A stretch of DNA of 17,968 nt from Vicinamibacterales bacterium. GTDB taxonomy: Bacteria; Acidobacteriota; Vicinamibacteria; Vicinamibacterales; CAVVIG01. The notes under the pieces were generated by a model that worked only from the letters and a program-made list of their open reading frames with translations, was not told where the DNA came from and did not search any database. The DNA lies in contig DATFXR010000157.1 of assembly GCA_035315685.1 (NCBI GenBank), forward strand, positions 1 to 17,968. The letters are read 5' to 3'. How positions within the stretch are numbered: the first letter of the stretch is position 1; the number at the start of each line of letters is the position of its first letter. Made by a program: the position numbers and the translations under genes. Positions 1 to 17,968 of this stretch are shown piece by piece.

Positions 1-1552
1 CTCGACCTCGCTGCATGTCGATCAGGACTTCACGGCCGATCGCGAGGCGCTCGGCGCGGCGGTCGACGCGTACGGCGGCGCGAGCGGCCAGGGCTTCGAG
101 GCGGGCCTGACGCCAGACGACGACACGCCCGATACCGGCAACGCGTTCGTCGCCGACGAGACCGAATTCAACATCTTCAACACCGATCGCCGGCTCGACG
201 CCCTCCAGACGCTGGCCGACCAGCTTGCCGGGATCGAGCAGAAGAAATCGGTGATCTACTTCAGCAGCGGCATGAGCCAGCAGGGCACCGACAACCAGGT
301 GCAGCTGCGGCGGACCGTCGATCGAGCAAAACGCGCCAACGTCTCACTCTATGCAGCCGACATGCGGGGACTGCAGGCGTTGGTGCCTGGCGGCGACGCG
401 ACCGCGGCCAGCCTGCGCGGCACCGCTGCCTTCTCGGGCGCGTCGACGCGCAACCAGTCGGACCGCCGCGCCGGCTCGCAGGACACGCTGACGACGATGG
501 CGGAGGACACCGGCGGCCGGGCGTTCTTCGACTCCAACGGCTTCGGCGCGGTGTTCGATCGGGTGGTGAACGACACGTCGGCGTACTACGTGCTCGGTTA
601 CTCGAGCACGAACAGCGCGCGCGACGGCCGCTTCCGCCGCATCAAAGTGAAGCTGAAGCGGACCGATCTCAAGGTCGAGTATCGATCAGGGTACTACGCG
701 GCGCGCGACTTCGCGCACTCGACGAAAGAAGACCGTGAACAGCAGCTGCAGGATCAGCTGCTGTCGGACCTGTCGGCGACCGATCTGAGCGCCTACGTGT
801 CGAGTGCGTACTTCCGTGTCGCCGACAACCGCTACTTCGTGCCGCTGTCGCTCATTGTCCCCGGTAACCAGATCCCGATTACCAGGGCGACCGACAGGAA
901 CAAGGCGACGCTCGACGTGCTCGGGATTGTCCGCGACATGCACCAGCGGCCGGTGGGGCGCGTCCGCGACACGCTCAGGCTCTCGCCCGACGGTGCCGAC
1001 GATCTGCAGAGAAAGACCGTCCAGTACGAGAGCGGATTCGAGATGCCGTCCGGCAAGTACCACGTGAAGATGGTCGTGCGCGAGAACGAGGACGGCGCGT
1101 TCGGGTCGTACGAAACCGACTTCGTCGTTCCCGACGTCAAGCGTGACGCGATCAAGCTCAGCTCGGTCATCGTCGGCACGCAGCTTCAGGCTGTGTCGCG
1201 CAAGAACGAACCGAACCCGCTGATCAAAGACGGCCGTGAGCTGGTGCCGAACGTGACGCGGGTGGTCTCCTCGAATCAGCATCTGTATTTCTATTACGAG
1301 GTCTACGAGCCGTCGCAGCCGGTGAAGCTGTTGACGAGCATCGCGTTCTTCCGCGGCCGTCAGCGGGCGTTCGAGACGCCACTCGTGGAGCAGACGGAGC
1401 TCGCCGGGACGAATCGTAAGGCCGCGGTCTTTCAATTCGACGTGCCGGCGGCGTCTCTCCGCCCCGGCCTCTACACCTGTCAGATCAATGTCGTCGACGA
1501 TTCCGCCGGCACCTTCGCGTTTCCGAGGCTGCAGCTGTACATCCGGCGCTGA
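1..1552 (+). CDS. VWA domain-containing protein (VWFA-related Acidobacterial-type C-terminal region); 5' end lies outside the window
   Basis: Frame 2 is open from base 2 of the window to TGA 1550-1552; the listed ORF 251..1552 is only the part after the first in-window Met. The translation (...ADQLAGIEQKKSVIYFSSGMSQQGTDNQVQLRRTVDRAKRANVSLYAADMRG...) resembles the distal part of a von Willebrand A fold followed by a long C-terminal extension, as in the Acidobacteria-specific VWFA-related family. The family assignment is from recalled motifs, not from a search. Confidence 0.6.
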   Translation, partial: STSLHVDQDFTADREALGAAVDAYGGASGQGFEAGLTPDDDTPDTGNAFVADETEFNIFNTDRRLDALQTLADQLAGIEQKKSVIYFSSGMSQQGTDNQVQLRRTVDRAKRANVSLYAADMRGLQALVPGGDATAASLRGTAAFSGASTRNQSDRRAGSQDTLTTMAEDTGGRAFFDSNGFGAVFDRVVNDTSAYYVLGYSSTNSARDGRFRRIKVKLKRTDLKVEYRSGYYAARDFAHSTKEDREQQLQDQLLSDLSATDLSAYVSSAYFRVADNRYFVPLSLIVPGNQIPITRATDRNKATLDVLGIVRDMHQRPVGRVRDTLRLSPDGADDLQRKTVQYESGFEMPSGKYHVKMVVRENEDGAFGSYETDFVVPDVKRDAIKLSSVIVGTQLQAVSRKNEPNPLIKDGRELVPNVTRVVSSNQHLYFYYEVYEPSQPVKLLTSIAFFRGRQRAFETPLVEQTELAGTNRKAAVFQFDVPAASLRPGLYTCQINVVDDSAGTFAFPRLQLYIRR

Positions 1553-1593
1553 CGCGATTCCCGTTGCAGATCAGCCTCAACCGCGGAGCACTC

Positions 1594-1620
1594 AGAAAAC
1601 GCAAAGCGACGTTTCTCTGC
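1594..1620 (+). terminator. weak candidate intrinsic terminator after the VWA gene (AGAAAACG-CAAAGCGA-CGTTTCTCT)
   Basis: A ~5-bp stem with an 8-nt loop, followed by the T-rich TTTCTCT, ~45 nt after stop 1552. The stem is weak. Confidence 0.2.
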
Positions 1621-1697
1621 GGATTCAGCGGCGGTTGACCGTACCTTCACGACAACGCAATAGCGCTGCGCGTCCGACGTCACGTCACGTGGTCCCA

Positions 1698-1724
1698 GCG
1701 TAGCGCGAAGCTTCAGCCGAGCGA
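1698..1724 (+). repeat. 27-nt intergenic motif GCGTAGCGCGAAGCTTCAGCCGAGCGA (copy 1 of 2)
   Basis: Near-identical (one indel, one substitution) to 7575-7602. It lies 15 nt upstream of the acetamidase ATG. Confidence 0.6.
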
Positions 1725-1738
1725 TCCGTTGTGATAGC

Positions 1739-2770
1739 GTGTCGCACGTCATGAGCAGACACGCTGCGGTGTTCACCGTGCTCGCGACGGCGTCGTTCGC
1801 CGTCGGGGCGCAATCGCCGAGGACCCACCGCCTCGAAGCGACGCCGTCCACGGTCGCGTACGGCTACTACTGGTCCGAGGCGAAGCCGGCGCTGCGGATC
1901 GCGTCCGGCGACATCATCGACGTGGACACGCTGCTGACGAACAGCCCGATGGGTCTCGCGCGCGCCGGCGTGCCCGACGCGAAGATTCAGAGCTCGCTCA
2001 AGGCGATCGTCACCGAAGTCACCGGCGACCGCCGCGGGCCTGGCGGCCATATCCTCACCGGGCCGGTGTATGTCGAGGGCGCGCAGCCCGGCGACGCGCT
2101 GGAAGTGAAGATCCTCTCGATCGACTTCCCGCTCGACTACGGCTACAACGGCTGCGCCGGCATTCTGCCGGAGAACTGCGATCGCTCCGTGCCGGCGCGG
2201 ATCATTCCGATCGACGCGAAGACGATGACGGCGGAGTTCGCACCCGGCATCGTGATCCCGCTGCATCCGTTCTTCGGCAGCATGGGCGTCGCGCCTGCGC
2301 CGGAGCTCGGGCGCGTGAGCAGCAATCCGCCGGGCAAGCACGCCGGCAATCTCGACAACCGCGAGCTGGGCGTCGGATCGACACTCTATATTCCCGTGTT
2401 CGTGGCTGGCGCGCTCTTCGAGGTCGGCGACGGCCACGGCGCCCAGGGCGACGGCGAAGTGGATCAGACTGCGGTCGAAACGTCGCTGCGCGGACGCATC
2501 CAGCTCATCGTGCGCAAAGGCATGCCGCTGACGTGGCCGCGGGCGGAGACGGCGACCGACTACCTCAGCATGGCCACCGATCCGGATCTCATGGTCGCCA
2601 CCAAAGGCGCGATCCAGGAGATGGTCGACTTCGTTGCGGCATCGAGAAAGATGACGAAACACCAGGCCTACCAGCTGGTGAGCATCGCCGGCAATGTCGC
2701 GGTGACGCAGCTCGTCGACCGGCCGAATCACGGCGTCCACGTGCGCCTGCCGAAGAGCATCTTCCATTGA
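1739..2770 (+). CDS. acetamidase/formamidase (FmdA_AmdA) family protein with an N-terminal signal-peptide-like segment
   Basis: 343-aa ORF. Its motifs are typical of the FmdA/AmdA family: GPVYVEGAQPGDALEVKILSIDF, DYGYNGCAGILPEN, GNLDNRELGVGSTLYIPVFV and GDGHGAQGDGEV. The N-terminus MSHVMSRHAAVFTVLATASFAVGAQSP looks like a Sec signal; the start could be ATG 1739 or ATG 1751. A 14-nt gap to the next gene suggests an operon. Confidence 0.8.
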   Translation: MSHVMSRHAAVFTVLATASFAVGAQSPRTHRLEATPSTVAYGYYWSEAKPALRIASGDIIDVDTLLTNSPMGLARAGVPDAKIQSSLKAIVTEVTGDRRGPGGHILTGPVYVEGAQPGDALEVKILSIDFPLDYGYNGCAGILPENCDRSVPARIIPIDAKTMTAEFAPGIVIPLHPFFGSMGVAPAPELGRVSSNPPGKHAGNLDNRELGVGSTLYIPVFVAGALFEVGDGHGAQGDGEVDQTAVETSLRGRIQLIVRKGMPLTWPRAETATDYLSMATDPDLMVATKGAIQEMVDFVAASRKMTKHQAYQLVSIAGNVAVTQLVDRPNHGVHVRLPKSIFH

Positions 2771-2784
2771 GCAGAGGAGACGTC

Positions 2785-3225
2785 ATGAGGCAGATGGTGC
2801 AGCTCGCGGTTGTGGTGCTGCCGATCCTCGGCACGGCGTCGTTCGCGGCACCGGCCGCGACGGACGCCGAGATTCGCGCGATCGAGAAGCAGTGGAACGA
2901 GGCGCGCGTGAAAGCCGATATCGCGACGCTCGATCGCCTGCTCGATCGCGACTGGACCGTGACCCACGGCGACGGCACGATCGACACCAAGGCGGAGTAC
3001 CTCGGCGATTTGCGGTCCGGCGCGCGGAAGTTCTTCGCGGACGTCACCGAGGATCACGTCGACGTGCGCGTCTACGGAGACACCGCCGTCGCGTCCGGCA
3101 CGAGCGATTCGAAAGTGGAATACAAGGGCAGGCCGTCCGGTGGTCCGCTCCGCTTCACGCGCGTTTACATCAAGCGCGACGGCCGCTGGCTGATGATCGT
3201 CACGCACGCCACGCGCAGGAATTAA
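2785..3225 (+). CDS. DUF4440 / SnoaL-like (NTF2-fold) domain protein, predicted secreted
   Basis: ATG 2785 is preceded by GAGGAG (2774-2779). The listed ORF 2533..3225 is an upstream extension with no RBS and Arg-rich junk. The translation MRQMVQLAVVVLPILGTASFAAPAATDAEIRAIEKQWNEARVKADIATLDRLL...VYIKRDGRWLMIVTHAT fits the DUF4440/NTF2-like pattern (IxAIEKQW...D..ALD.L..DDW....DG....K.EYL). The stop TAA 3223-3225 is contributed by the first heptamer of the downstream repeat element. Confidence 0.7.
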   Translation: MRQMVQLAVVVLPILGTASFAAPAATDAEIRAIEKQWNEARVKADIATLDRLLDRDWTVTHGDGTIDTKAEYLGDLRSGARKFFADVTEDHVDVRVYGDTAVASGTSDSKVEYKGRPSGGPLRFTRVYIKRDGRWLMIVTHATRRN

Positions 3226-3328
3226 GAATTGAGAATTAAGAATTGAGAATTCGTGCCACGCTGGCAAGAGGCGAAATGTTGCGGTCGTGATCACGAATTC
3301 TTAATTCCAAATTCATAATTCTTAATTG
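3220..3328. repeat. AT-rich palindromic element built of 7-bp units (AATTAAG/AATTGAG ... AATTCTT/AATTCCA), family 1 copy 1
   Basis: Left arm 3220-3255: AATTAAG AATTGAG AATTAAG AATTGAG AATTCGTG. Right arm 3292-3328: CACGAATTC TTAATTCC AAATTCA TAATTCT TAATTGC. The arms are about 85% reverse-complementary, with a perfect 9-bp GAATTCGTG/CACGAATTC base, around a 36-nt GC-rich spacer. Composition is under 25% GC in a ~68% GC background. It overlaps the last codon and stop of the upstream CDS. Confidence 0.85.
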
Positions 3329-3494
3329 CAGGGTTCGGCCGTGACGCCGTCCAGCGGGCGAACCACTCCCTGGTCGGCGATCGCGTGCAGAAAACGTCGC
3401 ACCGTGATGCAAGGATTGTGCGTCCAAACGTGGAGCCGACGCTATACTGGCGCCGCGAAACGCTCGTGTTTACCGCTGTTTCAAGGAGGTTCTC

Positions 3495-4289
3495 GTGCCC
3501 GACGTGAACTCGCACCCGCCCGGAACGTTTTCGTGGCCTGAGCTGGCGACGACCGATCAGAAAGCCGGCGTTGCGTACTACCGCGGGCTGTTCGGCTGGG
3601 ATGTCAAAGAGGAGCCGATGGGTCCGACCGAGGTCTACTCGATGTTCCAGATGCGCGGCCGCCCGGTCGCCGCGGCGTACACGATGCGGCCGGAAGAGAA
3701 ACAGGCCGGCGCCCCGCCTCACTGGAACTCGTACGTCACCGTCAACAACGTCGACGAAGTCGTGACCAAGGCGCAGGCGATCGGCGCGCGCGTGTTCGCG
3801 CCGCCGTTCGACGTGATGGACGCCGGACGGATGGCCGTCCTGCAGGATCCCACCGGCGCGGTGTTTCAAGTGTGGCAGGCGAAGAACCACGTCGGGGCGA
3901 TGATCCTCAACGAGCCCGGTGCGCTCTGCTGGACCGAATTGACGACCAGCGATCTGCGGGCGGCGGAAGGGTTCTACACGCAGCTGTTCCACTGGACCGC
4001 GAAGCGCAGCGATCCCGCGTCGGGCATGGAGTACACCGAGATGAGCAACAACGGGCAGCCGGGCGTCGGCATGATGCCCAAGCCGCCGAACATGCCGGCG
4101 CACATCCCGTCGTTCTGGATGCCGTACTTCATGGTCGCCAACGTCGACGCGAGCACCGACAAGGCGAAGCAGCTGGGCGGGAAGGCGATGGTTGGACCGC
4201 AGGACATCTCGAACGTCGGCCGCTTCTCGGTCGTCAGCGACCCGCAGGGCGCCGTCTTCGCGCTGTTCCAGCCCGCTCCGCGGCAGTAG
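3495..4289 (+). CDS. VOC-family protein with two tandem glyoxalase/bleomycin-resistance-like domains
   Basis: GTG 3495 is preceded by AAGGAGG (3483-3489). The 264-aa product has two repeated halves ([10 protein letters not shown]...GLFGW...PMGP..YSMF / [10 protein letters not shown]...QLFHW....G.EYTEM) characteristic of duplicated VOC/glyoxalase-fold modules. Confidence 0.75.
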
Positions 4290-4311
4290 CAGACCGCTGC
4301 CACATCATGTC

Positions 4312-4365
4312 GTAGTGTCCGGCTTCACCCGGACCTCAGCGAGGTCCGCGGAAGGCGGACACTAC
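4312..4365 (+). terminator. GC-rich stem-loop 23 nt after the VOC gene stop; outer 10-bp stem GTAGTGTCCG/CGGACACTAC enclosing inner hairpins GTCCGG-CTTCAC-CCGGAC and GGACC-TCAGCGA-GGTCC
   Basis: A perfect 10-bp inverted repeat at 4312-4321 / 4356-4365 with nested hairpins. There is no U-tract. The first 23 nt (GTAGTGTCCGGCTTCACCCGGAC) recur at 12871-12893. It could be a terminator or a conserved structured RNA upstream of msrA (start 4408). Confidence 0.35.
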
Positions 4366-4407
4366 GCGCGTGTGATTTCCTGTTTAATAAGAGGCGGGGT
4401 ACGCACG

Positions 4408-5058
4408 ATGTTCACGAAGAAACGGCTGACGATCCCGTCAGCCGCCGAGGCACTACCCGGACGCGCCGAGCGGATGACGGTTCCGGACGCGCATTTCGTC
4501 AACCACCATCGTCTGGCGCCGCCGTTTCCCGATGGTCTGCAGCGGGCGCTGTTCGGTATGGGCTGCTTCTGGGGCGCTGAGCGGAAGTTCTGGCAGCTTC
4601 GCGGTGTCTACAGCACCGCGGTGGGGTACGCGGGGGGCCACACGCCCAACGCGACCTATCGCGAGGTCTGCACGGGTATGACCGGGCACAACGAAGTCGT
4701 GCTCGTGGTCTTCGATCCGAAGGTTGTCAGCTACGAGCAGCTGCTGAAGACGTTCTGGGAGAATCACGACCCGACGCAGGGCATGCGGCAGGGCAACGAC
4801 ATCGGCACGCAGTATCGATCCGGCATCTACTATTTCGACGGGGCGCAGCAGCGTGCCGCGGAGCAGTCGCGCGACGCGTTCCAGAAGCAGTTGACAGCCG
4901 CCGGCTATGGAACGATCACGACCGAGATCCTGCCGGCACCAGAGTTCTATTACGCCGAGGATTACCACCAGCAGTACCTCGCCAAGGATCCCGACGGCTA
5001 CTGCGGACTCGGCGGTACAGGCGTCAGCTGTCCAATCGGCGTGGGTGTGACTGCCTGA
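4408..5058 (+). CDS. msrA: peptide-methionine (S)-S-oxide reductase MsrA
   Basis: ATG 4408 follows GAGGCGGGG. The translation has the GCFWG active-site motif and near-colinear similarity to E. coli MsrA along its length (SAAEALPGR...[45 protein letters not shown]...[30 protein letters not shown]...[19 protein letters not shown]). The listed ORF 4192..5058 is an unsupported upstream extension. Confidence 0.93.
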
Positions 5059-5082
5059 TCGGCGGTGCCGCCGCTGCGCGCT

Positions 5083-5197
5083 GCAATTAAGAATTAAAGA
5101 AGTAAGAATTAAGAATTCCTGATCAGGCTGTCGCACTGCCTGGCAGCGGAACAGCGTGACGCGCATTCTTAATTCTTAATTTGTAATTCTTAATTGC
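5083..5197. repeat. AT-rich palindromic 7-bp-unit element, family 1 copy 2 (GCAATTAAGAATT...AATTCTTAATTGC termini)
   Basis: Left arm 5083-5121: GC AATTAAG AATTAAA GAAGTAA GAATTAA GAATTCCTG. Right arm 5161-5197: GCGC ATTCTTA ATTCTTA ATTTGTA ATTCTTA ATTGC. The arms are reverse-complementary apart from a 1-nt indel and a few mismatches, around a 39-nt GC-rich spacer containing CTGCC-T-GGCAG. The terminal 13 nt match copy 1. It lies 25 nt after the msrA stop and ends 3 nt before the hrpB ATG. Confidence 0.85.
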
Positions 5198-5200
5198 CCG

Positions 5201-7570
5201 ATGCCGGTCCAAGCACTTCCAATCGACGGGTACATCGAACCAATCATCGCAGCAGTCCGCCGCTCGCGTGCGGTCGTAGTCACCGCCGCGCCGGGGGCTG
5301 GAAAAACCACGCGCGTTCCGCCGGCGCTGCTCGTTGACGGTCCGGTGATCCTCCTGCAGCCGCGGCGCGTCGCGGCGCGCGCGATCGCGGCGCGGGTTGC
5401 CGCTGAACGCGGCTGGACTCTCGGCCGCGAGGTCGGTTGGCAGGTGCGCTTCGAGCGCCGCTTCTCGGCCGAGACCGCGCTGCTCGTCGTCACCGAGGGG
5501 GTACTCACAGCGCGGCTGCAACACGATCCGCTGCTGTCGAAGTTCCGCACGGTCGTGCTCGACGAGTTTCACGAGCGAAGCGTGCACGCCGACGTGGCCC
5601 TTGCCCTCGCCCGTCAGGCCTGGCGCGCCCGTTCGACCGCTGCCGCTTCGTCCTCGGCGACGTCGACCGACGAGGACCTGCGCATCGTCGTCATGTCGGC
5701 GACGCTCGACGCGGATGCGGTGGCGTCGTTCCTCGGCGACTGCCCGATCGTCGCCGTGCCGGGCCGCACCTATCCTCTCGACGTCACCTACACGCCCGGT
5801 GTGCCGATCGGTGAAGCCGCCTCGAGTGCGCTGGCGGCGACGGGCGGGCAGGTGCTCTGCTTTCTCCCGGGCGCCGGGGAGATTCGCCGCGCGGCCGCCG
5901 ACATCGAGCCGCGCGTCGGAGCGGACGTCGAAGTAGTGCCGCTCCATGGATCGCTGGACGCCGACGCACAGGGCCTGGCGCTCCGTCCGTCATCTCGCCG
6001 CCGGATCGTCGTCGCCACGAACATCGCGGAAACGTCGCTGACGGTTCCGGGCGTCACCGCCGTCGTCGATACTGGTCTGCAGAAGATTGCGCGGTACGAC
6101 GCCGACCGCGGCATCGACAGTCTCGAGACCGAGCGTGTCACTGCAGATGCTGCCGATCAGCGCGCCGGCCGTGCCGGCCGCCTCGCACCCGGCATCGTGC
6201 GGCGGCTCTGGGATCGGCGCGATCGATTGCGGCCGCATCGCGAGCCGGACATCCGGCGAATCGATCTGGCCGGCACGGTGCTCGATGTGATTGCCTGGGG
6301 CGGCGATCCACGGACGCTCGACTGGTTCGAAGCGCCGCCGGCCGATGCGATCGCCGCTGCGCTGACGCTGCTCGGGCGGCTCGGTGTGATCGACGGACGC
6401 GGCCGGCTGACCGCGTTGGGCGAGCAGGTGCGGCGGATCCCGCTGCATCCACGACTCGCGTGCATGCTCGCCGCCGCCGGCGGCGGACCTCAGATGGCGC
6501 GGGCCTGTGCGCTTCTCTCCGAACGCCATCTGTTGCCGCCGCGCAGCGCATCTACCACATCCGATCTCCTGTCGGCGCTGGATCACTGGTCCGGGATGCC
6601 GCCGCATGTCCACCACGCGGCGGCGAGTATCCAGTCCGCGTTTCGGTCAGCCATCAGCCCTCAGCCCTCAGCCATTGACCGCGGCGAGGCGGTATTCCGC
6701 CGGGCCGTCCTGTCCGGATATCCCGACCGGGTCGCACAGCGACGCGCGCCGGGATCGCCGGAAGTGCTGCTCGCCTCCGGCACGGGCGCCACAATCGCCC
6801 GCGACAGCGGCGTCCATGACGGCGAGTTTCTCGTCGCGGTCGACGTCGCGCGACGGGCGGCGCCCGCCACGGCTCTGGTCCGCATCGCGAGCCGCGTCGA
6901 GCGCGAATGGCTCGCGCCGACCGCATCAGAGACCGTGCACCGTTTCGACGGATCGAGCGGCCGCGTGAGGGCGTTCGCCATCGAGCGCTATCTGGCGCTG
7001 GTTCTCGGCGAGCAGCCCGTCGCCGCCGACGTCGACGTTGCCGCACGGATGCTCGCTGACGCCTGGCTGGCGCGCGGACCTCGCGGCGCCGATGCGCAGT
7101 TGCTGCGCCGCCTGCGCTTCGCCGGACACGAGGCGGACGTTGCAGAATTGATCCGCACTGCCGCGTACGGTGCGCGATCGCTCGATGCGGTCACGCCTGG
7201 CGCTGCGCTCACGCCAGCCGTCCTGCGCGATCTCGACCGCGACGCGCCGGAGATGCTCGCGGTGCCCAGCGGCCGCAGCGCACGCCTCGAGTACAACGAG
7301 GATGGGACGGTGTCGGCGTCGGTGAAGCTCCAGGAACTGTTCGGTCTCGCCGACTCACCGCGAATCGGGCGCCGCCGCGAGCCTGTTGTCCTCGCACTGC
7401 TCGCGCCGAACGGCCGTCCCGTCCAGATCACGCGCGACCTGCGCAGCTTCTGGAACAACACGTATCCGGAAGTACGAAAGGAGCTGCGCGGCCGCTACCC
7501 GAAGCACCCGTGGCCCGAGGATCCGTGGAGCGCACAGCCGACGCATCGGACTGTGCGCCGGAAGCATTGA
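5201..7570 (+). CDS. hrpB: ATP-dependent RNA helicase HrpB (DEAH-box family)
   Basis: 789 aa. Walker A APGAGKTT, DEFHERS (DEAH-box variant), SATLD, FLPGAGEI, TNIAETSLTV.GV..VVD.G and QRAGRAGR are all present, followed by an HrpB-type C-terminal domain (...RYPKHPWPEDPW). The N-terminus is colinear with E. coli HrpB. Confidence 0.92.
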   Translation: MPVQALPIDGYIEPIIAAVRRSRAVVVTAAPGAGKTTRVPPALLVDGPVILLQPRRVAARAIAARVAAERGWTLGREVGWQVRFERRFSAETALLVVTEGVLTARLQHDPLLSKFRTVVLDEFHERSVHADVALALARQAWRARSTAAASSSATSTDEDLRIVVMSATLDADAVASFLGDCPIVAVPGRTYPLDVTYTPGVPIGEAASSALAATGGQVLCFLPGAGEIRRAAADIEPRVGADVEVVPLHGSLDADAQGLALRPSSRRRIVVATNIAETSLTVPGVTAVVDTGLQKIARYDADRGIDSLETERVTADAADQRAGRAGRLAPGIVRRLWDRRDRLRPHREPDIRRIDLAGTVLDVIAWGGDPRTLDWFEAPPADAIAAALTLLGRLGVIDGRGRLTALGEQVRRIPLHPRLACMLAAAGGGPQMARACALLSERHLLPPRSASTTSDLLSALDHWSGMPPHVHHAAASIQSAFRSAISPQPSAIDRGEAVFRRAVLSGYPDRVAQRRAPGSPEVLLASGTGATIARDSGVHDGEFLVAVDVARRAAPATALVRIASRVEREWLAPTASETVHRFDGSSGRVRAFAIERYLALVLGEQPVAADVDVAARMLADAWLARGPRGADAQLLRRLRFAGHEADVAELIRTAAYGARSLDAVTPGAALTPAVLRDLDRDAPEMLAVPSGRSARLEYNEDGTVSASVKLQELFGLADSPRIGRRREPVVLALLAPNGRPVQITRDLRSFWNNTYPEVRKELRGRYPKHPWPEDPWSAQPTHRTVRRKH
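6648..6675 (+). repeat. intragenic run of four tandem heptamers CAGCCAT CAGCCCT CAGCCCT CAGCCAT inside hrpB (encodes SAISPQPSAI)
   Basis: Direct 7-bp tandem repeats read in the sequence. The unit is the reverse complement of the ATGGCTG unit used by the intergenic elements at 11904-11940 and 16280-16380. It lies in the variable linker between the helicase core and the HrpB C-terminal domain, and the frame is preserved. Confidence 0.7.
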
Positions 7571-7574
7571 CTGG

Positions 7575-7602
7575 GCGTAGCACGAAGGCTTCAGCCGAGC
7601 GA
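7575..7602 (+). repeat. 28-nt intergenic motif GCGTAGCACGAAGGCTTCAGCCGAGCGA (copy 2 of 2)
   Basis: It sits in the 43-nt gap between convergent hrpB (stop 7570) and the membrane protein (stop 7614). Within that gap it is followed by hairpin GAGCG-ACGGC-CGCTC (7598-7612). GCGTAGC (7575-7581) is complementary to GCTACG at 7626-7631, inside the 3' end of the minus-strand CDS. Confidence 0.6.
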
Positions 7603-7613
7603 CGGCCGCTCGC

Positions 7614-8366
7614 CTAAAGGCGTCGCGCTACGTCAGGAGCATCGAGCGCTCCAAGCAGCGGCTGACCGGCGCGGGCAGCGTAGAAACCGAACGCGGCCGA
7701 GGCCAGGACGAGCGCGATCGAGAGATTGCCGGGCAGGGCCGCCCAGCTCGCGGCATGCGGCAGGATCGGTGCGACCGTCACGATGTTGTCCACGATGAGC
7801 ATCACCGCCGTCACCAGCAGGCCGAACCTGAAGATCGCCAGGGTGATGATGCCGATCGCCGTGAGCTGGCCGACCACGTAGAGCGACAACTCCTGACCGA
7901 ACGGGATGTTGCTCGTCACCGCAGCGGTGACGACGGTCATCCCGACCGCGACCGCGATCCACGTCCGCCTCACGATCAGGCGCAGGCCGACGAAGGTCAT
8001 CGTGATGAGCAGCGCGGTCTGAACGCTGCTGTAGAACTGGCCGGCCCAGGCCAGGATGAGCGAACCTGCGCCGCTCAGCACGCGCACGTCGCCATCCAGA
8101 AACGGCAGCGCGGGCGCGCGTCCGATCTGGTACGGCATCGCACCGCGGAACCCGTCGTTGACGATCAGCGCGGCTCCGAGCGCGACGCCGATCAGGATCT
8201 CGCGGCCGATTCGCGGGTCGCGGACGTGTCCGGCAAACAGCCGCGTCCATCCGAGCAGGCCGTCGGGCCAGAACCGCCGGCCATATGGCTCGAGCGCGAC
8301 GTAGAGCACCCACAACAGCGCGACTTGAAACAGCATGTTGCCGCAGACGCGGAAGAAGCTGTTCAC
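7614..8366 (-). CDS. polytopic membrane protein, stand-alone paralog of the C-terminal transmembrane domain of the upstream Ser/Thr kinase
   Basis: 250 aa from GTG 8366 (ATG alternative at 8336), hydrophobic throughout. It aligns clearly to kinase residues ~640-882: LYVALEPYGRRFWPDGLLGWTRLFAGHVRDPRIGREILIGVALG vs IYAALEPYGRRFWPEMLLGWSRLLSGRIRDPRVGRDVLLGVTFG, and C-termini FGFYAARAGQPLLG vs FGFYASRAGEPLFG. The frame upstream of 8366 hits a stop at 8424 and shows no kinase homology, so this is a separate gene, not a frameshifted continuation. Confidence 0.75.
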   Translation of the reverse strand: MNSFFRVCGNMLFQVALLWVLYVALEPYGRRFWPDGLLGWTRLFAGHVRDPRIGREILIGVALGAALIVNDGFRGAMPYQIGRAPALPFLDGDVRVLSGAGSLILAWAGQFYSSVQTALLITMTFVGLRLIVRRTWIAVAVGMTVVTAAVTSNIPFGQELSLYVVGQLTAIGIITLAIFRFGLLVTAVMLIVDNIVTVAPILPHAASWAALPGNLSIALVLASAAFGFYAARAGQPLLGALDAPDVARRL

Positions 8367-8475
8367 CTCGGCCGCCGGGCGCGGGCGTGACGGCCGGCGG
8401 CCCGACCGTGACGTCGAATTCGGTCACGACATCTACCTCGGCCCCCTGACGCTCGGCTACAGCCTTCGCGCTCCG

Positions 8476-11091
8476 TTATGGCGGCGCGAATTTGCCGAAC
8501 AGCGGCTCGCCGGCGCGTGAGGCGTAGAAGCCGAACATGGCCAGCAGGACGATGGCGGCAATGGTCCAGTTCGACGCCGTCGCCGACCAGTGAGACACCT
8601 GCAGCGTGAACGGGACCGCCTGGCACAGACCGACCACGATCCTCGCAACCGCCGCTGCCAGCAATCCGAACCGTATCAGCACGAACGTGAATGCCGCGGC
8701 GATGATCAGCTCATAGGTCACCTCAACGGGCAGCGCTGCAGTGAAGGTCAATGTCGACCACCAATAAATGATGATCACCATCGCGATCGGGACTGCCAGC
8801 GACGCACGGCGCGTGAGCAGACGGAGCACGACCAGCAGCAGCACGCTACCCAGCGCGACCTGCAGCTCGCGCAGGATGATGGTCGCCCAGTCGGAGATCG
8901 TCTCTGCCGCGCCGAAGAGAGTGGTCGCGTCACTGCCCATCCGCGGCACCGTGCCCGGGTACCCGAGCGCCTGCGGCAGCAGCCGGCGCGCGATCTCCAG
9001 GCCAAACCAGACGACGCCGAACGTCACGCCGAGCAGCACGTCGCGGCCGACGCGCGGGTCGCGGATGCGCCCGGACAACAGTCGGCTCCAGCCCAGCAGC
9101 ATCTCCGGCCAGAATCGACGGCCGTACGGCTCGAGCGCCGCGTAGATCGTCCACAGAATCACGCCGAGCGCCACGGCATCGCTGAGGACCGCGCTCAGCG
9201 ACAATGCCTCCAGCCGCAAGTCGGGCAGGTGATGGTTGCCGGTCACCCACGACACCAGCTCCGTGCAGACGGCGAAGATGGCGACGCGCATCGCGCCGCG
9301 CCGGTCGGCACGGCCGTGCCGCACGTTGTAGCGTGCCAGCACGACGGCGCCGCCGAGCAGCGCGACGAGTACGGTCAGGAACACCGCATACCCGATCCGG
9401 TCTTCGAGTGCCCGCTGCACGGCCTGCATCCGCGTCGGCACGGTCCACGGACCGATCAGCAGGAACGACACGGCGCGGCCGCGATACGCCGCGGCCTCGA
9501 CCCGCACCCGCAAGTCGGCGCGGCCCGGCAGCGCGCCTTCCCACGCCCCGCGCGCGTCGGCGTAGTCGCGCGGCGTCCACTGGGTCTCGACCGCCGTGAA
9601 GTCGCGCATCGGCAGATCCGCGAGCTCGAACAGTTGCGGCCACGGCGGCGGTATCGCCGCCGCGGCTCCGCCGTCTTCGAACTGGCGAGGCACCGACGTG
9701 AACCCGATCAGCCGCCCGTGCATGTCAATCGTCACGGTATGCATGTCGGTGTCCGCCTGCGGCGGATCGAGCGGCGTCACGTGCAGCGCAAGCTGTCGCG
9801 GCGCGAGCGTGTGTGGGCTGGTGCGATACCAGAAGATGAATCCCGGCGGCCGATCGCGCCCGAGCACGTCCCAGCGGTTCGGGCTCAGATCCGTTCTCGC
9901 GATCCACACGATGTACGGCGCATACGGCCCGAGGCCGTGCGCCGTATCGCCGCGCGGCTCGTTGTAGCCGAGCGCGCTGAGGATCTGCTCGGCCCGATCG
10001 TCGAGGACCGCGGGCGGCTTGTCGAGCGGCAGCAGCCGCGACAGCGTCGTCCGCGTCGCGAATCCGGCGCAGAGCAGCATCGCGATCGTCACGAAGAGGA
10101 GCGCCGACAATCCCTTCGTGACTGGCCACGCATCGGTCTCGCCGGCCGCGGCCACCATGTCGGGCGACGGCGTTTCGCCGGCGGCCAGCGCCGCGGCGAG
10201 TGGATCGCCACCGGGCAGCGCGGCCGCGACCGTCAGTACCGACGCCGGCCGCTCGTCCGGATCGCGCGCGAGGCAGCGGAGGATGACGCGCTCCACCGCC
10301 GGATCGAGATCGCGCACGATCGCCGACGGCGTCGTGATGGTGCCGGTGTCATGCAGCTGTCTCAATTCGCCGAGGGTCTTCGCGTCGTAGGTCCGGCGGC
10401 CGGTGACGATCTCGAACAGAATCAACCCGAGCGCGTAGAGGTCGCTCTTGATCGACGCCGGTTTGCCGGCGAGCAGCTCCGGCGCCATGTACTGCGGCGT
10501 GCCTGCAACGTCGACGCCGATGTCGTTCGCCGCCGTCGCGATGCCGAAATCGGTGATGCGGACGTTGCCGTCGCCGTCGATCATCACGTTCGCCGGTTTG
10601 AGATCGCGATGGATGACGCCGCGTTCGTGCGCCGCGGCGATCCCGGCGCAGAGTTGCCGCGCGACGTCGATCGCCTTGTCCTGGGGGAAGCGGCCGATGC
10701 GGCGGAGCAGCGACGCGAGATCTTCGCCGTCCACGTATTCCATCGTCAGGAACCGCCGCCCGTCGGCGTCGCCGAGGTCGTAGAGACGGCAGACGTTCTT
10801 GTGCGACACTTGGCGCGCGATGCGCAGCTCGTTGTGGAACTGCGCGAGCCGCACGGGATCAGCGGCGACACCTTCGGGGAGGAACTTGAGCGCGACCGGC
10901 TGGTCGAGGGTGAGGTCGTCGGCGCGGTAGACCTCGCCCATGCCGCCGCGGCCGAGGAGCGCGACAAGGCGATAGCGCGCGGCGATAATCGATCCCGGGG
11001 CGAACCGGCTCGTTTTTGGCGGCGGTGCCTGCGGCGCCGTCCGCACCATTGACGGCTCGAGCGTGAGATCGTCCTCAGGGGACCGCGGCAT
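8476..11091 (-). CDS. Hanks-type serine/threonine protein kinase fused to a periplasmic segment and a large C-terminal multi-TM domain
   Basis: The kinase subdomains are readable: LGRGGMGEVY (Gly loop), ALK, HRDLKPANV (catalytic loop), DFG, APE. A TM helix (LSALLFVTIAMLLCAGFA) follows, then a ~230-aa non-hydrophobic segment, then ~7 predicted TM helices. The start is uncertain, with no obvious SD at GTG 11124 (longest), ATG 11091 or ATG 11049. The stop at 8476 is firm. Confidence 0.88.
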   Translation of the reverse strand: MPRSPEDDLTLEPSMVRTAPQAPPPKTSRFAPGSIIAARYRLVALLGRGGMGEVYRADDLTLDQPVALKFLPEGVAADPVRLAQFHNELRIARQVSHKNVCRLYDLGDADGRRFLTMEYVDGEDLASLLRRIGRFPQDKAIDVARQLCAGIAAAHERGVIHRDLKPANVMIDGDGNVRITDFGIATAANDIGVDVAGTPQYMAPELLAGKPASIKSDLYALGLILFEIVTGRRTYDAKTLGELRQLHDTGTITTPSAIVRDLDPAVERVILRCLARDPDERPASVLTVAAALPGGDPLAAALAAGETPSPDMVAAAGETDAWPVTKGLSALLFVTIAMLLCAGFATRTTLSRLLPLDKPPAVLDDRAEQILSALGYNEPRGDTAHGLGPYAPYIVWIARTDLSPNRWDVLGRDRPPGFIFWYRTSPHTLAPRQLALHVTPLDPPQADTDMHTVTIDMHGRLIGFTSVPRQFEDGGAAAAIPPPWPQLFELADLPMRDFTAVETQWTPRDYADARGAWEGALPGRADLRVRVEAAAYRGRAVSFLLIGPWTVPTRMQAVQRALEDRIGYAVFLTVLVALLGGAVVLARYNVRHGRADRRGAMRVAIFAVCTELVSWVTGNHHLPDLRLEALSLSAVLSDAVALGVILWTIYAALEPYGRRFWPEMLLGWSRLLSGRIRDPRVGRDVLLGVTFGVVWFGLEIARRLLPQALGYPGTVPRMGSDATTLFGAAETISDWATIILRELQVALGSVLLLVVLRLLTRRASLAVPIAMVIIIYWWSTLTFTAALPVEVTYELIIAAAFTFVLIRFGLLAAAVARIVVGLCQAVPFTLQVSHWSATASNWTIAAIVLLAMFGFYASRAGEPLFGKFAPP

Positions 11092-11117
11092 GCGACGAAT
11101 TCTACTGGAGGAGAGAA

Positions 11118-11762
11118 ATGACACGGACAGTCATGGCAACATGCGGCGCGGCGCTGTTGCTGAGTGCAGCGCTCATCGCGCAGGGCGGCCGACCGGCGAG
11201 TCCCGCCGGGTCGTCAGCCACGCAGGTCGGCGGCAAGTACGACACCAGCGGCGCCGAACCTGTCTACAGGGGCGGCAAATGGATTGAAATCACCTACGGC
11301 CGTCCGATCAAGCGCGGCCGCGACATCTTCGGTGGCACTGGCGACAACTACGGCAAGACGGCCAATCCTGACGCACCGGTCTGGCGAGCGGGCGCGAACG
11401 TGTCGACCCAGCTCAAGACCGAAGTGCCGCTGGTGATCAACGGCAAGACGGTCGCGCCCGGTACCTACACGATGTTCATCGATCTCAAGCCGAGCAACTG
11501 GACGCTGATCATCTCCAACTGGAAGGCGGCCACGACGTTCAATCAGAACAACGACGCCAGCAAGACCGGCGAAGTCTTCGGCGCCTACGGCTATTCGCCG
11601 GAAAAGGACGTGGTCCGCGCCGTGATGAAGACGTCGACGCTGCCGTTCTCGGTCGATCAGCTCACGTGGAACTTCACGGACATGAGCGATGCCGGCGGCA
11701 ACATCACGATCATGTGGGACAAGATGACCGCCTCCGTACCGTTCCGCGTCGGCGGCTCGTAG
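11118..11762 (+). CDS. DUF2911-like secreted protein
   Basis: ATG 11118 is preceded by GGAGGAG (11105-11111). The N-terminal signal-like segment is MTRTVMATCGAALLLSAALIAQG. Motifs WRAGANVST, GKTVAPGTYTMF, WTLIISNW and GAYGYSPEKDVVRA match my recollection of the DUF2911 family. Confidence 0.7.
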   Translation: MTRTVMATCGAALLLSAALIAQGGRPASPAGSSATQVGGKYDTSGAEPVYRGGKWIEITYGRPIKRGRDIFGGTGDNYGKTANPDAPVWRAGANVSTQLKTEVPLVINGKTVAPGTYTMFIDLKPSNWTLIISNWKAATTFNQNNDASKTGEVFGAYGYSPEKDVVRAVMKTSTLPFSVDQLTWNFTDMSDAGGNITIMWDKMTASVPFRVGGS

Positions 11763-11815
11763 AACCGATGGGACTGATGGGCCCATAGGGTGGCTGGGGC
11801 TCGCCGAACCTTTCG

Positions 11816-11902
11816 ATGGTTCGAGACTTCACGCACATTCTGCGGCTGTTACGGCGCGCGCCAGGGTTCAGCGCCGTGGCCGTCATCGTTCTCGCGCTCG
11901 GT
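11816..11902 (+). pseudogene. remnant encoding only the N-terminal 29 aa of an ADOP-type (Acidobacterial duplicated orphan permease; FtsX/MacB-like) ABC permease
   Basis: The translation MVRDFTHILRLLRRAPGFSAVAVIVLALG matches the highly stereotyped ADOP N-terminus (..DLRYALRxLRKxPGFTAVAVLTLALGIGANTA..). Homology stops exactly where the heptamer repeat GATGGCT GATGGCT... begins at 11903. The frame then continues as repeat-derived junk to 12079. Confidence 0.55.
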
Positions 11903-11903
11903 C

Positions 11904-11940
11904 GATGGCTGATGGCTGATGGCATATGGTTAATGGTCAT
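11904..11940. repeat. tandem heptamer array GATGGCT GATGGCT GATGGCA TATGGTT AATGGTC, separating the ADOP remnant from the CRTAC1 fragment
   Basis: It shares an identical 19-mer ATGGCTGATGGCTGATGGC with the left arm of the element at 16280-16380. It contains the TAA (11931-11933) that closes the upstream side of the CRTAC1 reading frame. A degenerate ATGG-rich stretch (GATGGGACTGATGGGCCCATAGGGTGGCTGGGGC, 11767-11800) lies upstream of the ADOP remnant. Confidence 0.75.
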
Positions 11941-12071
11941 TCGTCGCCAACCAGAACGGCGACACCAACGGTCTGTTCCGGAACGACGGTGGCCATTTCG
12001 TCGACGTCGCGGGCGAGTGGGGTGTCGAGGCGCCGAGGCACTCGGCCGAGTTCGGCGGCGTCGGCCCCGCG

Positions 12072-12794
12072 GTGGCTGACTTCGATGGTGACGGCCTCCT
12101 CGATCTGTTCGTCGCCAACTATGGGCCGAGCGCGATGTACCGGAACGACCACGGCCGCCGGTTCGTCGACGTGACCCGTGACGTCGGCCTCTTCTTCGAG
12201 CAGCACGCGACCACGCCGTCATGGGGCGACTACGACAACGACGGCCGGCCGGACCTCTACGTGGCCGGCTTTCTGGTCAACGTCACGCACTATCCCGATC
12301 ATCTGTTCCACAACCTGCGCGCGGCGGGAGGTGGCGCCCGGTTCGAGGACGTGCTGCCGAAGCTCGTCGATCAGCACGACGGCAGTCACGGTGTGCAGTG
12401 GGTGGATTTCGACGGGGATGGCGCGCTCGACCTGGCGCTGACCAACAACGATCCGGCCGGCGGCCACTATCTGTTCAGGAATCTGCTTCCGGCGGCGCGC
12501 GCACGCCAGTCCCTCGCTGTCGACGTCGTCGACGGCCACGGCCACCACACGAAGGCGGGTGCCGAAGTACGTGTCTACGCGGCCGGCACACGCCGGCAGA
12601 TCTCGTCCGGTCTCGTTGACACCGGCGGCGGCTACTGCTCGCAGAACGTGATGCCGGTCCACGTCGCGACGGCCGATGCCGCGCGCGTGGACGTCGAGGT
12701 GACGTCGATGAGCGGGAGGGGACGTCGGACAACGCGCGTCGCCGGCGTCACCGTCGGCCAGGCGTCGCGCCCGCTCGTCGTGAAGGTGCCGTGA
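12072..12794 (+). CDS. CRTAC1-family (FG-GAP/VCBS repeats + ASPIC/UnbV domain) protein, C-terminal fragment; probably a 5'-truncated remnant
   Basis: From GTG 12072 it encodes DFDGDGLLDLFVANYG...RFVDVT, DYDNDGRPDLYVAG, VDFDGDGALDLALTNN (FG-GAP/VCBS units), then the UnbV/ASPIC-like C-terminus (VRVYAAG....SGLVDTGGGYCSQN). The same frame is open back to 11934 and still encodes a repeat unit (FVANQNGDTNGLFRNDGGHFVDVAGEWGV) with no start codon. There is no signal peptide. Full-length family members are typically much longer than this 240-aa fragment. Confidence 0.6.
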   Translation: MADFDGDGLLDLFVANYGPSAMYRNDHGRRFVDVTRDVGLFFEQHATTPSWGDYDNDGRPDLYVAGFLVNVTHYPDHLFHNLRAAGGGARFEDVLPKLVDQHDGSHGVQWVDFDGDGALDLALTNNDPAGGHYLFRNLLPAARARQSLAVDVVDGHGHHTKAGAEVRVYAAGTRRQISSGLVDTGGGYCSQNVMPVHVATADAARVDVEVTSMSGRGRRTTRVAGVTVGQASRPLVVKVP

Positions 12795-12859
12795 CTGGGG
12801 ACCGGGGACTGGGGCTGGGGCTGGGGCTGGGGTTGGGAGCTGGAGGCTGGGACTAGCTG
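12795..12859. repeat. G-rich tandem array CTGGGGA CCGGGGA (CTGGGG)x4 TTGGGAG CTGGAGG CTGGGAC; left arm of an imperfect inverted pair whose right arm is 12957-12986
   Basis: It starts at the base after the CRTAC1 stop. GGAGCTGGAGGCTGGGAC (12834-12851) is approximately complementary to GGCCCCCAGCTTCCAGCGC (12957-12975). Confidence 0.6.
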
Positions 12860-12870
12860 TCGTTACACCG

Positions 12871-12893
12871 GTAGTGTCCGGCTTGAGCCGGAC
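12871..12893 (+). other. second copy of hairpin motif GTAGTGTCCGGCTT-GAG-CCGGAC (perfect 8-bp stem GTCCGGCT/AGCCGGAC)
   Basis: 21 of 23 nt identical to 4312-4334 (GTAGTGTCCGGCTTCACCCGGAC). It lies in the spacer between the CTGGGG/CCCCAG arms. Confidence 0.5.
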
Positions 12894-12913
12894 GGTCGGC
12901 GAAGCTGCGGTTC

Positions 12914-12953
12914 GAAAATCCCGCGGTCTCTGCGTGTTTCCGCGGTTTGCGTT
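12914..12953. terminator. candidate bidirectional intrinsic terminator: GAAAATC - CCGCGG-N13-CCGCGG - TTTGCGTT between convergent genes
   Basis: A 6-bp GC stem (CCGCGG 12921-12926 / 12940-12945) is flanked by an A-run upstream and a T-run downstream. A U-rich tail therefore follows the hairpin on either transcript (UUUGCGUU on +, GAUUUUC on -). Confidence 0.4.
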
Positions 12954-12956
12954 CCC

Positions 12957-12986
12957 GGCCCCCAGCTTCCAGCGCCCAGCCCCGCG
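12957..12986. repeat. C-rich right arm GGCCCCCAGCTTCCAGCGCCCAGCCCCGCG, complementary to the CTGGGG array
   Basis: Reverse complement CGCGGGGCTGGGCGCTGGAAGCTGGGGGCC resembles GGGGCTGGGG...GGAGCTGGAGGCTGGG in the left arm. It ends 4 nt before the stop of the sigma-54 activator CDS (12991). Confidence 0.5.
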
Positions 12987-12990
12987 CCGA

Positions 12991-14319
12991 TCACCCGCGA
13001 TACCCCAATCTTCGCTTCATCGCGCGGACGGTGCCCCCGGGATCTCTCGACGCGCCGCGGCCGACGGTACCGAGCAGCCTTGCTGCCTGCGCGGCGTTGC
13101 CGCCGCTCTCCTCGAGCGCCACCGCCAGCGCGTCCCGCTCGAGCGCGCGCACTTCATCGCGGAGGTTGAGCCGTCCCGCCCGGAGCCGCTGCCGCAGCCG
13201 CGCCTGATCGACGACATAATCGCCGTGCCGCGACGTTCGCAGGATTCGCACCGGCAGATCCGACGGCAGCAGCTCGCGCCCCGCGCGCTTGTACACCATC
13301 GTCTCGAACATCACGTTGCGGAGCTCGCGGATGTTTCCGGGCCACGGATAGGCGGCCAGTGCGCGCAGTGCATCGGCGCGGATGGTCTCGACCGCCGGAC
13401 GCTGATGCTCCTGCGCAAATCGATCGAGAAAGTGCTGCGCCAGCCTCGGCAGATCCTCGATCCGCTCCCGCAGCGGGGCGAGATGGATGCGGACGATCGC
13501 CAGCCGCTCGTACAGGTCGGCGCCGAACCGCCCCGAGGCGACCAGCGGTTCCAGATCGCGGTTGGTCGCCGCCAGGATCCGGAAATCCACTTCGTGCCAC
13601 GCGTTCTCGCCGAGCCGGCTGACTACGCGATCCTCGAGGACGCGGAGGAGCTTCACCTGGGTTTCGAGCGGTGTGTCGTCGATCTCGTCGAGGAACACGG
13701 AGCCGCCCGCGGCGGCCATCAACTGGCCGTCGTAGGCCTGGACCGCGCCCGAGAACGCGCCGCGCGCATACCCGAACAGCTCCGCCTCCATCAGCTCGTT
13801 CGGAATGGCGGCACAGTTGATTGGCACGAACCGCCGATCGCGCCGCGGCGACCACGCGTGGATCTGGCGCGCGGCGACCTCCTTGCCGGTCCCGGTCTCG
13901 CCGGTCAGCAGCACCGCCATTGCGGTCTGCGCGACGCGGGCGGCCTGACGTAAGACCGCGCGTGACGCCGCGCTCACCTGCACGATGTGATCGGCCGCCG
14001 GAGGAACTGGCTCCGGCGCCAGCATTTCCTCGAGCCTGCTGACAATCGCGTCGGCCGCGTTCGTGCTGCCGAGCGCGACCACGTCGTATGCGCCGCGGAG
14101 CACGGCGTCGGCGGCACGAGCCGGCGGTACCGGCGCGGCCGAAATCCACAGCCACCGCCCGCGCTCCACGGCCGGCGCCGGCACCTTCACGCTGGTTGCC
14201 GTCGCGACCACGAGCGGCAGGTCCTCCGGGTCCTCCCGGTCAACGTGCATGCCGGCGGCGCGCAGGCGCGCCGCGACGTCACCGGACGGCGGTTTTCCAA
14301 CCCAGGCAATGCTGCGCAT
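12991..14319 (-). CDS. sigma-54-dependent transcriptional activator (NtrC/Fis family) with a degenerate receiver-like N-domain
   Basis: AAA+ sigma-54 interaction domain: Walker A GETGTGKE, the GAFTGA-equivalent loop ELFGYARGAFSGA, Walker B FLDEIDD, and the arginine-finger region NIRELRNV. The C-terminal Fis-type HTH is GGNAAQAARLLGTVGRG. The N-terminal ~110 aa lack the DD/D/K phospho-acceptor constellation. Confidence 0.85.
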   Translation of the reverse strand: MRSIAWVGKPPSGDVAARLRAAGMHVDREDPEDLPLVVATATSVKVPAPAVERGRWLWISAAPVPPARAADAVLRGAYDVVALGSTNAADAIVSRLEEMLAPEPVPPAADHIVQVSAASRAVLRQAARVAQTAMAVLLTGETGTGKEVAARQIHAWSPRRDRRFVPINCAAIPNELMEAELFGYARGAFSGAVQAYDGQLMAAAGGSVFLDEIDDTPLETQVKLLRVLEDRVVSRLGENAWHEVDFRILAATNRDLEPLVASGRFGADLYERLAIVRIHLAPLRERIEDLPRLAQHFLDRFAQEHQRPAVETIRADALRALAAYPWPGNIRELRNVMFETMVYKRAGRELLPSDLPVRILRTSRHGDYVVDQARLRQRLRAGRLNLRDEVRALERDALAVALEESGGNAAQAARLLGTVGRGASRDPGGTVRAMKRRLGYRG

Positions 14320-14398
14320 CGCCGGTATTAAAGCACGTCATGGCCGTCAATCAATTACTGATCTCTCACGAACCAGCGCCTAAACACGGCCGAAATGC

Positions 14399-14416
14399 CC
14401 GGCTCGGCAGATGCAC
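14399..14416 (+). promoter_or_regulatory. candidate sigma-54 (-24/-12) promoter cGGCtCG-N4-aTGCA for the flotillin-like gene
   Basis: GG at 14401-14402 and GC at 14413-14414 have the required 10-nt spacing. It matches TGGCACG-N4-TTGCW at about 9 of 12 positions. It lies ~55 nt upstream of ATG 14470 and next to a divergently encoded sigma-54 activator. It is not a perfect match. Confidence 0.3.
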
Positions 14417-14433
14417 CGATACACCGTATCGGT
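14413..14433. promoter_or_regulatory. perfect dyad CACCGATAC-ACC-GTATCGGTG overlapping the candidate -12 element
   Basis: 9-bp inverted repeat arms with a 3-bp spacer, read directly. It is 37 nt upstream of the flotillin-like start. It could be an operator, or a UAS for the adjacent activator. Confidence 0.4.
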
Positions 14434-14469
14434 GGACGCAAGCCAGTCCGCCTGGAAAGGACAGACGTC

Positions 14470-16278
14470 ATGCTCTCGCTGGTCTGGGAACACCTCTGGT
14501 TCTTCGTCGTGGCGGCCCCGCTCATCGTCATCGGGCTCGCCGTCGTCGCGTCCAGCGTCCGCATCGTCGGTGCGAACGAGTCGGGCCTGGTCGTCAAGCG
14601 GTTCGGGCCGGCGCTCGCCTCGGGCCGCATCGTCGCGCTCAACGGCGAAGCGGGGTATCAGGCGCGCATGCTGGCGCCGGGATGGCATTTCTTCCTGTGG
14701 CGTGTGCGCTATCGCGTGTACAAGGTGCCGACCGTTGTCGTGCGCCCTGGTGAGATCGCGCTCGTCGTGGCGGCTGACGGGGCCGCGATGCCGAGCGAGC
14801 GGGTGCTCGGCAAGGCGGTCGTCTGCAACAACTTCCAGGATGCGGAGGCGTTCCTCACCAACGGCGGCGAGCGCGGCCGGCAAATCATGGTACTGACCGC
14901 TGGTACCTACCGCATCAACCCGGCGCTGTTCGACGTGATCACGACGGCGTCGGCCACGAAAACCGGCCTGACGCCGGCCGACCTGCGCGTCTACCAGGTG
15001 CAGACGGACCGCGTCGGCATCGTGACGATGCTCGACGGCCGGCCGATTCCGGCGGGTGATCTTGCCGGCCCCGTGGTACCGGGGCACGAGAGCTTCCAGC
15101 GCGGCCAGGCGTTCATCGATGCCGGCGGCTGCCGTGGTCTGCAGGAGGAAGTCCTGCTGTCCGGCTCGTGGAACCTGAACCCGTGGCTGGCGCAGGTGGA
15201 GCAGGTGCCGCTCGTCGAAGTGCCGATCGGCTACGTCGGCGTCGTCGTCAGCTACGTCGGCCGCGAGCATCTCGACGTCTCGGGCGAATCGTTCACGCAC
15301 GGCGACCTCGTGGAGCGCGGGCGCAAAGGCGTGTGGGTCGACCCGCTGCTGCCCGGCAAGCATCCGCTGAACACGAAAGTGATGAAGGTGGAGCTCGTCC
15401 CGACGACGAACATCGTGCTGAACTGGGCGCAGCGGACCGAGGCGCACCACTACGACGAACGGCTGTCGTCGATCATCGTGCGTTCGAAGGACGGCTTCTC
15501 GTTCAGCCTCGACGTCTCGCAGATCATCCACATCGGCATGCGCAACGCGCCGCGGGTGATCTCACGCGTCGGCTCGATGCAGAACCTCGTCGATCACGTG
15601 CTGCAGCCGACCGTCGGCAACTACTTCCGCAACTCGGCGCAGCAGGTGACGGTGCTCGAGTTCCTCTCGGCGCGCTCGGAGCGGCAGCGCAACGCGTTCG
15701 AGAACATCCGGACGGCGATCGAGGCGTACGACGTCGAGTGCATCGACACGCTGGTCGGCGACATCGCGCCGCCCGCGGACCTGATGAAGACGCAGACCGA
15801 CCGCAAAATCGCGGAGGAGCTCGAGCGCACCTACGAGGTCCAGCGCGAGGCGCAGATCAAGCGTCAGGCGCTCGAGCGTGAGACCGCGGTCGCGAACCTG
15901 CAGGGTGAAGTGGTGCGATCGGAGCAGATGGTGAAAGTCGCGCAGCAGGACGCGCTGGCAGCGGCCGAACGCGCCCGCGGCGAAGGCAGCGCGCTGGAGC
16001 TCCGCGCCCAGGGTCAGGCGGCGTCGGTCCGGCTGGCGGGTGATGCGGAAGCGGCGGCGCTGCGCGCGGTCGGCGCGGCGAAGGCGGAAGCGTACAAGCT
16101 CGGAGTCGCGGCGGTCGGCGAAAGCGGCTATACGGCGATGCAGATCGCGACAATCCTTGGCGAGCACCACGTGAAGGTCGTACCGGAGATCGCGGTGACT
16201 GGTGATGGCGCGGGTGCAGGAATGGCGAATGTGATGCTCGCGAAACTCGTCGCTGCTGCGGGTGAGAAAAAGAACTGA
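14470..16278 (+). CDS. flotillin-like SPFH/band-7 domain protein (YqiK-type)
   Basis: ATG 14470 follows AAAGGA. The N-terminal membrane anchor is LWFFVVAAPLIVIGLAVVASSV. The ~600-aa product ends in an Ala/Glu-rich coiled-coil region (EAQIKRQALERETAVANLQ...AERARGEGSALELRAQGQAA...), which is the flotillin signature. I prefer the 14470 start over the longer 14395 start because of the RBS and the TM position. Confidence 0.8.
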   Translation: MLSLVWEHLWFFVVAAPLIVIGLAVVASSVRIVGANESGLVVKRFGPALASGRIVALNGEAGYQARMLAPGWHFFLWRVRYRVYKVPTVVVRPGEIALVVAADGAAMPSERVLGKAVVCNNFQDAEAFLTNGGERGRQIMVLTAGTYRINPALFDVITTASATKTGLTPADLRVYQVQTDRVGIVTMLDGRPIPAGDLAGPVVPGHESFQRGQAFIDAGGCRGLQEEVLLSGSWNLNPWLAQVEQVPLVEVPIGYVGVVVSYVGREHLDVSGESFTHGDLVERGRKGVWVDPLLPGKHPLNTKVMKVELVPTTNIVLNWAQRTEAHHYDERLSSIIVRSKDGFSFSLDVSQIIHIGMRNAPRVISRVGSMQNLVDHVLQPTVGNYFRNSAQQVTVLEFLSARSERQRNAFENIRTAIEAYDVECIDTLVGDIAPPADLMKTQTDRKIAEELERTYEVQREAQIKRQALERETAVANLQGEVVRSEQMVKVAQQDALAAAERARGEGSALELRAQGQAASVRLAGDAEAAALRAVGAAKAEAYKLGVAAVGESGYTAMQIATILGEHHVKVVPEIAVTGDGAGAGMANVMLAKLVAAAGEKKN

Positions 16279-16279
16279 G

Positions 16280-16380
16280 ACATGGCTGATGGCTGATGGC
16301 TCATGGCAATGGCTGATGGTTGAAGCGTTCAGCCATCGACCCTAGCCATTAGCCATTAGCCATTAGCCATTAGCCATGTC
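16280..16380. repeat. palindromic element of 7-bp units: (ATGGCTG)-type left arm / (AGCCATT)x4 right arm, family 2
   Basis: Left arm 16280-16320: ACATGGCT GATGGCT GATGGCT CATGGCA ATGGCT GATGG. Right arm 16328-16380: TTCAGCCATCGACCCT AGCCATT AGCCATT AGCCATT AGCCATT AGCCATG TC. It fills exactly the gap between convergent stops (16278 and 16385). The mismatches between arms are systematically G (left) opposite T (right), which pair as G-U in the + strand RNA but as C/A in the - strand RNA. Confidence 0.85.
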
Positions 16381-16384
16381 GGTG

Positions 16385-17968
16385 TCACTGCGCGGTCGTG
16401 CTTTTTGTGCCCCGCGCTCGCCGCTGCTTCTCCACCATCGCCTGCACATCCGCCGCGAGCTTCTTCGCGTCGTAGGCGATGCCGTCCTTGATCGTCCACT
16501 TGATGCCGCCGACGCGCTCCACCTTGCCAGTCTTGTCGTTGAGGCGGATCGTGCCGTTGGCGTAGAGCACCTTGAAGTTCTGCAGAGGATTCTGATCGAC
16601 GATCACCATGTCGGCCAGCATCCCTTCGCGGACCAGGCCGAACTGCGGGATCTCCCTGGGCTTCTCGTCGGCAGCCCAGTACATCTGGTGCTTCAGCGGT
16701 TCGGTCAGCGTCGCCGCGCCATTGATGGTCGCCGACTGAATCACCTCGAGCGGGTGGAAGCCCGCTTCCTGCAGCAGCTCGAACTCGTTGATGTAGCCGA
16801 AGCCGTAGGTCTGGTAGATGAACCCGGAATCGGAACCGGTCGTGACCCGGCCGCCCATCTTCTTGTAGTCGTTCATCAGCTTGAACCACACCTGATAGAA
16901 GTTGCGGAACGCGACCTCGTCCTCGGTGGTCCAGTCGTACCAGTACGCGCCGTGGTTCTGGCGATCGGGCGTGTAGAAATCCATCAGCGACGGCAGTGTG
17001 AACTTGTCGTGCCACTCGGCGGCGCGGAAGCGCATCACGTCGCGTCCGGCGGAGTAGATCGTCAGCGTCGGATCGAACGTCGTGCCGAGCTTCAGATGTT
17101 CCTCGAGATACGCCTTCCACTCCGGGCTGCCCGGCGGATAGATCTTGTCCCACAGCCGCGCCACCTGGCCGAAACGATCCTGCTCGTTGTTGTAGTTCTG
17201 CGTCACCGGATACGGCTGGACGACGTAGTCCTTGAGTAGCGATTCGAAGTGGCCGTAGAAGTGCGTGACCGTGCCGAGCCCCATCCGTGCCGCTTTGATC
17301 GCGTTCACCTGCACCACGCCGGTCTGCTGCAGGTGGGCGACCGTGCCCATGCCGAGCCCCTTTGCGTCCTGACAGTAGACCTCCATCAGTTCCGGCCACT
17401 CGGCGCCGAGCTTGATCCCGTCGATGCCGTTCTCGTGCGCCCACTTGACCCATGCGTGCGCCTGCTCGACCGTCTGCGGAATGCCTTTGCCCCAGCCGCT
17501 GCCCGGACGCTGATAGTTCCAGATTCGCGGCGCGACGATCTCGTTGCGCGTGCTCCGTTCTTTCTCTTTCACCGCGAGCGCGTTGTCGGTGAGTGGCACA
17601 CCGCGCACCGTCGTCACGCCGTGGGCCAGCCACAGCTTGTATGGATACTCGGCGTCAGGATTCTTCGGCGCGCCACCTGCGTGCACGTGGAGATCGACGA
17701 AGCCGGGCATCACGTACATCCCGGTCGCGTCGATCTCGTGGTCGGCTTTCGGCTGGCGATCGGGACGCAGCGGCAGCCCGGGCGTGCCCGCATTGCGGAT
17801 CGCCGTAATGCGATTCTGATTGACGACGATGTCGACCGGGCCGCGCGGCGGACCGCCGGTGCCGTCGATCAGCATCGCGCCGCGAATCACCATGGTCGCG
17901 TACGGCCCGAACCCTTCGCCCTGCGCGCGCGGCGGCGCCGGCGTCAGCGTCTCGCGCGGCAGCGGCTG
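16385..17968 (-). CDS. amidohydrolase-family (metal-dependent hydrolase) protein; the frame is still open at the 3' window edge, so the N-terminus may lie outside
   Basis: GFVDLHVHAGG (HxH metal site) follows the typical N-terminal MVIRGAMLIDGTGGPPRGPVDIVV..ITAI...AT(A)G..DATG.YV.PG. ATG 17893 is a possible start, but the same frame has no stop up to the window end (..QPLPRETLTPAPPRAQGEGFGPYAT-MVIRGA..). The stop is at 16385. Confidence 0.8.
   Translation of the reverse strand, partial: QPLPRETLTPAPPRAQGEGFGPYATMVIRGAMLIDGTGGPPRGPVDIVVNQNRITAIRNAGTPGLPLRPDRQPKADHEIDATGMYVMPGFVDLHVHAGGAPKNPDAEYPYKLWLAHGVTTVRGVPLTDNALAVKEKERSTRNEIVAPRIWNYQRPGSGWGKGIPQTVEQAHAWVKWAHENGIDGIKLGAEWPELMEVYCQDAKGLGMGTVAHLQQTGVVQVNAIKAARMGLGTVTHFYGHFESLLKDYVVQPYPVTQNYNNEQDRFGQVARLWDKIYPPGSPEWKAYLEEHLKLGTTFDPTLTIYSAGRDVMRFRAAEWHDKFTLPSLMDFYTPDRQNHGAYWYDWTTEDEVAFRNFYQVWFKLMNDYKKMGGRVTTGSDSGFIYQTYGFGYINEFELLQEAGFHPLEVIQSATINGAATLTEPLKHQMYWAADEKPREIPQFGLVREGMLADMVIVDQNPLQNFKVLYANGTIRLNDKTGKVERVGGIKWTIKDGIAYDAKKLAADVQAMVEKQRRARGTKSTTAQ

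Follow-up and report, generated by a model that had tools for sequence, protein, structure and literature searches.

What is a palindrome with AT-rich arms doing on the stop codon of a gene in a GC-rich genome, and was it inserted there? The question is raised by a locus in a 17,968-nt stretch of DNA (the window), whose source is a Vicinamibacterales (Acidobacteriota) soil MAG. The element at this locus, referred to as copy 1, is a genuine 109-bp hairpin-forming element, in which two inverted AATT runs surround a GC-rich centre. It lies among the following features.

2785-3225, + strand: DUF4440/SnoaL-like gene (Pfam PF14534, E = 6e-23), with AAT at 3220-3222 and the stop TAA at 3223-3225.
3220-3251, + strand: left arm of copy 1, five AATT at 7-nt spacing, separated by AAG, GAG, AAG, and GAG; 19% GC.
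3252-3295, + strand: GC-rich core of copy 1, 61% GC; it starts with CGTG and ends with CACG, both of which lengthen the stem.
3296-3329, + strand: right arm of copy 1, five AATT separated by CTT, CCA, CAT, and CTT (3296-3327), plus an outer GC cap (3328-3329).
3330-3494, no strand assigned: relic of a divergent gene and VOC upstream region, from alignments with the metagenome loci L119, L121, and L129.

The pattern AATTNNNAATTNNNAATT with at most one mismatch was matched 10 times in the window versus 0.00 times in 200 shuffles, and RNA folding of copy 1 gave z scores of -6.4 to -6.6 on both strands. Thus, copy 1 is far beyond chance. The locus, including the element, is present in four independent soil-metagenome assemblies, which rules out an assembly artefact. 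Period 7 with 4.6-4.7 copies was assigned to either arm by Tandem Repeats Finder, as is characteristic of heptanucleotide arrays, which consist of about three or more 7-nt units in head-to-tail order. The arms match in 31 of 36 positions (86%) between 3220-3255 and 3292-3327 around a spacer of 36 nt, just as a preliminary description of this DNA had stated (~85%, 36 nt). Phased AATT, arm complementarity, and fold z score all confirm that the heptad hairpin which it had reported is real. Five 7-bp units per arm had also been claimed; five phased AATT are indeed present, but strictly each arm has four full heptads and ends in a fifth AATT. The reported GC content of less than 25% had to be corrected to 35.8% for the whole element, with 16-19% in the 32-nt arrays, 22-25% in the 36-nt arms, and 61% in the core, the window having 66.9%. 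The edges of the core carry the boundary motif of the AATT-heptad family, GAATTCGTG...CACGAATTC. That there is more than one copy was borne out by a second member of the family at 5083-5197 (copy 2). The outer caps are GG/GC on copy 1 and GC/GC on copy 2. Neither 3220-3328 nor 5083-5197 was matched by an Rfam covariance model at E <= 1. As had been stated earlier, the element is not REP, BOX, MIRU, or CRISPR.

Orthologous junctions were compared in L118, a syntenic contig from another Vicinamibacterales MAG, and in 32 metagenome loci (L119-L150) retrieved through the VOC protein. The first heptad of copy 1 had been said to supply the last codon and the TAA of the DUF4440 gene and thereby to define its end. 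The sequence is as described, but the gene end is not set by the element. The L118 orthologue has 146 amino acids, like the protein encoded in the window, and ends with AGT TAG at the same codon position; only AATTGC directly follows this TAG, with the VOC gene beginning 37 nt downstream of this stop. In L124 the gene end reads AAT TGA G, i.e. a single AATTGAG, and more distant orthologues end one codon earlier. The comparison of orthologues, which had been proposed along with the idea that the element had inserted into the gene terminus or captured it, thus speaks against that idea, because the gene ends of L118 and L124 match without the element. Copy 1 is not an insertion that redefined the gene end. 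The L118 sequence AGTTAGAATTGC may represent one heptad plus a terminal AATTGC, i.e. a collapsed palindrome, or a site that was never filled.

In most relatives, ~3 kb separates DUF4440 from VOC, including a minus-strand gene divergent from VOC. Window positions 3375-3494 are homologous to the VOC upstream region and contain the first codons of this divergent gene with a mutated ATG. The conserved VOC upstream motif GGATTGTGCGTCCAAAC...GACGCTATACTG and a Shine-Dalgarno sequence are also found within 3330-3494. Because the relic of the 5' end of the divergent gene and the conserved VOC upstream region lie directly beside copy 1, the element sits precisely at the junction of a ~3-kb deletion. 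Elements of this type also mark points of rearrangement.

Copy 2 allowed the history of such an element to be followed at a single junction.

5083-5197, no strand assigned: copy 2 of the AATT-heptad family, between msrA and hrpB, ending 3 nt before the hrpB start at 5201.
Parts of copy 2, in order: GC cap, left arm 5085-5117, 47-nt core 5118-5164, right arm 5165-5195, GC cap.

A hairpin fold was present at six of seven msrA-hrpB junctions. In the window it consists of 5+5 units and the 47-nt core. In L118, a perfect 11-bp mini-hairpin (CAATTGAGAAT/ATTCTCAATTG) is followed by the same CCCG ATG as in the window. L119 has AATTAAG arms around a 77-nt core with two GTAG-type GC palindromes, and in L121 both arms are switched to AATTTGG/CCAAATT units. 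The hairpins of L126, L133, and L134 are built from unrelated units (CGCAGAG/CTCTGCG) and again abut the hrpB start. The core of copy 2 aligned with that of L121 at z = 5.6 in reversed and z = 1.9 in forward orientation; a reversed core is the product expected of recombination between inverted arms. In the window, L118, L119, and L121, the locus is thus occupied with variation in both copy number and sequence, as is typical of the array class. Copy 2 is ancestral at its locus, and the hairpin has been retained there while the number and sequence of its units changed, as did the core and its direction.

Inverted arrays of other units were also found in the window.

12795-12990, no strand assigned: CTGGGG(A) array at 12795-12851 and inverted CCCAG-type array at 12961-12988, with a core of ~110 nt.
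16279-16380, no strand assigned: six ATGGCTG, a 19-nt loop, and five TAGCCAT.

The pair at 12795-12990 fills the spacer between convergent FG-GAP and sigma-54 activator genes. That at 16279-16380 does the same for the convergent pair of SPFH and amidohydrolase genes and folds with z = -11.9 on the + strand; a search of this hairpin against Rfam at E <= 1 returned only meaningless miRNA-like matches. All three window hairpins occupy intergenic spacers near ORF ends. We take the CTGGGG(A) array to be the reverse complement of cyanobacterial STRR1, CCCCAGT. An unbiased 213-kb sample of Vicinamibacterales-like relatives contained many inverted array pairs of diverse units, and period 7 accounted for 387 of the 646 tandem arrays in the fetched loci, which comprised dozens of other units too. 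Copy 1 is one case of a habit common in this genome, in which spacers are built from two inverted short-unit arrays, usually of 7 nt. Genuine GTAG-type palindromes occur separately in these genomes, at 7577-7631 of the window and in the L119 core.

The AATT-heptad family proved to have a defined anatomy. Five AATT per array are the mode (100 of 215 arrays, 32 nt), followed by four (82 of 215), and Tandem Repeats Finder assigned 4.2-5.0 copies to 117 of 232 AATT arrays; in unrelated heptads this mode is present but less pronounced. Arrays occur most often singly and not in pairs, and among inverted pairs the 5+5 combination is the most frequent. The consensus of 16 Acidobacterial arms, GCAATTAAGAATTnnGAATTnnGAATTAAGAATTCGTG, reads GC, then the units AATTAAG, AATTnnG, AATTnnG, and AATTAAG, a terminal AATT, and CGTG (39 nt); of its four spacers, the outer two are conserved and the two between them vary. 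Inner spacers are more variable than outer ones in low-GC genomes as well, with part of spacer 1 dictated by the search pattern. Among 64 arms that were not pattern-selected, 39 have a C immediately before the first AATT; the G ahead of this C is not general. Two arrangements of pairs were distinguished: in type A, to which copy 1 belongs, the AAG arm comes first and the caps point outward; in type B, found mainly in Chloroflexia, the CTT arm comes first and the caps point toward the loop. Cores measure 25-77 nt and differ in sequence between copies, with only the boundary motifs shared. An irregular AAGT middle unit recurs across different loci. The homogeneous interior, degenerate edges, and open-ended length of a simple repeat were not found, with the reservation that spacer 1 is partly pattern-fixed. 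Plain slippage does not give rise to conserved ends and a length mode. At variable positions, arm complementarity was 72.4% within elements versus 63.5 ± 1.7% between elements, a value reached by none of 2000 permutations. This better match could stem from shared ancestry within genomes or from arm-to-arm conversion without selection for pairing.

A collection of species-representative genomes was searched with the AATT-type pattern alone, in the strict form AATTNNNAATTNNNAATTCTTAATTGC with 21 specified bases. At uniform base composition, less than about one chance match is expected for a 21-base pattern. More than 113 loci were found, with about 17 phyla among the matches listed. These included Bacteroidota, Acidobacteriota (three orders), Chloroflexota, Ignavibacteriota, Nitrospirota, Desulfobacterota, Planctomycetota, Verrucomicrobiota, Calditrichota, Elusimicrobiota, Patescibacteria, Bacillota, Actinomycetota, Cyanobacteriota, Gammaproteobacteria, and others. 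One Vicinamibacterales MAG contained at least seven strict-pattern loci. Viral contigs yielded five strict-pattern matches versus one for a permuted control, and on account of this rarity a phage origin was rejected. DNA uptake sequences, iterons, CRISPR, and attC were also considered and did not fit the cross-phylum distribution or the anatomy. Among the matches listed, cultured carriers are Chitinophaga, Emticicia, Hymenobacter, Pinibacter, Geminisphaera, and Chamaesiphon as well as Anaerobacillus; the first five render the question of function testable.

The relation to neighbouring genes was evaluated with a crude ORF/GC3 gene caller, which missed DUF4440 and on which all of the following context statistics rest. 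Where an array starts within -25 to +10 nt of an upstream stop, AAG lies on the sense strand in 68 versus 19 cases (p = 1e-7), and for single arrays alone in 51 versus 8. The stop falls within the first few bases of the array in 21 cases, most simply as the TAA of the first heptad, and further inside in 14 more. Of the scorable pairs, 35 of 43 lie between co-directional genes, no different from background gene pairs, and an enrichment of elements between convergent genes was not found family-wide. Most elements leave 20 nt or less to the flanking genes, including the next start codon in co-directional pairs. Of 13 spacers in the S10/spc ribosomal-protein operon of a Chloroflexia MAG, 10 are taken up by heptad hairpins, with a Shine-Dalgarno sequence downstream of each; the order of genes in this cluster is L22-S3-L16-L29-S17-L14-L24-L5-S14-S8-... 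The elements sit at or on stop codons, fill short spacers, and persist at individual loci through speciation.

Several known systems resemble these elements. The GGGAATC repeat of Xanthomonas forms 186 arrays with a preferred size of about four units, for which a function was not found (Rehm et al. 2015, PMC4692102); ~70 convergent inverted pairs (~40%) are capable of forming stem-loops (PMC4692102). Both systems share 7-nt units, intergenic positions near ORF ends, inverted pairs, and loci common to relatives with variation. In contrast to GGGAATC, AATTAAG is AT-rich in a 67% GC genome and excludes a G-quadruplex, in the AATT arms both the end units and the boundary to a GC-rich core are conserved, and the AATT unit spans many phyla. 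TAACTGA arrays of Beggiatoaceae, Cyanobacteria, and Bacteroidetes comprise 2-6 copies, and a post-transcriptional role was proposed for them (MacGregor 2015, PMC4679880). They are almost always direct, with one inverted case in 170, and lie just upstream of start codons (PMC4679880). These are likewise heptamer arrays with stop codons in the unit, patchy across phyla and placed in short spacers by coding regions, but for AATT inverted pairs are common, and its arrays are anchored at stop codons. According to Mrazek 2007, as summarized in PMC4679880, heptanucleotide units are the commonest among long prokaryotic simple sequence repeats. Period 7 also dominates in the loci studied here, as among long repeats of 5-11-nt units and the STRR heptamers of cyanobacteria (Calothrix); relative to these, the AATT arrays differ by their length mode and conserved ends. 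Copy 1 is therefore an instance of the known heptanucleotide arrays, including inverted pairs, a point absent from the preliminary description, and the AATT-heptad element is a length-constrained special form of such arrays of the LSSR/STRR type.

Two further systems are similar in position or layout. REP/REPIN/BIME elements are also ~100-bp inverted doublets that form long hairpins right after stops and occur in many copies per genome; unlike them, the AATT arm consists of tandem AATTNNN without an imperfect palindrome or a GTAG/CGTC head, and assignment to this class is not warranted. Type A, with its GC-rich stem-loop between A-rich and U-rich tracts on either strand, recalls bidirectional intrinsic terminators. 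Here, however, the U-rich arm is made of CUUAAUU repeats instead of a U-tract, no call was made in a consensus scan, most copies lie inside co-directional pairs, and the arrangement with the U-rich arm first exists as well. A description of an AATT-phased module was not found in the searchable literature, which yielded only general papers on heptamers; AATTAAG arrays gave a single, irrelevant match, and Huang and Mrazek 2014 contains no passage of relevance. As far as that literature goes, the five-unit length of the AATT module, its stop-codon anchoring, and its cross-phylum spread are new. Heptanucleotide arrays are the commonest long bacterial simple repeats, yet they are without established function or origin. 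At the locus studied here an AT-rich, length-constrained form with about 17 phyla among the matches listed, anchoring to a stop, and a hairpin that outlives its own sequence come together.

The reading that we tentatively prefer, and that comes close to an even chance, regards copy 1 as a dispersed heptad-array palindrome that is maintained and remodelled at the DNA level and that, once transcribed, would act as a 3'-end or intercistronic RNA hairpin. Each element has two inverted 32-nt modules, separated by a GC-rich core that varies. The turnover of units, core, and core orientation at msrA-hrpB points to replication slippage, recombination or conversion between arms, and palindrome-associated deletion as the probable processes. 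Copy 1 would be transcribed within the fmdA-DUF4440 message and form an RNA with a ~45-bp stem, in which a GC-rich apical stem-loop stands between a 5' arm rich in A and a 3' arm rich in U. It might serve as a partial terminator or as an attenuator, a possibility raised earlier, or else block 3' exonucleases or be processed by a double-strand-specific RNase. Copy 1, which precedes the conserved VOC upstream region, would keep DUF4440 and the VOC promoter region apart, and copy 2 would set hrpB expression relative to msrA.

A role at the RNA level is suggested by the strand-specific anchoring at stops and by the hairpin kept at msrA-hrpB despite replacement of its sequence. It is further suggested by the type A layout taken together with a canonical terminator inside the core of one locus (L037) and with the chance level of terminators in the window, where a consensus terminator and promoter scan made no call at the elements and gave totals as expected by chance. 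In copy 1 itself, a GC-rich stem of the core stands beside the AAUUCUUAAUU arm, and the terminator scan made no call there. The missing scan calls, the operon-internal positions, and the inside-out type B argue against a simple terminator, and the hairpins of the ribosomal-protein operon imply that the elements are generally not efficient terminators. For 72 orientable hairpins, based on crude gene calls, a comparison of sense and antisense fold stability and G-U counts revealed no asymmetry (33 versus 38) and so did not support selection on the fold of the sense RNA. The outer units are steadier than the inner ones, the opposite of homogenization by slippage, which suggests a constraint beyond the preferred model. 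If the ends or the processing of mRNAs, or translational coupling, depend on such elements, these would constitute a widespread, overlooked layer of operon organization. A possible sigma-70 promoter within the array (TTAAGA, 17 bp, AAGAAT) scored only 8/12; it was rejected for this score and for its misfit with Bacteroidota promoters.

The preferred reading has to be weighed against the view that the elements are a functionless by-product, i.e. that arrays arise by slippage, acquire inverted partners through fold-back or template-switch errors, and are tolerated in spacers. We consider this rather unlikely, yet a serious contender. In its favour, heptanucleotides are the commonest class of long prokaryotic repeats, for which slippage was proposed (Mrazek 2007, as summarized in PMC4679880), unit number and sequence vary between orthologous copies, a G-U strand asymmetry is lacking, and the Xanthomonas arrays stayed without a function despite experiments (PMC4692102). 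Against it stand a sharp mode at five AATT in place of decaying lengths, the better conservation of outer than inner units, the strong orientation bias relative to the upstream gene (51 versus 8 for single arrays), and the retention of the msrA-hrpB hairpin through replacement of its sequence. The same fixed module length, conserved end units, and conserved C/GC cap, together with the orientation relative to the upstream gene and the recurrence of one heptad in about 17 phyla among the matches listed, could be explained if the AATT heptads served as tandem protein sites on DNA or RNA, with five sites reflecting the size of a complex. Candidates on DNA would be a nucleoid protein or a ribbon-helix-helix protein of the heptad-iteron-binding kind; the omega repressor binds heptad iterons. 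On RNA, cold-shock-domain proteins (seven nucleotide subsites) or ribosomal protein S1 might qualify, and S1, Csp, and CsrA were proposed for the TAACTGA heptamer arrays (PMC4679880). The TTTTGAT repeats of the ctx promoter are a known heptad precedent. Unrelated units (ATGGCTG, CTCTGCG, CTGGGG) at equivalent positions, however, would demand a non-specific binder or many binders, and the chance that a binding platform is the answer appears small.

A MITE-like mobile hairpin, as had been suggested for copy 1, would be a non-autonomous transposon with arms of 36-39 nt as transposase-bound terminal inverted repeats and possibly AATT or GCAATTGC-like targets. Terminal inverted repeats are present in the form of 36-nt arms with 86% complementarity and a 39-nt consensus arm, and conserved termini around a variable middle in several copies per genome (at least seven loci in one Vicinamibacterales MAG) would be in keeping with transposition. 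So would the boundary motifs common to cores at different loci, the recurrent irregular AAGT middle unit, the GCAGG on both sides of copy 1 (and of copy 1 alone), and the L118 site with nothing but AATTGC behind the TAG. Opposed to this, 11 inspected elements had no consistent target-site duplication but only palindromic GC, and cores of 25-77 nt with differing sequences do not amount to full-length homology. Copy 2 is ancestral, with units changing in place and variants at the same junction in relatives. Moreover, the single array and not the pair is the commonest form, an inside-out arrangement exists, a transposase gene is lacking within the window, and the pattern is rare in viral contigs. 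Thus, the suggestion was not upheld: copy 1 is probably not a MITE, and as an explanation of the elements mobility of this kind has only a slim chance. Two identical copies in locus L018 lie in a segmental duplication that includes their flanks.

A bolder reading, which we regard as doubtful, would go beyond the preferred one in that the 32-nt module C/GC-(AATTNNG)4-AATT would be a discrete cis-acting bacterial signal read by a universal component, instead of a simple repeat. Its length would be fixed, its end units constrained, and its orientation set by the upstream gene, with its beginning at or on the stop codon. The terminating or scanning ribosome, protein S1, cold-shock proteins, or RNase E (one GA|AUU per unit) are candidate readers, and the module, single or as an inverted pair, would insulate or process adjoining cistrons. 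Should this be true, the preference for about four to five units in unrelated heptads, both here and in Xanthomonas, would point to a common reader of heptad arrays. The two strands of the AATTAAG unit offer UAAG and UAAU, respectively, and a consensus run contains stops in all six frames and no ATG, GTG, or TTG. The two arms in this window are degenerate: stops in all three frames are limited to the left arm, on its + strand, and a few TTG/ATG are present. As heptad elements supply stop codons, they may mislead gene callers.

Comparison with a close strain showed that copy 1 of the AATT-heptad hairpin, which stands at the end of the DUF4440 gene, is retained there with five substitutions (L002, positions 1924-2668). 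Homology between this locus and the window ends about 70 nt downstream of the element. Thus, the rearrangement history differs between the strains. Upstream of the VOC/glyoxalase gene, a motif was found that is strongly conserved and present in all relatives.

Window 3396-3450: GGATTGTGCGTCCAAAC-N-GACGCTATACTG, upstream of the VOC gene; also in L119, L121, L126, L129, L135, and L143

This motif probably represents a promoter together with an operator. The divergent gene flanking it has been lost from the window.

Further arrays of short units were located in spacers of the window.

Window 12795-12851 and 12961-12988: CTGGGG(A) array and its inverted CCCAG-type partner, around a core of about 110 nt
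Window 11904-11923: lone GATGGCT array (three copies) in a 309-nt spacer upstream of an FG-GAP gene

The CTGGGG(A)/CCCAG-type pair together with its core occupies the entire spacer between convergent genes, and, read on the complementary strand, the CTGGGG(A) array corresponds to CCCCAGT, the STRR1 unit of cyanobacteria. The GATGGCT array shares its unit family with the hairpin at 16279-16380.

In four of the relatives (L122, L123, L125, and L129), msrA and hrpB are separated by an inserted second ORF, msrA-like and secreted, with a length of about 620-700 nt; CTCTGCG-type units extend into the signal-peptide region of this second ORF. Heptad arrays were also seen within the hrpB coding region. 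The window contains four copies of TCAGCCA at 6647-6675, which are translated as a variable linker (..SAISPQPSAID..) with the reading frame kept; the orthologues in L122 and L125 have an array at the equivalent position with 4.6 and 6.3 copies, respectively. Internal AATCCGC/ATTGCGG arrays are present in hrpB of L126 and L143.

Between hrpB and the next gene, at 7577-7631, lies a GC-rich palindromic sequence with the ends GTAG...CTAC. A related single copy is found at 1706-1733, and the two have GAAG(G)CTTCAGCCGAGCGA in common. Both look like GTAG-tagged REP elements. The heptad hairpin of L119 contains a similar doublet in its core.

Arrays were likewise encountered at other loci. In the Chloroflexia MAG contig DASVQO010000194 (L078 and L006, which are contiguous), heptad hairpins of several unit types occupy 10 of the 13 intercistronic spacers in the operon for ribosomal proteins, which extends from L22 to S8 and further; each hairpin is followed by a Shine-Dalgarno sequence. 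An Ignavibacteriaceae MAG (L014, 6688-7853) harbors a unit of about 230-680 bp that is repeated in tandem to give four copies. Every copy starts with an AATTAAG array followed by one common, conserved, structured-looking sequence (..cccagtaaggttgttgagtatcccgac..tcgggagtatcgaaacaacc..); these units may represent an array of small RNA genes. In an Acidobacteria MAG (L039, 757-1086), an 8-nt unit forms a very large inverted array, with 19 copies of TTGAGGAT opposite 12 copies of AAATCCTC; the predicted fold energy of this array was -170 kcal/mol.

Follow-up and report, generated by a model that had tools for sequence, protein, structure and literature searches.

Inverted GGGAATC heptamers in Xanthomonas and GGGGA(C/T)T repeats in Nostoc were reported by Rehm et al. 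2015 (PMC4692102), where the STRR of heterocystous cyanobacteria are also cited (Mazel et al. 1990). TAACTGA direct repeats are known from Beggiatoaceae, Cyanobacteria and Bacteroidetes (MacGregor 2015, PMC4679880). As summarised in PMC4692102, Mrazek et al. 2007 found heptamers to be over-represented among long prokaryotic SSRs, and attributed the excess to polymerase slippage tied to the length of DNA in the polymerase active site. A sequence-only reading of the DNA analyzed here was not aware of any comparable system; that none has been described does not hold, as the excess of heptameric SSRs, cyanobacterial heptanucleotide repeats and the convergent heptamer pairs near stop codons of Xanthomonas are published (PMC4692102, PMC4679880). 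The repeat class, already known from cyanobacteria and Xanthomonas, is present here in the genome of a soil member of the Vicinamibacterales (Acidobacteriota), in a stretch of 17,968 nucleotides that was analyzed as a whole and is called the window below.

TRF detected eight period-7 arrays in the window (3219-3251, 3296-3327, 5085-5117, 5165-5195, 6647-6675, 11904-11923, 16282-16323 and 16343-16377). Four loci consist of short tandem arrays in inverted pairs that form long hairpins (3219-3327, 5083-5197, 12795-12988 and 16279-16380). Three are clear inverted pairs, termed E1, E2 and E4, with fold energies of -50.2, -51.8 and -74.5 kcal/mol and z-scores from -7.4 to -11 against shuffles (E1 -7.6, E2 -7.4). 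The left arm of E1 (3219-3255, TRF and inverted-repeat detection) is built from 4.7 units of GAATTAA/GAATTGA and begins within the last codons and stop of a DUF4440 gene (AGG AAT TAA, stop 3223-3225). It is followed by a GC-rich, partly self-pairing spacer (3256-3291, inverted-repeat detection and folding) and by 4.6 units of AATTCTT in the right arm (3292-3327, TRF, inverted-repeat detection and folding). Taken from 3220-3255 and 3292-3327, the E1 arms are 36 nt each and 86% complementary, with a spacer of 36 nt. E2 starts 25 nt past the msrA stop codon with 4.6 units of AATTAAG (5083-5117) and, after a spacer (5118-5164), stops 3 nt short of the hrpB ATG with 4.4 units of ATTCTTA (5165-5197). 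E4 starts 1 nt past the TGA of an SPFH gene with 6.1 units of ATGGCTG (16279-16323) and ends 4 nt before the stop of a convergent amidohydrolase gene with 5.0 perfect copies of TAGCCAT (16343-16380). Folding places an inner mini-hairpin and a bulge in its centre (16324-16342), the arms are 90% complementary (16279-16307 and 16352-16380), and the fold is stronger on the plus strand (z -11) than on the minus strand (-61.8 kcal/mol).

A shared plan of paired heptamer arms, as proposed by the sequence-only reading, is found in E1, E2 and E4; two further loci depart from it. At 11904-11940, on the plus strand, three GATGGCT copies followed by decaying units form an orphan single arm at the junction between an ADOP/MacB-type permease fragment (29 N-terminal codons, 11816-11903) and a 5'-truncated FG-GAP/ASPIC gene. 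No inverted partner was found for this array, nearby inverted repeats being at chance level and the fold z-score +0.7. The CTGGGG(A) element starts directly 3' of the stop codon (TGA) that ends the truncated FG-GAP gene, with a left arm (12795-12852) that mixes 7- and 6-nt units (lengths 7,7,6,6,6,6,7,7) and is mostly of period 6. Its right arm (12953-12988; CCCCCAG, CTTCCAG, CGCCCAG, CCCCGCG) has period 7 and ends 2 nt before the stop of a minus-strand sigma-54 activator gene. The arms are 72-74% complementary and lie 100-109 nt apart, not 7-40 nt as had been assumed, and the whole element folds with a z-score of -3.4. The ACTGGGG unit, present in the window, L204 and L106 (L numbers denote comparison loci), is the reverse complement of CCCCAGT, the STRR1 unit. 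True GTAG-type REPs also occur in the window: one hairpin (GGTAGTGTCCGGCTTGAGCCGGAC, 12858-12895) is nested in the spacer of the CTGGGG element, and the type is found again at 4311-4366 and in relatives.

The 7-bp period is a property of the lineage and not of chance, with a strong preference for 7, although it is not strictly 7. In the window, a stricter detector found four arrays of period 7 but no array of period 4-5 or 8-12, and 200 dinucleotide shuffles yielded no period-7 array. In 723 kb of hrpB-syntenic relatives, picked irrespective of repeats, 61 period-7 arrays were observed (20 with an inverted partner), compared with 0.1 expected from second-order Markov simulations of these sequences. 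Period 8 was rarer (11 arrays, 5 with a partner; 0.1 expected), as were periods 6 and 9 (3 and 4 arrays). TRF agreed on this preference, both for the hrpB-syntenic loci and for 120 loci from many phyla. A minority of hairpins at similar sites have period 8 and at least one has period 9, and all three periods were found at one site in sister genomes. This minority argues against recognition of a fixed 7-bp register by a protein or RNP, which had been offered as one cause of the shared period, and the coexistence of many different units in one genome also argues against a single sequence-specific binder.

Most comparison loci, like the window itself, come from metagenome assemblies, and arrays are frequently located at contig ends, as might be expected if the hairpins were due to chance or to misassembly of such contigs. 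We consider this practically inconceivable. It is refuted by the shuffles and simulations, by the recurrence of orthologous elements in independent assemblies from different samples, and by the presence of such repeats in isolates (Sphingobacterium allocomposti, Vibrio splendidus, Microseira wollei and Kamptonema) and in the finished genomes of Xanthomonas and Nostoc (PMC4692102).

Neighbouring lineages differ in array density by a factor of more than 20. The density is 14-19 per 100 kb where HrpB is at least 62% identical to that of the window, 0.6 per 100 kb in the band from 54.5 to 62% identity, and high again at or below 54.5%, where all arrays come from L197-L199.

At orthologous junctions the units change, and both arms change together. 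E2 has orthologous elements in L121 with the same unit (TAAGAAT:ATTCTTA), and in L122 and L130 with unit AATTCCA (TTGGAAT:ATTCCAA in the msrA-hrpB spacer). Downstream of the SPFH gene, ATGGCTG/TAGCCAT in the window corresponds to GATGGCT/CAGCCAT in L201, where the protein is 95% identical, to GGGGCTN/NAGCCCC in L202, L203 and L206, GGGGACT/GTCCCC in L204 and L205, and AGGGCTT/AAGCCCT in L208, while L207 has a non-periodic palindrome in place of the heptamer hairpin. The five perfect TAGCCAT copies of the window match only the outermost unit of the L201 arm, indicating recent expansion within the arm. Families reported as dissimilar are indeed so inside the window, but in relatives an orthologous site may carry either the ATGGCTG or the CTGGGG type, one in place of the other. 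The unit families are drifting variants and not independent, sequence-unrelated lineages. Elements may also be absent: L196, a roughly 90% identical genome, lacks those carried by L197-L199. Three of the six mapped empty junctions hold the complete unit (7/7; for example TGAACGA, GCATTCT and ATGAACG), against a chance background of about 4.5% per case. Such comparisons point to rapid turnover of elements at gene ends, and even inside the helicase gene.

The CAGCCAT-type array noted within hrpB is confirmed, and it keeps the reading frame. It consists of 4.1 units of TCAGCCA/TCAGCCC on the plus strand (6647-6675), encodes SAISPQPSAI, and is located in a stretch that is gapped and poorly conserved relative to E. 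coli HrpB. It is orthologous to TCCGCAA arrays (SAIRNPQ) of relatives, and across relatives the unit passes from TCCGCAA through TCAGCAA and TCAGCCA to TCAGCCC, with every unit changed alike. In-frame arrays were found in three gapped HrpB loops with the ORF intact in 80 of 81 cases, which shows a mutational supply filtered by selection. These arrays are of equal length between 96-99% identical genomes; slippage is therefore not fast everywhere.

Selection could in principle maintain both the periodicity and the arm complementarity, if the hairpins were functional elements, either bidirectional transcript-end hairpins (terminators, mRNA stabilisers or insulators) or binding arrays for a protein or RNP that recognises a repeated 7-bp register. 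The elements fill nearly the entire spacer and abut stops (E1 overlaps the TAA, E4 and the CTGGGG element each follow a TGA, almost or quite directly), and relatives with 85-95% protein identity retain a hairpin at the same junction despite the change of unit, as in covariation. On the plus strand, G:U pairing can accommodate the mismatches of E1 and E4 (-50.2 vs -42.8 and -74.5 vs -61.8 kcal/mol), and the Nostoc and Beggiatoaceae literature speculates on regulatory roles and a binding protein. However, the sister genome L196 lacks the element at the same junction without visible replacement, L207 has its non-periodic palindrome, no element has a U-tract on its 3' side, a terminator scan missed all of them, and no Rfam family matched. 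Equally strong hairpins also occur within the intact hrpB ORF (-58 kcal/mol in L127), where a terminator would be harmful, and many unrelated units per genome with periods 8 and 9 argue against a single sequence- or register-specific binder. We consider selection for such a function improbable, even though the kept complementarity could reflect it instead of template switching.

We lean towards the view, which we hold to be moderately probable, that these are heptanucleotide SSR hairpins of the class of the cyanobacterial STRR and the inverted heptamers of Xanthomonas, and that they originate from replication errors. Such a process would build and reshape each element: slipped-strand mispairing would turn a 7-nt (less often 8-nt) seed into a tandem array, and a quasipalindrome-type intramolecular template switch would make the inverted arm and then keep correcting it, with the result that new unit variants would reach all units of both arms. 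Copies at other sites may be seeded by some elements via microhomology. Elements would persist where they are tolerated, in short spacers between gene ends, often touching a stop or start codon, and also in protein surface loops if the unit is stop-free and the insert preserves the frame. Because the propensity is lineage-specific, it implies that something in how these lineages replicate or repair DNA is responsible, and not a universal property of DNA. The common biogenesis by slipped-strand or template-switch events raised by the sequence-only reading is the best fit to the concerted change of units in both arms and to the empty sites, some with the unit verbatim. The hairpins would then lack a dedicated function, and acting as insulators or RNA 3'-end hairpins would be a putative and secondary role.

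Purely local seeding does not predict the same unit at several unlinked sites of one genome, as observed for AATTAAG (two elements of the window), AACGATG (two sites in L197) and AATCCGC (three loops of hrpB, and also elsewhere). A local origin is also unlikely for E2, because the AATTAAG arms have 14-30% GC in a genome of 67% GC. The recurrence of a unit at unlinked sites would be compatible with small non-autonomous mobile elements (MITE/REPIN-like), copied in trans by a transposase or a hairpin-specific enzyme, with a preference for gene ends and with the heptamer period as a property of the element family and not of the host replication machinery. E1 lies between perfect 5-bp direct repeats (GCAGG at 3215-3219 and 3328-3332, plus strand, by direct sequence reading) that resemble a target-site duplication, and the E2 spacer, compared with the E1 spacer read on its reverse strand, shows a weak similarity (z 2.9, p about 0.005). 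The L122 spacer also resembles that of E1 (z 3.8). The direct repeat and the E1/E2 likeness look like traces of transposition. Presence or absence at identical junctions of related genomes, the REPIN-like size and layout (two arms of ~35 nt plus spacer, ~110 bp, intergenic) and the occurrence of the ATGGCTR unit in at least 15 phyla would also fit, and the local-seed signal (six cases only) could be the scar of precise excision. On the other hand, a consistent target-site duplication is absent at E2 and E4, the arms are without a conserved terminal motif such as GTAG, and a transposase was not found in the window. Units at orthologous sites drift continuously without wholesale replacement, one site can harbor three periods, and at some empty sites the unit is host coding sequence, such as TGAACGA in a conserved N-terminal xNDxII codon run. 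Mobility of this kind is, in our view, a rather unlikely explanation.

An origin by replication errors, which we favor, can be set against the described systems. Like the heptamers of Xanthomonas and Nostoc, the window repeats are tandem, typically of about four units, and dispersed in intergenic DNA, mostly at most 50 bp from a start or stop codon, with some overlapping a stop and a minority intragenic, and they vary in length and sequence between related species; Xanthomonas in addition has 70-75 convergent, stem-loop-capable array pairs per genome, resembling the pairs seen here (PMC4692102). CTGGGGA is a rotation of the Nostoc repeat type GGGGACT (PMC4692102). That class is, however, defined by G-rich, quadruplex-capable units, whereas AATTAAG and ATGGCTG cannot form G4, and the window lineage, with an acidobacterial host, has several coexisting and interconverting unit types. 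In-frame hairpins in one protein and empty-site comparisons come from the present analysis and are not described in PMC4692102. STRR, in the account cited there, likewise comprise several tandem heptanucleotide units per genome in non-coding DNA, but this account presents them as direct arrays for fingerprinting in low-GC cyanobacteria, not as paired hairpins, and gives no analysis of orthologous turnover. In the Mrazek survey, as summarised in PMC4692102, some genomes likewise have period 7 as the prominent one of periods 4-11, but this is a survey-level observation, and the summary includes nothing on the architecture of hairpins, on compensatory evolution of their arms or on densities that are restricted by lineage among close relatives. 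The TAACTGA repeats (PMC4679880) are heptamer arrays of 2-43 copies, patchy across phyla, near start codons and occasionally in ORFs, as here, but they are nearly all direct (1 indirect in 170 sets), are dominated by one unit, and were proposed as binding sites for translation regulators.

REP/REPIN elements, mobilised by RAYT transposases, are also intergenic hairpins of ~100 bp with two inverted arms and a spacer, often between convergent genes. Each REP arm is a conserved palindrome of 20-40 bp that has a GTAG or CGTC head and is not periodic at 7 bp internally, in contrast to the heptamer arms, which lack such a head and drift in sequence at orthologous sites. Quasipalindrome template-switch mutagenesis (Ripley model; Lovett laboratory, E. 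coli) is an established way for a change in one arm of an imperfect palindrome to be copied to the other, much like the compensatory arm changes seen here. To our knowledge that process is known as a point-mutation hotspot, and we know of no description of it as a generator of periodic arrays. For the class of heptamer-repeat hairpins as a whole, the relatives of the window supply useful comparative material.

TRF found eight period-7 arrays of 2.9-6.1 copies in the window, plus one period-6 array, and a strict detector reported four period-7 arrays, one period-6 array and none at periods 4-5 or 8-12. Period-7 arrays were absent from all 200 dinucleotide shuffles of the window. The source genome's own preference is thereby judged over 18 kb only. 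At least 120 stretches matching ATGGCTRATGGCTRATGGCT were found by scanning species-representative genomes, which gives the phyletic spread of ATGGCTR qualitatively only; the matches listed include Acidobacteriota, Gemmatimonadota, Cyanobacteria, Bacteroidota, Planctomycetota, Chloroflexota, Poribacteria, Pseudomonadota and others, with isolates among them. In the flanks of these listed matches, 135 of 336 arrays outside the seed family had period 7, 18 had period 8 and none period 6, and about a quarter of the period-7 arrays had an inverted partner. Apart from the arrays, nothing in 120 genome loci from this set matched the window.

Since this flank sample is biased by its selection, we fetched 80 metagenome loci (723 kb), picked solely for encoding a relative of HrpB. 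They contained 61 period-7 arrays (20 with an inverted partner); periods 6, 8 and 9 accounted for 3, 11 (5 of them with a partner) and 4, respectively. For the same 723 kb, Markov simulation predicts 0.1 arrays at each of periods 7 and 8. The common 7-bp period claimed by the sequence-only reading thus holds up, both against chance and against periods 6, 8 and 9. Array density was lineage-specific: 14-19 per 100 kb among loci whose HrpB shares 62% identity or more with that of the window, 0.6 per 100 kb in the 54.5-62% identity band, and about 18 per 100 kb at 54.5% identity or below, where all arrays came from three comparison loci (L197-L199; L numbers denote loci from relatives).

The period-8 minority and one period-9 hairpin, in the msrA-hrpB spacer of L123, sit at the same kinds of site. 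The latter (L123:3372-3470; -59.8 kcal/mol, z -9.2) has 9-nt-period arms (ACGGAGGAC) and occupies the site of the heptamer arms in relatives. At the SPFH junction of L204 (8150-8215), 7- and 8-nt units alternate (TGGGGAC / TAGGGGAC) with a 15-nt super-period, a pattern that may illustrate the route from period-7 to period-8 arrays.

Strong inverted pairs were present at three loci of the window, E1 (3219-3327, GAATTAA/AATTCTT arms), E2 (5083-5197, AATTAAG) and E4 (16279-16380, ATGGCTG/TAGCCAT), with folding energies of -50.2, -51.8 and -74.5 kcal/mol, respectively, and z-scores of -7.4 to -11. With the CTGGGG element, inverted pairs make up 4 of 6 array loci. The CTGGGG array (12795-12852) is a mixture of 7- and 6-nt units; its partner arm (12953-12988), revealed by a 6-nt-seed search plus comparison with relatives, has period 7, is 72-74% complementary and lies beyond a spacer of ~100 nt that encloses a nested GTAG-type REP hairpin (z -3.4 for the fold of the whole element). 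AATTAAG, ATGGCTG/TAGCCAT, CTGGGG(A) and TCAGCCM units thus coexist in one window.

The window (67% GC) encodes an SPFH protein identical to one annotated from a Vicinamibacterales MAG, and its Acidobacteria-specific VWA domain (TIGR03436; 251-1552) fits a Vicinamibacterales origin. Forward-strand genes are a formamidase (1739-2770), a DUF4440 gene (ending at 3225), a KbpA-like gene (3495-4289), msrA (ending at 5058), hrpB (5201-7570), a DUF2911 gene (11118-11762), a truncated FG-GAP/ASPIC gene (ending at 12794) and an SPFH gene (14395-16278); a Ser/Thr kinase (8476-11124), a sigma-54 activator (12991-14319) and an amidohydrolase (16385-17893) are on the reverse strand. A 270-aa, arginine-rich reverse-strand ORF (3291-4103) was considered as a convergent gene and rejected: it is spurious and runs antisense to the KbpA-like gene, and its tblastn "homologues" match in antisense as well. 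The genes on either side of E1 therefore run in the same direction. An unannotated ORF (7633-8427) contains a near-perfect 21-nt palindrome with a 1-nt spacer (CGGGATGTTGCTCGTCACCGC/GCGGTGACGACGGTCATCCCG; 7902-7944).

The elements nearly fill their intergenic spacers. E1 starts within the last codons and TAA of the DUF4440 gene, E2 ends 3 nt upstream of the hrpB ATG, the CTGGGG element spans the interval from the FG-GAP TGA to 2 nt short of the sigma-54 activator stop codon, and E4 runs from 1 nt past the SPFH TGA to 4 nt short of the stop codon of the convergent amidohydrolase. No U-tract or T-run was found 3' of any element and the terminator scan picked none of them; they are not terminator-like, and terminator and promoter counts for the window were at shuffle level. 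An Rfam search of the window returned solely sub-threshold matches to miRNA hairpin models and none at gathering score.

Heptamer arms have no GTAG or CGTC head; a separate element, GTAGTGTCCGGCTTNAGCCGGAC, has one. This GTAG-headed REP hairpin is kept across the clade, at 4311-4366 and 12858-12895 in the window (the latter nested in the CTGGGG spacer) and at L123:2056, L127:255, L130:8249, L148:1678 and L157:1688, and the loop of the AATTAAG element in L121 contains a related double REP. A further family of heptamer hairpins (CGCAAAG/CTTTGCG; 110-150-nt spacers) adjoins the sigma-54 activator stop codon in L201 (60-330) and L206 (620-790); the window has the remnant of one arm only (about 12925-12950; GGTCTCTGCGTGTTTCCGCGGTTTGCGTT).

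A mobile-element component is a live alternative explanation for the arrays. One unit is found at several sites, E1 has a 5-bp direct repeat (GCAGG) on its two sides that resembles the target-site duplication of a MITE, and the spacers of E1 and E2 are weakly alike (z 2.9, p about 0.005, with just two copies compared). No such repeat flanks E2 or E4, and no transposase, of the REP-associated RAYT (IS200/IS605-like) type or other, was found within the 18-kb window. The phase of the E1 array extends into the terminal codons of the DUF4440 gene, where AGGAATT matches 6/7 of the unit. A search for orthologues of the E1 site found a DUF4440 homologue in none of the fetched loci.

Units turn over at orthologous junctions. 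At the SPFH 3' junction, the window has ATGGCTG/TAGCCAT and L201 (95% protein identity) has GATGGCT/CAGCCAT in other unit counts. Three loci at 91-92% identity (L206, L202 and L203) have GGGGCTN/NAGCCCC, two at 88% (L204 and L205) have T(A)GGGGAC/GTCCCC, and L208 (85%) has AGGGCTT/AAGCCCT intermixed with GCCATCA. No heptamers were found at this junction in L207. At the FG-GAP/sigma-54 junction, CTGGGG(A)/CCCCCAG in the window corresponds to ATGGCTR/CAGCCRT in L208. The rotations CTGATGG, CTGGGGG and CTGGGGA are 1-3 substitutions apart, and the ATGGCTG and CTGGGG types are therefore variants of one drifting family. Three sequence-unrelated families had been proposed from the sequence alone; two of the three collapse into one, as they replace each other at orthologous junctions.

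In the msrA-hrpB spacer, the AATTAAG arms are common to the window and L121, including an irregular third unit. In L122 and L130, TTGGAAT:ATTCCAA replaces TAAGAAT:ATTCTTA; the two compensatory changes recur in each unit on both sides of the hairpin. Retention of a hairpin at one junction despite sequence change speaks for a selected hairpin function, the other live alternative. The five perfect TAGCCAT copies in E4 match just the outermost unit of the L201 arm, and a recent expansion within the E4 arm is indicated.

Array gain or loss is visible among L196-L199, which share about 90% DNA identity. At five junctions, the spacer in L196 is only 0-35 nt long and its relatives have hairpins, which differ in unit and even in period between relatives at one site (for example, the octamer GTTGCTGA in L198 and L199 versus the heptamer TGAACGA in L197). 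The unit was found 7/7 in the empty junction in 3 of 6 mapped cases, with a background of about 4.5% per case. Such matches could alternatively be scars left by excision. At the L197 site, the unit-matching sequence coincides with codons conserved at the N-terminus of the gene downstream, which favours local-sequence seeding or microhomology targeting.

One array lies at a rearrangement. In relatives, the corresponding region carries DUF2911, an ADOP/MacB permease and a full-length (about 494 aa) FG-GAP gene. The window (11816-12794) has 29 permease N-terminal codons (MVRDFTHILRLLRRAPGFSAVAVIVLALG), followed by the GATGGCT array (11904-11940), which is a lone arm, and by an FG-GAP gene reduced to its C-terminal part. 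With gene fragments on either side, the array marks a deletion or rearrangement junction. The genes are full-length in L202, L204 and L207 and differently truncated in L208, and the region is a rearrangement hot spot.

Arrays are also found inside hrpB. The window array (6647-6675) is in frame, and the ORF is intact, its N- and C-terminal Pfam domains sharing one frame. Orthologue ORFs were intact in 80 of 81 cases. In the clade with HrpB identity of at least 62%, in-frame heptamer arrays occur in three gapped loops (window residues 397-399, 475-494 and about 553), which align poorly to E. coli HrpB (6EUD), and encode SAIRNPQ-type repeats. L127 even has a full hairpin, (ATTGCGG)x6/(TCCGCAA)x4, within the hrpB ORF (-58 kcal/mol, z -7.8), and SAISPQPSAI in the window is orthologous to this insert. 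The units form a series from TCCGCAA through TCAGCAA (L156) and TCAGCCA (window) to TCAGCCC (L157), with an identical substitution in every unit. Array units within ORFs are stop-free in all frames, the expected outcome of a selection filter acting on mutational supply. A rule by which every unit would supply stops in three frames was considered and does not hold, since CTGGGGA, GGGAATC and AATCCGC contain none.

Unit number or sequence varies in intergenic elements (between relatives with 85-95% protein identity and between genomes with ~90% DNA identity). In-frame hrpB arrays showed no length differences between genomes 96-99% identical. In L141 (4841-4950) and L142 (9279-9379), hrpB loop 1 is filled by a 9-nt repeat (GGTCGGGTG) that encodes GGSGGS-type runs, where other orthologues have heptamer arrays; genomes sharing 99.4% identity differ in this repeat by a single unit. 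A protein search with (SAIRNPQ)x6 returned only spurious ORFs of 31-74 aa over intergenic arrays, which inform on array distribution rather than on the number of protein families with in-frame arrays. Such ORFs across AATCCGC-type arrays (P0001-P0102 in our search) have been deposited as proteins from many phyla, with sources including Bordetella hinzii, Chitinophaga niastensis and Desulfobulbaceae. The JGI label "major type 1 subunit fimbrin (pilin)", frequent on array ORFs, looks like an annotation artefact.

Together, the above observations are best explained by a replication-error process. Slippage within the arms, with a preferred 7-nt register, and quasipalindrome template switching between the arms would operate in lineages permissive for such errors, and selection would purge all but the inserts in tiny intergenic spacers and permissive protein loops. 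Replication error, mobile element and selected function are not mutually exclusive. We consider it unlikely that, instead of passive polymerase errors, a dedicated and lineage-restricted activity makes the arrays by writing out a local 7-8-nt sequence in tandem, folding it into a palindrome and inserting arrays in frame into protein loops. Such an activity may be a specialised polymerase, a primase, a repair pathway or a hairpin-specific enzyme, seeded at a gene junction or break. Compatible with it are array densities that differ more than 20-fold between neighbouring lineages, independent events that recur at given junctions in sister genomes, a narrow period window (7, then 8), and the position of array 11904 exactly at a deletion junction.

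The locus and its soil-metagenome relatives form an unusually clean comparative series: one junction with ATGGCTG, GGGGCTN, GGGGACT, AGGGCTT or nothing, empty sites in sister genomes, compensation in both arms, and stop-free units carried in frame as 7-residue peptide repeats, even as whole hairpins, in an essential-looking helicase. This makes array birth from local sequence, co-varying repair or replication genes and relevance to transcript ends testable. In practical terms, the arrays break assemblies, generate spurious small ORFs and mark rearrangement junctions.

That some bacteria contain heptamer repeats in excess has been on record since 1990 and 2007, with mechanism and function, to our knowledge, not established. 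The view that no such system had been described has to be given up in light of published work (PMC4692102, PMC4679880); the phenomenon is thus described, the mechanism is not. Rehm et al. (2015, PMC4692102) state, with reference to Mrazek (2007), that bacterial SSRs include a disproportionately high share of heptameric repeats, recall three heptanucleotide repeats of Calothrix, and quote a hypothesis that polymerase slippage depends on the DNA length in the active site. For two Xanthomonas genomes they count 186 and 183 GGGAATC arrays, with 70-75 convergent pairs capable of forming stem-loops; these arrays lie preferentially no more than 50 bp from a start or stop codon, are intragenic in 7-11% of cases and show interspecies variation. 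TAACTGA arrays were found in Beggiatoaceae, Cyanobacteria and Bacteroidetes (MacGregor, 2015, PMC4679880), and a 2022 preprint speculates that an unidentified protein binds the Nostoc heptamer arrays.

Among known systems, the elements differ from Rho-independent terminators, as they lack the combination of GC-rich stem and U-tract, and from REP/REPIN elements, as the heptamer arms lack a conserved 20-40 bp palindrome with GTAG/CGTC head. The G4-forming repeats of Xanthomonas and Nostoc (Rehm et al., 2015) are similar in their convergent stem-loop pairs (4/6 loci in the window, 20/61 arrays in relatives), but AATTAAG and ATGGCTG have no G-tracts and the CTGGGG array alone is G-rich. With heptanucleotide repeats of the SSR/STRR type, the arrays share head-to-tail 7-nt units in at least three copies, several unrelated units per genome, a mainly intergenic location near start or stop codons, an excess of period 7 over neighbouring periods, and unit number and sequence that differ among relatives.

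Follow-up and report, generated by a model that had tools for sequence, protein, structure and literature searches.

The window analysed here is a 17,968-nt contig of a Vicinamibacterales (Acidobacteriota) MAG, in which msrA is followed by hrpB, a gene pair that is conserved in relatives. Between the two genes lies an imperfect palindrome with arms of tandem heptads (copy 2; Table 1). In direct reading it extends from GCAATTAAGAATT at 5083 to AATTCTTAATTGC at 5197 and is laid out as GCAATTAAGAATTAAAGAAGTAAGAATTAAGAATTC, a 46-nt centre and CATTCTTAATTCTTAATTTGTAATTCTTAATTGC. TRF detected period-7 arrays at 5085-5117 (4.6 copies, 85% matches) and 5165-5195 (4.4 copies, 83% matches), and an inverted-repeat finder paired the arms both with each other and with those of a second element at 3218-3329 (copy 1). 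The double heptad AAGAATTAAGAATT, with up to two mismatches allowed, occurs 11 times in the window, always within these two copies; 0.01 occurrences were expected from shuffles. RNA spanning 5060-5230 folded at -68.9 kcal/mol (z = -4.7), a stability reached by none of 200 shuffles, and the DNA fold of copy 2 gave z = -6.7. GC content over the two copies was 0.52-0.55 in 200-nt windows, compared with 0.62-0.74 in the flanks and 66% in the window as a whole; the arms of copy 2 are ~19% GC, and the unit AAGAATT has no G-tract. An independent ENA assembly encoding an identical HrpB also has an msrA-hrpB spacer of 142 nt, so the palindrome is not an assembly artefact. The palindrome that the original prediction placed between these genes is therefore real, and its identity and its operon context are direct observations.

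Table 1. Positions of the heptad palindromes and neighbouring features in the window.
Feature	Position	Strand	Details
Copy 1, same family as copy 2	3218..3329	.	DUF4440 gene stop (TAA, 3223-3225) within its first heptad
msrA	4408..5058	+	PF01625, E = 1.7e-64; stop 5056-5058, 24 nt 5' of the element
Left remnant of native msrA-hrpB spacer	5059..5082	+	24 nt
Copy 2, whole heptad-armed imperfect palindrome	5083..5197	.	115 bases; arms of ~4.5 tandem heptads each (AAGAATT / AATTCTT)
Copy 2, 5' arm	5083..5117	+	GC + AATTAAG AATTAAAG AAGTAAG AATTAAG AATT; A-rich heptads, one 8-mer
Copy 2, centre	5118..5163	+	46 nt, 62% GC
Copy 2, 3' arm	5164..5197	+	CATTCTT AATTCTT AATTTGT AATTCTT AATTGC; T-rich heptads
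CCG + ATG	5198..5203	+	'CGATG' start context kept in all close orthologs, with or without element
hrpB	5201..7570	+	Pfam: DEAD, Helicase_C, HrpB_C domains
Third palindrome, different unit (ATGGCTG / TAGCCAT)	16279..16380	.	Architecture as copy 2; between two convergent stop codons

The sister element of the same architecture is also real (fold z = -7.7). Its terminal 13-mers had been said to match those of copy 2; this is exact for the right end (AATTCTTAATTGC, 3317-3329) and holds at 12 of 13 positions for the left end (GGAATTAAGAATT). The centre of copy 1 is inverted with respect to that of copy 2, and the two copies match the family profile on opposite strands although both lie 3' of + strand genes; the orientation of the centre is thus not fixed relative to the gene. 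As originally noted, no target-site duplication or other flanking direct repeat is visible at either copy (flanks GCGCGCT and CCGATG at copy 2, CGCGCAG and AGGGTT at copy 1), and the elements therefore resemble the REP type more than a classical MITE; the REP-like idea is a reasonable one. The ends of copy 2 are GCAATT...AATTGC, with no GTAG head. Its centre alone does not fold significantly (z = -1.2). Rfam 15 covariance models gave no match at E <= 1 for either copy in the window, and nothing matching the element reached the Rfam gathering score in 17 element-bearing loci.

Only CCG separates the right arm from the hrpB ATG (5201-5203), as had been pointed out, and an in-frame TAA at 5177-5179 excludes an earlier hrpB start. 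We scanned positions 2900-5600 for sigma-70-like promoters (non-sigma-70 promoters are outside the scan's reach) and for terminators composed of a GC stem-loop and a U-run. No promoter was found, nor was any such terminator (0 sites; shuffles expect 2.4), which leaves the suggestion that the element is a terminator with no canonical one in this region. An internal promoter or a leaderless hrpB mRNA was dropped as a positive claim after the promoter scan. The original prediction was right that neither an independent promoter nor a Shine-Dalgarno (SD) element lies between the palindrome and the ATG; co-transcription is therefore the likely state. It also anticipated a long hairpin-forming element on the strand of both genes, in agreement with their shared + strand and with the stable RNA fold.

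Its claim that the hrpB initiation region lies within the hairpin is not supported for the AUG itself. Positions -15 to -1 of hrpB are paired in the fold with the element (P(unpaired) 0.14, versus 0.46 in the element-free ortholog L002), but the AUG falls outside the heptad helix, at the foot of the stem (P(unpaired) 0.36). The locus was first viewed as a cis-regulatory switch dedicated to hrpB, one that would gate its translation or attenuate transcription on a signal. In favour of this, the 3' arm as RNA spans hrpB positions of about -37 to -4, and the folds of two orthologs (L003 and L001) contain outer helices between the sequence just 3' of the msrA stop and the start region of hrpB. These outer helices are not kept in the MFE fold of the window, however, and a conserved AUG-sequestering outer helix was rejected on that ground. 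Moreover, the orthologs without the element equally lack an SD, family copies stand at unrelated and often convergent genes (copy 1 follows a DUF4440 gene) with the centre in either orientation, there is no Rfam match, and the centre, the expected place for a ligand- or protein-specific fold, is not conserved. Because the scattered family usually lies 3' of stop codons, a dedicated hrpB switch is very unlikely.

We compared the spacer with those of orthologous gene pairs. In relatives without the element, the distance from msrA to hrpB ranges from an overlap of the ORFs (L005, L008, L011, L017) through 4 nt (L004, L012), 22 nt (L019) and 31 nt (L016) to 56-57 nt (L002, L267, L268), and an SD before hrpB is absent from all of these. 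A spacer of 123-142 nt occurs only in carriers of a heptad palindrome (the window, L003 and L001); the element is therefore an insertion into, or an expansion within, the operon spacer. The close orthologs without the element (L002, L267, L268) are themselves SD-less, so the SD-less start predates the element and is not its effect. The spacer was already short and SD-less when the element arrived. The msrA-hrpB region varies in other ways: the two genes have a second msrA paralogue inserted between them in L002 and L267, only one partial msrA ORF was called in L268, and on the P0003 contig, whose HrpB is 79% identical, the spacer is 305 nt, room for two elements.

Among the carriers, L003 (HrpB 82% identical) has the same AAGAATT element with the end AATTGCGCGATG. 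At the corresponding site of L001 (HrpB 79% identical), the arms of the element consist of TGGAATK / MATTCCA units, and the centre retains ACAGCGTGAC, which it has in common with copy 2. Other repeat-built palindromes occupy the msrA-hrpB spacer of L014 and L057, and in L269 a decayed AAGAATT/GAGAATT array stands upstream of hrpB, starting inside the stop codon of the upstream gene. Covariation across the three orthologs gave 5 compensatory pairs of 47, a count to be read with the small number of sequences and problems of register in mind.

These comparisons bear on an alternative account, in which the palindrome is selfish or neutral DNA: a tolerated, slowly decaying copy whose AT-rich arms persist by slippage and homogenisation, with gene ends as the least harmful sites. 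The decayed copy in L269 and the missing element in the close relatives L002, L267 and L268 speak for this account, and retention at the orthologous site in three lineages, with HrpB identity of only 79-82%, speaks against it. We consider it possible but unlikely, and return to it with the wider class below.

Copies sharing the features of copy 2 were found at unrelated loci in other Acidobacteria MAGs (two each in L005, L109 and L115, and one each in L151 and L191), with nhmmer E-values of 1e-27 to 1e-12. Family membership is thus directly observed: the copies share the termini GCAATT...AATTGC, the irregular arm GAAGTAAGAATTAAGAATTCGT and parts of the centre. The irregular GAAGTAAGAATTAAGAATTC in the 5' arm of copy 2 recurs in other family copies, its central CTGTCGCACTGCCTGGCAGCG agrees with L005 at 20 of 21 positions, and CTGTCGCRCTGCCTGGCAGCG is likewise common to the window and L005. 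A BLAST search of the element against annotated plasmids and phages returned a single uninformative match of 28 nt, presumably an effect of the low-complexity filter. Neither a mobilising enzyme nor a clean empty site was found for the heptad family.

The architecture extends well beyond this family. We searched 185,579 species genomes for the pattern GAATTAAGAATT-N30-60-AATTCTTAATT and obtained at least 118 stretches with AATT-core heptad palindromes; by chance, their number would be negligible in GC-rich genomes and would reach tens at most in AT-rich ones. Matches came from Bacteroidota (Chitinophaga, Hymenobacter, Fibrella, Emticicia, Prevotella), Acidobacteriota (Pyrinomonadaceae, Blastocatellia, Vicinamibacterales, Terriglobia), Patescibacteria, Planctomycetota, Cyanobacteria, Bacillota (Firmicutes), Chloroflexota and other groups. 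Among the matches listed, locus GC ran from 0.27 to 0.71 and the arms were always below it, with a mean of 0.16; in every one the array runs past the search pattern, each arm averages 4.5 heptads, and AATT is almost fixed while the other positions vary. The 7-nt units share an AATT core and read RRGAATT in the 5' arm and AATTCYY in the 3' arm. Several genomes hold multiple copies per 8-kb block. Phage contigs also carry elements, and one of them (L207) has three copies whose centres are identical but whose heptad numbers differ, which points to both dispersal and slippage. Of the long palindromes in the DNA that we fetched, 149 of 258 had period-7 arms, built from dozens of unrelated units; the third palindrome of the window (16279-16380) is among them. 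To our knowledge, the AATT-core heptad palindromes have not been described as a class; a full-text literature search for the unit sequence returned primers only and no account of AAGAATT arrays. Two Rfam matches at gathering score, an Acido-Lenti-1 RNA in a Pyrinomonadaceae MAG (L164, 2526-2573) and a type II hammerhead on a phage contig (L220, 7702-7770), lie near heptad elements but have no relation to them.

The most regular feature of the class is its position. Flanking genes were called by an ORF and codon-position-GC heuristic; the estimated distance from an element to the next start is a lower bound only and uninformative. By these calls, 68 of 120 elements lie between co-directional genes, 22 between convergent and 13 between 'divergent' ones; at least one 'divergent' call (L131) looks mistaken, and the pair there is probably convergent. 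The median distance from stop codon to element edge is 3 nt (interquartile range -6 to +8). In 64 of the 68 co-directional cases the stop falls within 30 nt of the edge on either side, and in 47 it is part of the element; between convergent genes both stops adjoin the element (e.g., L084, L089, L141, L150, L005). Elements of the class thus sit at gene 3' ends, next to or overlapping stop codons. The original prediction had asked how often the family abuts start or stop codons; it usually adjoins stops rather than starts. Copy 2 is exceptional only in that the downstream start is nearer to it (3 nt) than the upstream stop is (24 nt), a consequence of where it landed, in a spacer of about 27 nt.

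The elements also have a preferred polarity. In palindromes collected outside the pattern selection, a purine/A-rich 5' arm with a T-rich 3' arm was seen in 39 cases versus 12 with the reverse (p = 2e-4), 2 of the 12 being runs of N. Viral contigs gave 6 forward-polarity stretches and 0 reverse ones with the strict pattern, and a looser pattern gave about 40 true forward versus about 10 true reverse elements. The T fraction is 0.52 in the 14 nt 3' of the centre, compared with 0.31 on its 5' side.

Position and polarity together suggest a bidirectional terminator or 3'-end-forming module, in which the A-rich arm, the centre and the T-rich arm would mimic an A-tract, hairpin and U-tract read in both directions, and most msrA transcripts would end at the element. 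Elements adjoin stops and exactly fill convergent gaps, their T-rich downstream side and polarity bias fit, and inverted repeats are about 13-fold enriched 3' of bacterial stop codons (PMC13155455). Nevertheless, copy 2 offers no canonical stem followed by a U-run, and its full stem precedes CCCGAUG. The centre is seldom a strong GC hairpin: only 33 of 117 centres folded with z < -2, and mean centre GC was 0.43 compared with a locus mean of 0.50, which led us to reject a GC-rich terminator hairpin as a general trait. Further objections are that the site lies within a conserved operon whose hrpB has no detectable promoter, and that about 20% of elements are reversed in polarity. We therefore judge it improbable that such a module accounts for the element.

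If the hairpin acted as RNA from the upstream gene's strand, mismatches might favour G:T over A:C. Counted relative to that strand, G:T and A:C mismatches numbered 95 and 75, no significant sense-strand bias (p = 0.14). In the Vicinamibacterales family, complementarity between the halves of one copy (0.82) does not exceed the likeness of halves between copies (0.83); selection for pairing is therefore not demonstrated there, and these copies look, from their sequences, like products of decay from a common palindromic consensus. Stops in all frames on both strands were rejected as a selected trait, since tiled shuffled heptads give more such arms than the real ones (27 vs 20 of 53); they are a by-product of period 7. 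All three results agree with the neutral account introduced above. Against it stand arms held at 16% GC even where the genome is ~70% GC, recurrence of the same unit across phyla, a 4:1 polarity bias that would be unexpected of junk DNA, and the copies in Chitinophaga, which are 98% self-complementary yet only 84% alike.

In Chitinophaga vietnamensis, two near-perfect palindromes of 134 bp (L150, 2917-3050) and 112 bp (L131, 4401-4512) fold as RNA at -110 and -90 kcal/mol, and their outer ends include the stop codons of both convergent genes. Palindromes of 112-134 bp are usually unstable in E. coli.

The element might instead act as DNA, with an AT-rich palindrome extruding a cruciform or serving as a site for a nucleoid or topoisomerase protein at gene ends, in the manner of BIME-gyrase/IHF sites. 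Strand-symmetric mismatches, the near-perfect palindromes of 112-134 bp in some genomes, the DNA fold of copy 2 (z = -6.7) and the extreme AT-richness of the arms are all compatible with this. The polarity bias is hard to square with a symmetric duplex site, though, and no protein partner is known; we rate action at the DNA level the least probable of the explanations considered.

The closest published description is that of the Xanthomonas GGGAATC heptamer repeats, reported together with GGGGAYT in Nostoc. These form arrays of typically about 4 units, and each genome has 70-75 inverted pairs in convergent orientation (Rehm et al. 2015, PMC4692102). They lie within tens of nt of the upstream ORF stop or overlap it, they are transcribed, and transcript starts and stops are more frequent there (PMC4692102). 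As cited in the same article, bacterial heptamer over-representation is credited to Mrazek 2007. The heptad palindromes are like the Xanthomonas type in having tandem 7-nt units, inverted arrays able to form a stem-loop, an intergenic position near or over the upstream stop and under-representation between divergent genes, and the units themselves are similar (GGGAATC vs AGGAATT / TGGAATT). They differ in that the Xanthomonas repeats are G-rich and defined by G-quadruplex potential, whereas the heptad family has no G-tracts and has arms of 16% GC, shares termini and centre motifs across loci, and uses the same unit in many phyla and phages. The likeness to the Xanthomonas arrays is thus structural and positional and does not include the G-quadruplex.

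Other heptamers are less similar. Those of Beggiatoaceae (TAACTGA) form mostly direct arrays upstream of starts, with a single inverted case in the genome (MacGregor 2015, PMC4679880), and cyanobacterial and Beggiatoaceae heptamers in general are mostly direct arrays near start codons (Pradhan 2022, bioRxiv 10.1101/2022.06.06.494920; PMC4679880). Like the heptad elements, STRR and TAACTGA repeats are intergenic tandem arrays, some adjoining starts, with a suspected role in translation or transcription; unlike them, they are mostly direct rather than inverted, and their units differ from AAGAATT. The cyanobacterial STRR heptamer repeats were reportedly described by Mazel in 1990.

REP, BIME and REPIN elements, like the heptad family, are dispersed extragenic palindromes that lack a target-site duplication and occupy the 3' ends of genes and the spacers of operons, and they are transcribed as hairpins, as the heptad element probably is. 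The heptad element differs in being AT-rich, in lacking a GTAG head and in having arms of tandem heptads, and we know of no RAYT partner for it. REPs stabilise upstream mRNA, attenuate transcription and affect translation when within 15 nt of the stop codon; such REP/BIME effects in E. coli operons are said to have been shown by Newbury (1987), Espeli (2001), and Liang, Rudd and Deutscher (2015). MITEs such as the Correia elements are comparable in size (about 100-150 bp), terminal inverted repeats, multiple intergenic copies and, probably, co-transcription, and the Correia elements of Neisseria are targets of RNase III. In contrast to MITEs, the heptad element has no target-site duplication and has internally repetitive arms; no parent IS with matching ends is known to us. 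Bidirectional intrinsic terminators resemble it in lying 3' of stops and between convergent genes, with A-rich sequence to the 5' and T-rich sequence to the 3', and differ in that the heptad element has arms of 30-40 nt, an intra-operon position and no contiguous U-tract beside a GC stem.

Taken as a whole, the explanation that we prefer, with about an even chance of being correct, is that of a dispersed REP/MITE-like palindrome with heptamer-SSR arms that forms a co-transcribed intercistronic hairpin affecting msrA and hrpB. A copy would have landed in, or expanded within, the short msrA-hrpB spacer, 3 nt 5' of the hrpB ATG. We infer that it is transcribed with both genes and would fold in vivo into a hairpin with AU-rich arms of roughly 35 bp. 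By analogy with REP/BIME elements in E. coli operons, the hairpin may keep 3' exonucleases away from the msrA segment upstream of it. Pausing or attenuation of transcription and cleavage by RNase III are further possible outcomes; the predicted stem of copy 2 is long enough for that enzyme (>=20 bp of near-continuous dsRNA). The hairpin would bury hrpB positions -35 to -4, not the AUG, and could reduce access of ribosomes to the hrpB start; we propose that hrpB expression is consequently lowered and partly uncoupled from that of msrA. Attenuation or translational damping is plausible as a side effect of the element. With the hairpin folded, the msrA stop and the hrpB start would be separated by 24 + 3 = 27 unpaired nt, a distance within the ancestral spacer lengths of 22-56 nt, and this could have made the insertion tolerable.

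A bolder extension, which we offer as speculation and think unlikely, is that AATT-core heptad palindromes constitute a coherent bacterial and phage module, found in genomes of 27% to 71% GC, which a conserved factor, or the transcription-translation machinery itself, would read 7 nt at a time and which would define gene and mRNA ends in both directions. In operons like msrA-hrpB the hairpin would then loop out and bring stop and start to within 27 nt; terminating ribosomes could re-initiate across its base, analogous to ribosome shunting.

Over-representation of heptamers in bacteria has been recognised since 1990-2007. The window ties one element to a very wide class defined by an AT-rich unit, a palindromic layout, placement at stop codons and a preferred polarity. 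This class includes cultured strains (Chitinophaga, Hymenobacter, Fibrella, Emticicia, Sedimentibacter, Crocosphaera) and is therefore experimentally tractable. It also matters for annotation, as such elements supply stop codons, lengthen operon spacers and can be in frame in genes like hrpB.

Several other repeats occur in the window. The third palindrome (ATGGCTG x6 ... TAGCCAT x5) exactly fills the gap between the stop of a Band7 gene (16278, +) and that of a convergent amidohydrolase gene (16385, -). Its RNA folds at -76.9 kcal/mol (z = -10), and it contains five G:T oppositions that would be G-U pairs only in + strand RNA. A separate, GTAG-headed REP-like family is represented by two exact matches to GTAGTGTCCGGCTTSASCCGGAC (4312-4334 and 12871-12893; 0 expected), each shortly 3' of a gene end, with an inverted partner near 4360-4378; similar hairpins of the GGTCCGGCTT type are present in L010 and L019. 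An array of about 9 (G)CTGGGG units at 12795-12851 begins right at the stop of an FG-GAP/ASPIC gene (12794), and its unit is similar to the reverse complement of cyanobacterial STRR1 (CCCCAGT). Further 7-nt repeat debris follows the stop of a DUF2911 gene (11762) at 11765-11790 and 11904-11940, as GATGGGACTGATGGGCCCATAGGG, then GATGGCT x3, then degenerate units. A 144-nt direct repeat with 76% identity, its copies 841 nt apart (8171-8314 and 9012-9155), connects a 250-aa ORF (7614-8366, -) with part of a Ser/Thr kinase gene (8476-11124, -), which suggests a partial paralogue.

Heptad arrays are also found in frame within hrpB itself, in the window (6647-6675) and in L002 (7414-7440), L006 (3277-3355) and L012 (3049-3155). 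They lie at a linker of hypervariable length at about aa 478-492, where the window encodes the peptide SAISPQPSAI. In L006 and L012 the linker holds complete TGCGGAT/ATCCGCA heptad palindromes encoding '...IRNPQSA...', similar to the in-frame palindromic elements of Rickettsia.

Follow-up and report, generated by a model that had tools for sequence, protein, structure and literature searches.

The window (the whole 17,968-nt stretch of Vicinamibacterales DNA analyzed here) carries an intact receptor-type Ser/Thr kinase, referred to as K, followed by a 250-aa open reading frame, Delta-F. We read Delta-F, with a probability of about 0.8, as the residual C-terminal part of another, originally full-length kinase that underwent a frame-shifting internal deletion of approximately 1.8 kb. 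Delta-F is taken to be a deletion pseudogene because longer relatives cover the missing part and an out-of-frame 5′ remnant lies next to it. On sequence evidence, it is most likely a recent pseudogene, and the tail has presumably lost its function. As judged by family comparison, the large gene is an ordinary representative of a populous family of membrane Ser/Thr kinases from soil bacteria that has no name.

Results

The kinase K and its family

The kinase genes occupy a slot between hrpB and a DUF2911 gene. Synteny on the hrpB flank extends over more than 15 loci, and the DUF2911 flank is syntenic as well. Neither Rfam nor a tRNA scan gave a hit in the window. The flanking genes and the features of K are as follows:

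5201..7570, plus strand: HrpB-type DEAH helicase (Pfam), convergent neighbor, bounding the kinase slot
8476..11124, minus strand: K, full-length receptor-type Hanks Ser/Thr kinase (ORF, Pfam, and orthologs)
8479..9408, minus strand: 9-TM C-terminal module of K, aa 573–882, TM2–TM10 (AF2 and conservation map)
9409..10056, minus strand: extracytoplasmic domain of K ("PERI"), aa 357–572, two units of a helix plus 4 strands each, with a PepSY likeness in fold only
10057..10122, minus strand: TM1 of K, aa 335–356, inside to outside (AF2 helix with pLDDT >90; positive-inside count)
10243..10974, minus strand: catalytic domain of K, aa 51–294 (Pfam Pkinase)
11118..11762, plus strand: DUF2911 protein (Pfam), divergent neighbor, bounding the other side of the slot

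K comprises 882 aa if translation starts at GTG 11124 and 871 aa from ATG 11091. The latter is likely the true start, which would give K a length like that of its orthologs (867–886 aa); these have an identical layout in the locus comparison. The nearest genome locus, L007, is 85% identical to K at the nucleotide level, and the domains are 76 to 95% identical at the amino acid level. The Pkinase profile (PF00069) scores 184.6 bits over aa 51–294, against a gathering cutoff of 31.7, and K80, HRD (D174), N179, DFG (192–194), and APE (214–216) are all present. The catalytic residues are invariant in an alignment of 87 family sequences. By profile score and catalytic residues alike, K is classified as a Hanks-type Ser/Thr kinase, and the gene itself is intact.

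An earlier note on this DNA had described a Hanks kinase domain, one TM helix, an extracytoplasmic segment, and a multi-TM C-terminal module, and this layout is borne out by Pfam and the AF2 model (pLDDT 93.6). In the model, the extracytoplasmic segment is indeed a folded α/β domain, with two PepSY-like units, but its length is approximately 215 aa (aa 357–572) rather than ~230. The module, counted previously as having about seven TM helices, has nine in K (aa 573–870), of which the small ORF contains the last seven. The module is characterized by the cytoplasmic loop ALEPYGRRFWPxxLLGWSRLLSGxxRDPRVGRD, accompanied by RFGLL and FGFYAxRAGxPLFG, and when conservation is mapped onto the model, the strongest signal in the module sits on the cytoplasmic face.

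The kinase family spans 6461 clusters at 50% identity in the representative library, and in every one of the 150 listed matches (of these 6461 clusters), the module is C-terminal. Such kinases rank among the commonest membrane kinase types of soil Acidobacteriota and are also found in Planctomycetota. Across 66 species-level loci, the architecture is fixed; it is split only where an error-prone assembly has a frameshift or a copy has decayed in some other way.

Origin of the 250-aa reading frame

The small reading frame and the features around it are listed below:

7576..7633, no strand assigned: palindrome of two ~26-nt arms with a 5-nt loop, located where the 3′ ends of Delta-F and hrpB converge
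7614..8366, minus strand: Delta-F, 250-aa ORF, corresponding to the C-terminal ~29% (TM4–TM10) of an F-clade kinase
7633..8427, minus strand: out-of-frame, Arg/Pro-rich ORF of 264 aa, which is what the native F start would now read
8373..8430, minus strand: leader remnant of the lost F kinase, VVTEFDVTVGPPAVTPAPG (blastn, peptide match, and translation)
8375..8387, minus strand: deletion junction, where the leader homology and the homology of the 3′ part to L082 overlap
8450..8475, no strand assigned: 26-nt arm right after the K stop, 85% complementary to 7576–7601 and a direct repeat of 7607–7633

Delta-F begins 110 nt downstream of K on the same (minus) strand and spans only the last seven helices (TM4–TM10, counted over the whole protein). 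BLASTP aligned aa 656–882 of K with aa 17–244 of Delta-F at 39% identity and 54% positives, with one gap and an E value of 7e-46; this overall identity is lower than the ~50% that had been estimated over conserved blocks. The likeness occurs in blocks (W..Y.ALEPYGRRFWP..LLGW.RL..G..RDPR.GR..L.G; RFGLL; FGFYA.RAG.PL.G). Because it is block-wise and the blocks are invariant across the family, the similarity is not compositional, and Delta-F is genuinely homologous to the kinase module, as had been proposed.

The tandem position, the common strand, and the shared motifs could suggest a recent duplicate of K's own module, with duplication or fission in progress, and the earlier note had interpreted the pair as a domain duplication, fission, or fusion caught in tandem. 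The identities point elsewhere: Delta-F is 37 to 39% identical to K (36.7% in the comparison with its neighbor) versus 80 to 83% to F-clade kinases from other loci, and the sequence upstream of it is the N terminus of an F-type kinase rather than K sequence. The F and K clades separate in a neighbor-joining tree, which places Delta-F in an old paralog clade, F, apart from K. A recent duplicate of the K module is refuted by the phylogeny together with the leader remnant, and we give it next to no credence.

Within clade F, Delta-F is 80.5% identical to L002 and 65 to 69% identical to L018, L022, and copy 1 of L009. At 81 to 83% identity, L002 and L076–L082 also cover what Delta-F lacks, from TM3 and TM2 back to the ectodomain and the kinase domain. 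Wherever the contig is long enough, the close relatives (L078, L080, L082, L083, L085, L086, and L091) are full-length kinases of 869 to 978 aa with the kinase–ectodomain–9-TM layout. Metagenome contig L082 contains the intact tandem, with K (78% nucleotide identity) followed by a full-length F (82%). Hence, what had been called a free-standing copy of the module is better described as the tail of an F kinase. No conserved stand-alone form of the module was found in the 66 species-level or 24 metagenome loci. Three apparent stand-alone modules (P0080, P0093, and P0007) were rejected as full-length genes frameshifted in error-prone assemblies (long contigs). Proteins of ~425 aa (P0002, P0014, P0074, and others) were likewise rejected as a shorter architecture, being contig-end or frameshift fragments; all of these seemed to begin at one ectodomain position.

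The remnant upstream of Delta-F corresponds to the first ~19 codons of an F kinase. Window positions 8429–8375 match the 5′ end of the L082 F gene (2145–2196) by blastn, and the peptide VVTEFDVTVGPPAVTPAPG matches the F N termini of L078, L080 (VVTDFDVTVGATPLPAAAGPARFAPG), and L082, the match stopping just before "ARFAPG." The remnant reads in the frame of ORF 7633..8427, and this frame differs from that of Delta-F by 1 nt because the two starts (8427 and 8366) lie 61 nt apart. Coding homology of Delta-F starts at 8378, upstream of GTG 8366, and the homology to L002 stops at this same position, within the junction.

Based on these comparisons, the Vicinamibacterales slot between DUF2911 and hrpB is occupied by either a single full-length receptor-type Hanks kinase or a pair of them, drawn from two old paralog clades, K and F, and the source genome would once have had K and then F. 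An internal deletion of ~1.8 kb would have taken out F codons ~31 to 626, and with these everything from the kinase domain and TM1 through the ectodomain to TM2 and TM3, leaving the F leader joined out of frame to the final seven TM helices.

Near-identical nucleotide blocks in this family do confuse assemblers, so a mis-join in the contig of this metagenome-assembled genome was considered, in which case the real genome would have a full-length second kinase. JGI contig L073 illustrates the problem: its identity to the window is 100% up to 8230 and ~75% beyond, with the switch falling at the EPYGRRFWP block; on this pattern, L073 is an assembly chimera at a conserved motif, not a strain variant, and its use as a second strain for post-deletion selection was rejected. 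The junction at 8375–8387, however, lies outside the conserved blocks. It is present base-for-base in L073, which is identical over window positions 10093–8230, and is implied by a 1039-bp Logan contig that encodes exactly the same 250-aa protein and includes 158 nt upstream. Furthermore, the GC-rich similarity at which leader and tail meet is only a few bases long, much shorter than an assembler k-mer. A mis-join is, therefore, very improbable.

The palindrome extends into the final codons and the stop of Delta-F, and arms related to the one at 8450–8475 also trail the K stop in L007 and L082. An inversion or insertion, as the 26-nt inverted repeat might suggest, was rejected, since colinearity with L002 is unbroken from hrpB into Delta-F.

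Selection on the tail

The reading frame of Delta-F is intact and lacks stops, its GC3 is 0.87, and every family-invariant residue is retained. The dN/dS ratio was 0.156 for Delta-F versus L002, 0.171 for hrpB, and 0.247 for K versus L007, and relative to outgroups, the Delta-F branch is no longer than the L002 branch. Neither dN/dS, branch rates, nor a search for stops revealed relaxed selection or disabling mutations in Delta-F. A recent deletion would predict a low dN/dS just as well, since nearly all divergence from L002 would then predate it. With its full-length orthologs, its leader remnant, and the sister deletions, Delta-F looks like ordinary deletion pseudogenes in tandem paralog arrays under birth-and-death evolution, from which it differs in that the remaining 250 codons are pristine. 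This implies that the event is young or that the tail has been retained; the lack of excess amino acid change would be explained by a recent deletion, a tail still in use being less likely.

In the latter case, Delta-F would be a functional free-standing 7-TM protein that inserts into the membrane, associates with the membrane module of K, and, having no kinase domain, acts as a modulator or decoy. The intact frame, the GC3, the retained invariant residues, and the unaccelerated rate are all compatible with this, and a 7-TM protein with its N terminus outside is topologically feasible. K lies on the same strand, and no terminator-like site was found in the 110-nt interval, so Delta-F could be cotranscribed with K. 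Abi-fold controllers of kinases do exist, one example being the membrane protein SpdC, which controls the histidine kinase WalK (PMC5854430). The candidate starts are GTG 8366 and ATG 8336; the upstream region contains in-frame stops and no earlier start codon. Against function stand the origin in a frame-shifting deletion, the native start that feeds a different frame, the lack of Shine–Dalgarno-like spacing or a promoter-like site, the absence of a conserved stand-alone ortholog from the 90 loci, and the fact that the dN/dS fits a recent deletion equally well. On balance, we regard a functional Delta-F as unlikely.

Other decayed copies were found in L016 (copy 2, in the same slot adjoining hrpB), L099, L096, L075, and L003/L004. 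In at least three further loci (L003/L004, L075, and L096), TM4–TM10 independently form a separate or nearly separate ORF, which could hint at selection rather than chance. The last seven helices would then be an autonomous unit that is repeatedly freed and that here pairs with the K module as a regulator, which we think somewhat more doubtful still. If true, this would make Delta-F a bacterial counterpart of truncated decoy receptors.

Resemblance of K to known proteins

PknB/Stk1 (PASTA) and PknD have in common with K an N-terminal cytoplasmic Pkinase domain bearing the complete set of catalytic motifs, one TM helix, and an extracytoplasmic sensor domain, but in K, the chain goes back into the membrane after the ectodomain as a conserved 9-TM module. 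In Pfam, K has no PASTA, β-propeller, or other named sensor domain. NCBIfam model NF033483 (PknB_PASTA_kin) scored 266.5 bits against a cutoff of 450 and matched only aa 44–302; this score and the lack of a PASTA match in Pfam rule out that K is a PASTA kinase. Sequence and profile searches with the ectodomain and the module gave no match in Pfam, NCBIfam, or the PDB, in line with the earlier impression that the module family is uncharacterized. A literature search returned no account of this family or of a 9-TM module re-entering the membrane after an ectodomain.

The ectodomain may resemble PepSY domains (the C-terminal domain of YpeB, 5boi; FoxB, 7abw), by fold only and with modest Z scores, and PepSY (PF03413) did not match K even at E ≤ 1. 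The modeled module resembles, at most weakly, CPBP/Abi-fold proteins (SpdC/LyrA, 6u0o; Rce1, 4cad). CPBP/Abi (PF02517) gave no match at E ≤ 10 among 12 family members, PDB profiles gave nothing at E ≤ 10, and Foldseek against the PDB gave no match (best E 0.3, TM ≤ 0.2). CPBP proteins carry the motifs EExxxR, FxxxH, and HxxxN/D, of which the module has the ExxxR spacing alone (E665 and R669). Conserved H632 and H845 are on the outer face, outside FxxxH/HxxxN contexts, and there is no conserved histidine at the positions of motifs 2 and 3. The module of K is part of the kinase chain, whereas SpdC is separate from WalK. A less likely reading makes this module a remote CPBP/Abi-type scaffold that has lost catalysis and stays joined to a Hanks kinase for good. 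K would act as a sensor kinase, with the PepSY-like ectodomain and the 9-TM module taking a signal at or in the membrane and the conserved cytoplasmic face of the module relaying it to the kinase domain.

Discussion

The tandem "free module" probably reflects gene decay and should not be read as a new two-gene sensor system. More generally, multicopy sensor kinases turn over through internal deletion, and annotation pipelines label the debris "hypothetical proteins." What remains of lasting interest is the kinase family, in which 60% of the protein (ectodomain and 9-TM module) has neither a family name nor a solved relative. The confident structure model and the map of conserved cytoplasmic residues make this family approachable by experiment.

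Two ORFs share a membrane module

The window spans 17,968 bp with a G+C content of 62–71%, and two of its ORFs carry related membrane sequence:

8476..11124 (-), K, a full-length Hanks kinase, 882 aa if started at GTG, 871 aa if started at ATG 11091
7614..8366 (-), Delta-F, 250 aa

Third-position G+C is 0.87 in both, high as in real genes here. K has a Pfam Pkinase domain (aa 51–294, 184.6 bits) with the complete set of catalytic residues. BLASTP aligned K aa 656–882 with Delta-F aa 17–244 (E 7e-46, one gap), and the blocks ALEPYGRRFWP, LLGW.RL..G..RDPR.GR, RFGLL, and FGFYA.RAG.PL.G are common to both and invariant family-wide. Because of this match and these blocks, the earlier note's observation of a related module in both ORFs stands. 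Overall identity is 39% rather than the ~50% it gave for the conserved blocks, the module of K has nine TM helices rather than about seven, and Delta-F, described as a copy of the whole module, spans the last seven helices only.

Extent and predicted structure of the kinase family

A module profile search returned 6461 clusters at 50% identity, 4676 of them at E ≤ 1e-10; the module was C-terminal in 150 of 150 proteins among the matches listed. Genome matches were mostly from Vicinamibacterales, the rest including Planctomycetota, Thermoanaerobaculia, Bryobacteraceae, and Lysobacterales. Full-length members have 850–960 aa, with Pfam matches confined to the kinase domain. The module family is without a name, as the earlier note had suspected: K aa 331–882 gave no sequence match in Pfam, NCBIfam, or the PDB.

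An AlphaFold2 model of K aa 331–882, built with 98 homologs (pLDDT 93.6, pTM 0.91), predicts TM1, two helix-plus-4-strand units that form the ectodomain, and nine TM helices; a Foldseek structural search found no match in the PDB. Judged by charge counts, the kinase domain and the C-terminus are cytoplasmic and the ectodomain is extracytoplasmic. Of 55 module positions that are invariant or nearly so, about 45 face the cytoplasm: they fall in the stretch from the end of TM4 via the amphipathic helix to the beginning of TM5, at the end of TM6, in RFGLL, and in the C-terminal RAGQPLFG. A signal would be sensed by the ectodomain or inside the 9-TM bundle, and this conserved face would pass it to the juxtamembrane segment and kinase domain. 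The full-length K model has low confidence in the kinase N-lobe, with pTM 0.67. A link of the module to CPBP proteins is a lead only, and the CPBP His motifs are absent from the module. The Abi-domain protein SpdC controls the histidine kinase WalK (PMC5854430); this parallel with K is one of function, not evidence that the module belongs to Abi/CPBP.

Two paralog clades share one genomic slot

In a survey of one genome per species (66 loci, each ORF classed by domain), essentially all loci had a single ORF of 860–1000 aa in the order kinase–ectodomain–9-TM module. Apparently split ORFs were seen only in frameshift-ridden long-read assemblies or as single decay events. Module sequences group into two old clades, K and F, with mutual identity of only ~37%. 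The window kinase belongs to clade K (76% identity to L007) and Delta-F to clade F (80.5% to the orthologous contig L002; 65–69% to L018, L022, and L009 copy 1). Both clades occupy one slot, flanked by a divergent DUF2911 gene on one side and by a convergent hrpB on the other.

Slot content by locus
K only: L007, L010, L011
F only: L014, L022, L078, L080, L083, L085
K and F, both full length: L009, L001, L082

Comparison of window 3495–11762 with loci L001, L007, L009–L014, L016, and L078–L086 showed a gene order kept across Vicinamibacterales: DUF2911 (divergent), one or two kinases, hrpB (convergent), msrA-type PMSR, and glyoxalase.

Origin of Delta-F

The closest database relatives of Delta-F (P0002, P0003, P0006, P0014, and P0017; 60–84% identity) are all longer, with an N-terminal extension through two further TM helices and the ectodomain. 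The codons in frame immediately upstream of GTG 8366 read PAAEVNSFF (SSPAAEVNSFF in P0002); upstream of these, homology ends and stop codons come next. Nucleotide colinearity with L002, from hrpB through Delta-F at 77% identity, ends at window 8378. In metagenome contig L082, a full-length F gene (82% nt identity to Delta-F) comes after K (78% nt identity to window K), and window 8429–8375 aligned to the opening codons of this F gene. Read in the ORF 7633..8427 frame, this remnant compares with F N-termini as follows:

window 8429–8375: VVTEFDVTVGPPAVTPAPG
L082: RLVTDLDVTVGPAATPAPGTARFAPG
L080: VVTDFDVTVGATPLPAAAGPARFAPG
L078: PLVTDFDVTVGATPTPAAGPARFAPG

The leader remnant stops exactly at the expected kinase-domain start and is one nucleotide out of frame with Delta-F (8427-8366 = 61). 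Relative to L082, F codons ~31–626 (about 1.8 kb), encoding the kinase domain, TM1, ectodomain, TM2, and TM3, are absent from the window, and the deletion ends are joined in a GC-rich stretch of similarity only a few bases long. With this offset and loss, the native F start now feeds a 264-codon nonsense frame. No start codon precedes GTG 8366 in the Delta-F frame, and neither usable Shine–Dalgarno spacing nor, by scan, a promoter-like site was found for Delta-F in the window. Delta-F is most likely what an ordinary, recent deletion left of a full-length F paralog in tandem with K. The reading of it as a "stand-alone paralog" gives way to its 80.5% identity to L002 in clade F, against ~37% to K, and to the F leader upstream in another frame.

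The junction recurs in other data. JGI contig L073, a separate assembly, is 100% identical to window 10093 to 8230, which includes the K stop, spacer, junction, and first 45 codons of Delta-F, and a 1039-bp Logan contig (SRR5262253) encodes the identical 250-aa protein and also carries 158 nt upstream of it. Past window 8230, L073 falls abruptly to ~75% identity (L073 1864–2087, window 8229–8007, after 1863 nt at 100%), the switch lying exactly at the EPYGRRFWPDGLLGW coding block. L073 is a chimera made at the conserved EPYGRRFWP block, which rules it out as an independent strain. Conserved motifs of this multi-copy kinase family create chimeric metagenome contigs.

The remaining tail might still be functional. 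Delta-F retains every family-invariant residue, its distance to outgroups is not above that of L002, and its dN/dS against L002 is 0.156 (hrpB, same pair, 0.171; K versus L007, 0.247). All of this would be no less expected after a recent deletion, since the divergence from L002 would then almost wholly be older than the deletion. The sole hint of a functional tail is that several independently decayed family copies retain TM4–TM10 intact. Function is opposed by the frame-shifting nature of the deletion, by the lack of initiation signals, by the absence of any conserved stand-alone ortholog from ~90 loci, and by the other copies with different deletions. We consider continued function improbable.

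Other features of the window

A second deletion scar, at 11816–12794 (+), lies about 3.5 kb from that of Delta-F:

11816–11902 (+), remnant of a MacB/FtsX-type permease limited to its first ~30 residues; identity to aa 2–30 of the 828-aa gene in syntenic L001 is 72%
from ~11940, FG-GAP/ASPIC repeats, directly after the permease remnant
12072..12794 (+), 240-aa C-terminal fragment; L001 counterpart >500 aa

As in Delta-F, about 20–30 leading codons are retained before the sequence is gone.

A ~58-nt palindrome (7576–7633; 26-nt arms, 5-nt loop) sits where Delta-F and hrpB converge, and it extends over the final codons and stop codon of Delta-F. Its arm recurs a third time (8450–8475) immediately after the K stop codon, and L007 and L082 have similar arms after their own K stops. 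The palindrome may be a bidirectional terminator or REP-like element; a simple terminator scan left it unflagged because it has no T-run. The K start (ATG 11091 or GTG 11124, (-)) and DUF2911 start (11118, (+)) overlap or are separated by no more than 26 nt, so both divergent promoters must sit within each other's coding region. In the 433-aa ORF 251–1552 (+), aa 1–150 match only positions 183–323, the C-terminal part, of TIGR03436, the acidobacterial VWA-domain model; the ORF has no Pfam match, and its other ~280 aa have no assignment.

Apparent turnover of the family

Besides Delta-F, read here as a deletion remnant, five family members have decayed independently:

L016 copy 2, 6746–7852, same slot, adjoining hrpB: kinase domain fused to last helix
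L099, 1584–2303: half kinase domain fused to last helix
L096, 2274–3296: kinase N-lobe fused to TM4–TM10
L075, 1668–3941: in-frame stop after AWEG, then TM4–TM10
L003 (same as L004), 4528–6708: scrambled TM3 with a stop inside

The architecture of K is real and belongs to a large unnamed family, a new form of receptor-type Hanks kinase. Internal deletion seems to be how the family turns over.

Follow-up and report, generated by a model that had tools for sequence, protein, structure and literature searches.

The arrangement analyzed here was very probably left by two deletions flanking the surviving arm of a hairpin between ancestral neighbor genes, and the locus is a case of ordinary gene decay. 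The DNA studied (the window, 17,968 nucleotides) belonged to a soil bacterium of the Vicinamibacterales (Acidobacteriota), and in it a piece of an ADOP permease gene, an array of heptamers and a piece of a CRTAC1-family gene were found one after the other. The upstream neighbor, an intact DUF2911 gene (11118–11762, forward strand; Pfam PF11138, E=1e-31), was used as the left synteny anchor and occupied the equivalent position in contigs L005, L008, L007, L004, and L089. Its 3′ flank carried a degenerate heptamer-like stretch, read from the sequence (11768–11796, GATGGGA CTGATGGGC CCATAGG GTGGCTG), with the 10-bp palindrome ATGGGCCCAT inside it and a weak DNA fold (-12.2 kcal/mol, z -2.25). A one-armed G-rich array of CTGGGG[A/C] units, detected with TRF and in the sequence, began immediately 3′ of the CRTAC1 stop codon (12795–12851, forward strand). 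The Rfam scan of positions 11000–13200 gave no match, and in the promoter and terminator scan no site resembled a promoter and the scar gave no informative signal.

The ADOP permease was represented by its codons 1–29 (11816–11901, forward strand), as determined with the TIGR03434 profile and by protein and DNA alignment with L087, the nearest of the relatives in which the CRTAC1 gene is unbroken. The translation of nucleotides 11816–11902, MVRDFTHILRLLRRAPGFSAVAVIVLALG, preserved the stereotyped ADOP N-terminus (..LR.LRR.PGF....V..LALG), matched positions 2–29 of the 803 positions of NCBIfam TIGR03434 (E=6.2e-6, 24.6 bits) and was identical at 26 of 29 residues to the orthologous N-terminus in L087. 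The significance of this match bears out the ADOP remnant recognized in the preliminary description, which had let the homology run up to a first repeat base at 11903; the ADOP sequence ended instead at 11901, with the two bases TC as spacer between it and the array. A whole member of the family has two MacB_PCD plus FtsX modules, about 800 aa and a score of at least 622 bits, values far from those of this piece, and tblastn of the L005 ADOP protein against the window recovered residues 1–29 alone. Judged by its sequence, the piece is a remnant and no longer a member gene. A search for close homologues of the N-terminus yielded short partial proteins only.

The leader of the ADOP gene (11797–11815, forward strand) was common to the L087 orthologue, and in the DNA alignment that included it the window positions 11800–11901 corresponded to L087 13–114. 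The leader is probably native, because a related one precedes the ADOP orthologue of L087. For the same reason, the assignment of 11797–11818 to a piece of a DAP-dehydrogenase gene, with the scar as a four-part mosaic, was dropped. Separately, the leader was alike in 21 of 22 positions (the ATG counted) to a DAP-dehydrogenase-like coding stretch in contig L002, a likeness that is unexplained. This contig looked mosaic at both ends and had an alternative left flank, and in it EGSPNLSM, a genuine motif of the DAP-dehydrogenase family, read straight into the ADOP remnant.

On the other side of the array, a 3′ fragment of a CRTAC1-family gene comprised 284 codons and a stop (11940–12794, forward strand), as delimited by domain profiles, homologue alignments and a repeat count. 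Its frame was open from 11934, and homology began exactly at FVANQNGD, at nucleotide 11940. The full-length homologues (the closest being P0001, 93% identical, and P0002) had 485–499 aa, and the identity to proteins that carry the NCBI name CRTAC1 family reached 93%. Aligned to the orthologues, the fragment started near residue 216 and comprised the last 284 of some 490 residues (about 58%), not the C-terminal third initially proposed. Pfam matches were obtained for FG-GAP_3 (E=3e-21), FG-GAP (E=1e-11) and, at the borderline, UnbV_ASPIC PF07593 (E=7e-5, with 23.0 bits where the cut-off is 23.4). Three of the seven D-x-[DN]-x-D-G repeats were left, the signal peptide and the first four repeats were missing, and the first possible start codon in the frame was a GTG at 12072. 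The loss of the 5′ end, with start codon and signal peptide, was thus correctly noticed from the beginning.

Two ORFs of the ORF list derive from these pieces. The first was a hybrid of 87 codons (11816–12079, forward strand), made of the ADOP start and its 29 codons and continued out of frame through the array into CRTAC1; it had no Pfam match, and its exact product was absent from the protein collection. The second, annotated by gene callers, extended from the GTG (12072–12794, forward strand) and encoded 240 aa, a product also called on other contigs. It was considered highly improbable that this short ORF is a functional re-initiated gene, possibly coupled to the hybrid ORF. Its GTG shares bases with the stop codon that ends the hybrid ORF (GTGGCTGA), the 284-codon frame is intact with an overall dN/dS of about 0.14, and further samples also contain the 240-aa product, one of them as the 94%-identical variant P0105. 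Nevertheless, such a product would be devoid of the signal peptide and of four of the seven repeats of a closed repeat fold. A recent deletion predicts a low pairwise dN/dS (0.13–0.15 against intact orthologues), and omega was already raised on the window branch, about 0.16–0.18 versus about 0.10–0.12 on the L087 branch. Moreover, P0105 differed in 6% of its residues whereas the adjacent DUF2911 protein was identical, which fits relaxed constraint. Two proteins, P0088 (284 aa) and P0119 (248 aa), were considered as identically short CRTAC1 genes with a proper start and rejected, since in their contigs, L003 and L004, they derive from full-length genes broken by frameshifts, with homology extending upstream. 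Hence, the 240-aa ORF probably encodes no functional protein. By these measures the deletion is recent, because dN/dS is low, the 284 codons contain no stop and the window-branch omega is only slightly raised.

The scar arrangement was also found in three further metagenome assemblies, two of them checked on DNA. Contig L001 (ERZ27264556) covered the whole scar and was 99.94% identical, and L002 (ERZ27257192) contained both junctions, named J2 and J3 below. In the ERZ27275469 contig, compared through gene calls and not at the DNA level, DUF2911 and the 240-aa ORF were likewise 310 bp apart. Repeats can mislead assemblers, and the ends of L002 do look mosaic; however, chimeric joins at a repeat are barely credible as the origin of the scar, since two other samples, each assembled independently, yielded contigs in which both junctions were read, the third contig has the matching gene spacing, and the joined segments have no common repeat long enough to form a chimera. 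The junctions are therefore not an assembly error.

The two gene pieces, first described as unrelated, were found to come from neighboring genes. The order in L005 was the same as in the window: glyoxalase, PMSR, HrpB, kinase, DUF2911, ADOP (822 aa), CRTAC1 (499 aa), sigma-54 activator, Band7, and amidohydrolase. The alignment of syntenic regions suggested in the preliminary description thus recovered both genes intact. The order DUF2911-ADOP-CRTAC1 was present in L005 and L008, and the two genes are therefore ancestral neighbors and not an arbitrary pair. Close orthologous loci in the scan of genome contigs numbered only two (L007 and L008), and the pattern scan of JGI metagenomes gave one locus, L006.

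In other relatives, the ADOP gene was damaged in several ways. In L089 it broke off at about 100 aa, the DNA beyond being unrelated, lower in GC and free of heptamer arrays, and this contig ruled out its product P0245 as an ADOP protein ending in a translated repeat array. The L087 gene was missing residues ~84–528, and no array was present at the breakpoints inspected. P0264 consisted of 45 N-terminal and 29 C-terminal residues, P0261 of 79 and 8, respectively, and the orthologue was absent in L007, in L004 and in the P0005 contig. As read from these contigs, the accessory ADOP permease is a gene repeatedly lost through different lesions. The claim that heptamers drive genome plasticity is not demonstrated by this locus, ADOP having been lost or truncated elsewhere without arrays at the breakpoints inspected (L089 and L087).

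The stretch between the two gene pieces (11904–11939, forward strand; GATGGCT GATGGCT GATGGCA TATGGTT AATGGTC A) was assigned as a left hairpin arm through its identity to the spacer arm of relatives. TRF reported GATGGCT x2.9 with a period of 7 at 11904–11923, and the degenerate continuation, GATGGCA TATGGTT AATGGTC A, was followed by eye up to 11939. The 13-mer GATGGCTGATGGC, with one mismatch allowed, occurred 6 times in the window versus 0.07 expected. ATGGCTG-type arrays were located at three sites (6647–6675, 11904–11939, and 16282–16377), and arrays were present in about half of the window spacers, as counted from ORFs and TRF arrays.

In L003, L006, and L087, a heptamer hairpin filled the spacer from the ADOP stop to the CRTAC1 ATG, roughly 100 nt, with tandem ATGGCTG-type units in the left arm and complementary CAGCCAT-type units in the right arm. 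The folding energies were -33.7, -33.2, and -24.8 kcal/mol (z -7.3, -5.4, and -2.8), respectively. The 36-nt arm of the window was identical to that of L006 in 36/36 positions and to those of L087 and L003 in 34/36. The complementary partner arm was missing at the window locus and present only in these three relatives, and the window remnant had no stable fold (-10.9 kcal/mol, z -0.19, no better than shuffled sequence). Against Rfam, the L087 hairpin gave only a sub-threshold match to a plant microRNA precursor, which was regarded as spurious. Since the array, its degenerate tail included, matches the orthologous spacer arm, these alignments indicate that it is an inherited relic, the left arm of an older ADOP-CRTAC1 intergenic hairpin, and neither an inserted nor a recombining element.

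The presence of ATGGCTG-type arrays at three window sites, and of arrays with other units at several variable gene boundaries in relatives, would also suit arrays that act as active recombination substrates, or as insertable filler joining two unrelated genes. This explanation is very unlikely and largely refuted. The 36/36 match to the L006 spacer arm includes the degenerate, non-repetitive tail GATGGCATATGGTTAATGGTCA, the other window arrays gave no comparable match, and in L005 and L008, where ADOP and CRTAC1 are intact, the breakpoint sites within them have no ATGGCTG-type partner array; furthermore, both genes were already adjacent. Thus, of the repeat-associated rearrangement proposed at first, the deletion scar at the array was upheld, but recombination between repeats or insertion was not, the array being an inherited left arm.

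Both breakpoints touched the heptamer array in the alignments to L087 and L006, in agreement with the scar as first described. Junction J2 (11899–11903), placed by eye in comparison with L005, L006, L003, and L087, connects ADOP codon 29 with spacer bases immediately to the left of the hairpin; it shows CGG microhomology and lies 2–5 nt from the hairpin foot, and the equivalent spacer site in L006 is ~12–15 bp past the ADOP stop. Junction J3 (11939–11940), placed by alignments, connects the arm with CRTAC1 codon ~216, ~10 nt 5′ of the apex (located from the L087 fold), with a microhomology of 0–1 bp. In the piecewise alignment, 11904–11939 corresponded to L087 1239–1274 and 11940–12010 to L087 1942–2012. 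The direct ancestor was unavailable and the breakpoints were placed via diverged relatives, with CRTAC1 77–89% identical; therefore, the microhomology lengths may be off by a few bases. J2 and J3 both fall at landmarks of the L087/L006 hairpin, which were chosen after seeing the data.

Because the hairpin arm was retained, this geometry calls for two deletions or for a single event that jumped twice. The ancestor carried DUF2911, the ADOP permease, the heptamer hairpin, CRTAC1, and the sigma-54 activator, with the hairpin as the entire ADOP-CRTAC1 spacer. Deletion A very probably began at ADOP codon 30 and ended a few bases short of the hairpin foot, spanning up to ~2.4 kb, with CGG-type microhomology at the join; since L087 was already devoid of ADOP ~84–528, it was perhaps smaller than 2.4 kb or stepwise. 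Deletion B, of ~0.67 kb and with an essentially blunt join, very probably took away the apex and right arm of the hairpin together with CRTAC1 codons 1 to ~215. The residue consists of the 29 ADOP codons, an unfoldable 36-nt arm and a start-less CRTAC1 pseudogene.

The position of the breakpoints, at the hairpin foot and near the apex, fits a fragile hairpin. It is plausible, at somewhat under an even chance, that the hairpin itself provoked the breaks, which may have arisen by replication stalling or through an SbcCD-type nuclease that cuts close to the tip, with subsequent end joining or template switching. That Vicinamibacterales heptamer hairpins are in general fragile sites, repeatedly seeding gene-loss deletions with breaks at foot and apex that are repaired in these ways, is unlikely; under this fragile-site reading, the DAP-dehydrogenase-like match of the leader and the left flank of L002 would be traces of the template-switching repair. 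A serious, if tentative, possibility is that unrelated illegitimate-recombination deletions occurred in dispensable genes, the hairpin being mechanically irrelevant. Damage or absence of the ADOP orthologue in many lineages by different lesions (L089, L087, P0264, P0261, L007, L004, and P0005) speaks for it, as does the L008 kinase, which suffered a comparable near-complete internal deletion; additionally, with arrays in about half of the spacers, proximity to one is not rare. The stop of deletion A at the hairpin foot could then reflect selection keeping CRTAC1 and its control region while ADOP was trimmed, and it is likewise possible, with some doubt, that larger deletions were not tolerated since they would have harmed a still-useful CRTAC1. 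However, selection leaves unexplained why deletion B starts within ~10 nt of the apex, and two random endpoints framing one arm are improbable (roughly 0.4% times 3%, uncorrected for post-hoc landmarks).

These results matter chiefly for annotation: the ORFs called here, a 240-aa "FG-GAP protein" and one of 87 codons, are the remains of two genes, and the array of heptamers represents a broken hairpin and not a stand-alone element. The locus offers a nucleotide-resolved natural case, from an uncultured soil phylum, in which deletion endpoints frame one intergenic hairpin arm. If an enrichment of breakpoints at hairpins held genome-wide, an abundant undescribed repeat class of the Vicinamibacterales would be linked to gene-content turnover, and, if the fragile-site reading were true, this turnover would have a lineage-specific driver in these hairpins.

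Compared with the ADOP family (TIGR03434), the stereotyped N-terminus was kept, but the remnant has 29 of ~820 residues and no MacB_PCD or FtsX domain. With respect to the CRTAC1/ASPIC-UnbV family, the FG-GAP_3 repeats were kept and the signal peptide and first four of seven repeats are gone. REP/BIME elements and REPINs are mobilized by RAYT transposases (PMC3333891, PMC3116915). The present repeats resemble REP/BIME as abundant hairpin-forming intergenic repeats at gene 3′ ends, but have no conserved REP-like core and form tandem arrays with units differing by site. Among the ORFs scanned in this window, no Y1 (RAYT) transposase was found and, unlike in REP/BIME mobilization, the arm was inherited at an orthologous site and not newly inserted.

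Intergenic heptamer repeats, convergent inverted pairs among them, have been described in Xanthomonas (GGGAATC) and Nostoc (GGGGA[T/C]T) (PMC4692102) and, as TAACTGA, in Beggiatoaceae and cyanobacteria (PMC4679880), and the over-representation of heptamers is credited to Mrazek 2007 (PMC4692102, PMC4679880). Those of the Vicinamibacterales share with these repeats the 7-nt unit, the intergenic location, the variable copy number and the frequent pairing of an array with its reverse complement into a stem-loop. They differ in the host and in the coexistence of unrelated units in one genome (GAATTAA, ATGGCTG, and CTGGGGC, with GCGGATT in relatives), and the ATGGCTG unit is not G-quadruplex-forming. 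A literature search returned no paper on such heptamer repeats in Vicinamibacteria.

Quasi-palindromes at deletion endpoints were reportedly described by Glickman and Ripley. In E. coli, SbcCD cuts hairpins formed by palindromes of 246–460 bp (PMC3315005, PMC4245961). The ancestral spacer likewise folds into a long hairpin, with breakpoints at the foot and ~10 nt from the apex; its arms, in contrast, are ~40 nt, imperfect, made of tandem heptamers and much shorter than the E. coli palindromes. Finally, in palindrome excision the whole palindrome is lost, whereas here one arm survives.

The translation of nucleotides 11816-11902 (MVRDFTHILRLLRRAPGFSAVAVIVLALG) matched positions 2-29 of the TIGR03434 (ADOP) profile, which has 803 positions (E=6.2e-6), and the stereotyped ADOP N-terminus of the preliminary description was thus confirmed. 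The heptamer array described between the ADOP and CRTAC1 pieces was likewise recovered as GATGGCT x2.9 at 11904-11923 (TRF), and its tail was followed by eye (GATGGCA TATGGTT AATGGTC A) as far as 11939. With one mismatch allowed, the window contained six copies of the core 13-mer, where 0.07 would be expected. Another frame, different from that of the ADOP remnant, was open from 11934, and no ATG, GTG or TTG was found in it between 11934 and 12072. Its 285-residue translation contained three FG-GAP_3 repeats and a borderline UnbV_ASPIC domain, and its database matches were proteins of 485-499 aa with identities of up to 93%, some of them named CRTAC1 family protein and originating from Vicinamibacterales. 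In the alignment with full-length homologues, the window began exactly at FVANQNGD, about residue 216, and kept three of the seven D-x-[DN]-x-D-G repeats of the intact proteins. What survives is thus 58% of the protein, counted from the C-terminus, rather than the C-terminal third, while the reported loss of the start codon stood. The homologues P0088 and P0119, considered as equally short genes with proper starts, were ruled out, as their contigs carry full-length genes broken by frameshifts. Directly 3' of the CRTAC1 stop, a one-armed G-rich array (CTGGGG[A/C] x about 9, 12795-12851) was observed with no complementary partner nearby; relatives carry two-armed GCGGATT/CAATCCG hairpins at this position.

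The gene order was conserved in L005, a contig of a relative. Its genes match those of the window one to one through glyoxalase, PMSR, HrpB, Ser/Thr kinase and DUF2911, and again through the sigma-54 activator, Band7 and amidohydrolase. In the interval that separates DUF2911 from the sigma-54 activator, L005 carries an ADOP permease (822 aa) and then a CRTAC1 gene (499 aa), and the pair is also present in a second contig, L008. What the window retains is thus the outer end of each of two neighboring genes, and the earlier reading of two unrelated fragments was not upheld. The ADOP orthologue of this locus has been damaged repeatedly by differing lesions: loss of the internal residues about 84-528 in L087 (29-1233), truncation at about 100 aa, where unrelated DNA takes over, in L089 (328-711), and mini-ORFs retaining only the N- and C-terminal tips (P0261 and P0264). 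From L007, L004 and the P0005 contig the gene is missing entirely. Elsewhere in the region, both strands of the interval from HrpB to the kinase (window 7614-8427) contain ORFs of about 250 aa, with no Pfam match and no counterpart at that position in L005. The Ser/Thr kinase of L005 has 874 aa; its counterpart in L008 (1115-1453, minus strand), which adjoins a GAAAAGA/ACTTTTC hairpin, keeps about 115 codons from the N-terminal end and about 14 from the C-terminal end.

The ADOP-CRTAC1 spacer was retained in three contigs, and in all three the entire spacer was a hairpin: L003 (88-206), L006 (1590-1706, minus strand) and L087 (1228-1338), the last belonging to the Vicinamibacterales MAG GCA_035259585.1, in which CRTAC1 shares 89% identity with the fragment in the window. 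The left arm, of ATGGCTG-type units, starts in the ADOP stop codon or immediately past it (TGATGGCTG in L087). The right arm, of CAGCCAT-type units, closes in the CRTAC1 start codon (AGCCATG), and therefore the predicted fold would bury it. The folding energies were -33.7, -33.2 and -24.8 kcal/mol for L003, L006 and L087, respectively (z -7.3, -5.4 and -2.8). Over its full length, degenerate tail included, the array in the window was identical to the left arm at 36/36 positions in L006 and 34/36 in L087, and its own fold was no better than that of shuffled sequence (z -0.19). On this comparison, the arm identity marks the array as an inherited half-hairpin, neither filler nor a newly arrived element.

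The breakpoints were placed by piecewise alignment to L087, where the leader and ADOP codons 1-29 (window 11800-11901) corresponded to 13-114, the left arm (11904-11939) to 1239-1274 and CRTAC1 (11940-12010) to 1942-2012. At the first junction, J2 (11899-11903), ADOP ..GCGCTCGG is joined to spacer ..CGGTC[G/A]ATGGCTG with CGG-type microhomology; in L006 this spacer site lies about 12-15 bp past the ADOP stop and 2-5 bp ahead of the first heptamer. At the second, J3 (11939/11940), ..AATGGTCA is joined to CRTAC1 TTCGTCGCC with 0-1 bp of microhomology, at an arm position about 10 nt 5' of the apex of the L087 fold. The loop of L003 and L006 imperfectly resembles (CAACCA...CGGCGAC) the CRTAC1 sequence that lies a few bases past J3. 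The deletion on the CRTAC1 side corresponds to 667 bp of L087 (1275-1941), and that on the ADOP side to about 2.4 kb with L005 as reference; since the L087 ADOP already lacks residues about 84-528, the last step of the latter may have been smaller. Retention of the arm requires two deletions, or a single event with two jumps, and the two-deletion account is highly probable. Of the repeat-associated deletion or rearrangement first proposed, the deletion scar held, but the joining of unrelated genes did not, given the L005 synteny and the hairpin-arm identity. Resolved to the nucleotide, the locus is a case of ordinary gene decay in a genome of the Vicinamibacterales.

An assembly error was checked against other samples. 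Both junctions were read in L001 (sample ERZ27264556), which spans the scar at 99.94% identity to the window, and again in L002 (sample ERZ27257192). In a contig of ERZ27275469, the spacing from DUF2911 to the 240-aa ORF (GTG 12072 to 12794) was 310 bp, as in the window, judged by gene calls only; the matching product, P0105, was 94% identical. No internal stop codons were found in the CRTAC1 fragment. Its pairwise dN/dS against intact orthologues was 0.13-0.15, like intact-intact comparisons, and three-taxon branch splitting gave an omega of about 0.16-0.18 on the window branch versus about 0.10-0.12 on the L087 branch. These results fit a gene that was recently released from constraint, and not a short gene that has been maintained.

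L002 was identical to the window over 11813-15479 and SNP-dense past 15480. Leftward of 11813 it matched a 2,4-diaminopentanoate-dehydrogenase-like gene (PF19328), whose EGSPNLSM, native to that gene family, reads straight into the ADOP remnant; in the relative L088 this gene lies at an unrelated locus. The window leader plus ATG (11797-11818) was identical to the L002 EGSPNLSM coding stretch (374-395) at 21/22 positions, and the orthologous L087 leader at 16/22. The locus switch falls inside this stretch, and the similarity may stem from a short conversion patch, from a genuine rearrangement at short homology or from a chimera of co-assembly at k=21. Further downstream of the dehydrogenase-like gene, L088 (10600-11100) carries an ADOP paralogue, preceded by what we take to be a PadR-type regulator and presumably beginning MSWSRFFRR..; this contig contains many frameshifts, probably long-read errors.

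Whether the hairpin caused the deletions is a nearly balanced question, with the odds slightly against. In its favor, the deletion endpoints frame exactly one arm, and breaks made through SbcCD at DNA that forms hairpins are documented in E. coli (PMC3315005, PMC4245961). Several points are neutral or unfavorable to causation. The landmarks were picked after the data were seen. Selection could also account for the ADOP-side deletion ending at the hairpin foot, if CRTAC1 remained in use while ADOP decayed. The ADOP orthologue has suffered lesions of other types elsewhere (L087, L089, P0261, P0264, L007, L004 and the P0005 contig). Heptamer arrays fill about half of the window spacers, always at 3' ends of genes (our count from ORFs and TRF arrays). 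The hairpin class itself, and whether hairpins nucleate deletions genome-wide, are worth following up.

Paired inverted arrays were also present at the 3' ends of genes at 3219-3327 and 5085-5195 (GAATTAA/AATTCTT) and at 16282-16377 (ATGGCTG/TAGCCAT; -41.5 kcal/mol, z -9.8), with the same unit family at orthologous spacers of relatives; they are possibly terminators or mRNA-end structures. The HrpB helicase ORF holds heptamer arrays in every relative examined, with differing units (TCAGCCA, ATTGCGG, CAATCCG): window 6647-6675 (in frame, ..FRSAISPQPSAIDRG..), L005 3090-3159, L008 90-155 and 323-359, and L004 4575-4608 and 4840-4916.

Rfam gave no match at the scar, and for the L087 hairpin it returned only a sub-threshold hit to a plant microRNA precursor, taken as spurious. 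No description of heptameric repeats of Vicinamibacteria was found in the literature. Unlike REP/RAYT systems, the heptamer units here vary between sites, and the window ORFs that were scanned included no Y1 transposase; hence, these elements are not REP/RAYT-like. Heptameric repeats are over-represented in bacteria, and convergent inverted heptamer pairs have been described in Xanthomonas (PMC4692102, PMC4679880, both citing Mrazek 2007).

Follow-up and report, generated by a model that had tools for sequence, protein, structure and literature searches.

The window analyzed here, a stretch of 17,968 nucleotides with a G+C content of 67%, comes from a Vicinamibacterales (Acidobacteriota) MAG. 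It contains two convergent genes separated by a gap of 106 bp. The plus-strand gene (positions 14395 to 16278) encodes a flotillin-like protein of the YqiK type with a Band 7/SPFH domain. The best database match of its open reading frame (ORF) is an SPFH-domain protein with 100% identity; since this protein has 602 amino acids and the ORF has 627, we infer that the gene starts near position 14470. The minus-strand gene (16385 to 17968) belongs to the amidohydrolase family; its ORF is open at the contig end, and its orthologues are 556 to 557 amino acids long. A hairpin located at positions 16279 to 16380 covers 102 bp of the gap. Its left foot directly abuts the TGA stop codon of the flotillin-like gene (16276 to 16278), and the stop codon of the amidohydrolase gene (16385 to 16387) begins 4 nt past its right foot. 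The first-pass annotation, made from the sequence of the window, had described this hairpin as filling the space between the two stop codons, and it does.

The hairpin is composed of the feet GAC and GTC, two heptad arms, and an apical stem-loop. The left arm (16282 to 16323, plus strand) reads ATGGCTG, ATGGCTG, ATGGCTC, the hexamer ATGGCA, ATGGCTG, and ATGGTTG. Tandem Repeats Finder describes it as 6.1 copies of the unit ATGGCTG with a period of 7, 83% matches, and 5% indels, and each of the three plus-strand frames of the array contains TGA stops and ATG codons. The right arm (16343 to 16377) consists of five perfect TAGCCAT units (period 7, 5.0 copies, 100% matches by the same program). When read on the minus strand, it is (ATGGCTA)n and has TAA stops in all frames. 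An inverted-repeat scan detected 90% complementarity between positions 16279 to 16307 and 16352 to 16380. In the plus-strand RNA, the predicted structure contains 45 pairs formed by 16279 to 16324 with 16328 to 16380 around a 3-nt loop, in agreement with the near-continuous stem first proposed for this strand. The apical stem-loop (16315 to 16337) is formed by pairing of 16315 to 16324 with 16328 to 16337, leaves GCG (16325 to 16327) in the loop, and is directly followed by a 6-nt bulge, GACCCT (16338 to 16343).

RNA folding of the region from 16276 to 16388 yielded −74.5 kcal/mol for the plus strand (z = −10.7; none of 200 shuffled sequences was as good) and −61.8 kcal/mol for the minus strand (z = −7.9; no shuffle equaled this value). 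The plus strand is thus 12.7 kcal/mol more stable, and the unequal stability of the two strands expected in the first pass was confirmed by this calculation. When DNA parameters were used, the values were −41.5 for the plus and −37.1 for the minus strand. The plus-strand stem contains exactly three G-U pairs (16288:16371, 16295:16364, and 16320:16332), and the minus-strand structure contains none. With these three positions changed to Watson-Crick pairs, the energy was −81.3 on either strand, and therefore the entire 12.7 kcal/mol difference is due to the three positions. Irregularities that are equal on both strands are a C/T mismatch (16302/16357), a 1-nt bulge caused by the hexamer ATGGCA, and the GACCCT bulge. 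The view that almost every mismatch between the arms places G opposite T is thus correct for the transition mismatches, all three of which are G-U on the plus strand, but these account for only about half of all stem irregularities.

A consensus scan of positions 15800 to 16900 revealed neither a terminator nor a promoter; no stem followed by a U tract was detected in this interval, and a canonical intrinsic terminator was rejected as a candidate. The plus-strand tail after the stem, GGUGUCACUGCG, has no U tract. On the minus strand, the sole U-rich stretch, UUCUUUUUCU, begins 6 nt beyond the stem and is complementary to the Lys/Glu codons that close the flotillin ORF. No matches to the hairpin were found in Rfam 15 at gathering thresholds. 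A permissive Rfam search returned plant microRNA-precursor models only (33.8 bits against 168), and assignment to a known RNA family was rejected.

Several other heptad structures are present in the window. Two hairpins, one of the GAATTAA/TTAATTC type at 3217 to 3327 between the co-directional DUF4440 and glyoxalase genes and a second GAATTAA-type one at 5085 to 5195 in the msrA-hrpB gap, have the same two-arm heptad architecture as the hairpin at 16279 to 16380 and belong to a different unit family, as had been proposed for these AATT elements. A G-rich array is located at 12795 to 12851. An (AGCCMTC)4 array at 6646 to 6676 (plus strand), made of four AGCCATC/AGCCCTC units, lies within the hrpB ORF in the open-frame orientation; it is in frame with hrpB, codes for RSAISPQPSAIDR, and falls in a poorly conserved linker. 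The ATGGCT family itself is represented in the window by one full and one half copy per 18 kb. The half copy, a one-armed plus-strand array at 11900 to 11939 (GATGGCT, GATGGCT, GATGGCA, TATGGTT, AATGG), is located at the truncation point of an FG-GAP gene, exactly where homology to FG-GAP orthologues begins (at their residue ~214).

Using homologues of the flotillin protein, we obtained six orthologous loci, designated L121, L122, L125, L126, L128, and L129. The gap contains an ATGGCTG-type hairpin in L121 (95% flotillin protein identity) and L129 (81%), a GGGGACT-type hairpin in L122 (88%), and GGGGCTN-type hairpins in L126 (91%) and L128 (86%). In L125 (81%), where the downstream gene differs, there is a plain G+C hairpin. 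A strong hairpin is therefore present after the flotillin stop codon in every orthologue examined, with a sequence family that varies, which suggests that the hairpin structure itself is retained at this 3′ gap. Replacement of one family by another is also seen in the msrA-hrpB gap, where the GAATTAA hairpin of the window has a CACGGAG-type counterpart in L125; a perfect AGAAGTN hairpin is present in L128 between hrpB and the kinase gene. The right arm of L121 consists of diverged CAGCCAT-type units and a single terminal TAGCCAT. Because the L121 units are diverged CAGCCAT, the five TAGCCAT units of the window most likely represent a recent amplification of one variant. The region of the window hairpin that contains the bulge, CCATCGACCCTAGCCAT, recurs almost verbatim in a further locus, L156.

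Copies of the ATGGCTR repeat and their position relative to genes

Scanning one genome per species for ATGGCTNATGGCTNATGGCT yielded at least 120 loci. The matches listed are spread over many phyla, and several of them share one MAG; ATGGCTA-type arrays and hairpins were detected in many cyanobacteria too. Two-armed ATGGCTR hairpins are found in genomes of Vicinamibacterales, Acidobacteria gp6, other Acidobacteriota, and Gemmatimonadales/-aceae. A viral collection gave a single match to the family. In metagenome contigs, the two-arm pattern ATGGCTNATGGCT-N(25-55)-AGCCATNAGCCAT also matched at least 120 loci; all of those listed have a G+C content of 60 to 71%, and together they contain at least 122 distinct hairpins of the form (ATGGCTR)n...(YAGCCAT)n with a median length of 89 nt. 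The flanks of the 122 hairpins among the matches listed fall into 94 distinct groups, and most hairpins therefore occupy different genomic sites.

The copies have more in common than the heptad unit. The three positions of the 5′ foot, immediately before the first ATGGCT, are occupied by G, T, and C in 48, 50, and 54% of cases, respectively, and those of the 3′ foot, after the last AGCCAT, by G, A, and C in 64, 51, and 52% (the background for A or T is ~17% each). The family feet are thus GTC|ATGGCT...AGCCAT|GAC, and the copy at 16279 to 16380 has the GAC...GTC version. Inner variants also recur: 18 left arms contain ATGGCAT, 17 right arms contain ATGCCAT, and a subfamily of ~13 copies has an apical hairpin of the GGGGTTAACCCC type. 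One-armed arrays occur as well as two-armed copies. The shared feet and recurrent inner variants make independent local origins implausible. We conclude that the hairpin at 16279 to 16380 is one copy of a repeat family that, judging from the sequence its members share, has been dispersed. A literature search for the repeat sequence returned only an unrelated PCR primer, and, as far as this search could find, the abundant ATGGCTR family appears not to have been described.

Since the variable number of units makes any alignment arbitrary, pattern-based and pairwise alignment was used rather than a covariance model. The arms were aligned pairwise with a strand-neutral score, in which G.T and A.C have the same cost, and transition mismatches were counted. 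The arms contain from zero to nine perfect ATGGCT cores, some copies have nine units facing three, and the numbers of left and right units are uncorrelated (Spearman 0.01). In the 122 copies among the matches listed, the seventh base of the heptad faces its partner as G-C in 97 cases, G.T in 51, A.C in 45, and A-T in 24, and the two sides are independent of each other (odds ratio of 1.01). With no covariation and uncorrelated arm lengths, the fine pairing in the family is under no detectable selection.

Signs of mobility were sought around the copies. Direct-repeat matches that would indicate target-site duplications were as frequent as expected at offsets 0 to 6 with k = 2 to 6, and no pairs of empty and filled sites were found. 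When 861 ORFs from 174 loci were clustered, no transposase or other mobilizing gene recurred beside the copies; the clusters contained only common paralogous families (MacB/FtsX permeases, sigma-54 activators, and kinases) and syntenic neighbors. phmmer and tblastn searches with approximate IS200 and RAYT queries, which make this a weak test, detected nothing credible near the copies, and the sole marginal match was rejected as a transposase, being by eye an NrdR-like gene.

Positions relative to genes were determined on the metagenome contigs with a crude in-house ORF/GC3 caller, counting neighbors within 150 nt. Of the gaps with a hairpin, 26 separate convergent, 31 co-directional, and 3 divergent genes. 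The corresponding shares among the other gaps of these contigs are 11, 70, and 20%, from which 6.4, 41.8, and 11.8 gaps would be expected (chi-square P = 1e-15); the hairpin gaps are four-fold enriched when convergent and four-fold depleted when divergent. The copies lie almost exclusively downstream of genes, adjoining stop codons, and in convergent cases, the feet are mostly no more than ~25 nt from both stop codons. Only 5% of the family hairpin sides have at least six T residues in the next 12 nt. This placement at 3′ ends and the scarcity of T tails characterize the family as an extragenic 3′-end element without the canonical terminator tail. The earlier proposal of a terminator or stabilizing 3′ stem-loop behind the flotillin gene is therefore plausible in its second part, given the enrichment in convergent gaps, but without a U tract, the hairpin is not a canonical terminator.

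Each orientation of the repeat has its own coding properties: (ATGGCTG)n contains TGA and (ATGGCTA)n contains TAA in three of three frames, and (CAGCCAT)n has no stop in any frame. An ORF that reads into the element on one strand or the other would be closed within ~21 nt. Because of these all-frame stops, a copy inserted at the end of a gene would cost a few codons at most and be nearly free. Such near-free insertion at 3′ ends would explain the flush fit of the hairpin to both stop codons.

Relation to known extragenic repeats and a probable role at transcript ends

Cyanobacterial STRRs are intergenic 7-bp tandem repeats whose inverted arrays form long hairpins, for example at hupS-hupL; their function is unproven, with transcript stabilization or translational coupling proposed (PMC2670836). 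They resemble the ATGGCTR hairpins in the 7-bp period, the intergenic location, and the inverted, hairpin-forming arrays. However, the host here is a member of Vicinamibacterales with 67% G+C and not a cyanobacterium. ATGGCTR, the unit found here, is also not known to be one of the three classical STRR units, CCCCAGT, TTGGTCA, and CAACAGT. Defined feet and a strong link to 3′ ends are features of the ATGGCTR family that may also set it apart.

Bacterial genomes contain more heptameric simple repeats than expected, an excess for which polymerase slippage has been put forward as an explanation; among intergenic heptamers such as Xanthomonas GGGAATC and Nostoc GGGGA(C/T)T, some plus/minus pairs can form stem-loops, and the inverted GGGAATC pairs of Xanthomonas occupy the same intergenic positions in related species, with varying length and sequence (PMC4692102). 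At the flotillin gap, too, the hairpin turns over and the site stays the same. The Xanthomonas and Nostoc heptamers are, however, G-rich, were studied as formers of G-quadruplexes, and are mostly single-armed, whereas ATGGCTR cannot form a G-quadruplex.

Another class with clear parallels is REP/REPIN, extragenic, imperfectly palindromic repeats associated with RAYT transposases (PMC3337134, PMC3116915). Like REPINs, the ATGGCTR elements are ~100 nt long, apparently present in high copy number, built of two inverted halves around a spacer, and free of target-site duplications. They differ from REPINs in having variable heptad arms and GTC/GAC feet instead of a fixed 20- to 40-nt REP with a GTAG-type 5′ tetranucleotide, and a cognate RAYT, which REPINs have, was not found near ATGGCTR copies in the weak test with approximate queries. 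In E. coli and Pseudomonas, REPs are located mainly at the 3′ ends of genes and stabilize upstream mRNA. Enterobacterial REP elements have an established role in protection against 3′ exonucleases and in hindering read-through.

Intrinsic terminators, including the bidirectional ones between convergent genes, also place a stable stem-loop straight after stop codons, but they combine a stem of ~5 to 15 pairs with a U tract, in contrast to the 45 pairs found here and a plus strand that has no such tract. MITEs, such as the Correia elements of Neisseria, are likewise short, noncoding, dispersed, and hairpin-forming; they are often cotranscribed with their neighbors, as the heptad hairpins probably are too. 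They have unique terminal inverted repeats, whereas the arms of ATGGCTR elements are internal tandem heptads. We rejected assignment of the element to MITEs, with no target-site duplication at the tested offsets and no related autonomous insertion sequence found. The element is thus an addition, in Acidobacteriota, to the heptanucleotide-repeat extragenic palindromes already recognized.

The explanation that we favor, with a probability of about 0.6, combines these features: the hairpin is a dispersed extragenic palindrome, comparable to REPs and STRRs, that serves as a 3′-end hairpin for both convergent transcripts. Judging from its position and structure, both mRNAs would carry the element at their 3′ ends. 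A stem of at least 40 pairs would act as a REP-like 3′ structure, blocking 3′→5′ exonucleases and so protecting the upstream mRNA, and would also hinder read-through into the opposing gene, in a manner other than that of a U-tract intrinsic terminator. The number and the variants of the units change independently in the two arms, probably through slipped-strand mispairing during replication.

A purely selfish or neutral repeat of the REPIN or MITE kind, for which gene ends are just harmless sites and which has no function at transcript ends, is a minor but real possibility. It would account for the feet and inner variants shared by at least 94 distinct sites, for the lack of covariation and arm lengths that do not correlate, for cheap insertion at 3′ ends afforded by all-frame stops, and for the half element at the FG-GAP truncation point. 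Absence of covariation makes a useful hairpin and a tolerated selfish repeat inseparable in these data. What argues against a purely selfish nature is that a strong hairpin is kept in every flotillin-gap orthologue examined, including L125, whose G+C hairpin is not a repeat; in addition, the hallmarks of mobility (a transposase, a target-site duplication, or an empty/filled pair) were not found in the searches described above.

Heptad families replace one another at 3′ gaps, and similar units are present in distant phyla. ATGGCTR, GAATTAA, GGGGACT, GGGGCTN, AGAAGTN, and other heptad hairpins might be products or substrates of a dedicated, so far unrecognized system, a reading that we consider doubtful. 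Candidates would be a REPIN-like partnership with a transposase that targets hairpins or terminators, or a fold-back/template-switch process that builds inverted arrays. A system of this kind would continually re-seed transcript ends and would cause deletions at half elements.

Strand asymmetry of the hairpin and the less probable explanations

The first-pass annotation had interpreted the G-U pairs as the result of selection at the RNA level: the plus-strand RNA would have shaped the hairpin, with G-U tolerated only in the flotillin transcript, for which the structure would serve as a terminator or 3′ stabilizer. The 12.7 kcal/mol advantage of the plus strand and the fact that all three transition mismatches are G-U on that strand agree with this proposal. 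However, the number of G-U pairs is only three, two of them trace to a single unit variant, TAGCCAT (with T), which was amplified to five perfect copies, and the stem is not followed by a U tract on the plus strand.

Across 122 copies among the matches listed, there were 243 G-U pairs on the plus and 227 on the minus strand, which is expected if contig orientation is arbitrary. For the 63 copies with one defined transcript direction, the sense strand carries 136 G-U pairs and the antisense strand 113 (P = 0.16). A weak trend was observed when hairpins rather than pairs were counted, with 32 favoring sense, 18 favoring antisense, and 13 tied (P = 0.065), but the mean sense-minus-antisense energy for the same copies was −0.4 kcal/mol (P = 0.62). 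When only the 31 strictly co-directional copies were considered, the G-U tally was 65 sense versus 55 antisense, and the antisense structure was on average slightly (1.2 kcal/mol) more stable. Co-directional members of a set of 75 heptad hairpins from mixed phyla gave 55 versus 59. The antisense strand also folds better at four of five orthologous co-directional sites. The near equality of G.T and A.C facing bases across the family and their independence point in the same direction.

At the flotillin site itself, the flotillin-sense strand is the better fold in five of six loci. The G-U tallies are 3:0 in the window, 3:3 in L121, 0:0 in L122, 1:1 in L126, 5:3 in L128, and 5:0 in L129. Their sum, 17:7, is driven by two loci, and since the orthologues are related, they do not count as independent observations. 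Overall, the expectation that further copies would show an orientation bias relative to transcription was not borne out, and the claim of RNA-level selection for the flotillin transcript essentially fails with it; we regard such selection as improbable.

The asymmetry looks instead like an incidental by-product of slippage. Under the combined explanation favored above, the left arm would happen to carry the G variant and the right arm would have recently amplified the T variant. A left G variant facing a right T variant makes up ~24% of paired units, being one of four roughly expected arm combinations. More generally, an apparent G-U strand signal in stems built of repeats can be one mutation amplified by slippage, and the G-U pairs should therefore not be counted as several independent events.

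A role at the DNA level is distinctly improbable. In such a scenario, RNA folding would be irrelevant, and the ATGGCT core recurring every 7 bp would form a multisite platform for a protein or a cruciform; candidate binders would be a nucleoid-associated protein, a gyrase/IHF-like protein as at BIMEs, or a recombinase. A conserved core with a seventh base that varies freely and without covariation, unit numbers that vary independently in each arm, and the occurrence of one-armed arrays would all be in line with protein binding. However, the search pattern itself required the core, whose conservation is hence not independent evidence, consecutive sites spaced by 7 bp face different sides of the helix, and no candidate binding protein was identified in the analysis. 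The link with 3′ ends and convergent gaps is, moreover, a prediction of a role in RNA or transcription. Very improbable is a local origin, in which a pre-existing terminator hairpin grew by microsatellite slippage independently of other copies: the five perfect TAGCCAT units do indicate recent local slippage, and heptamer simple repeats are over-represented in bacteria with polymerase slippage as the proposed cause (PMC4692102), but the unit, the feet, and the inner variants are common to at least 94 unrelated sites and several genomes.

Over-representation of heptanucleotide repeats has been known for decades (STRRs; PMC4692102), and their origin and function are unexplained. The results presented here add a high-G+C soil lineage, Vicinamibacterales, that carries several heptad families as long hairpins flush with gene ends; the sequences of these hairpins change rapidly while their sites stay the same, and some of them coincide with gene truncations. 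Should the elements prove mobile, they would represent a REPIN-like system whose arm architecture is new. If they set the 3′ ends of mRNAs, they would provide an account of transcription-unit limits in a phylum whose terminators are essentially uncharacterized.

Hairpins of the flotillin 3′ gap and neighboring gaps

The gap downstream of the flotillin gene holds hairpins built from different repeats in relatives whose proteins share 81 to 91% identity. In place of the ATGGCTR-type heptad hairpin of the window, four orthologous flotillin loci carry a GGGGACT hairpin (L122, 8149–8262), GGGGCTN hairpins (L126, 6961–7049; L128, 11807–11913), or a plain G+C stem (L125, 11807–11860). The hairpin family at the gap is subject to fast turnover at a fixed position. 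A U-rich stretch, UUCUUUUUCU, is present on the − strand at 16262–16278 and begins 6 nt past the hairpin (16279–16380); it is the complement of Lys and Glu codons at the end of the flotillin open reading frame (ORF). A terminator-like tail, if there is one on any strand, would be found on the amidohydrolase strand and not on the flotillin strand.

Further heptad unit families occupy other gaps of the flotillin-region synteny. A CACGGAG-type hairpin is located in the msrA-hrpB gap of L125 (3300–3395), and a perfect AGAAGTN hairpin of 25 pairs is located between hrpB and a kinase gene in L128 (1026–1084).

Heptad arrays within and beside genes

A one-armed ATGGCT heptad array (11900–11940), i.e., a half element, is associated with the 5′-truncated FG-GAP gene of the window (11763–12794). 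When aligned to its orthologues of 494 to 500 amino acids, this gene matches them only from their residue ~214 on. The homology begins at 11940, which is exactly the inner end of the array, and a TAA at 11931–11933, within the array, closes the FG-GAP frame. Position 11940 looks like a deletion junction at the half element.

Directly 3′ of the FG-GAP stop, a G-rich array, (ACTGGGG/CTGGGG)n (12795–12851), faces, ~100 nt away, a C-rich CCCCAGN arm (about 12955–12985) that comes before the sigma-54 activator gene's stop codon. ACTGGGG is complementary to CCCCAGT, the STRR1 unit of cyanobacteria. Comparison of the window (12795–12990) with the orthologous loci L122 (2366–4837), L128 (4436–6904), and L129 (2776–8393) revealed that MacB/FtsX-type permease genes near the FG-GAP and sigma-54 activator genes vary in presence and placement, and heptad arrays are located at the junctions.

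Within the hrpB ORF, an in-frame array, (AGCCATC/AGCCCTC)x4 (6646–6676), encodes RSAISPQPSAIDR. It lies in a linker for which the L125 orthologue shows no conservation, and the orientation of the array, (CAGCCAT)n, is stop-free in all frames.

Distribution of heptad arrays and a second palindrome family

Tandem ATGGCTN arrays were found in at least 120 loci from very distant phyla; among the matches listed, the hosts include many filamentous cyanobacteria, Bacteroidota, Planctomycetota, Chloroflexota, and Patescibacteria. Across the 0.94 Mb that these loci make up, our own detector picked up 70 hairpins with heptad arms, representing many unit types.

A second small palindrome family, GTCCGGCTNNAGCCGGAC, is found alongside heptad hairpins in high-G+C contigs; of 251 loci, 12 contain it, with 14 matches in total. 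Copies are located in the window (4311–4366 and 12866–12890) and in L128 (8446–8463 and 8524–8541). In the window, the palindrome is preceded by GTAG (GTAGTGTCCGGCTT), and it resembles REP both in size and in this GTAG foot.

Stop and start codons at or beside the feet of co-directional copies

Elements of the ATGGCTR family also occupy five orthologous co-directional sites (L041, 7817–7929; L157, 586–680; L204, 9396–9507; L135, 615–697; and L175, 10660–10742). Their apical parts are strongly divergent. At all five sites, the upstream gene ends in a TGA stop that shares bases with the left foot (CCTGACATGGCT). The longest downstream ORF uses the right-foot ATG (AGCCATGAC) as its start in L157, L204, and L135; in L175, this ORF begins 5 nt beyond the stem. 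A single stem thus has a stop codon at or beside one foot and a start codon at or beside the other, an arrangement that would be favorable for translational coupling.
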